Part shown: piece by piece, positions 1-37,616 of the stretch
How positions within the stretch are numbered: position 1 is the stretch's first letter
Layout: every line of letters begins with the position of its first letter
NCBI GenBank assembly: GCA_001724265.1
Contig: MEDY01000062.1
Location: 62,001 to 99,616, forward strand
Origin: Rhizaria sp. SCN 62-66
Taxonomy: Eukaryota
Length of the DNA: 37,616 nt
Direction of reading: 5' to 3'
Translations under genes and position numbers: made by a program
Notes under the pieces: model-generated
The model's database searches: none
The model's input: the letters and a program-made list of their open reading frames with translations, nothing else
What the model was told of the DNA's origin: nothing

Positions 1-1
1 C

Positions 2-2005
2 TTCCAATTCCAGCAGCAGCGCGCGGCGCCACAGATTGAGGCCGCGATCAAGACGCTCGAGGTCCAGCGCGACTCGATCGTCGTCCCACGCGCACGCGAG
101 GTCGAGGCCTACCACGCGCTTCAGGAGGAGCTCTGGCGGCTCCGGCATGAGATCCGCGTTGTCACCTCGAAGCCCGAGTTCGCGGAGCCCTTTTGCAACG
201 CGGGCCGCCTGGTGCGCATCTCCGCCGTCGTGCGCGGCGCCGGCGCGGGCTCCAGCGGTGCGTCGGTTCTCGACCCCGCCGCCACGGGCGCGATCGCCGG
301 CGCGCTGAAGTCGGACGGCGAGGCCGACGCCGTCGCCGTCACCGCCGCAGGCGCCGTGGACCCCAATGCGGGCAAGTCGTCCACGGTCACCCTGCGCGGC
401 GCTGCGGCGACGGCGCTGGACGTGATGCTGCGGCTGCCTGCGCTGCACGGCGCTCTGGAGCCCACGCGCTTCCGCGCTGGTATGACGGCTGACTACGCGA
501 CAGGCCTGCCGATGCCGATCATGGGCGCGACGCTGCCGTCGGACGCCGTGGCCGAGGGCGACCGCGACCCCAAGTCGGCTGGCGCGGCCACTGCGGCGTC
601 GTCTGACCCGCGCGTGACGCCGCAGGGCGCGCTTGAGATGGACTGGGGCTGGGGCGTGATTCTGGGCGTGCGCAAGAACGTCGCACTGCCGCCGCACGTG
701 CTGCACGGCGCCTACGAGCCCGTGGCACCCGTCGCGTTGCAGCGGCCCGGCCCCCGCGCGACGCCAGTGTCCGTGATGGGCACCGTCGTCGAGGTGCTGC
801 TGCCAGTGGACCCCGCATCGGTGCCTAAGGAGGCTCTGGCGCCCAAGATGGAGGCCGCGCGCGGCGAGATGCCCGGCAGTGCGATGCTGCACGCGGCGTC
901 ACTGCGCCCCGCACCTGCTGGCGTGATCCCCGAGTACGTCGTCGTGCCCGTGCTCATGTCCGCGTTCGCCGGGATGTCGACGTATCGCGTCAAGGTGCAC
1001 GACCGGCTGCAGGAGCGCTCGGGACGCGTGCTCATGGGTACGACGCTGCGCCAGATGCTCATGCGTACCAAGGCCGCCAACGCCGCCAACGCAGAGGCCG
1101 CTGCCGTGACGGCGGCTGCCACGGCTGCTGCGCCGGGCAATGACAAGAACCTCGAGACTGAGGCGATGGAGGACCCGCGCCCCGACGCGCTGCCGCTGCT
1201 GAAGCCGATGGAGTCGATGAAGATCAAGGGCGACGGGTTTCGTGCATTGCTCTCGCGCGTCGCCACACTCAAGCGCAAGGTCGCTGCGCACCCTGTGCAC
1301 ACTGCGGCCGACCGCGCGGACCTCATTGCGCTACATGCCAACAAGAACGCTCTCGCGAAGCAGGTCGACTGGCTGCGTGGCAAGCTCGCAGAGGTGTCAC
1401 AGGACTCCGGACTGCGCCAGACGCTGCAGCGCATGCGGCGCGTTCTGCGGACACTTGGGCACACGTCCGTGGACGACACGATCCAGACTAAGGGCCGCGT
1501 TGCGTGCGAGCTGTCTACGTGCGACGAGCTCGTCGGCTCTGAGCTCGTGTTCACGGGCGTGTTCAACGACCTCAACGTGGCGCAGATCTGCGCACTCTGC
1601 TCATGCATGGTTTTCGACGAGGCACAGGATGACTCGGTGCCGAAGCTCTCCGAGGAGCTTGCCGGCCCGCACCGCAAGCTGGTTGAGGTCGCCCGCGCAG
1701 TAGGCAAGGTGATTGTCGAAGCGCGTCTCCCGCTTGACTTGGAGAAGTTCGTGGCTTCCTTCAACCCGTTCATGATGGAGGTGCTACATGCGTGGGTCAA
1801 CGGCGCGCGCTTCGCCGACATTACCAAGATGACTGACGTGTTCGAAGGCACGATTATTCGCGTGATTCGCCGTCTGGAGGAGCTGCTGCGTCAGTTTGCC
1901 TCGGCCGCCAAGAGTGTTGGTAACACTGAGCTCGAGCAGAAGTTCCTCAAGTCTATTGAGAAGCTCAAGCGCGACATCGTCTTTGCCGCCTCACTTTACC
2001 TCTAA
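2..2005 (+). CDS. MTR4: Ski2-like exosome RNA helicase MTR4 (SKIV2L2/DOB1 family), 5'-truncated by the window: arch/KOW domain and DSHCT C-terminal domain
   Basis: The frame is open from base 2 (FQFQQQRAAPQIE...EPFCNAGRLVRI), well upstream of the ORF-track start at 212. MTR4 motifs: FQFQ, DWGWGVI, RRVLRTLG, KGRVACELSTCDEL, TDVFEGTIIRVIRRLEELLRQ, KRDIVFAASLYL. Stop TAA at 2003-2005. Confidence 0.95.
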   Translation, partial: FQFQQQRAAPQIEAAIKTLEVQRDSIVVPRAREVEAYHALQEELWRLRHEIRVVTSKPEFAEPFCNAGRLVRISAVVRGAGAGSSGASVLDPAATGAIAGALKSDGEADAVAVTAAGAVDPNAGKSSTVTLRGAAATALDVMLRLPALHGALEPTRFRAGMTADYATGLPMPIMGATLPSDAVAEGDRDPKSAGAATAASSDPRVTPQGALEMDWGWGVILGVRKNVALPPHVLHGAYEPVAPVALQRPGPRATPVSVMGTVVEVLLPVDPASVPKEALAPKMEAARGEMPGSAMLHAASLRPAPAGVIPEYVVVPVLMSAFAGMSTYRVKVHDRLQERSGRVLMGTTLRQMLMRTKAANAANAEAAAVTAAATAAAPGNDKNLETEAMEDPRPDALPLLKPMESMKIKGDGFRALLSRVATLKRKVAAHPVHTAADRADLIALHANKNALAKQVDWLRGKLAEVSQDSGLRQTLQRMRRVLRTLGHTSVDDTIQTKGRVACELSTCDELVGSELVFTGVFNDLNVAQICALCSCMVFDEAQDDSVPKLSEELAGPHRKLVEVARAVGKVIVEARLPLDLEKFVASFNPFMMEVLHAWVNGARFADITKMTDVFEGTIIRVIRRLEELLRQFASAAKSVGNTELEQKFLKSIEKLKRDIVFAASLYL

Positions 2006-2460
2006 GCACTCTGTTCTGCTGATACTTGCGCACTGCTTGGCGCCAACACGCGCTGTGTGGATGTGCATCCGCAGTCAGTCGCTGTAGTTGATTCCAGTCA
2101 GCGTTATGCTGTAATTCCGAATCTGTCCCTCTTGATAGTAGTTATATAATCAATTTCGAACGACACAATATACAAACAAGTTTATTCCTCACTATATCTC
2201 GATGTTGTTCTATGGAAATGTCATATAGTCCGCTTATGGTGTCGTATAACGCGCAGTTTTGGAGCTCGGACTTTGGAAGTGACCGTGGGCGGATCGAAAA
2301 GAATCTTGGTTAGGGGCAGCTGGGCCAAGGACGTGCGGAAAAACAAACGGTATTTCGTGTGTCAAGACCGACGTGTTTGCGGCTGATGAGTCTCTGTATA
2401 ATGAAAAAAAGATGTTAATTATATTCTCTTTGTTGAAGAACTGATATTTGGCGGTCTCGT

Positions 2461-2513
2461 GAGGCGTGATGTGCCCGTGAATAATTGGACATGGGCAGTG
2501 CCCATCACGCCTC
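2461..2513. repeat. Imperfect inverted repeat / hairpin upstream of SCOT
   Basis: GAGGCGTGATG (2461-2471) is the exact reverse complement of CATCACGCCTC (2503-2513). The inner TGCCCGTG (2472-2479) pairs with CATGGGCA (2490-2497) with one G-T pair. Confidence 0.6.
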
Positions 2514-2613
2514 CATCGTCATTCGTTTAAAACTGTCGTTGCCCCAGCGTAACTCACAAGGATAACTGAATTAAACTCGTTTCCCGATATATTCACCCCA
2601 TAGACACTCTGCC

Positions 2614-4224
2614 ATGCGCAGTTTTCTTGCGACCCGTGCTCTCCCGCGCGTCTCAGCCGTGACTCGTGCGGCGACCGCCTCAGCTTCTGCTCTCGTCTCC
2701 GGCGCTGCTCCTTCGCGTACCATCGCCAATAAGGTCTATGACTCCGCTGCGGCTGCTGTCAAGGCTTCCGGCATTAAGGATGGCATGACTCTGCTTGCCG
2801 GTGGCTTCGGCATCTCCGGCATTCCTCAGACGTGCATCGAGGCGATCGAGGCGACTGGTGTCAAGGACCTCACGGTCGTATCCAACAACTGTGGCGTCGA
2901 GGACTGGGGCCTCGGCATCCTCCTCGGCCACAAGCGCATCCGCAAGATCATCGCGTCCTACGTCGGTGAGAACGCCGAGTTTGAGCGCCAGTACCTTGAG
3001 GGCGAGCTCGAGCTCGTTATGACCCCTCAGGGCACGCTCGCGGAGAAGCTCCGTGCCGGTGGCGCTGGTATCCCGGCCTTCTACACCCCCACTGCTGTGG
3101 GTACGATCATCCAGCAAGGCGGTTTTCCCGTCAAGTACAAGGGCAAGACGAAGCAGGTCGAGATTGCGTCGCGCCCCAAGGAGACCAAGGTCTTCGACGG
3201 CAAGGCGTACGTGATGGAGGAGAGCATCACCGGCGATGTCGCCATCGTCAAGGCCTGGCGCGCTGACCGCTTCGGCAACCTCCAGTTCCGTGGCACCGCG
3301 CGCAACTTCAACCCCGACGTCGCGACCGCGGGCCGCTTCACAATCGCCGAGGTCGACGAGATTGTCCCCGTCGGCATCATCGCGCCTGAGGACGTGCACC
3401 TCTCTGGCGGCTACATCCAGGCCGTCGTGCTCACGCAGGCGCCCAAGAAGATCGAGCGCCGCACGGTCGCCCCGCGCCCCGGCTCCCCCGCGGCCGCCGC
3501 CGCTGCGGGCGCCAAGGTCAAGGACCCCGCTGCCCAGGCCGTGCGCGAGCGCATCGCTTCCCGTGCGGCGCTTGAGGTGTCGAGCGAGATGAACGTCAAC
3601 CTCGGCATCGGCATGCCGACACTGATCCCAAAGATCATCCCGCAGTCCATGAACGTCATGTTCCAGTCCGAGAACGGCCTTCTGGGCATGGGCGACTACC
3701 CGTACGCGGGCGACGAGGACCCCGACCTCATCAACGCCGGCAAGGAGACCGTCACCGTGGTGCCCGGCGCCTCCATCTTCGCGTCCTCGCAGTCGTTCGC
3801 CATGATCCGCGGCATGCACCTCGACCTCACCATCCTCGGCGGCATGGAGGTGTCCCGGCGTGGCGACCTGGCGAACTGGATCATTCCCGGCAAGCTCGTC
3901 AAGGGTATGGGCGGCGCCATGGACCTCGTGTCCTGCGGCTCGCGTGTTGTCGTCACAATGGAGCACAACAACAAGCGCGGTGACTTCAAGATCCTCGAGC
4001 AGTGCTCGCTGCCGTTGACAGGCCCCGGCGTCGTCGACCTCATCATCACCGATATCGCTGTGTTCGAGGTCGACAAGCAGAACAACCAGCTCGTTCTCAT
4101 CGAGAAGCTCGACGACATCACCGTCGAGGAGGTTAAGACCCGCACTGGCTGCGCGTTCGTCGTCTCGCCCAACCTCTGCACATACCGCCAGTTTCCCAAG
4201 CAGGAGCCCGCCGCTGTGCTGTGA
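2614..4224 (+). CDS. OXCT1: Succinyl-CoA:3-oxoacid CoA-transferase (fused A+B subunits), mitochondrial precursor, 536 aa
   Basis: GGFGISGIP, VSNNCG, SYVGEN, PQGTLAEKLRAGGAGIPAFYT, ARNFN, NLGIGMP, catalytic QSENG, GDLANWIIPGKLVKGMGGAMDLV. The Arg/Ala/Ser-rich N-terminus lacks acidic residues, typical of a mitochondrial presequence. Intronless, stop TGA. Confidence 0.95.
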   Translation: MRSFLATRALPRVSAVTRAATASASALVSGAAPSRTIANKVYDSAAAAVKASGIKDGMTLLAGGFGISGIPQTCIEAIEATGVKDLTVVSNNCGVEDWGLGILLGHKRIRKIIASYVGENAEFERQYLEGELELVMTPQGTLAEKLRAGGAGIPAFYTPTAVGTIIQQGGFPVKYKGKTKQVEIASRPKETKVFDGKAYVMEESITGDVAIVKAWRADRFGNLQFRGTARNFNPDVATAGRFTIAEVDEIVPVGIIAPEDVHLSGGYIQAVVLTQAPKKIERRTVAPRPGSPAAAAAAGAKVKDPAAQAVRERIASRAALEVSSEMNVNLGIGMPTLIPKIIPQSMNVMFQSENGLLGMGDYPYAGDEDPDLINAGKETVTVVPGASIFASSQSFAMIRGMHLDLTILGGMEVSRRGDLANWIIPGKLVKGMGGAMDLVSCGSRVVVTMEHNNKRGDFKILEQCSLPLTGPGVVDLIITDIAVFEVDKQNNQLVLIEKLDDITVEEVKTRTGCAFVVSPNLCTYRQFPKQEPAAVL

Positions 4225-5225
4225 GTTGGCCCGAGTCGGCCCTCCCCGATGCGCGGTGCGCGTGCACGCGACTGACGAGCACGCTGCTGCGAGTTCAAAT
4301 GCGCAACCGAGACTCCTGCGTTGCGAATTGTTTGCTTGACACTGGCTGGGCTGTTTTGTTGTGACAACTCCCTCTTGTTGTTTTCTTGCGCACTGGAGCT
4401 GTTGTCTCTGTAGCGCTTGCGGTAGTTTGTGATATGAGATCCCGTGAGGATGAGCGCGTCAGAACTGTAGTTCGTCTACATGTATGAAGTGTACCGCTCG
4501 TACGAGTCGCGATGCTAAGGTTTGGGAGCAACAATGTACACAGTGCTCCTTTAGCGACGACTTGAACAGCGGCAACAACGATCTGACCAGTGCTTTCGAC
4601 CCACTCAAGGCGTGGAACTGGTGGGCCACGTCTGCTATTATTATTACTCCCCCGATATGTGCTACTGCGCGCTAGTGGGACGCTTGTTGCTAACTTTGCA
4701 CGCGTTTTGTGGCCGTTTCGCGCTCGAGGGTTGAGCGTTTCCAGTTTATTCGCTCGTCTCTTTACCTTGATTCTTGTTTCCTGTTCTCCACTTTTCTTTT
4801 TTTAATTATAACTATAATACACCTCGCTACCTGTTTAGCTACTAGGAAGCGTAAATCCTCTTCGCCCATCTCGTAATGCTCTCACGATCGTCAAAATGCA
4901 AGTCGGATTTCTCTTGCATTGTCAGCTCAACCGAGCCGTCCACTTGGCTGCCCACGGTCAGCTGAGTTTGTCCGCGACCGGACCTCACGCTTTTGACAGA
5001 ATACGATTGCTACAATCGCACGTTAAGCACTTTATAGACATACACGTCAAATGTGTGATCGGGAATTTTATTTTTATTTATAATATGCTCTGAATCTTCT
5101 GTTGAGCCTCGCGATACCCTGCCGCGTTCCACACTGGACCAGTCAACTCTAACCCCCATTGACACTGAGCTTATCTCCTCACTTCATCACTTCCCCTTGC
5201 TTTCTCCACTCAGGCTCGCCGCCGT

Positions 5226-6093
5226 ATGAAGTTCTCGTACAAGTTTAGCAACTTGTGCGGTAGCGTGTACAAGGGCGGCAACCTCGTCTTCACCGCCGAC
5301 GGCAACTCCGTGCTCTCGCCCGTGGGGAACCGCATCACGGTCTTCGACCTCGTCAACCACACTTCCACAACGCTGCCGATTGAGAACCGGCGCAACATCG
5401 CGCGTCTCTGCCTGTCTCCCAACGGTAGCACGCTTCTTTCCGTCGACGAAGAGGGCCACGCGCTGATCATCAACCTGTTCAAGCGCGTGGTGCTGTCCGA
5501 GTTCCAGTTCCGCAAGGAGGTCCGCGATCTGCAGTTCTCGCCCGACGGCAAGTACATTGCCGTCACACACGGCGCCCACATCCAAGTCTGGCGCGCGCCC
5601 GCGCTCGTGACGCAGTTTCGCCCGCTGCTGCTGCACCGGACCTACACCGGGCATTACGACGACGTGTTGTGCCTCGCGTGGTCCCCAGACTCGCTCTTCT
5701 TTGTCTCCGGCTCCAAGGACAACACGGCACGGCTCTACTCCCTGCACCCGCTGCCTGGCTTCGTCCCGCTTGTGCTCAACGGCCACCACGCGCGCGTTGT
5801 GAACGTCTTCTTCGGCCAGGCTGACTCGAGCTACGCCGCCACCGACGTCACCTCGCAGCCCGGCTCGCAGATCTACACCGTCGGCAAGGACGGCGCCGTC
5901 TTCGTCTGGTAGTGGGCGCCGCGTGCCATGCCCGCCGTGCTCGCCTACGACGACGCGACGGGGCTCATTACCACGTCGTCGCTGGCGTCGCGCGCGCAGA
6001 AGGCGACGGCGCGCGAGCACTTGATCAACGCGGGCGTGCCTGTCGGCGAGCTCTCGACTTCTTCAGACTCCGAGTCATCGGACTCAAGCTCCA

Positions 6094-6124
<31 letters not shown>

Positions 6125-9100
6125 TAAGAACGAGGATGATGAGGAGGACGCTGAGAAGAAGTCCGCTGGCGACGACTCTGACAAGGATGATGACGACGAG
6201 GATGACAAGATGGCGCGCGCTATCCAGCGCGCCCGCTCTCGCGCCGTGCAGCAGCGGTCCCAGATCACTAAGCGCATGGCACGGCGCAACATGGTCGACG
6301 TCGAGGACCCGGTTGCGGTGTGGAACGCGCTGCCGTTCATCGCGCGCGGCACTTTCCGCGTCCTAAAGAAGAACTTCTGCAATCAGTCCGGTGCTTCGGT
6401 CGTCTGCGCGGCGCTGTATGGTACTGGCGCGGCGCTCAAGGCGTTTGGCGCCGAGCTCGATGAGACAAGCATCAAGGACAAGCAGGCTGCGACGGCGAAC
6501 CTCCTCGTCGTGGGCTTCGACAAGGGCACGTTTGCGCTGTACGAGATGCCGTCGTTCACGCACATTCACTCGCTGTCCATCTCGCAGGAGAAGATCTCCA
6601 CGGTCGCCATCAACGCCACGGGCGACTGGCTCGCTCTAGGCTCCGATTTCCTCGGCCAGCTCCTGGTTTGGGAGTGGCGCTCCGAGACGTACATCCTGAA
6701 GCAGCAGGCGCACTTCTACGATACCTCATGCTTGGCGTATTCCCCCGACGGCCAGCTCATGGTGACTGGTGGCGACGACGGCAAGGTCAAGATCTGGAAC
6801 ACCTCCACGGGCTTCTGCTTCGTGACCTTCTCCGACCACATCGGCCCCGTCACCGCAGTCGAGTTCTCCGGCACCGGCACCGTGGTGTTGTCCGCGGGCG
6901 CCGACGGCACCGTGCGCGCGTACGATCTCATCCGCTACCGCAACTTCCGCACGCTTGTCACACCGACTCCCGTGCAGTTCACGTCGCTTGCGGTCGACCC
7001 CTCGGGCGAGGTCGTGTGCGCGGGCGCCATGGACCCGTACGAGGTGTACGTGTGGTCGCTGCAGACGGGCAAGCTGCTCGACACGCTCACGGGCCACGAG
7101 GCGCCCGTCTCCGCGATGGCCTTTTCGGGCGCGCAGTCGGTGCTGGCGTCGGCGTCGTGGGACCACACCGTGCGCGTGTGGGACGTTTTTGCGGGCAAGG
7201 GCCAGGTGGACGCGTACGACCATCCGTCCGACGTGCTCGCAGTGGCGTACCGGCCCGACGGCCGCGAGATGGTCACGTCTTGTCTCGACGGACAGCTGTA
7301 CGTGTGGGACACATTCGAGGGCGAGCTTAAGTACGCCATCGACTGCAAACGTGACGTGCTGACGGGCCGCACGGGCGAAGACGCGCGGTCGTCGCTGCAG
7401 AAGGTCGCGTCAAACCACTTCACGTCGGTGTGCTACTCTGCAGACGGCAAGTCTGTCATCGCGGGCGGCAACTCTAAGTTTGTCTGCATCTACAATGTCG
7501 CGCAGAAGGTCATGGTGCGCCGCTTCGCCGTGTCCAACAACCTCTCGCTGGACGGCATGCTCGCCAAGTTCAACTCGCGCCACCAGCACAAGGCGTCCGG
7601 CGTGAACCTCAAGGAGGTCGACGCCGACGACTCGGACGGCGAGAATTACGGCGACCGCCGCCACAAGGAGCGCGGGCTTCCGGGCGCCAAGACGGGGCCT
7701 GACTTCTCGTCCCGGTCGACTCCGCCCGAGATCCGCACCAAGAGCGTGCGTTTCGCGCCCACGGGACTGCAGTGGGCTGCGTGCACCACAGAGGGCATCG
7801 TCATCTTCTCGCTTGACGACACGCTCGCGTTCGATCCCTCCGAGCTCGACCTGGACATCACACCCGAGAACGTGCTCATCGTGCTCGGCGAAGAGCACGC
7901 GTACGGCAAAGCGCTGCTCATGTCACTGGCCCTCAACGAGCGCTACCTCATCGACCGTGTGCTGCTCAGCACTCCGGTCTCCGAGGTGCCGCTCGTCGTG
8001 CGCGCGCTGCCGCTGCACCGCCTGCAGCGCGTCGTCGAAGTGCTGGGCTCTCTGGTCGACGCGTCGCGCCACCTGGGTTTTCTGCTTGTATGGGTGCAGG
8101 CGCTGCTCACGATCCACGGGCTCTACATCAAGCGCTCGGGCGCGCGCATGCTTGCCGCGTGCCGCGCGCTGCAGAAGACGCTGGTAGCCAAGCACAAGGA
8201 CATCAGCAAGCTCGCACAGGAGAACCAGTACATGCTGGCCTTCTCTGCGGGCGCGCCGCAGCAGCTGTCGCTGGAGGAGCTCAACGCGCGCTCGCAGCGC
8301 CGGCTGGAGCGGCAGCAGCGCGACGAGGACGAGCTGTCTGCGCGCATGACGGCCACGGCCGCGCCGTCGCTGGACGTCGCGCTCATGGGCGCGATCAACC
8401 TCGACGACCTCAACGATGACGACGCGTCCGACGAAGACGCCGAGGGCGACGCTGAGGACGACGGCGACGGCGACGGTGAGCACAAGACGAAGCGCGCGCG
8501 CACGGTGGACGGCAGCGCGCTGCAGCCCGTTGCACTGGGCGCGGACCGCCGTCGCCGCGCGGCGGGCAAGTGGGACGATGTACCCGGTGCGGAGGCCACG
8601 TTCGACCTGTCGGACGAGGATCTGGACGACCTGATGAACCAGGACGACATGTTCGACGGCTCTGCGCTTGCCAAGGAGCGCAAGAGCGCCGCCGACAAGA
8701 AGGCTCCCGCTGCCAAGGCTGGCAAGCCGACTGCTGCTGCTGGCAAGAAGGGCAAGACTGTATTGGGTGCGGACATGAGCGACGAGGAGGCCGAGATGCT
8801 CGAGTACAGCGGCATGAAGGACGACGACGAGGACGACGACGAGAGCGAGGACGACGACGAGGAGATCGTCGACTACCGCACGCGCAAGGTCCGCGAGGAG
8901 CGTGCGGCGCAGCAGACGGCGCGCGAGAAGCGCCTCCGCGGCGAAGACAAGCCCGCCAAGCAGCGCCTCACGGCCAAGGACGTCTTCGGCGACGAGGACG
9001 ACTTCCACGGCGGCATCCACGACTCCGACGAGGACGACGAGGAGGAGCGCGACCACTCGGGCGACGAGGCCGGCGGGTACCGCAAGAAGGGCTCGAAGAA

Positions 9101-9446
9101 GGATGTGTCATACTCGTGGGAGGAGCAGCGCAAGCAGCGCGAGCGCGCGTCCGTCTTCTCTGGCAAGCCCGGCCGCGACTCGGACGACGACGAGGACGGC
9201 GGCGGCGGGTTCGCCGAGTTTGCGCAAATCGACGCTGAGTTCCGCTCGCGCGAGGGCGGTCGTGGCCGTGGGCGCGGTGGCGCGGGCTCGCGTGGCCGCG
9301 GCGGAGGCCGTGGCGGCGGCCGTGGCGGCGGCCGTGGCGGTGGCGGTGGTCGCGGCGGTGGCCGCGGTGGCAGCGGTCGCGGCGGCGGCCGTGGCGGCGG
9401 CGGCCGTGGTAGCGGTCGTGGCGGTGGTCGCGGCGGCCGCGGTTGA
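5226..9446 (+). CDS. PWP2: PWP2/UTP1 WD40 SSU-processome protein, 1406 aa, read through one in-frame TAG (5910-5912)
   Basis: The N-terminus MKFSYKFSNLCGSVYKGGNLVFTADGNSVLSPVGNRITVFDL and the downstream GQLLVWEWRSETYILKQQAH, GTVRAYDLIRYRNFRT and Utp12-like C-terminal domain are all PWP2 hallmarks. ORFs 5226..5912 and 5928..9446 are in the same frame and separated only by TAG TGG GCG CCG CGT GCC. Stop TGA. Confidence 0.93.
5910..5912 (+). other. In-frame TAG in PWP2 (probable sense codon)
   Basis: GTC TTC GTC TGG TAG TGG GCG CCG = VFVW*WAP, at the end of a WD40 repeat. Confidence 0.85.
9255..9443 (+). repeat. RGG/GAR low-complexity coding repeat at the PWP2 C-terminus
   Basis: About 63 codons of GGRG-type repeats (GGC/GGT/CGT/CGC) ending at the TGA. 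Confidence 0.9.
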
Positions 9447-9977
9447 AGTCGCTTGCAGCGACGGTATCGCTTTGTTAAAGTGTCTTGAACCACCGATTGC
9501 AGCACATTCAGGGCCTGTATCAAGGCCGATTGACATAGTATATCATATATAATACATTTATTTTTTTAAATCAAATCACAATAACACCCACTCTTCACGT
9601 ACATCTCAATATACTTTCTTGTTTTACATGAAATGAACGAATGACGACTCGTTTGTGGTAGCAACAAAGGGTCAGATTAGTCAGCTTTCGTCTTTCTAAA
9701 CTATTGCTCTATCGACTGTCCCCGTCGTCAGATTGTGATAACAATGGTGGCCTTTGAGCCAAATTTCAAGCTCGAGAATAGATCTATTTTGATAGTTCAT
9801 TTCCGCGTCATTGGGTACGTCATATTCACTTGCCACTGTAGCGACCAGAGTAGTGTTGGCAACGGCCTGGGACATGACACGTTTCGTTGCTGTTGAGCAT
9901 GTGCCAGGGACAGAATACAGTGCGCTCTCTGATTTGATATGCACACTGCATACGTGATGTGCCCGCCGTGATGCATT

Positions 9978-11878
9978 ATGTTAGACATTTCATTCGCTCT
10001 CATTAACACCCCAAATCCCAAGACTCCGCCAAACATCATTCGAGCTATTCTTTCTGTTCTCACAAATGTCGCAATACTCAACATCACCCGGGGCACGTGT
10101 AGCCCTAACTTAGTGATATTTCTAACACTTGCGGCAGCGTGCGTTTTTTACTTCTGGACAACGTCATATGTGGGCATTTCTTGCCTGACTTCTGAGTCAG
10201 CGGGCGAATCGGTACGATACATGCACCTTTCATATTTCGCGTCATGTACCACATTTTTGACACCCGACATAGTTCCTCACATACCACAGGAATTATGTTT
10301 ATTCTAATTTCCAGTCTGAGTTTGGCGGCGTGTGTATGATCTATCGGCTGTCCCCCGCCGCCCAGAACCACGCCCTCGTGCGCGCTCTCATGCCCTGCCC
10401 CGACGCCATCGGGGGCTTGTTTGACTCACACAGCGCTTCCGGCAGCGCCGCGTGCATCCAGGCCTTCCCCATGAAGTACTTCCGCAAGACGCTGCTGACG
10501 ATTGTCAAGAGTAAGAAGTCGTCTAACGAGCTGCGGCGGGTCTCTGTACTGCTCGACTTAGACACATACGAACAAGACCGCGTTAAAATGTACGTTTATG
10601 CCTCGCAGTCGCGGTGAACTGCACACGAAAAGATCGGATTGAAGTCCGACTACACAGGTTATGTGATATTAATTCTCACGTGTCTTGTTGAACTCTTGAT
10701 TTAGCCCGCTTACTGCCCCCGCGGACCTCGCACACCTCGACGCGCTGCGCACAATGTCCACTCTGCGCGCTCCAGAGAGCTGGATCTCGATCTCGTTCAG
10801 CTCCGGCGACGAGGCCTCGGCCTTTGCGACGGCACTGACCGAGGGCATTGACTCGCTGCGACAGGATCCGGCGCGCGCGCTGTTTGAGTTTGCCAGTCAG
10901 CGCGGGCGCTTCCGTGACCTGATGCCGCTGGGCCTGGCTGCGCTCGCCGTCTTGGCCGCATTCATGATGGCGCACATGAAGCGGCTTACCTTCTGCTCCG
11001 ACGACGACACGGTGAGCGTGGTTGTGGACGCTATGTTGCGTACGCTGAGCGAGCAGACGCTGCCGCTGCGCACGATCGAGCGCGTCGAGATAATTGGTAA
11101 GTTTAGACTATCTACGCCCACACCTCCTCATTTGTCCCATCTTGATTTGATCAGCCTTCGTTTTATTGTTGTATGTATTCGTGTATCTCCGCGGAATATA
11201 AAAAAGCTCACGTCACATCGAACTTTTCTTTGCAAACACTTGATTTGGTGACAGAAAATGTCAACAAGAAGAAGAAATCAACGTATTATCTCGCGCTTAT
11301 TTTCCGCCCCGACCCCGGCGACACCACTGTCGCCTCACTCAACGGCATCAAGCCGTACCGTGGCCCCACTGCTTCTCTTCCGTATATTGCCACGGATAGC
11401 TTGTTCGCATTGCCGCTGATGGACAACACGCAGTACCGCCACCGGCTTGTTACCGTCGCGGCGCGGCTGCAGTCGTGGCTGGCTCAGGCCGCGGCGCTGC
11501 GACGCGAGCGCGAATGGGAGCGCGCGCTGGCGGCCGGGGAGATTATTGCAACTGCTGCGGACTCTGTTGGCGGCGGGCGCTGTGTTGGGTGCGAGTCGAC
11601 CGAGGTGACGATGCTGTTCCTGCCGTGTCGCCACCTCATTACGTGTCATAGGTGCGTTATGTTTCGTCACTGTCACGCACACTTTCTTGCGGTTCATCGA
11701 CAGTTTTAAACGCTCTTACCCGTTTTTTTTTCCCCTGCCTTCTGATGCTCATATTCTTTATATTGCAATTATCATTTCTTTTTCCTTTCTGTTTCGTATC
11801 TGTAGTTGTTCGACAAAGTTTGATGTATGTCCAGCGTGCCAGCGCAAGATTGACAGTCGTTTGACGCTGTATACTTAA
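9978..11878 (+). CDS. Membrane-anchored C3HC4 RING-finger protein (putative E3 ligase), 5 exons, ~456 aa; start codon uncertain
   Basis: Exons 9978-10211, 10315-10589, 10705-11096, 11255-11651 and 11806-11878 join in phase (1371 nt). Splicing rebuilds CVGC-ESTEVTMLFLP-CRH-LITCHSC-STKFDV-CPAC-QRKIDSRLTLYT*, an IAP/MUL1-type C-terminal RING. Two hydrophobic segments (LVIFLTLAAACVFYFW; LMPLGLAALAVLAAFMM). Stop TAA. Confidence 0.8.
10212..10314 (+). other. Spliceosomal intron 1 of RING gene (103 nt)
   Basis: GTACGA...TTCTAATTTCCAG, AT-rich, phase 0, joins two open frames. Confidence 0.7.
10590..10704 (+). other. Spliceosomal intron 2 of RING gene (115 nt)
   Basis: GTACGT...CTTGATTTAG, phase 2, restores the frame into ORF 10754. 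Confidence 0.8.
11097..11254 (+). other. Spliceosomal intron 3 of RING gene (158 nt)
   Basis: GTAAGT...GGTGACAG, phase 1, AT-rich. Confidence 0.8.
11652..11805 (+). other. Spliceosomal intron 4 of RING gene (154 nt)
   Basis: GTGCGT...T-rich tract...CTGTAG, phase 2. Removal completes the RING motif. Confidence 0.9.
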
Positions 11879-12134
11879 CCAATTTATCACATTCAACAAA
11901 CCAACAAAATACGAACGAATTTTAGGTTTACTTAGTTTTCGAATCGACATACATAATCTGATCCGCATCCAACATACAAATCCTGTGTTATTCATTAATC
12001 ATTTGAATGCATGGATGCATGTTCGTTCCAAGAAGCGCATATTAGAATCTGTTCAGGCTCACGACATGGCCACGGGACTGTAAAGCGCACGGCGCAACGC
12101 AAGCTTTGTCACACCAACCTAGTACGCACACGGC

Positions 12135-13874
12135 TTAACGCTTCAAGAGTTGGCCAAATGGAGACCCGGCGCATACGGTTGCGTCCAACACACCGATGAA
12201 TTGCAAAAGACGAACAAGTGCGGAGTGCGCGGCGCCCATATCGCTACTCATAAAGCAGTCGTGCATGTCTACAAGCAAATCCGACCCGCCAGCGGCCACA
12301 AATGCCGCTGCGACAGGGTTCCATGAGGTTGCACCCTTAGGCACATTACGGTCTGGCACAGTGCCTGCGAGCACGATCATCGACCACATCACCAGCAACG
12401 TCTTCGCAAACCCATCGCCAGTCATATAGACGACGCCGCCGTTCGATGAAGAAACTCGCGGCAACAGCGCGAGTGCGCGGAGAAGAATCTGCACAACCTT
12501 GCGCTCAAGCAACAACGAGACAAGATCGGCAGCTTCCATGGGCGAAATTGTCACTGTGTAGACATCGTCAGAGTCATCGCCGTTCTTGTCGCAATTGGTC
12601 AAAACAGTTGATTTTGTACACATCCCCAGTAGCGCTGCCAAAAGTGACAGCATGCCAGTGTGCGCGGGCCTGCTCAACAGCTTACCGTTTGTCATGGTCG
12701 GCAGCAAAGAGCGTAAAATATAGTCCAATGTGCCACTTTCAAGAAACCACCGCACGTTCCCAGACCCTGCACGCGCTGCAATCGCATATACCGCCATCCA
12801 GTCTTCTAAAAATGAGCTATCGATGTTTCCAGAGACGAATGCCGCATTTTCAAGCGCTGCAAGGCGATTTGCAGTGAAAATCTCTGCGAGTGTAGCAGGT
12901 GGCAATAGCTCGGCGGAGCTTAAAAGTTTCAACAGGGGCCGGCGCGGAAACATATCATCGATAAGCAGTCGCAAAATTCGGTCAAACGTGTCACACTCCG
13001 CAAATTCAGCCAGTGCGGCGAGACGCGCCTCCATGTCAGTTGCTCTTGGGGAGACACTGCACTTCCCTCTGGCTTCGGAAGTGGGATCATCAAGGTCGTC
13101 GAGACCACCTTGCTGTTTTCTACAAACTGCATCTGCATTAGCTGTAAAAATGTCCCTAAGCGCCTCCATGCAGAGCGCTGATAGCTCTGAGTGGACCCAT
13201 CCTTGGGCTTCGGAGTCGTAGTGCAACAACGTAAGAGTTAGCGTTTCCTTCAGCACCAACAGCGCGGGCACCAACAGTGCCCACGGCAGCGCCGGCGCTT
13301 TATGCACCCACGCAGATATCGTTTTCAACGTCTGGCGATGCAGCTTGTGCAACTCTGCGGGCGCAAACCTCTCACTCACGTTTTCTGCTGCGTCCGCGCC
13401 CTAGGAGGAGAGTAAGTTGAGCTCATGAAGAAAGGCGCTGAGCATGTCAATAACGCCGTTCTCGGCTGCGTCAAGCAACTGCTGGCCTGGAGACAACGCA
13501 AAATGCAGAAGTACATCCAATGCGCGCATGATCGTTTTACACTCCCAGTTCCCGTTCACAATATTCTCACAGATCATCACAGGAAGGCCGGCAGCTGCAA
13601 GTGCATTAGATCCCTCAGTCGTATATGAGATGTTGATCATTACACGCAGTGCGGACGCCATGCGATTCAGATCATTTTGCGCACAATAGTATGCAAAATA
13701 TGCGCTGATGGCGTCTACTACATCGTGCATCATGCATATTTTGACAAGTTTGCGTTGGAGGAAAGCGCTCACACCGAAGAACACTTCTTCCAGTTCCATC
13801 ACGCCATCGTTCTCTGAAGCCAAGCTCTATAGCTCCGATAATGCAGAGAAAAAACCTTCATGCGTGAACGGCAT
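12135..13874 (-). CDS. Armadillo/HEAT-like alpha-helical repeat protein, ~579 aa, with in-frame TAG at 13401-13403 and (if the ATG at 13874 is used) at 13827-13829
   Basis: ORFs 13401..13823 and 12135..13379 are in frame and joined by TAG-GADAAEN. Upstream the frame reads MPFTHEGFFSALSEL*SLASEND from ATG 13874. ARM-like motifs: ALRVMINIS...NALAAAGLPVMI, AAENGVIDML, FLESGTLDYIL, FVAAGGSDLLVDM. Stop TAA. Confidence 0.65.
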
Positions 13875-14368
13875 GTCAATACACACTTGGCGACACAACT
13901 TATTACTCTTGGAAACGTTGTCTCAGGCAGTGAGCGGTTGGAAACGACACAATTATCGACCAGTGGGTATGAGTCCAACTTTGAGAGTGCAGTAGTGGCA
14001 TCAAAATCTGTACAGGTGAGATATTATTATTAAAGAGAAAAGGATGTCTATACATTTTACGCAACGATCACTCGTTTCGAATAAACGATATCAGCATGTC
14101 GTGCATCGGTGCTGAATAATCTGTCAATCAAATCGTGACCGCTTTGAGTAATGCAAAATGTCGTTCGTGGTTGTAACAGTTGTTGACATCTAAACATAAC
14201 ATCTAAACATACAAAAGAGTCCGCGGGTTTGTCCGTGTTCGGATATATGTGCGAGCGTCGTTGCGTGCGCAAGCCGTGTACAAACTAGTATTAGGCTAAT
14301 GATACCATGTATTGTCAATAAGGACAAACGATTATAATAAACATGTAGACTGTGAAACATAAAACCTA

Positions 14369-17300
14369 TTAATCTCCAAGCAATGCGCCTGCAGCGTGCC
14401 TCTTACCTTCAAGTGCTGCAGCTGACTCCGCGGCAACGGCTGGCACGAGCGCGGCAGCCAATTCTTGAACACGATCCATGGCTGCGTGCAGCTCTACGGC
14501 GTGCACAGCCACGTGCTCACCACGCCTGCTCCGCAAAAGAGCGCTCAGCCGGCACATTTCATTCTCGATTCCTGCGGTTGCGCGTTGCAACGCGGTTAGC
14601 TTAGACCGTAGTGCAGCTTCGTCGGCCTCTGCGGCTGCCGCGGCCTTCGCAACGTCAAGGGGACCTGTCGATTGATCGGACTCGACTGATGCAGAGAGTT
14701 CGTGGACTGCAAGTGCAGCCTGCTTCTCATTCCATGCAAGCGCCAGCGCCGCCTCAATGGCACGTTCCTGGTCCTGCAGCTGTCGCTCATCCTCCAGCTC
14801 CGCAGCACTCATGGCGACGTCGCCGTAAAGAGGCCGTCCATAAGCCGCTGCAACGGCAGCAGCATCTGCAGCAGCGTCAGCGCCAAGTTCTGCCACCACA
14901 GCATCTACATCGGCATCACTAGGCGTTACGTCCTTTGGTGTGGGGGACGGTAGTGCAGCCCAAAGCAGACGACGAACGACGCGCGAAAGCGAGTCCCAAA
15001 CAGAGGCCTCCTGTTCAGTTGCCAGGCCGCGCGAGAGCATTTCCGCAGACGTTGCCGGCGCAGCCGCTGCTGTCGAGGAAACACCACGGTCGCGTAGAGC
15101 AACGCTATCCGGGTCATCTTTAGCAAGCAGCGGTGCCTTGTGAGGCTCCCCTTCAACCACAGCAACAAACTGACGGACGTGGTCAATGTTACCTGCAGTG
15201 CGGCGAACGATAGTCCATTGCTTCGCTTCACGTTGCAGTTGAGGCAAAGCAGTGCGCATCTCGGCCTTGGCCTGCAAAAGTGCGGCCTTCTCAGCCGCGG
15301 CGGCGCGCAGTGATGCAGCAGCGGTGCGGGCAGCAGCGCTCGCAGATTCGGCGTCGCGGCGCAGTGACAGCACTGTCAGCATGAGCGAGGGCAGCGTCCG
15401 CGCCCAGGGGGAGCAGAGAGCCTGGCGCAGGGATGCAGCATTGCCACTTTGTCCATCGTCAGAAGCACTGCCGTTGACCGTACTGCGCGCGACAAAAGAA
15501 GCGACCCCGGGAGCAGCAAGGGATGATACGGTAATAGAAGCCAATGCAGAACTGACGCGCACACTTTCACCAGAAAGCGCGGGCACGGAACCTGCAAGGG
15601 GCAAATGCACTCGTGCGCGCTCAGCCCGAACGGCAGCAACACGGTGTGAAGCAAGAGTGGCCGTTGTAGTGTGCGTGTGTGACAGTGCAATCACATGTGC
15701 TGCAGTGTCATTAGTAGCGGCCTCCTCATCGGCACGTAAAGCAAAAACCGTGCGTTCCGTAATCCGACGCACATGCGCGCGGAAAGAAGCCTCCACTGCC
15801 GCAGTAGACGCTGTGCTTGGTGTCGACGGTACAGCGCCCGGGCTAGTCGGAGCAATCGTAACAAGTGCAGTTGCAGCAACTGAGGCAGGATACATGGGGG
15901 TAGCCAGCCGTGATGCCGCAGAAGCTGCAGCAGCAGCAGCGGTGCCCGGACGCGACATCAGCGGGTGCGTTGCGCCTAGAGGCACATCAGTCAGTAAAGC
16001 TGCTAGCTGTGCTGCGAAACGACTCTGCACCGCAGTTTCATCGCCTGGTGTAGCTGCGTCGGCAGTCTTCGAAGATGAGGCTGAGAGTGGGGCCAACATT
16101 GCGCCTAACGCGCGCGCTAAGCCTGGGAAAGCTGCATCAACAGCGGTGAGACCCGAACCAACTTCAGCAGCAGCTGCCGCCTGCTGTCGCATCCCACCCG
16201 CGTTGATGACGCCGCGGGATCGCGGACGCGGTGCGCCCCCGCTGCTGGGGCGCATCGGAACACCGAAGGCATGCTCACCTGTCAGAGTTGCCGTCGCCAC
16301 ACCAGCACGCAGTAGCTGTTGAACAACCATAGCTGTGCGAGGCGACATGACACTAAGTGGCGCGCGTGAAGTGACCGCTAGTCCCGTGTCGGCGCTCCCA
16401 TCGGTGGGCAGACCTTCGGTAGAGTTCGTAGCTGCGTAGTCAAGGACGCGATTCACCGTCGCCTGCGCCGCATTGTTGACAGTGCGCTCAAGTTCCACTA
16501 GCGCAGTCGCCGCAGCAGCACGGAGCTCGCGCTGTGCGGCGCGGGCACCACGGAGTCGGTCGTGCCAGCGCGCTGCAGCCGCGCGCGCAGTGTCATCCGC
16601 GGCAGTGAACGACGCTGAGGTCGCAACGCGCAAAAGCGGACCAACGGTCAAGTCGCGCAGCGCGAGCGGGTACAAGTAGCCTCGAGTGCTCGAAGAGCCA
16701 GCAGCTAATGCTGCTGCAGCGCCAGGGAAGCCTAACACCTTATGAAGAGCAGCGGTCGATTGTACTGCAAAGTAGGATGACGCTGCTGCCTCAGCAGTTG
16801 CAGCAGCATATTCCGCGGCACCGCGGCGCAAGAGTGCCTTGGTAAGACGCACCGTGGGATGCGCAGGACTGAGCGTCGGATGAGTATTGTCAGCTGCAGG
16901 AAAAGCGAAGAGTGGAATCGTGGGCGCAATCGCTTGTGTGCGTGCGTGCGTGGTCGAGACGAGGCGCGCAAAACGAAGAAGAGAACGGGTGAACGCAGCT
17001 TTCGAGAGGGCGACCCACTCAACAGGATCAGTCGCGGATGCCAGGTGCGGTGTGCGCAACAACGCGGCCACCGTCATGGTTCCCGCGTCAGCTGCTGCAA
17101 GCGCAAGCTCAACAGCAGACACATCAGTTGCAGAATCTGCACGAGCAAGTGGAATAGAGGAAGCTGCAGTCAGCATCGTGACTAAGGCTGAACTCGGGGC
17201 AGCGGCGCGCGCGGCAGCAGGAGCAAGTGCACCGGACAAGGAGACGCGACTCAGAGTGGCCAGTGCCGCTGATGCTGCCTCAAGGGCAGCCATGTATGAC

Positions 17301-20300
17301 GCAATCAGGCTTGAGTCGATTGAGCGTAACAGCGTCGCAGCCAATGGTCCCGAATCACCTTGTGAGTATGCCGAAGTAGTCAGTGACGTGGGGCCAACTG
17401 CATGCAACACATCCGGCTGTGGTAAAGCGCCGAGAACTAGCATCGCGGACACAGCGATCAGCGGTAATGGCGGGCTTGTCCGGCTCTGGGTGGCCATACG
17501 TGTCGCACGTCGCAGTGCCTCGCTAGCTGCGATATCAAGATCTGTACCACATGCGGCCGATACAGCCTGGATGACTGTAGGCGCCACCGAAAAAACGGAT
17601 ATCGACATGGCCGACGAGGATGGCGTTGCAGTGTCTAAAAACCGCGATGCCCAAGAATTTTGCGCACGAGCTAAGACTGATGTACCAACGCTAGCTGGTT
17701 GAGCCCGCAATACAGGACGTGATGCTTGAATGGCTTTCGCGGTCGCTTCACAATTCGAAGTGGATGCAGAGACATATGTCCACGTGCGTCCGTAAAGGGA
17801 CAACAGAGAAGATGAAGCACCAGCTGTAACTGCAACAGGAAGCACTGACCCAGGTGCGCAAGACGCAACCATTGCCTGCGTGTCTAGCTCACCAAGATCA
17901 ACACCCTGAGCAGCACTGGAGAGAGCGGCAGCCGCTGCGTTGGGAGGATACGGTGTCACCCAGCTGCCCTTAGCGGGTGCTGTTGCTGCAACTCCAGCAG
18001 TAATACCACTCGGTGCACTGCCAGGTGCTGCCACTGCTGACGCAGCTAATAATGTAGCAAGCTCTGGGGTCACGACAGCAGGACCCGTAAGCACAGGCAT
18101 TGCGTCGGCGACCCAACCCCATGCGTCTCCTGAAGATGTGGCATGAGCGAGTACGAGAGCCTCTAGTGCTGCACGAGAAACTGCAACAGGCGCAGGTGCA
18201 TGTGACGACCCTGCGGCGGCAGGAAGTGCAAATGAGTGCGTGTGTAAACGCAGCGTAAAGGATGACTGCGTCACGGATAACAGCGAAAAGAGTGGGGGTG
18301 TGAGGGAGAGCCAGTTGCGCGATTGCAATCGGGGTGCAAGCGCCTTTGCGAGAGCATCACCATCGTTCGTGCAAGTGGGCACAGCAAGCGGTCGCAGCAC
18401 CGCAGCAAGTGCACCTTCCGTTGTAGAAAGACGGGACAGTTGCACTGCTTTGCCGCCCGCAACAGCCGCGGAGCGAGAGCGAAGCGCATAGTGATAAACG
18501 GCAGCTACAGCGCGGGGAGGGATAGGAGCGGAGGCGCGCGGACACAGAATTGCCGTCAGCGAGCATAGCTCCACGCCACCGCCATGGCTGACAGGCACGA
18601 CAGCGGCAGATAGGGGGAGTGGTTTCGTGTTGCAGTGCAGCGGAAACCAAGGACCAGTTGCAAAACCAGCACTTGCAGACAGCTGAGCACCACGGTTTAC
18701 CATGGGAGCCGCAAGTGCATTTGAGTAGACATGCGGCGACACTCCAGTAGCAAGCATAACTGCGTGGTTGTGCGTGGGCGTGGCTGCTGCCGCACGCAAC
18801 AGAAGTGGGGCAAAATAAGGCATGTTACGCCACATTGAGAGAGCTGCAGCAGCCGCAGCAGCGGCACCAGATGGAGCGGTTTCAGATGTCGACGCGCGAT
18901 GAAGCAACGACAAGAGAGTGCCTAGAGCAGCAGCGCTTTGGTTCCCAGCCCCACCAGACGAGCTACTAAAACTGGATGCGACACCTGAGCCAACCCTGCG
19001 CTGTTGAGCGCGAGAGCGCAAGCCACGGCTGGAGTCTTCCTCATCATCGTCTGGGTCAGCACCAGCCACAGTAGCCGCAGCTGCAAGCATGCCAGCAGCA
19101 GTTGCTGCGGTTTCATGTCCAAGTGCGGCAGAAAGCGCGGACAGTGCAGCCCGAACAGCTAGCTCGAGCGCGGCCGCCTGTGCGCCAGCGGGACCACAAG
19201 AGCGTGGGTGTACGAGCGACAGCGGAGGCGTCGCAGACATCGTTCCAGCGCCCATTACTATCCCCGCAGACCCGGCGGCCTTGCCTGCAACGGCAACGCT
19301 GACATCAGCAGCGGCTGCACCAGTCAAGTCGCTTGGTGATACTAACGAGCCCCATGCCGCAACCGTCACAGCGCACGCACGTACCTCAGCCTCGACAGCT
19401 GCCATCGCGCGCACAACATGTTTCGCTAATGCGCGCGCGCCTGCGGGCCCTGCCGATGCGGTCACGACATCTGGCAAACTCGCGAGGGCCATCATGTACG
19501 CAGCGTTTGGCGCCCAGCCGGGCGTCGCGGCGGATGACGCGAATGAGCAACGGGTTGTCGTCGCAAGTGCGCCTTCGGGGTGTGCACCAGGGGCAGCAGA
19601 GGCGCCCATAAGCCCGCCAGACGAACCGGTGCCGAGAGCACCGGCCCCAAGAACCGCGAGTGCAGACCCCGCGGGCAGCAAGCCGATACCGGCGCAAAGG
19701 TTGTGCGTGAGTGCTGCGAATGGCGATGTTGCGTCGCCGGTGCCACCACCGCCAGCGGCAAGAGCCCAGACAGTCGACACGGCACCGGCAGCGCCGCCAT
19801 TGACGCCGGAGCCGAGAGAGCTGGCACCGGACTCAGCGGCCACGGTGCCAGCGCCAGCAGCGGAGGCGAGCAGCGCACCTGCTCCAGCACCACCGCGTGT
19901 GATGATGTACAGTGAGTCGACGTCCGCCGTTGCAGGTAGCGCGGCGGACAGCGACGGTGGTAGTACGGCCAAGAGCGGTTCAATAGCGGCAGCGCTGAGT
20001 CGCATCGCGGTCAGCGAGCTCCCGACGGCAACTAGTAAGCGTTCGTGTGCTGCAGAGCCAGAATTTGCAGAGTTGCGTTGGCGCGTTACTGTCTCCATAG
20101 CGGGTGTACCCGCGTTGTTGCCGAGTCGCAACATTGCTGCCGTGCGGTTGCGGGGATTTGTTGTGGAGCCCGGGCCGGGCGACAACGGCAGAATAGGCCG
20201 CAATGGGGATAAGGACCGGCGCGAGGACGGAGACAGCGATGGAGACGTTTCACCTTCGGCCTGCTTGTTATTCGGCGCTGCAGCCGGTGCAGCGGATGTA

Positions 20301-23300
20301 GATGGTGGGCGCGGGAGAGCAGCAAGCCACGCCTCTGGCGCAGCTGCTGGGATGTGAGTCGATCCGCGACGTTGAAGGCTATGCGACGTGGAAACTGCGA
20401 AACCTTCGGGAACGCTAGCTCCTGCCGCGGCCGCAGTCTTAGCAGCGTCAGCGCGAGCGGCATCAGCAGCTGCAAGTGCATCAGCAACCACAGCAGCCGA
20501 GGCAGCGGACGCTGCAGCGCGGGATGCTAGCAGGTCGCAGCGCACGCGGCACGATTGACGCAAGCCTGCATCTGCAACAGAGCGTTGCATTAACGCAAGT
20601 GCAGCAGAGTCAGCGCGCAGATGCGATGCGGCTGCCAAAGCGAGCCCCAGCGAAGACGATGCCGCGGCGCGCAGCGGGTTAAGTGTTCGACGAACTGCCA
20701 GAGAAGCAGTCATTGAACCCATCGCATCTGCCACTGTAACTGTCGCGGGAGAGGGCAACGGCTCACGTAGAGGAGACGGGAATAGAGGCCACAGCGTCGA
20801 TGTGCTTAAAGCAGCACCATCTAACTGTCCGTCATTCGGGCGTATTGAATTGCCACCAACAGGCAGCGCAGAGAGGCCACCGGGAGTCAAAAGAGCTACC
20901 TCTTCAATGCCGGCAGGCATCGGCCAATGGGTCGGAACATCCACTGACGACAAACCGTCTCGCCTGTTGCAGAGACCTTCCAGTGTTTCCGCAATCGTCG
21001 CGGCGGAGCTCAGCGAAGCCCACGGCCCCTGTCCGCGACGTCCCACGCCGATGTGCAGCCCAGCATCTTCATCCTTGCTTTCCTCCTCATCGCGGCGCGT
21101 TGCAGAGCTAATAACATCGACAGCAGCCAAGACACCTGAGTCGGATTCAACAGCACCAGCAGCAGCCTCAGCAAGGGACGCAGCAGCAAGATCCATGACA
21201 GCGACCAAGGCGTCGCGCTTGGCAAGGAGCAGCGATACTAGCACGCGCAGTGCGGAAAGAGGCAACCCGGGGACCTGTGCCGCAACAACCTGCATTGCGG
21301 CGGCACTCGAAGCCGCGGCCGCCGGCAGTGGAAGCTGTGGGCGGCCGCCATGCAGTAACCGTGAGCGGCCAGACGCGGTCTTGTTGGGAATTGCACCAGC
21401 GACGTAAGCAGCAGCGCCCCACTCATCACCAACACCTGCAAGATGGAACAGTGGCGATGCAGCTGAGTTGGATGTCACGGAAGCAGCTGCAGCAACCTCC
21501 TGTGTCGGAATGACAGATTCGCTGCAGAGTGCAGGTCCGCACAGGCCATCATCATTGGCAACATCAGACACGTGGTCACCGCTCGCTGTACCATCACGGA
21601 GCGCCTCGAGAAGTGCGGGGGCCGGTGGAGGAGGAAGCGGAAGCCCATCAAGCAGCAATGTAACAAGCGCAGCAGCCAAGCCGGGAACCTCACCCGCGCC
21701 CGCCAGCGTACCTGCAGCGGCCGTTGTCACCGTAGCACGACCGCTTAGCTGGTGAACGTGCCAGCGCGAGGGTCCGACAGCAGCAGAGGCAGCACACGGG
21801 TCCGCGAATAGAGGCGGCACTGCCGAGAGCGCGCCCCATCCACCGGCAACAAGAGCAGCCATTTGCGCCTTCAGGAGCGGACCAGTAACCGTGTTGGCAC
21901 AGACCACATTCCCAGCAGCGCGAGCGTGTGCAACAACAGTCTCAACAAGTGCACCCTGTGCCAACATTGCAAGCACGCGTGCCGGGTCGGAAGATGCAGC
22001 AGCGGTACCAAAAGCAGCAGATGCAGATACACCGGCAGCAAAACTCCCATTTGCAAGCCAACCCTGAGCTGTGCGCGTAAGCACGCGAACCGCCGCTGGA
22101 GCCGTCGTGGCGTTACCCGCGGAAGCAGCGCGCGCAACAGCGTGGGCGAGACCTAAGCAGTCGAGCAGTAAGGCTCGCGCCTGACAATCCAGCTTAAGTT
22201 TGGCGGGGTGAAGCGCGGAAGCACGCGGGTCGGACAAGAGCGAAAACAACGCAGACGGCGAGGGCAAGCAGTAGATAAACTGAAGAGGTTCAAGACCGTC
22301 GCTCTCGGGCTATTCACGATCCGCAAGATACGCAGCCACCTCTAACACAGTCGGCTCACCGCTCGCAATCACCACCGAAGCACTCCCGTCAGCGGTGTCA
22401 CTGGTTGACTATGAAGTAGCCGCAAGGACAATGCGGTCGCGATTCGGCAGAATAAGTTGTGACCACTGATCGCGAACGTGAGCAGGGAGTTGCGTAAGTA
22501 AGCCAGCGTCGCGAGTCCAACTACTGCTGTTATTCGTTGCGCGGCGACGACCTGCCCGGCCCACCGTATCAGACTCGGAGGTGCTAATCAAGCCAGCACT
22601 TGCTTGCGAAAGAAACAACGCAAACGGCACTGTCAGTAGTGGTGACGCAGGGCTCGCAGTGAGCGCAGCGGCAGAGCTCGCTGGCACCGCCATCGCGAGA
22701 CCACCGGTAGGCACAGACGGTATCGGTGGCTTGTTTGAGTTTGAATGAGATGATGGCAGCGCAAACGGAATGGTTGAGAAACCTGTCGCACTTGCAAAGG
22801 TACCTTTGTTCGCAGAACAATCCTCATCGCCAGAAGAAAACTCCTCATCAAACACGCTGCGGGGAGTTTCACCTGTGGCTGCAGCGGTAAGTGCAGCGAC
22901 AACGGGTACACCATCCCCGCGGAGTCCAAACTGCCGAAGTGTTGCGCGACGCTCACGGCCCAAGATGTGCACCGCAAACCAAGCGTCGCCCTCTGCCTCG
23001 TCATCCGCACCAATTGTCGCAGCGATGTTCGAATCTTTACCCGAGTGGCCGCGACGGCGACGGATGCTCGAAGAGCTAAGACCTGCTGCAGCAGCTGCTG
23101 CTGCAGAGGAGGCTGTGCGTGAGACATTCAAGTGAACACCAAACGATGCGTTAGCGAGCGCGCGCGCCGAAGCGGCGCAAAGACGAGATCCAACAACACC
23201 GGTCGGCGCAGCTTCGGCCGAAAGCAGTTGGCGGCGCGGAATCAGTTGCTGTGGCGTCAATGCATCAAGGAAAGGGGAATACGCGCCCAACACACCATGG

Positions 23301-26300
23301 TGGTAGTAGCGCAGGCGCGCAAGCAAAGACATCTGTTCGGCGACATAGGCTTGTGGAGTGAGTAATTGGAGCCCTGCGACAAGTAAGGCCTGAGCGGCAG
23401 TAAACCTCCCAATACGAAAGGCTGAGGACAGCGCAGCAGGATCCACCGAGACGTAGGGACACAGTGTGTGCGCCACAATATGGTCGATGTCGCGCGAGAA
23501 ATGCATAACTGAGCCAGGGAGCGCGGTGAGAGTCTCCTGGTCGGAGTCATCAGAGTCAGAGTCTGACGACTCACTTGCTGTATCATGCACATCACGCTCA
23601 TGGCGTCGGAGCATCAGTGTGTCAGCAATCAAAGCGGGTGGCAGAGTCTGGGACTGTCCCTGCAGAACGCCGGGCAGCGCTGACGAGCGCGACGCCGCCA
23701 GCAGCGGCAGCCGTAGCACGGGCAAAAACACGAACGTCGACGCCGATAGGTGGCCAGCTGAAAGCGGCACTGCAGCGGGTGGGGGCACCGGCCGGGGAGC
23801 AGAGGCAGCAAGGATCGCAAGACGCTCTGCAGTTCCGATGGGCTGTGCGCGCGTGGAACAGGGCAAGAATCCGGGATCACCTGGTAACATTGGCGCTGCA
23901 ACACACCACGGTACAGTGTTAATTCCGCCAGCTGCGGCAGCAGCGGCGGCCTCGCCGGTGCTGGCACCGGCGGTGGCTGCTGCAGCACCCGGCGGAAGCA
24001 ATGACGGGGGCGGAGGTGTGTAGACAATGGTACCTCCCGCAGTGGCACCAGGCAACGAATCAGTCGCGCCGGGAGCCGCAAGCGTACCGAGAGCGCTGCC
24101 AGAAGCACCCAGCGTAAAATTAGTCAGGACGGTCGACGAGTAATCAGCACGCGGGGCGCCGGGGCGGCCCAGAACCGCCGTGCTTGTCACAGTTGTGACG
24201 GTGATCGCGGTTGGCGGGTACAGACCCGCAGCAACAGACGAAACGCCATCAAGCCCGTTCACGGGCCATGCAAGTGCGGCTGCAGCAACAGTGGTGCTCA
24301 GACCGTTGCTGGTGCGCGCTGTCGGTGCGTTCGCACTCGCCGTGGACGCGATGAGCGAGGCAGCGCTAGGCAGAGGCAGCGCTGTATCAGTCGCATGGGC
24401 AAGAGCAACCAACGTTGCAGCGCTATCGGCAGAACGAACTGTACGCGCCGCAAGCATGGCAGCTGCAGTGCATAACGCGGGCCAAAGGGCAATACGTCCA
24501 GAGTCTGGAGGCTCTGATGCACGGGGCGCAGCAAACGCAGACAATGCTGACAATATGGATGTCGCAGGAACCAATGGGATGACAGGTGCAACGGGAGCGC
24601 GCGTTGAACCACGTGCGGTCGCAGCTGCAGGTGCTCGTGTGATAGAGTTACCCATGAGTTCTGCAGCAGAAATCTGCGGTGAAAGTGCAGCCCAATGTGC
24701 CGCTAACGCGGCAGACGCAGAGCCTGGCCAAGCAATATCGCATGCCGCCGTGCGCGCTGCTGTGACAGCAGCAAGCACAGCAGCATGACGCTCACTACGC
24801 GGCTGCGCCAATGGTGCATAACAAGAATGATGCCAGAGACGACGACGCAGCAACGTGCTGTAGAGTTCGTTATAAAACGCCGCCATCGTCGACGCGCGCC
24901 GTTCAAGTTGGGACAATGGTTGGTATGGCGGTTGCAATGCACCGTTCGAAGCTGTTGCAGAAGCGGCTAACGTCACCGCATCGGCAGCAGTGCGCGGCGG
25001 GCGATCGGCGGGTGCAGCGTTGGCTGGTGCAGTGCTGCTTGTTGACACTGTCGATGGCCGTGCCAACATCGAGGAACCAGAGATAGGAGCAAACGATTCG
25101 ACGCTTGTGGCTGTTGCCGCAGCAGTCGCCCCGCCTGAGGGAACAAGAGGTGGTCGTGCCTCAGCTGGAAGTGCTGCGTATGGCGGAACAGAGTGAATGC
25201 CAGAAAGCGCAGGCGCGGGCAACAAACGCGCGAGCCACTGAGCGGGAACAGGGGTGCTTCCTGCATGCGCGGCAGCGTTGTAGGCATCAAACGATGACTT
25301 GTTAGTGGTCGCCAATGATGTCACTCCTTTAGGCCCAACAGGCACATGAACCCGGGCGAGAAGCGCTGGAGGAAGTGAGCGAAGAAGTCGCACCCAGCAG
25401 AGAGTGTGCATCTCCATCACAGTCGTCGCGGCAGCAGTTCCGTTAAGCTGTGCATCAATGACGCGTTCAACTGCTGCCGCAAGTAGGGCCATCGGGTCAA
25501 CACCGGAGCCGTCGCCGACAGCCACTCGCAACGCAGGAGGATGCATCAGTCCGAGCGAGCGCGCGTACGTCTCAGACGCAGACACAAACACGTCAGCGCC
25601 GGCGGTAGCACCGCCCATCGATGAGGAAACAGACGCGGACGCTGTGATAGGACCCATTCCCTTTGCATCAGCAGCAGCGCTGGAAGAGAGCATCGCTGAG
25701 GTCGCCAACGATGCAACAGCCGCTGGCGACGTCAGTTGTGCTGACAGTGTCGCAGCAGTGCTCATAGTTGACGCTGATGCGCTCGTAGCACCACCCTCAG
25801 CAGCAGTAGTCAATGTACTCAATGGCGTCGGGTAGCCGATACCGTGGCCGTAACCGTTAGAAACGGGAGCCACAGTGCCGTATGTCTGGCCCACGGGAGG
25901 CGCGTTAATGAGCGCTTCGTGGAGTCGCACCGCGATGTTAAGCGAAGCGTTCTGGGCAACCTGAGCAGCAAGCACAGTGTGTGCTGCGGAAAACCACAGC
26001 TGCAGCGCCTCACGCGCATCTGCACGAGCTTCCTGGCGGAGGCGCGCAGCGTCTAGTTGCTGTCGTGCATATGCTGACTCGACGGCCAGAACCTCTGGAC
26101 TTGCACTATCTGATGCGAGACCTTGTGTTGAAGAAAGCAAAGGCACGGGTGTGGAAGACGATCCCGAGCCTAAGGCAACACCAAGAGAAGCAGTTGAGCT
26201 GTTGACGGTGTGCGGGGAGCTCTGCCAAATGCCTGAGCTAGTATTGGACCCAAAGACACCGACAGGGCGGACATGAGAGCCATGAGCACGCGTTGAGTGA

Positions 26301-29300
26301 GGAGTGTTGAGTCCACCCAAAGCACCCGAGACGCTGTCGCCAAAACTCGTCCCTTCGCTCACATCGACGTTCAGCGGCGTCATCGCAGCACGCCGCACGA
26401 CACCGTCGCCACCAACCAGCTGCATTTGCAGCGAGCCAATGCTGTGTGCGGGTGACGGGTGCGCTAACGCCATCGCATCTGCTGTATCAAAGCGCAGTAG
26501 CGGTGATTCTTCGGGGAGCGAAAGCCCAGACCCACCGGGCCGCGGCGCTTCGTCTCCGGTGGCAAGACCAAACGTGAACGCAGTCCCACGAGGACGCGCA
26601 GCGGTGGGCGTCGTAATACCATCGAGCCTCTGGCGACTGAAAAAAGCCATATCACGGGTGTCAGCGCCGATTGAGAAAAGTGACACACCCTGACCAGAGG
26701 CATTTGTCGCCGATGTGGGTGCAGCCCGCGGTGTGCGGAAATTAGACAGCAGTTGCTTCTTCGCTGCAGTGTCTGGATTATTATGAGTGGGCGTAACGCC
26801 GACTTGAGGGGTAGTGATATCGTTCTCAAGCTCATCAAATGCATCAGAACCCATTGCCGTCGCGAAAGCGGCAGGGTAATTCGCAGCAAGCTTGAACGGC
26901 AGCGACTGTGGCATGGTAGCCGCGGTCGCAGCCGCAGCGCATGTTAACAGCCGGATGGCGAGAAGACCCCCACGAGCGCTATCAGGTGCGGGCAAAAACG
27001 CGCGCGCCGTGGAGCTCGTCCCTAAACACCTCTTTTTAGAGACCCAGCCAAGAGAGCTAGCCATCGTAGAAGCCGGGTGCATCGGGGCATCCGAAAGGAA
27101 AACGGTTGCGTCAAGGAGCGCACCGGTGCGAACCAAAGGCCGCGCGAGATCGTATTGAAGGACATCTTCGTCTCCACTAGCATCGCCTTCCTTGTTATCA
27201 CAATTAACGCCGTTGTTGCGTCCGTCAAAACTTGGGAGTGAATTCGAGATATCTGAATCCGAATCCGATCCTGAACTGACGAGCCCGCTTGCCGGGCCAC
27301 TGGCAGCGTTGGATGCGCTGCTGCTCGAGTGTGCGCGGCGGCGCGTGCGGAGCGCAACTCGCGTGAGATCCCTCCGTGCAGTGTCGAGGCGCAGCACGGA
27401 ATCCACCTGAGCCAGCTGCCACAGAGAGCACGGCAGCAGCTCTTGCATCTCGGCCACAGCAAGCAAATACGGCAGGCGCGACACAGCCGGGCGCTCCCAC
27501 GGCGCAGAAGGAGAGGGGCACAGGGCCGCAACGGCTGCAGAGTCTGGCAGTATCAGCACACGCGGTGCAGGGAACAGATGGCTCTCGCTCATCGCCCCGG
27601 CTGAGTCTGTGACAGAGAGGGGAGCATGTGCGCGCGCAGCAGACAATGCGGTAACCCACGGCCAATGCGAACGGGCGTGCGCAGCATTGCCCTGGCCTGG
27701 AGCCACGGTGACAACGCCACTACGAAGACCACCGCCAGCAAGCAGAATCTCGCCAGCGCGCTCACCAAGCAGCATTGCACGGAGTGCAGCTGTTAACGCA
27801 AGCGCGTCCGTAGCGTTCGCAGGCATCGACAAGTGCGCACGGGCTCGTGGTGAGCAGATAAAAGGCGTTAAGTGCCGTAACACACCGGCGCGAAAGCGCG
27901 GCATATACAGGCCGTTGCTGGCATTGTTGCGCAGAACGCGTGCCGGGGAAATGGGTGAACGAAGACGCTGAGGGGCAGGCAGCGACAGGTGGCTGCCCGG
28001 CGAAAACGCAAGTCTAGCGCTAGGCACAATCCCAGAAGAGGTCGTAGAACTAATCGCGGCCGCAGCTGTTGCGTCGTTAGCATCACCATCAGTCGTCACA
28101 GTGACCGGGGTCGGCGTCGTCATCGTTGAAGTCGCACGCGGTGCAATGGCACCTTCAGCAGACTCGGCGCGCGCGAGCCACAGCGGGTCGACAAACCAAG
28201 AAGGTAGAACTGTGGGCACGTCAGTGGGCAGACCCGCGCGCGCGGCCTGAGTGCGATACGCGTCCTCAAGCACCCAGTTGTCAAACACAGCGAGGAGAAG
28301 ATCATCGCGCAGCTGTACGGCCGACAGAACCGACGCAGCAGTAAGCGCGCGGTCGGCAAGGGTCTCGCGGCGGTACAGAGCCGAAGCGACGCTGGCCGCG
28401 GGCGTCGAGTCGTAGAGCGCGTCAGCTGCCCACGCCCAGGAGGGACCCAGACCAGACCGCTGTGATGCGCCCATAAGCAGCCGCGCACGCGACGGCAGTG
28501 AGCGCCGGTCGCGAGCATGCGCATGAGGCACGGAGTGCGGCAACCGGTGCTTCGGGGCGAGCAATGCATCGGCTGCCGCGGAGGGCTGCGTCAGCGTCGG
28601 CGACACTGCCATAGAGAGCAGGAAGCGGATGTGCGAGCCACTCAGCAGCGAGTGCGCCACCGAGACGGCGCGCGCCGCGGTAACGCCAGCGCGAGCCCCT
28701 TGCTCGGAGGGCATAGGCGCTGCAAGCGACGGGTGGCGTCTCAGAAGTGCCTCGCGCTGGGCAAGATCGGAGAGCGCGGTGAAAGAGAGCTCACCAAAAG
28801 TAGGCAGCCGAACGCGCGCAGCGGCAGTGTGCATCGACAATGGGGACGCCAGGCAAGCGAGCAAAAGCGAAGCGCGCTGCCCATCAGCTAACGAGCGCAG
28901 CGCAGCATCTCCGCTGCCACCAGTGTAGTAAGGAACGGCGACAGTTGAAGATGACGCAGACTCGATTGCGCTGTTCACAGCAGAACTATTGGCGGAAGCC
29001 GCGCTTGGAGCGGCAGGCGCAGGCGGAGCACCAGGACACGTGATAATAAACGAAACGGGGTCGGGTGTGTGTTTGGATCCTTTAAGGGCCACGGACTTTG
29101 TGTTGTTCGTAGCAACTTTTGAGTCTCCGCCGCGGCCGTCGTTGTCAGGCAGCCCAAGTGGCTCGCGTAACGGCGGGAGTGCATGGGAGTCGAGTGCAAG
29201 TCCCTGAAGACGTACAACCATGTCCTCAGAGGCATGGTGCTCGGCCTGCAAGCGCAGCTGCAGCAGTGCGGCACGCGCAACACACAGCGCGTCCCACGCT

Positions 29301-32300
29301 GGCTCTGACCCGTAAGCAAGAGTGGAGCGGACAGGACCCGACGTGTTGGCGGACAGCACAGCGGGGCCAGTCGGTGCGTGGGGCGTCGCCGCTGCGTTAG
29401 GACGCGCACCTGAGGATGACGCGACGGGCGCGTTGCTCGTCTGCACACTCGCCATCATAAGCGATTGGCGGCGAGCAAATGCCGGCACCGCATTACGCAG
29501 GGACTCATCGATGACGGCATCTGCGGCGGCGTCGAGCGAAAGCAACACCGTCAATGACGGGAACACTTCGAGCAGTCCCGTGCGCACGCGCCGCCACGCA
29601 GGAACACAGTCGCCGTAAAGAGATGTGTAGCCGCGCAGGGGGACACCCGATTGAACATGCGTCAATACAGTTGCGTTCTGCGCATCAGAAACACGCAACG
29701 ACGACGACAATGTGACTGTGGGCACGCTTGTGTCAAGGTTCAGCTCAGCAGAGAAGCCAGCATCACCGTGTAGCTGCGCGCCGTCATCCGACCGGTGCTG
29801 CATCGGCGTCAGTGCGGCCGGCATTGGGAGCGTTTTAAGGCAGTCCAGTAATGGGTCGCGAGCGCGAGTGTCATCGGCAGGTTGCGGAAGTTGCGGCACG
29901 GCGGGCAACACGCGTGAATTACGCGCGCGCCGGCGGCTACGTGCAATCCGGTCCTTCAAGCCCTTGTTGACGCGCCGTTGGGGTTCATCGCCATCGTCGT
30001 CACCATCATCGCCGTCGCCACCAGGCGTCCCGCGCTCGGGCGAGAACGGAATCGTAAGCCGCACGCGGCCAATAAGGCCGTCTGTGGGCGAAGATCCTGG
30101 ATCGCCTTGAGGCAAGGTGTCCTCCTCGCGCTCCGGCAGAACCTGCAGACGAGAGGCAGTCGCAGCCAGACTAATACTGCCACCCCTGCGGTGGACCGCT
30201 CTTGCGGGAGGTGCGTGGTTTGCATTGATAGCACCGTCATCACGCACCAGAGAGCTGGAGCTGGGGCGCGCGACAAGTGATCCTGAATTAGGGGCAGGCA
30301 GATCAACAGGCGAAGTTCCAGGCCGTGTGCTACTGGCAGTCGACGCGCGCGGCCGCCGGAGGGTGCCCGACACAGATCCCGCGCCCGAAGCGGCGCCACT
30401 CTCGTTATCAGAGCCAGCGTCATCGCCGTCCGAACTGGCAGCAGAGGACGGGGAGCAGGGCTCCAGGTCGAGCGCGTCCTCAGGGATCGTGTGCGCAAAC
30501 ACGCGCCAGTCGTCCTCGGGCACGGCCATTTCGCGCGCCTGACTGCGCTCGCGCAGAAGCTGCGCTGCGTACCAGTGCTGCAGGAGCGCGCCGCGGGAGC
30601 GCAGGGCTTCGGTGTGCGCCGCGTAGTGGTGCGTGAAGTACCGGAACGGGCGCGCTGTGCTGCCGGAGAACGCCGGCCCGCCAGGGGCATTCACCGCTGC
30701 CACTGATGCTGTGGCAGAGGGCGCGGCGGTGGACGCTACGGCAGCCGCCGTAATGGCAACAAGGGGGTGCGAAGGAGGCGCTGAAAGAGGCGCGAAGTTG
30801 CCTTGTTCAGTCAACATGCGCAAGGGAGCCAAGCGCAAGGGCGCATGCGGCAACGCGTGTGAGACAGCAAAAAGAGGTGACTGCGCCAGCAGCAGTTGCA
30901 GTGCAGACTGTGACCACAGCGGCGATGCAGATAGCGCGGCGGCCACAGCCGGCGCGGAGCGAGCAGACCGTGTAGTGCGGGGTGGCGACGCGGTCGCGGT
31001 GGTCTCACTTGCGGCCGCGGGCGGTGCGGGGGAGACTGCATAGCGCGAGAGCAAGGCGGCGGGGTCAGCGTCGATCTCGGGCCGCGCGGACATGACAGCG
31101 ATAATCTTGGCCGCGACAGCGCGCTGTGCACCAGGCACGATGGCGTGCTCATAAACAGCGAGCCACATGTGCACCAGCGACGCCTTAGCGCGCGTGAACG
31201 CGTACTCAGCCTCAAATAGGTCTACGATGATGGCCCAGCGGTCGAGCAAGTCGGCGTTGACAGCAGCCAAATGCGCACGCGTCTGGTAAGAGCCGAGACG
31301 GATGAGCTGCGTCTCAAGCAGAGCAAGGTCGGCCAGCGCTGCAGTGTACATGATCGCAGCACCGTTTGCGTCAATCACGCCGAGACAAGCGTGCGAGAAG
31401 GCGTCGACGTCGGCTGTGGCACCGGGAACAGCGCCCTGTGAAAGCGATACCGCAGCGGGATGCGCGTCCTCCTCAGCCTCGCCCTCGCCCTCGGTGCCGG
31501 GCAGCCAGGTGTACGAGTCGTGCTGGGCCTCGACACCGCCAAACGCCATGAACGCATGTGCGTCGCGCTCGCACGAATCAGGCGTCACGGCCGCAGCGGA
31601 GACGGCAGAGCCGGAGACGCTGCCAACCCCGCCCGTGCCCTCGCTCGCGCCCTCGCCAGACGCCGCAGCGAGCGCGGCCACAACGCGCGCGGCAATCTCA
31701 TCACTCTCACTGCCGCTAGCGGTGGTAAAGGCGGCGCTAGACGGCGTCGCAGAGGCAACCGTGGCGCCACCCGCGCCCGACGCGCCCCATGCTGCACATA
31801 GCGCGCTGCGTGCGGCACCGGCGCCGGAAGAAACAACGTCAACACGCGCGCCCGCGGTGGGCGGCCCGCGCTCCGTGGCGTCGATTGCGACGGCGGACTG
31901 GAAAGCAGGCACGAGTGGCGGGAGCCCGGGCCGGCGCGCGCGCGCACCGTCAGCGGCCGCGGAGGGCGCCGCGGGCGTGCGCTGCGTGGCGGCGTCGAAC
32001 GGAGTCGCAGCAACACGGCCTGGTGCGCGCAGCGTGTATCCAGGCGCAAACTGACCGGGGTCTTCGCGTGGGAAACCGTAATCGTCGAGAGTGAGCCGAC
32101 GCTCAACTGAGCGGAAGAAGTTGAGCAGGTGCAGTAAACGCAGCCGCAACGTGCGCGCGCGCAGCACGCGGAGCTGCAGCAGCGTGGCCACTTCGTGCGG
32201 CTGCGGCGCGCCGTCAAGCAGCGCGGGCAGCAGCGCGGCCAGCGCGGGTGGTGGCGCAGGGAGCGCAGCAGACGCAAATGCACTGGGCGCAGAGGCCACG

Positions 32301-35300
32301 GCAGGCGCGCCGCTGCCGAGCCCGACGTTGGAGCTGGCGGGCGTGCCCGAGGCTGGCTCCGTGCCGGTCGACGCCGCAGAGCCCGTGGTGCCAGCGCCGG
32401 TGGTAGCAGCCGGCGCTGTTGCAGCCAGGACCGACAGCGGCGTGCCGTGCGAAGACAGCGTCGCCAGCAGCGAATCCGACACCGGCGGCAGGCCCGCAGT
32501 GCTGGCGTCCTTGCGGGCGGCGCCTCCCGCAGAAGCAGCTGCAGCAGCAACTGCCGAGGCCGCTGCGGCGTGCCCGCCACGCATCGCTATGACGGCCTAT
32601 TCGCCAGCAGCGGCGCGGAGATACATCTCAGCCGACGCCGTCGCGTGCGCCGCAGCGGTCGCCACATAACCGCCAGCCGCAGCGGCGACGCGCGCGGTCA
32701 CGGTCGCGGCGTCGGGCGCGGACAGCAGCGCCCATTCAGCGCGCAGAAGCGGGTCCAGCGGCGTCGCGGCGACAGCGGCCCACGCGGCGGCCACGCGCGG
32801 CGGCTGGCGCGGGGCCGGGAAGCGCACGTACGGGACCCACAGCGACGGCCGCAGCACGGCGCGGCGCACGGCGAGCGGCGAGGACGTGGCGCCCTCGGTT
32901 GATGCGGCAGTGGCACTGCTGCTGCTGGCGTCTGCGGTGGCCGCGTCGGCGACGACGCCCGCCGCGCCCGCAATCGCGGCGGCGGCTTCAGCGGCTGCGA
33001 CGAGCCCAGTGTCGACGAGCAGCGTGCCCTGCGCGCGGAATGCCGCGGTGAAGCGCAGCGCGACGTGGCGCGCAAGAGGGTGACCCTGTTCGTAGCGCAC
33101 CGCGGTCGGCACGCGCACGCCACGCAGGCGGCACAGCGCGCGCAGATGCTCTGCAGCCGACAGCGGGAGCAGCGGCGCTGACGCGGAAAGCGGGGCCGCG
33201 CAGCCCGTGCCGATGCGCAGCGGCAGCGAGAGCAGCCGCAGCAGGTGCAGATACTCGGCGTCAGCCAGCGGCACGTGCGGCGGCAGCGGCGGGAGAAACA
33301 GCGCGTCGGGCTCAGGCCGCGCGGCCGTGACGGCAACGATCGGCGCACCCAGGCCTAGTGCGGCAGCAGTATCGCCCAGAGGCGGCCAGGCCGCGTCAGT
33401 CACGGCCCGCAGCGCGCCGCCCGACAGCGCGGGCGCGAGCGACTCGAGCGCGAGCAGGAACGCGTGGGTACGCGTGACCCACTGCCCGTGCGCGTGTGCC
33501 GCGCCCCGCGCGCCGGTGGCGGCGGGCTGCGGCAGCGGAAACGCCGAGGGTGCGTGCTGGCTCACGGGCGCGGGCACCGCAACCACAGCCGAGCCAGTGT
33601 GGCTCGCGGTGCCAGCGGCGGCGGCGTGGGCGTGGAGGCCGCGGGGCGTGGCGGGCGGGGCGATGAGGCCGAGCCACTGCCACCACGACTGCCAGCGCGG
33701 GGCCGCGTTGCTTTGCGCGAGAGCGTGTACGATCGCCGCGGGAGATCCGCCACCCGTACCGGTGCTTAGCGCGTCGCCGCCGCTGAGCGCGCGCGAGGCC
33801 GCGAAGAAAACCCCAGGGATCGTGGCCCCGGGAGCGCCGGCCCCACGGCGCAGTGCCTCGGCGTAGCCCCAAATGCGGTCACCCAGCAGCAGCGGCACGG
33901 CGCGCAGACGCTGCAGCAGCGTGCGCGTGGGCAGCGTGGCGTTGAGCTCGGGGATCCACCAGCGCAGGAAGAGTGTGATATCAGATGGCATGAACTGCAG
34001 CGACAGATCGCCCGCGCGCTTCGCACCGCCCGCAGCGGCGGCGGTCGGCGCGCGCACCATCGTGGGCGCAGCGGGGCCCTGCTGCGGGCGCGCGTCGCCC
34101 TTGTGCTCGTCGCCCGTCGAGTTGTTATTGCTGCGCGCGTTCTGTTGCTTTGAGGCGCGCGCAAAGAGGATCGACCCCGCGGCCGCCGCGGCCGCTGAGC
34201 CCGCCACGCTGCCCCGGCGACCGCCCCCGGGCTTGCGGCGAGCGCCCGCGTCAGTTGCAGAGGTTTCGTCGCCGGAGTCGGGCCGCACGCGCGCCGGCGC
34301 GTCGTCGTCCGCGTCAGAGTCGGAGCCGGCGTCGCCAAGCCCGTCGCCGCCGCTGCCGCTGCCGCAGCCGAAGTCGCCCTCGGTGTCATCATCGCCAGCG
34401 CTGCCAGCGGCGGGACCGCCCTCGCGCAGCACGGGCTCAGGCGCCGAGTAGCGGTCACGGTAAGGTCCGAGCACGTCCTCTTGCAGCGCACTCGTCTCAT
34501 GTGGGGCCGTGAACATCGCGCACAGACCCACAGTGATGTCACCCAGAGATAAATCGCCAGACCGCGCGCTCGCTAGCCTCGACGAGGAACCAGAGCCAGC
34601 GCCAGCGCTGCCGCTCGGACCCGTGCTCGCGCCCGCGCCCACCGTGGAAATGGGACGGCCCCCGCTCGTGCTAGCGGGCTGCGACGGCGCAACGCCGATG
34701 AGTTCAGCGGGGATGCCGCGCGGGAAAAGCCGTGCAACGCGTTCGCGTACGTCGAGATAGTCGCGCTCCACGGCGCGCACTGTGAGCGCGAAACGGCGCA
34801 TAAGGCGGTCCAGCGACGGCGCTGCGTGGCCCCGCGGGCGGCCGCTCGCGCTCGTGCTGTTGCGTGGCAGCGCAGAGGAGACATACGCGGCGGGGACTGA
34901 GGCGGAGGCAGTGGCGGCGGGGGGACGGTGAGAAGCCGCATGCGGGGGTGGCACCGCAGGGCCATATGCACTCGCCGTCGCAGCAGCTACAGTAAACCCC
35001 GGCTTGGTCGCACTGCTCGCCGCGCTGTGGGCAAGGCCTGAAGGCGTCGTGTGCGAGGTGTATCGCGGGAGAGCGGCCGCGATGGTCTCGGCGAGCACGA
35101 TATCACCGCGCGCGACGGCTTGCCGCAGCAGCGACCAGCGGCGGCACAGCCTCGCCTTGAGCAGGACCAGCGCAAGCATGTGAGAGAGCATAAACCGCGC
35201 AATCGTCACGGCGTGCGCGGCGAGCGTGTTGGCGGGCGTCTGCACCAGCCGCAGCTGCTGCGCGGCGGCGTCGGTGGGGAACCAGCTACCCGCCGCAGAG

Positions 35301-35899
35301 GCCGCCGCGCCCTGTGACAGAGCGCTGAAAGCGTGCGGGGGGCGCATAACGCCGGCGAGAGTGCGCGCGCGGTCGTTTTTGAACTCGCTCGCTTTCGCGA
35401 CGCTGCCCAGCGCGGCGGCGGCGGACGCGGCCGCGCGCGCAGCCTGCAGCTGTGCTAAATGAGCTGCGCCTGCTGAGGAGGCCTCGTCCGTTCCCGCGCC
35501 GGCACCAGCGCCTGTGGCAGTGCCGGCCGAGGACGCGGCGTTGGAAGCAAGCGGCGCAGACGCGCCCACAGCGCCTGTGGTGACAGCGGCTGCGTTAGTG
35601 GGGTCCGGGCTCGCGAACTCGGCGGCCTGAGCGGCGAGTTGGCGGTGATAACCGCGCAGCTCTGCCTGGAACGAGCGGGTGAAGTCGAGGTTCTGCGTCA
35701 GCTCGGCAAGCAGCGGGCTGCGTACGGGGTCATCCTCGTCCAGCAGCGCTGCCAGCGACGCAGGCTCCCAGTGGGATGCCATAGAAGGGAAAGAGGCGCC
35801 CGCAGACGATGCGCCGCCTGCGAGTCCAAGCGCCCCTTCGGCACCATCCTCAGCAGAGGGCTGGCGCGGGGGCTTCGGCGTATGTTTTTGAGTTGACAT
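14369..35899 (-). CDS. Giant CCDC162/DUF4549-like protein, ~7,176 aa, intronless, read through three in-frame TAGs (32597-32599, 22409-22411, 22310-22312)
   Basis: ORFs 32597..35923, 22409..32584 and 14369..22267 share one frame, with gaps of 12 and 141 nt that contain no TAA/TGA. First ATG is at 35899 (MSTQKH). Blocks I recognise as CCDC162-like: LKARLCRRW, RDYLDVRERVARL, DITLFLRWW, WVPYVRF...LDPLLRAEWALL, LLNFFRSVERRLTL, IMYTAALADLALLETQLIRLGS, DRWAIIVDLFEAEYAF...YEH...MSARPEID. C-terminal coiled coil. Stop TAA. Confidence 0.75.
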
Positions 35900-36425
35900 A
35901 AGCCTGTGAAATGGGTAAATCAAAGGGATGGGTGTCCGTAAATTTGAACTAGAAGCTCCGTATTTCGTATATAAGCACTGGAGGAAGGTTAAATATCACT
36001 GCGGTCGAGGCTCGGACAGAAACGACTTGAGTTTGAATCGGCCAATTAAAAACATGTGTATCTCGATGGAACTTCCGTGAACAGTAAAGTGATTATGGTG
36101 GGATTGTGCCTATGGTCGCTCACATATATCACATTTACCGCCGCACCATTAACGGAATATTACGCCTTCATTGACCTCATCTCGAAAGGTCGCCAACCCG
36201 AGATTCCTCGCTCTCCCTCATCGATGCATCGTGTTCGCCCAGAACCTCCCAGAGAGCGTCTGAAGATAGCATTGGCAATAAGAGCGTTGGTTCTGACAAC
36301 TATGAATTCTGAATTAAACATATATACTGTATTTTTTCTCTAACTCTGTCTGTGCGCGCTTGTGCAAGCATCGCAGCTGGCAAGTCAACTTCGTTACGTT
36401 ATGCCACTTCAAGTGCGTTGAGCGC

Positions 36426-37118
36426 TTAACGCTGCATCTGGTTCTGCTCAGCGCGGATAGGCGCGGCCTTTGCGGGCTCGGTCTTTACCGTCTCCACTTT
36501 TTTGACAGGCTCAGCCTTCTTGGCGGGCTCAGCCTTCACTGCCGCAGCCTTAACAGGCGCGGCCGCAGGTGCCTTGGCCTTCACGGGCGCTGTCTTAACA
36601 GGAGCTGCAGCAGGGGCAGCCTTCACAGGCGCAGCGGCAGGAGCGGCCTTGACCGGCGCCGCCGCGGGGACAGCCTTGGCCTTGACTGGCGCTGCGGCAG
36701 GCGGCGCCTTCATCGCGGCCGCCTTGACAGGGGCCGCCGCCGCGGGCGGAGCTGCCTTGGACTTGATCGGAGCCGCCTCAGGGGCCTTCACAGGGGCGGC
36801 GGGGGTGGCGGGGGCAGGGGCCTTGGTCTTGGCCTGGATCTTGGCCATGACGGGCGCGGCCTTGACCTGCGCAGGGGCTGCAGCGGGGGCCTTGATGGGC
36901 GCGGTTTTGGCCTTCACGGGCTCGGCGGCTGGGGCAGCCTTGGCCTTGATCGGTTCGGCGGCCTTGACGGGGGCAGCTTTGACAGCTGCGGGTGCGGCGG
37001 GCTTGGGCTCGGCTTTGATGGGGGCCGCGGATTTGGCTTTGGGCGTGGCCGCGAACTGGTCGAGCGCGGCGGCGAATGTGGCGCAGTAGAACGCGAAGAG
37101 AATTAGGGCGAGACGCAT
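36426..37118 (-). CDS. Secreted Ala/Pro/Lys-rich repeat protein, 230 aa
   Basis: Signal peptide MRLALILFAFYCATFAAA followed by about 15 P[VI]K-containing units (e.g. AAAPVKAAP). Strongly biased codons (GCC/CCC/AAG/GTC). Stop TAA. Confidence 0.8.
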   Translation of the reverse strand: MRLALILFAFYCATFAAALDQFAATPKAKSAAPIKAEPKPAAPAAVKAAPVKAAEPIKAKAAPAAEPVKAKTAPIKAPAAAPAQVKAAPVMAKIQAKTKAPAPATPAAPVKAPEAAPIKSKAAPPAAAAPVKAAAMKAPPAAAPVKAKAVPAAAPVKAAPAAAPVKAAPAAAPVKTAPVKAKAPAAAPVKAAAVKAEPAKKAEPVKKVETVKTEPAKAAPIRAEQNQMQR

Positions 37119-37534
37119 GAGGGCGAGGTAGCTGGGGGCGACGGCAGGGATCGAAAAGTGAAAAGCAAATGCCTGGTTAGGAGAATCGCATATTAATGCA
37201 TTAATAAAAATATGTTCTTATTTTCAAATAGGACATAAGCCTACCATTCTCTTGGCAGATGTTTTTGCATGCATCTCACGAGAATGCAGGCTTGTTTGCG
37301 AAACGCAACTTCGTCTACATCCAGATTAGACGGTGAGCAGTGACTGTGAGTTCGGCCTGACTGCATAGAGGATTGAGACACCACTGTATCAACAAGCATC
37401 ACCAATGTATTCAATGAATTGAATTTTCTCTCGCAATTATTTGTTTGTATTGAGCGGTGGTGTGACGCACGACATTTTACATAAAAAAGCATGTGAGACG
37501 GTGACGAAGACGGCCACGTGTGTATTCCCCTCGC

Positions 37535-37582
37535 TGTGTCCAAAGGTGGTGTTTCTGTGTTCAAAAGTGGTGTTTCTTGTGT
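37535..37582. repeat. Short tandem duplication, 21-bp unit x ~2.3
   Basis: TGTGTCCAAAGGTGGTGTTTC / TGTGTTCAAAAGTGGTGTTTC / TTGTGT. Confidence 0.55.
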
Positions 37583-37616
37583 AAATGATAAGCATTTAAA
37601 TACATATAATTCGAAT

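What the first reader, a model, noticed from the sequence alone, without database searches (positions are those of the whole stretch)
5226..35899. Variant nuclear genetic code: UAG appears to be a sense codon while UAA and UGA remain stops
Seen in sequence: six in-frame stops interrupt three genes and all six are TAG. They are PWP2 5910-5912; ARM-like 13401-13403 and 13827-13829 (the last depends on the ATG at 13874); and the giant gene 22310-22312, 22409-22411 and 32597-32599. There are no frameshifts or in-frame TAA/TGA in about 27 kb of these CDSs. All seven genes end in TAA (5) or TGA (2), never TAG. The following codons differ (TGG, GGC, AGC, CCC, TCA, GCC), so there is no shared readthrough motif. 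Established knowledge: UAA and UAG usually change meaning together in nuclear codes. UAG-only reassignment is known from few lineages (Iotanema spirale = Gln, the rhizarian exLh = Leu, some phyllopharyngean ciliates). Inference: this organism uses such a code, possibly an undescribed instance. The host lineage cannot be identified from this window.
Basis: partly seen in the sequence, partly recalled or inferred. Interest (0 to 1): 0.95.

Follow-up and report, generated by a model that had tools for sequence, protein, structure and literature searches.

The report
Amber codon read in wastewater protist
An uncultured wastewater protist of the Rhizaria appears to read the stop codon UAG as an amino acid while still stopping at UAA and UGA, a rare genetic-code change whose amino acid (lysine or glutamine most likely) is not yet settled.

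Summary
Six in-frame stops interrupt three genes, all TAG; all seven gene ends are TAA (5) or TGA (2). Three of the six TAGs recur unchanged in contigs from two other studies, so assembly error is unlikely. Homologs run colinearly across the TAG in PWP2 and across those in the giant gene (CCDC162/DUF4549-like). Introns, gene decay, A-to-I editing and a shared readthrough signal fit poorly. A PWP2 tree places the host in Rhizaria (100/100); the holding runs are wastewater, bioreactor or sludge samples. Its closest relative (L001) has AAG (Lys) at the PWP2 site and shows no in-frame TAG in 4,797 codons. Best reading: UAG is decoded as an amino acid (about 0.87), most likely as a full reassignment via a CUA-anticodon tRNA (0.67). 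The residue is unresolved. The one alignable site favours Lys (0.41, Gln 0.06, Leu 0.01), but precedent favours Gln. TAG is rare (6 in 10,594 codons). No tRNA, eRF1, RNA over a TAG or genome-wide data could be examined. No report of such a code in a free-living rhizarian turned up in nine paper searches.

The parts
5226..9446 (+). PWP2/Utp1 gene, 1406 codons, intronless, one in-frame TAG, ends TGA
   Evidence: colinear with L001 PWP2, 70% identity before and 61% after the TAG
5910..5912 (+). in-frame TAG, PWP2 aa 229; L001 has AAG between the same two TGG codons
   Evidence: covered with 0 differences by an X9 contig 5880-6056, depth 3.2
   Evidence: no Pfam family; only its own fragment found
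13827..13829 (-). in-frame TAG, aa 16; internal only if the start is 13874
   Evidence: X4 contig 12642-14222 has 0 differences
13401..13403 (-). in-frame TAG, aa 158
   Evidence: X4 contig with 0 differences; public fragments P0139-P0142 end here
14369..35899 (-). giant CCDC162/DUF4549-like gene, 7176 codons, intronless, three in-frame TAG, ends TAA
32597..32599 (-). in-frame TAG, aa 1101, inside one profile domain (aa 599-1622, iE 4e-71)
   Evidence: public fragments P0133 and P0134 end here
22409..22411 (-). in-frame TAG, aa 4497
   Evidence: public fragment P0135 ends here on 4 contigs
22310..22312 (-). in-frame TAG, aa 4530; a weakly conserved family block (aa 4537-4607) follows it, ahead of the next ATG (aa 4645)
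2..2005 (+). MTR4 3' part, no TAG, ends TAA (control gene)
2614..4224 (+). succinyl-CoA transferase-like gene, no TAG, ends TGA (control gene)
10330..11878 (+). RING-finger gene with three inferred GT-AG introns (115-158 nt, GC 0.39-0.43), no in-frame TAG, ends TAA; start approximate
36426..37118 (-). Ala/Pro/Lys-rich repeat protein gene, no TAG, ends TAA (control gene)

Best explanation
The host is an uncultured rhizarian whose nuclear code reads UAG as an amino acid and stops only at UAA and UGA. Shown: the TAGs are internal to intact genes, three recur in other studies, and none of 7 gene ends uses TAG. Inferred, not shown: a tRNA with anticodon CUA, derived by one base change from an ordinary tRNA, decodes UAG without pairing with UAA, and eRF1 recognises UAG poorly. 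UAG is a rare codon, seen mainly in genes with weak codon bias. The change probably arose after the split from the L001 lineage. Rough residue odds, my judgement: Lys 0.35, Gln 0.30, Glu 0.12, Ser 0.12, Leu 0.08, other 0.03.
For: 6 of 6 internal stops are TAG and 0 of 7 ends are TAG. X4 (study P3) and X9 (study P6) contigs repeat three TAGs with 0 differences. Public gene-caller fragments stop at four of the six TAG sites on 4 to 8 contigs each. PWP2 aligns to L001 without a gap across the site, AAG in L001 against TAG here. One DUF4549-family profile domain spans TAG 1101, and homolog P0156 matches 7 blocks in order across all three giant-gene TAGs. Decay would predict 8-16 frameshifts under assumed indel rates, and none is seen. 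TAG falls mostly (5 of 6) in the two genes with relaxed codon bias, as reported for exLh, where UAG is rarest in ribosomal protein genes (PMC5304391 section 6).
Against: Only six sites and seven gene ends, all from one window. No tRNA in the window or 8 loci; eRF1 not seen. No RNA contig among the 32 listed pieces covers a TAG. TAG is far rarer (3 of 7 genes) than in published cases (384 in 71 exLh genes; 78-91% of genes in phyllopharyngeans). Blocks beyond aa 4530 score weakly one by one (iE 0.001-0.005 against the single giant protein), and the 45-sequence profile did not detect them. Residue evidence conflicts: the PWP2 site favours Lys, neighbour context slightly favours Ser and disfavours Lys and Gln, and the split among genes changes with the weighting.
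Confidence: 0.67

Rival explanations
1. UAG has a dual meaning (ambiguous intermediate or position-dependent decoding): a weak suppressor tRNA reads it inside genes, while it still ends some genes elsewhere in the genome.
For: UAG is very rare, 6 in 10,594 codons. Seven gene ends cannot exclude a low rate of TAG stops. The sister L001 appears to end one 1364-codon ORF at TAG, so the change may be recent.
Against: 0 of 7 ends are TAG. A three-TAG gene and a conserved ribosome-biogenesis gene would suffer from leaky decoding (inference). Published UAG-only cases were found not to be dual (passages of PMC11687900).
Confidence: 0.2
2. Standard code; the TAGs are nonsense mutations in decaying or duplicated genes, or alleles collapsed in assembly.
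For: TAG is the likeliest nonsense product here (share 0.54-0.57). A second intact PWP2 copy cannot be excluded without the genome.
Against: P(6 of 6 TAG) is about 0.03. No frameshift in 9,161 codons, P at most 3e-4 under assumed indel rates. PWP2 keeps GC3 0.87. The same TAGs occur in samples of other studies.
Confidence: 0.04
3. The TAGs are 3' splice acceptors of in-frame introns whose length is a multiple of three.
For: The organism has introns, two of three ending in TAG. The TAG at 13401 follows a pyrimidine-rich stretch, with a GTA-starting site 114 nt upstream. A 120-nt GT...TAG span could remove both 22409 and 22310; the peptide between them alone scored no better than shuffles against P0160 (23 vs mean 23).
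Against: The real introns are AT-rich (GC 0.39-0.43), none is a multiple of three, and their donors are GTAAGT, GTACGT and GTGCGT. No such donor lies at an in-frame distance within 150 nt of any TAG, and upstream GC is 0.44-0.71. In PWP2 any such intron would delete conserved residues that align without gaps to L001 and yeast. TAG 1101 has only non-consensus donors.
Confidence: 0.04
4. Programmed, gene-specific stop-codon readthrough, or A-to-I editing of UAG to Trp.
For: Both mechanisms exist in eukaryotes (recalled), and both favour single stop types.
Against: The six 3' contexts differ. None of six 100-nt downstream stretches folds unusually (z from -1.24 to 0.90). No Rfam match. Trp is seen in 0 of 109 readable homologs at the PWP2 column, with site probability 0.002.
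Confidence: 0.04
5. Sequencing or assembly errors.
For: The X9 contig has depth 3.2 and only 30 letters 5' of the codon. The giant-gene TAGs were not seen in a listed independent contig.
Against: 0 differences across three TAGs in two other studies. Errors would not give only TAG and no frameshift.
Confidence: 0.01

Closest known systems
Rhizarian exLh (Sainouroidea), UAG = Leu (PMC5304391; sections 5, 6, 9 and passages read)
   Same: Rhizarian nuclear genes with TAG-only interruptions; ends only UAA or UGA; UAG avoided in strongly biased genes.
   Different: exLh is insect-associated and uses UAG heavily (384 in 71 genes). Here it is rare, the habitat is wastewater, and Leu is disfavoured at the one alignable site (0 of 109 homologs; site probability 0.014 vs 0.41 for Lys). 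Kinship could not be tested because no named sainouroid PWP2 was in the tree.
UAG = Gln, NCBI table 15 type: Iotanema spirale, Hartmannula sinica, Trochilia petrani, Protocruzia tuzeti (passages of PMC11687900, PMC5304391, PMC9161772)
   Same: UAG-only reassignment with UAA retained as stop; Gln is the commonest outcome and remains plausible here.
   Different: Unrelated lineages (fornicate, ciliates). Gln occurs in 2 of 109 homologs at the PWP2 site, about 7-fold less likely than Lys.
Phyllopharyngean TARA MAGs, UAG = Leu; Scotinosphaera, UAG = Ser (as cited in passages of PMC11687900)
   Same: UAG-only reassignment; the ciliate cases were also found in metagenome assemblies.
   Different: Ciliates and a green alga. 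Ser is not excluded here; Leu is disfavoured.
Oligohymenophorea sp. PL0344, UAA = Lys, UAG = Glu (passages of PMC10553269)
   Same: UAA and UAG uncoupled; suppressor tRNAs similar to Lys tRNAs exist in a nucleus.
   Different: There both codons are sense and Lys goes with UAA. Here UAA is the main stop. UAG = Lys appeared in none of the passages read.

Membership tests
UAG-only nuclear stop-to-sense codes | In-frame UAG inside intact, homologous coding sequence | tested here: met
   PWP2 and the giant gene are colinear with homologs across TAG
UAG-only nuclear stop-to-sense codes | No in-frame UAA or UGA; both used as stops | tested here: met
   0 in 10,594 codons; ends 5 TAA and 2 TGA
UAG-only nuclear stop-to-sense codes | UAG not used as a stop genome-wide | tested here: inconclusive
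   0 of 7 ends only; no genome held
UAG-only nuclear stop-to-sense codes | UAG maps to one amino acid over many conserved columns | tested here: inconclusive
   Only 1 of 6 sites is alignable with confidence: K 62, R 33, N 6, D 2, Q 2, S 2, A 1, E 1 in 109 of 120 homologs
UAG-only nuclear stop-to-sense codes | tRNA with CUA anticodon; altered eRF1 | not testable with these tools
   No tRNA in the window or 8 loci; rest of the genome unavailable
UAG-only nuclear stop-to-sense codes | UAG present unedited and unspliced in mRNA | tested here: inconclusive
   No listed piece of polyA run X5 covers a TAG; 32 of 1,832 pieces shown
exLh code (UAG = Leu, Sainouroidea) | UAG at conserved Leu columns | tested here: not met
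   One site only: Leu in 0 of 109 homologs, site probability 0.014
exLh code (UAG = Leu, Sainouroidea) | Host within Sainouroidea | tested here: inconclusive
   Rhizaria 100/100, but no named sainouroid among the 45 rows
NCBI table 15 (UAG = Gln) | UAG at conserved Gln columns | tested here: inconclusive
   Gln 0.057 vs Lys 0.408 at one site; 0.41 vs 0.33 after a precedent-weighted prior of my own choosing
Programmed stop-codon readthrough | Shared 3' motif or stimulatory structure | tested here: not met
   Six different contexts; folding z from -1.24 to 0.90

The most novel reading that the evidence does not exclude
A free-living wastewater rhizarian uses a nuclear code not found in the papers searched: UAG = Lys with UAA and UGA as stops, through a tRNA-Lys whose anticodon changed from CUU to CUA. 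It arose recently (the sister lineage L001 appears standard) and UAG is still rare, so it would show an early stage of codon capture.
Probability: 0.3. Interest if true: 0.92.

Novelty: new member of a known kind. Interest (0 to 1): 0.75.

Why it matters
UAA and UAG almost always change meaning together, and only a handful of nuclear lineages uncouple them. This would be a second, probably independent case in Rhizaria, in an organism that recurs in treatment plants and so could be sampled. The low UAG use and an apparently standard sister lineage would allow a test of codon capture against an ambiguous intermediate. If the residue is Lys, the code itself would be new. In practice, public protein sets already hold these genes as truncated fragments, so annotation of this organism is wrong under the standard code.

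Tried and rejected
No whole genome is held, and the records behind L001, L002, L032 and L044 could not be searched, so no genome-wide count was possible. tRNA scans of the window and 8 of the fetched loci found 0 genes; Rfam found 0 matches in the window and L001. Homolog search for the orphan gene returned only its own fragment, 1 hit among 8,000 candidates; its family is unnamed. A search for short PWP2 relatives gave 12 hits of 257 candidates; the closest, P0145, ends before the TAG site, probably at an intron, and P0146 has Lys there. Two viral scans found nothing; the prokaryote genome scan gave two distant WD40 matches, 20-28% identity. My first whole-length alignment misplaced the TAG column because of an insertion; I replaced it with motif-anchored counts. 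BLASTP with masking found giant-gene hits only in the second segment, 87 of 102 homologs. Cluster look-ups showed no strain with another codon at a TAG site. In P0160 the residue opposite TAG 4530 is Ala in a gapped, uncertain alignment, so I did not use it. Neighbour context and gene-split likelihoods did not resolve the residue. Only 4 of 13 listed runs were laid, on 3000-22999, so TAG 32597 was outside. Uncovered sites in X5, X8 and X9 are no evidence either way.
Full report
Verdict. The finding is real. UAG is very probably decoded as an amino acid in this organism (about 0.87 in total: 0.67 full reassignment, 0.20 dual meaning). The host is a rhizarian. The residue is not settled.

Observation. 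With TAG read as X, three genes open fully: PWP2 (1406 codons), an orphan gene (579) and a giant gene (7176). The six intronless CDSs hold 10,594 codons with 6 TAG, 0 TAA and 0 TGA in frame. The seventh gene is a RING-finger gene with three inferred introns, ending TAA. Ends are 5 TAA and 2 TGA. Two ORFs I first listed at 10754 and 11173 proved to be parts of this spliced gene. Under random nonsense mutation, six of six TAG has P of 0.025-0.033, so the count alone is only suggestive.

Are the letters real? Eleven runs from six studies hold part of 2500-9500; those with a label are bioreactor, wastewater, sludge or fuel-cell samples, and X1 may be the source. I laid 4 of the 13 listed runs on 3000-22999. 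An X4 contig (study P3) covers 12642-14222 with 0 differences and spans both orphan-gene TAGs. An X9 contig (study P6) covers 5880-6056 with 0 differences, at depth 3.2 and with 30 letters before the codon, one short of the tool's bridging rule. X4 looks like DNA from its even depth (inference). No listed piece spans the giant-gene TAGs, and no listed piece of the polyA run X5 covers any TAG; only 32 of 1,832 pieces were shown. Public gene-caller proteins end exactly at PWP2 aa 228 (7 contigs), giant aa 1100 (4) and 4496 (4), and orphan aa 157 (8). These contigs may share source data.

Are the TAGs internal? PWP2 aligns to its nearest relative L001 without a gap across the site, with 70% identity before and 61% after. 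The codons are TGG-AAG-TGG in L001 and TGG-TAG-TGG here. Yeast Utp1 also aligns through the site, with Glu. The giant gene has 102 homologs besides itself, one of four scanned carrying DUF4549 (the name CCDC162 is recalled). A profile from 45 full-length homologs gives one domain over aa 599-1622 (iE 4e-71), spanning TAG 1101. The homologs were found with a query covering this region, so this shows contiguity, not independent discovery. Homolog P0156 matches seven blocks in order from aa 1014 to 4598. The block at aa 4537-4607, seen in P0160, P0156 and P0184, lies after TAG 4530 and before the next ATG at aa 4645. These distal blocks are weak, and the profile missed them. The orphan gene has no homolog to test.

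Rivals. Introns: the real ones are 115-158 nt, GC 0.39-0.43, with consensus-like donors, and none is a multiple of three. No such donor lies in frame within 150 nt of a TAG. The site at 13401 does resemble an acceptor, and a 120-nt span could remove both 22409 and 22310, so RNA is still needed. Decay: six nonsense changes imply about 241 substitutions and 8-16 frameshifts under assumed indel rates; none is seen. Editing to Trp: 0 of 109 homologs have Trp at the site. Programmed readthrough: no shared context, no unusual fold, no Rfam match.

Host. In a PWP2 tree of 45 rows (the window, 35 of the 120 listed homologs and 9 loci), the window and L001 are sisters (100/100). They sit in a 14-row clade (100/100) with Bigelowiella, Amorphochlora and Nonionella, all Rhizaria. 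The position inside Rhizaria is unresolved, and this is one gene. L001 has 0 in-frame TAG in 4,797 codons of four ORFs (2.7 expected at the window's rate, P 0.066), and one ORF of unknown family ends at TAG. That hints that L001 uses the standard code and the change is recent.

Residue. Only the PWP2 site is alignable. Among 109 of 120 homologs with a readable motif: Lys 62, Arg 33, Asn 6, Asp 2, Gln 2, Ser 2, Ala 1, Glu 1; the set is rich in fungi. A tree-based score in the manner of Panek et al. (35 rows, 3 dropped for lack of the motif) gives Lys 0.41, Arg 0.26, Gln 0.057, Glu 0.051, Ser 0.028, Leu 0.014, Trp 0.002. Arg is not one anticodon step from UAG (established knowledge). A precedent-weighted prior of my own choosing turns this into Gln 0.41 and Lys 0.33. 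Neighbour context at the other five sites slightly favours Ser and disfavours Lys and Gln. The split among genes favours Lys over Gln 3.5-fold when weighted by codon bias, and Gln over Lys 3-fold when unweighted. My odds: Lys 0.35, Gln 0.30, Glu 0.12, Ser 0.12, Leu 0.08.

Mechanism. Inferred from the known cases: a CUA-anticodon tRNA pairs with UAG but not UAA, and eRF1 is weakened towards UAG (PMC5304391 section 9). Neither part was seen here, since no tRNA lies in the window and no genome is held. UAG is as rare as AGA (6 each), and 5 of 6 lie in the two genes with relaxed codon bias, as expected of a poorly supplied codon. The rarity also leaves a dual stop/sense state open.

Literature. 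I read sections 5, 6 and 9 and passages of PMC5304391; passages of PMC11687900, PMC10553269 and PMC9161772; and term look-ups in bioRxiv 2025.03.26.645542, which has no mention of genetic code. Other papers were seen as listings only. Known UAG-only cases named there: exLh (Leu), Iotanema (Gln), three TARA MAGs (Leu), Hartmannula, Trochilia and Protocruzia (Gln), Scotinosphaera (Ser). Nine searches showed no other rhizarian case and no UAG = Lys. The library lacks most subscription papers, and supplements were closed, so a mention in a table of rhizarian transcriptomes or MAGs cannot be excluded.

Scores. Novelty: new member of a known kind, and a new variant if Lys (probability 0.3). Interest 0.75.

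Noticed in passing
L034:1-1890: PWP2 that groups (100/100) with two loci carrying both TAA and TAG in frame, but itself has 4 in-frame TAG and 0 TAA in 630 codons with CAA:CAG 10:10. A possible further UAG-only code in a ciliate-like lineage (my inference); aligned residues are mixed, and chance is about 1 in 16.
   Followed up: partly
window 14369-35899: The DUF4549-family gene is intronless and 7176 codons long, about three times its full-length homologs (1900-2900 aa), padded with Ala/Ser-rich insertions.
   Followed up: partly
window 6552-6797, 7599-7961, 8985-9288 in run X5: PolyA-run contigs about 86% identical to PWP2: possibly a close relative whose codons at TAG sites could reveal the residue.
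   Followed up: no
window 10330-11878: RING-finger gene with three inferred GT-AG introns among otherwise intronless genes; the third intron completes the RING motif.
   Followed up: yes
L001:17267-22684: The sister rhizarian carries an intronless NRPS-like gene (condensation, AMP-binding, carrier and hexapeptide-repeat domains) near PWP2.
   Followed up: no
window 8250-9446: PWP2 has a roughly 390-residue acidic and RGG-rich C-terminal extension beyond the region matched by yeast and human proteins; L001 has a similar acidic tail.
   Followed up: no
window 36426-37118 (-): A 230-aa protein with a hydrophobic N-terminus and Ala-Pro-Val-Lys-type repeats, no Pfam family; possibly a secreted or surface protein.
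   Followed up: no

Follow-up and report, generated by a model that had tools for sequence, protein, structure and literature searches.

An in-frame TAG in a PWP2/Utp1 gene is probably read as a sense codon

Introduction

The gene for PWP2/Utp1, an essential subunit of the processome, carries a TAG triplet in its reading frame in the stretch of DNA analyzed here (37,616 nucleotides, referred to as the window). Does this triplet end the protein, is it removed or bypassed before or during translation, or is it read as an amino acid, and if so, which one? The locus was examined together with the other genes of the window, public protein records and the code variants described in the literature.

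The PWP2 gene and its in-frame TAG

The PWP2/Utp1 open reading frame occupies positions 5226..9446 of the plus strand and comprises 1406 codons when it is read from the ATG at 5226 to the TGA at 9444-9446 with the TAG treated as open. In a phmmer search of PDB chains, the translated frame matched the human PWP2 chain (7mq8_LO, E=2e-228), yeast Utp1 (5wlc_LO, E=2e-227) and the Chaetomium PWP2 processome chain, with E-values of about 1e-227 to 1e-228 for the three. Residues 1-233 (E ~1e-52) and 424-1015/1050 (E ~1e-175) match the solved PWP2 chains in a single frame. A Pfam search returned WD40 repeats (PF00400, 185.8 bits) and a C-terminal Utp12 domain at residues 904-1006 (PF04003, 73.2 bits with a cut-off of 31.5). 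Collinear full-length similarity to PWP2 chains and the order of WD40 propellers followed by Utp12 place the protein within the PWP2 family.

The TAG lies at 5910..5912 of the plus strand, where the sequence reads ...GTC TTC GTC TGG TAG TGG GCG CCG..., and forms codon 229, which stands in the D position of a WD dipeptide (VFVW-TAG-WAP). When the frame is read with the TAG kept open, the surrounding peptide is IYTVGKDGAVFVW-X-WAPRAMP. The residues directly 3′ of the TAG still align with those of orthologs, W-X-W-A-P being matched to W-R-W-S-P (P0013), W-R-W-V-P (P0084) and W-K-W-T-E (P0028), which indicates that the TAG fills exactly one residue position.

The preliminary description of this DNA had placed the TAG in frame within a PWP2 gene whose two halves are intact and strongly biased in codon usage, and each part of that account was borne out. 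The single 1406-codon frame has homology on either side of the TAG, and the third-position GC content (GC3) does not change across it (0.895 in codons 1-228, 0.894 in codons 424-1015), with a value of 0.87 for the whole gene. The peptide context given there, IYTVGKDGAVFVW before the TAG and a W after it, was found as written, and the GT mentioned as a possible intron start is present at 5909-5910. The warning that termination at this TAG would remove most WD40 repeats was likewise supported. A stop at codon 229 would keep 228 of about 1015 conserved residues, less than one quarter of the conserved protein, and these first 228 residues on their own include neither the Utp12 domain nor the second propeller.

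The protein is longer than its orthologs (1406 residues compared with 850-1000) because of an insert and a C-terminal extension. The insert, encoded at 5913-6494 of the plus strand, adds about 190 partly acidic residues (about residues 230-423), compared with about 50 at this place in yeast. The extension, encoded at 8271-9443 of the plus strand, contains about 390 residues and ends in a long RGG/GRG tail.

In-frame TAG codons across the window

The window is eukaryotic DNA with a GC content of 52-74%. Six long open reading frames, which take up most of the window and total 10,594 codons, were counted for in-frame stops. These are an Mtr4-type helicase represented by its C-terminal 667 residues (2..2005, plus strand), a succinyl-CoA:3-ketoacid CoA-transferase of 536 codons (2614..4224, plus strand), PWP2, an orphan frame of 579 codons termed P0002 (12135..13874, minus strand), a giant Ala/Ser/Thr/Gly-rich frame of 7176 codons (14369..35899, minus strand) and a frame of 230 codons (36426..37118, minus strand). 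Together they contain six in-frame TAG codons and neither TAA nor TGA, a density of 0.57 TAG per 1000 codons.

One of the six TAG codons is in PWP2, two are in the orphan P0002 and three are in the giant frame; the Mtr4-type helicase and the CoA-transferase have none. On the minus strand, those of the orphan are codon 16 at 13827..13829 (SEL-TAG-SLA) and codon 158 at 13401..13403 (LSS-TAG-GAD). Those of the giant frame, on the same strand, are codon 1101 at 32597..32599 (GE-TAG-AVI), codon 4497 at 22409..22411 (TS-TAG-STS) and codon 4530 at 22310..22312 (DRE-TAG-PES). All five contexts that had been listed earlier besides that of PWP2 are therefore present at TAG codons. The two off-frames of the same six open reading frames hold 565 stop triplets, made up of 93 TAG, 392 TGA and 80 TAA. 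With this off-frame TAG share as the expectation, the probability that six of six in-frame stops would all be TAG is P=2e-5. In the giant frame, 397 stop triplets occur in the two off-frames compared with three TAG and no TAA or TGA in frame.

Seven terminators could be examined, of which five are TAA, two are TGA and none is TAG. The six frames contribute four TAA and two TGA, and the fifth TAA ends a RING-finger gene at 10754..11877 of the plus strand. Among these ends, those of the Mtr4-type helicase (TAA, with a DSHCT domain that extends to the frame end), the CoA-transferase (TGA, with homologs covering up to 98%) and the RING-finger gene are backed by homolog or domain coverage, and the other four, including the TAA ends of the orphan and the giant frame, are open-frame ends. 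Several in-frame UAG codons without UAA or UGA, and the absence of UAG from the seven terminators, make up the pattern expected of a reassigned UAG, although the terminator sample is small and an organism with about 20% TAG stops would give none in seven about one time in five.

The TAG codons are unevenly placed. Five of the six belong to the two most weakly biased genes, the orphan and the giant frame, whose GC3 values are 0.57 and 0.60, and GC3 is 0.84-0.87 in the Mtr4-type, CoA-transferase and PWP2 genes.

Public protein records reflect the same TAG codons. P0246 consists of PWP2 residues 1-228, with W228 as its last residue, and is present on seven public contigs, as is the CoA-transferase P0124. 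Since the same PWP2 piece recurs on seven contigs, its TAG is reproducible and does not stem from one erroneous read. Two further records, P0245 (140 aa, beginning at a TTG read as Met) and P0244 (344 aa), correspond to the orphan pieces between and after its two TAG codons. Records that are cut at TAG codons indicate that gene calling used the standard or a bacterial code and that the proteome is fragmented at these places. If UAG is a sense codon, the proteome of the organism is mis-predicted under the standard code, with P0246, P0244 and P0245 as examples.

The restriction of in-frame stops to TAG in six of six cases, the absence of TAG from seven terminators, the recurrence on seven contigs and the low likelihood of an intron at the PWP2 site suggest that TAG is most likely a sense codon. 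In our assessment, UAG is probably translated in this organism, with UAA and UGA as the terminators, and codon 229 of PWP2 would be read as one amino acid to give a full-length processome subunit. Decoding would be carried out by a tRNA with the anticodon CUA, one anticodon change away from a normal tRNA, and termination by an eRF1 that no longer recognizes UAG. Both components would be encoded outside the window, and they are proposed here because the same arrangement has been put forward for other UAG reassignments. ARAGORN identified no tRNA gene in the 37.6-kb window, and an Rfam search of it gave no match either. Reassignments are usually proven by TAG codons on columns conserved for one amino acid, and the one TAG codon of the window for which homologs were found lies on a variable column. 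A rare TAG that occurs mostly in genes of weak codon bias is consistent with a codon that is decoded poorly or was captured recently.

Alternatives to full reassignment

Given that seven terminators were examined, the main variant beside full reassignment is an ambiguous code, in which UAG would be sense inside genes and a context-dependent terminator at some gene ends, as in some ciliates. TAG ends are possible elsewhere in the genome with a sample of this size, and the rarity of TAG, with six in 10,594 codons, would agree with such a code. However, TAG was found at none of the seven terminators and no feature of the window calls for this variant, which we consider unlikely.

Leaky or programmed readthrough under the standard code appears somewhat less likely again. 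Near-cognate tRNAs would bypass UAG, and a fraction of ribosomes would make the full-length protein. A rare TAG would also fit leaky stops that are tolerated in genes of weak expression, and the placement of five of the six in genes with GC3 of 0.57 and 0.60, as well as the lack of a suppressor tRNA in the ARAGORN search of the window, is in line with this explanation. The argument is weaker for PWP2, an essential gene with a GC3 of 0.87 whose 228-residue product lacks the second propeller and Utp12. Moreover, the codons directly 3′ of the six TAG codons (TGG, AGC, GGC, GCC, TCA and CCC) share no common motif. TGA is usually the leakiest stop in eukaryotes, yet TGA is absent from the six in-frame stops, which are TAG throughout.

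Loss of the PWP2 TAG by splicing, from a donor at or close to the GT at 5909, is highly improbable. The sequence G|GTAGTG at 5909 is donor-like, the organism has GT-AG introns, two of which were inferred in the RING-finger gene, and ortholog lengths differ just 3′ of the TAG. Nevertheless, only two intervals from the GT at 5909 to an AG keep the frame, ending at 6088 and 6469, and both of these, at 64-68% GC and with no pyrimidine tract, would change the conserved Trp to Cys. The introns of the RING-finger gene are 154-158 nt long with 39-40% GC, whereas the 120 nt around the PWP2 TAG are 70% GC. The W-A-P that follows the TAG aligns with orthologs, and four of the five other TAG codons have no GT in the preceding 12 bases or across the codon, with all five lying in open frames. 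The exception is codon 4530 of the giant frame, with a GTGAAT 5 nt ahead of its TAG. The concern over an intron at the GT at 5909 that had been raised thus finds no support, as far as sequence alone can tell.

Correction of the codon by A-to-I editing is about as improbable. In this explanation UAG would be a stop that is changed to UGG (Trp) in the mRNA, and the fact that all six in-frame stops are TAG would agree with it; sexual-stage editing of UAG occurs in some filamentous ascomycetes. However, Trp is the worst fit at the PWP2 column, being present in none of 120 orthologs and having a conditional probability of 0.005 at this one site, and PWP2 is required at every stage. In the PWP2 and CoA-transferase trees, the query groups with environmental sequences and not with ascomycetes.

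Finally, in-frame stops are a classic mark of pseudogenes, but damage or an assembly error with a working copy elsewhere is the least likely explanation of all, in agreement with the earlier judgment: all six stops are TAG (P=2e-5), the 1406-codon and 7176-codon frames contain no frameshift, codon bias is unchanged across the PWP2 TAG, the same truncated PWP2 product is on seven contigs, and a second intact PWP2, which together with an untranscribed locus here had been named as evidence against translation of the codon, showed no sign among public proteins of 773-2461 residues, where none was found above 60-65% identity in a set that includes the proteins of this organism.

The amino acid at codon 229

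The PWP2 site had been put forward as the best one for inferring the encoded amino acid, with Gln or Glu favored. Of the six TAG codons, homologs were found for this one alone, with P0002 searched against 1.84 billion representative proteins and the giant frame against Pfam. In this sense it is the best site by default, but it turned out to be close to uninformative. In the column of codon 229, 120 orthologs, mostly fungal, contained K in 72 sequences, R in 29, N in six, T in four, two each of D, E and S, one each of A and Q, and one gap; L did not occur. The yeast residue is E, in agreement with the earlier account, and Chaetomium has K. For human PWP2, to which a Q had been ascribed earlier, the chain gave no alignment over the TAG column in the two PDB-chain searches. 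HMMER aligns codon 229 to D or S after the W in other WD repeats, a variable place of surface type.

A likelihood test was performed by the method of Panek et al., in which 20 residues were tried at the TAG position (X) in an alignment of 35 sequences and 862 columns on a fixed IQ-TREE LG+G4 tree. The conditional probabilities at X were 0.29 for R, 0.21 for K, 0.066 for Q, 0.059 for E, 0.044 for S, 0.031 for L, 0.013 for Y and 0.005 for W. The ratio of Gln to Leu was therefore about 2:1 and that of Gln to Glu about 1.1:1, and R, K, Q, E, S and L were spread over less than 2.3 log units on this one variable column. The branch of the query in the PWP2 tree is 0.6 substitutions per site long. Because the column is variable and the branch is of this length, codon 229 carries almost no information on the residue.

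Individual assignments can be compared with these values. For glutamine, the Iotanema type of code (NCBI table 15), Q was found in one of 120 orthologs and ranked third after R and K on the one variable column. For leucine, the exLh type, L was found in none of 120 with a conditional probability of 0.031 on the same variable column. A crude test that compared the spread of TAG over the genes with the amino acid content of those genes placed L above E, Q and K by at most 2.4 log units. Its order is opposite to that of the likelihood test, and with the two combined, Q, E, L, K and S differ by no more than about one log unit.

Codon 229 cannot tell which amino acid UAG inserts, and for this reason the claim made for the PWP2 site adds little. 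Judged from the sequences compared, its column would mildly favor a polar residue. The preference for Gln or Glu was not upheld, as the orthologs mostly have K or R (Q in one and E in two of 120) and R and K come first in the likelihood test. The caution that the identity is not settled was well placed, with Q, E, S and L within about two log units of R. If UAG is reassigned, our own weighing, which is drawn mostly from precedent, would put Gln first as a tentative choice, followed by Leu, with the residues outside the four named here jointly about level with it, then by Glu somewhat lower and by Lys as the least favored of the four.

A reading of UAG as Lys or possibly Arg, recently captured and very rare in a lineage that had no named close relative in the searches, is improbable on the whole. 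K and R fit codon 229 best (72 and 29 of 120 orthologs; conditional probabilities of 0.21 and 0.29), and a tRNA-Lys with the anticodon CUU is one anticodon change from CUA. We know of no report of UAG as Lys or Arg in a nuclear code.

Relatives and comparison with known code variants

By name, the closest PWP2 relatives are those of chlorarachniophytes (Bigelowiella and Amorphochlora), which share about 55-61% identity across the N-terminal part that aligns, and over this part PWP2 is 55-65% identical to fungal and chlorarachniophyte orthologs as a group. Among shorter proteins compared over region 100-260, the closest relative is P0247, a protein of 218 aa on a 2607-nt contig that is 67% identical over the stretch. 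Its sequence (...AGSIVSL) breaks off about 10 residues short of the TAG column, and if it ends at a TAG, this relative may share the code. Of the other shorter relatives, P0249 loses homology before the column and P0248 has K there.

Nuclear code changes are rare outside ciliates, and changes of UAG only are rarer still. Among the papers returned by full-text searches, we could match no described UAG-only reassignment to a GC-rich organism outside the ciliates such as the present one. The window very probably represents a genuine, fairly uncommon code variant without a match to a case described in these papers. If this is true, the organism, a seemingly aerobic protist with GC-rich DNA in which UAG is a rare sense codon, would add another independent case and maybe represent an early stage of codon capture, which would bear on how reassignments start.

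Among the closest known systems is that of the rhizarian exLh, in which UAG encodes Leu, 384 of 384 in-frame stops in 71 genes are UAG and the gene ends are UAA in 56 cases and UGA in 15 (Panek et al. 2017, PMC5304391). The assignment to Leu was proven on 86 hyperconserved columns, UAG is rarest in highly expressed genes, and the eRF1 of exLh has Ala at the position of human Leu69 (PMC5304391). exLh resembles the present case in being a non-ciliate with only UAG in frame and with UAA and UGA ends, and the concentration of UAG in weakly biased genes of the window recalls its UAG distribution. The closest named relatives of the window PWP2, the chlorarachniophytes, are also rhizarian. However, UAG is far scarcer here, with six in 10,594 codons compared with 384 in the 71 exLh genes of that report, and the sole testable column is non-conserved and has L in none of 120 orthologs, in contrast to the 86 columns reported for Leu in exLh. 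Identity with exLh was considered and is not supported, the UAG densities being greatly different.

The same paper describes the fornicate Iotanema spirale as reading UAG as Gln, with scarce UAG codons (PMC5304391). Reassignment of UAG alone and the scarcity of the codon are shared with the window. Unlike Iotanema, the window encodes a mitochondrial-type CoA-transferase and a PWP2 that is 55-65% identical to fungal and chlorarachniophyte orthologs. From the type of CoA-transferase and the PWP2 identity, we infer that the organism has little resemblance to a fast-evolving, anaerobic metamonad.

Ciliate genomes are AT-rich. In one study of an uncultured oligohymenophorean ciliate, UAA reportedly encodes Lys and UAG reportedly encodes Glu. 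That the two codons are assigned different amino acids there (PMC10553269) shows that UAG can be uncoupled from UAA; both codons are sense in that ciliate, whereas UAA terminates here. In phyllopharyngean ciliates, UAG is Leu in three TARA taxa and Gln in Hartmannula and Trochilia, with UAA as the preferred stop (PMC11687900). There, as is probable for the window, UAG alone has turned into a sense codon, and it has done so repeatedly with different meanings, so that the meaning of UAG cannot be assumed. Unlike these ciliates with their preference for UAA, the present organism terminates with both UAA (five) and UGA (two), in DNA of 52-74% GC.

Blastocrithidia reads UAR as Glu and UGA as Trp in a GC-poor genome, where the in-frame reassigned codons are distributed non-randomly and tend to be avoided by genes of high expression (PMC12153298). 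The uneven placement described there is shared by the window, where TAG is mostly in genes of weak bias. Identity with Blastocrithidia was rejected on its three reassigned stops and GC-poor genome, compared with only TAG in frame and GC-rich DNA here.

Other features of the window

The RING-finger gene contains two GT-AG introns at 11097-11254 and 11652-11805, of 158 and 154 nt and 39-40% GC, with flanking exons of 61-64% GC. Its three exons join into a clean frame of 271 residues with a complete C3HC4 finger (zf-C3HC4_3) only after intron removal. The introns inferred in this gene indicate that the genome is not intron-free, though its large genes are uninterrupted.

For the orphan P0002, a search of 1.84 billion representative proteins returned only its own two fragments, and Pfam gave no match; neither half of the giant frame matched a Pfam family. 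A GC-rich frame of 93 codons at 10336-10617 of the plus strand, likewise without a Pfam match, may be a candidate exon of an unrecognized gene. The intervals 9447-10335 and 11878-12134 are richer in AT and lie between the converging plus-strand and minus-strand genes.
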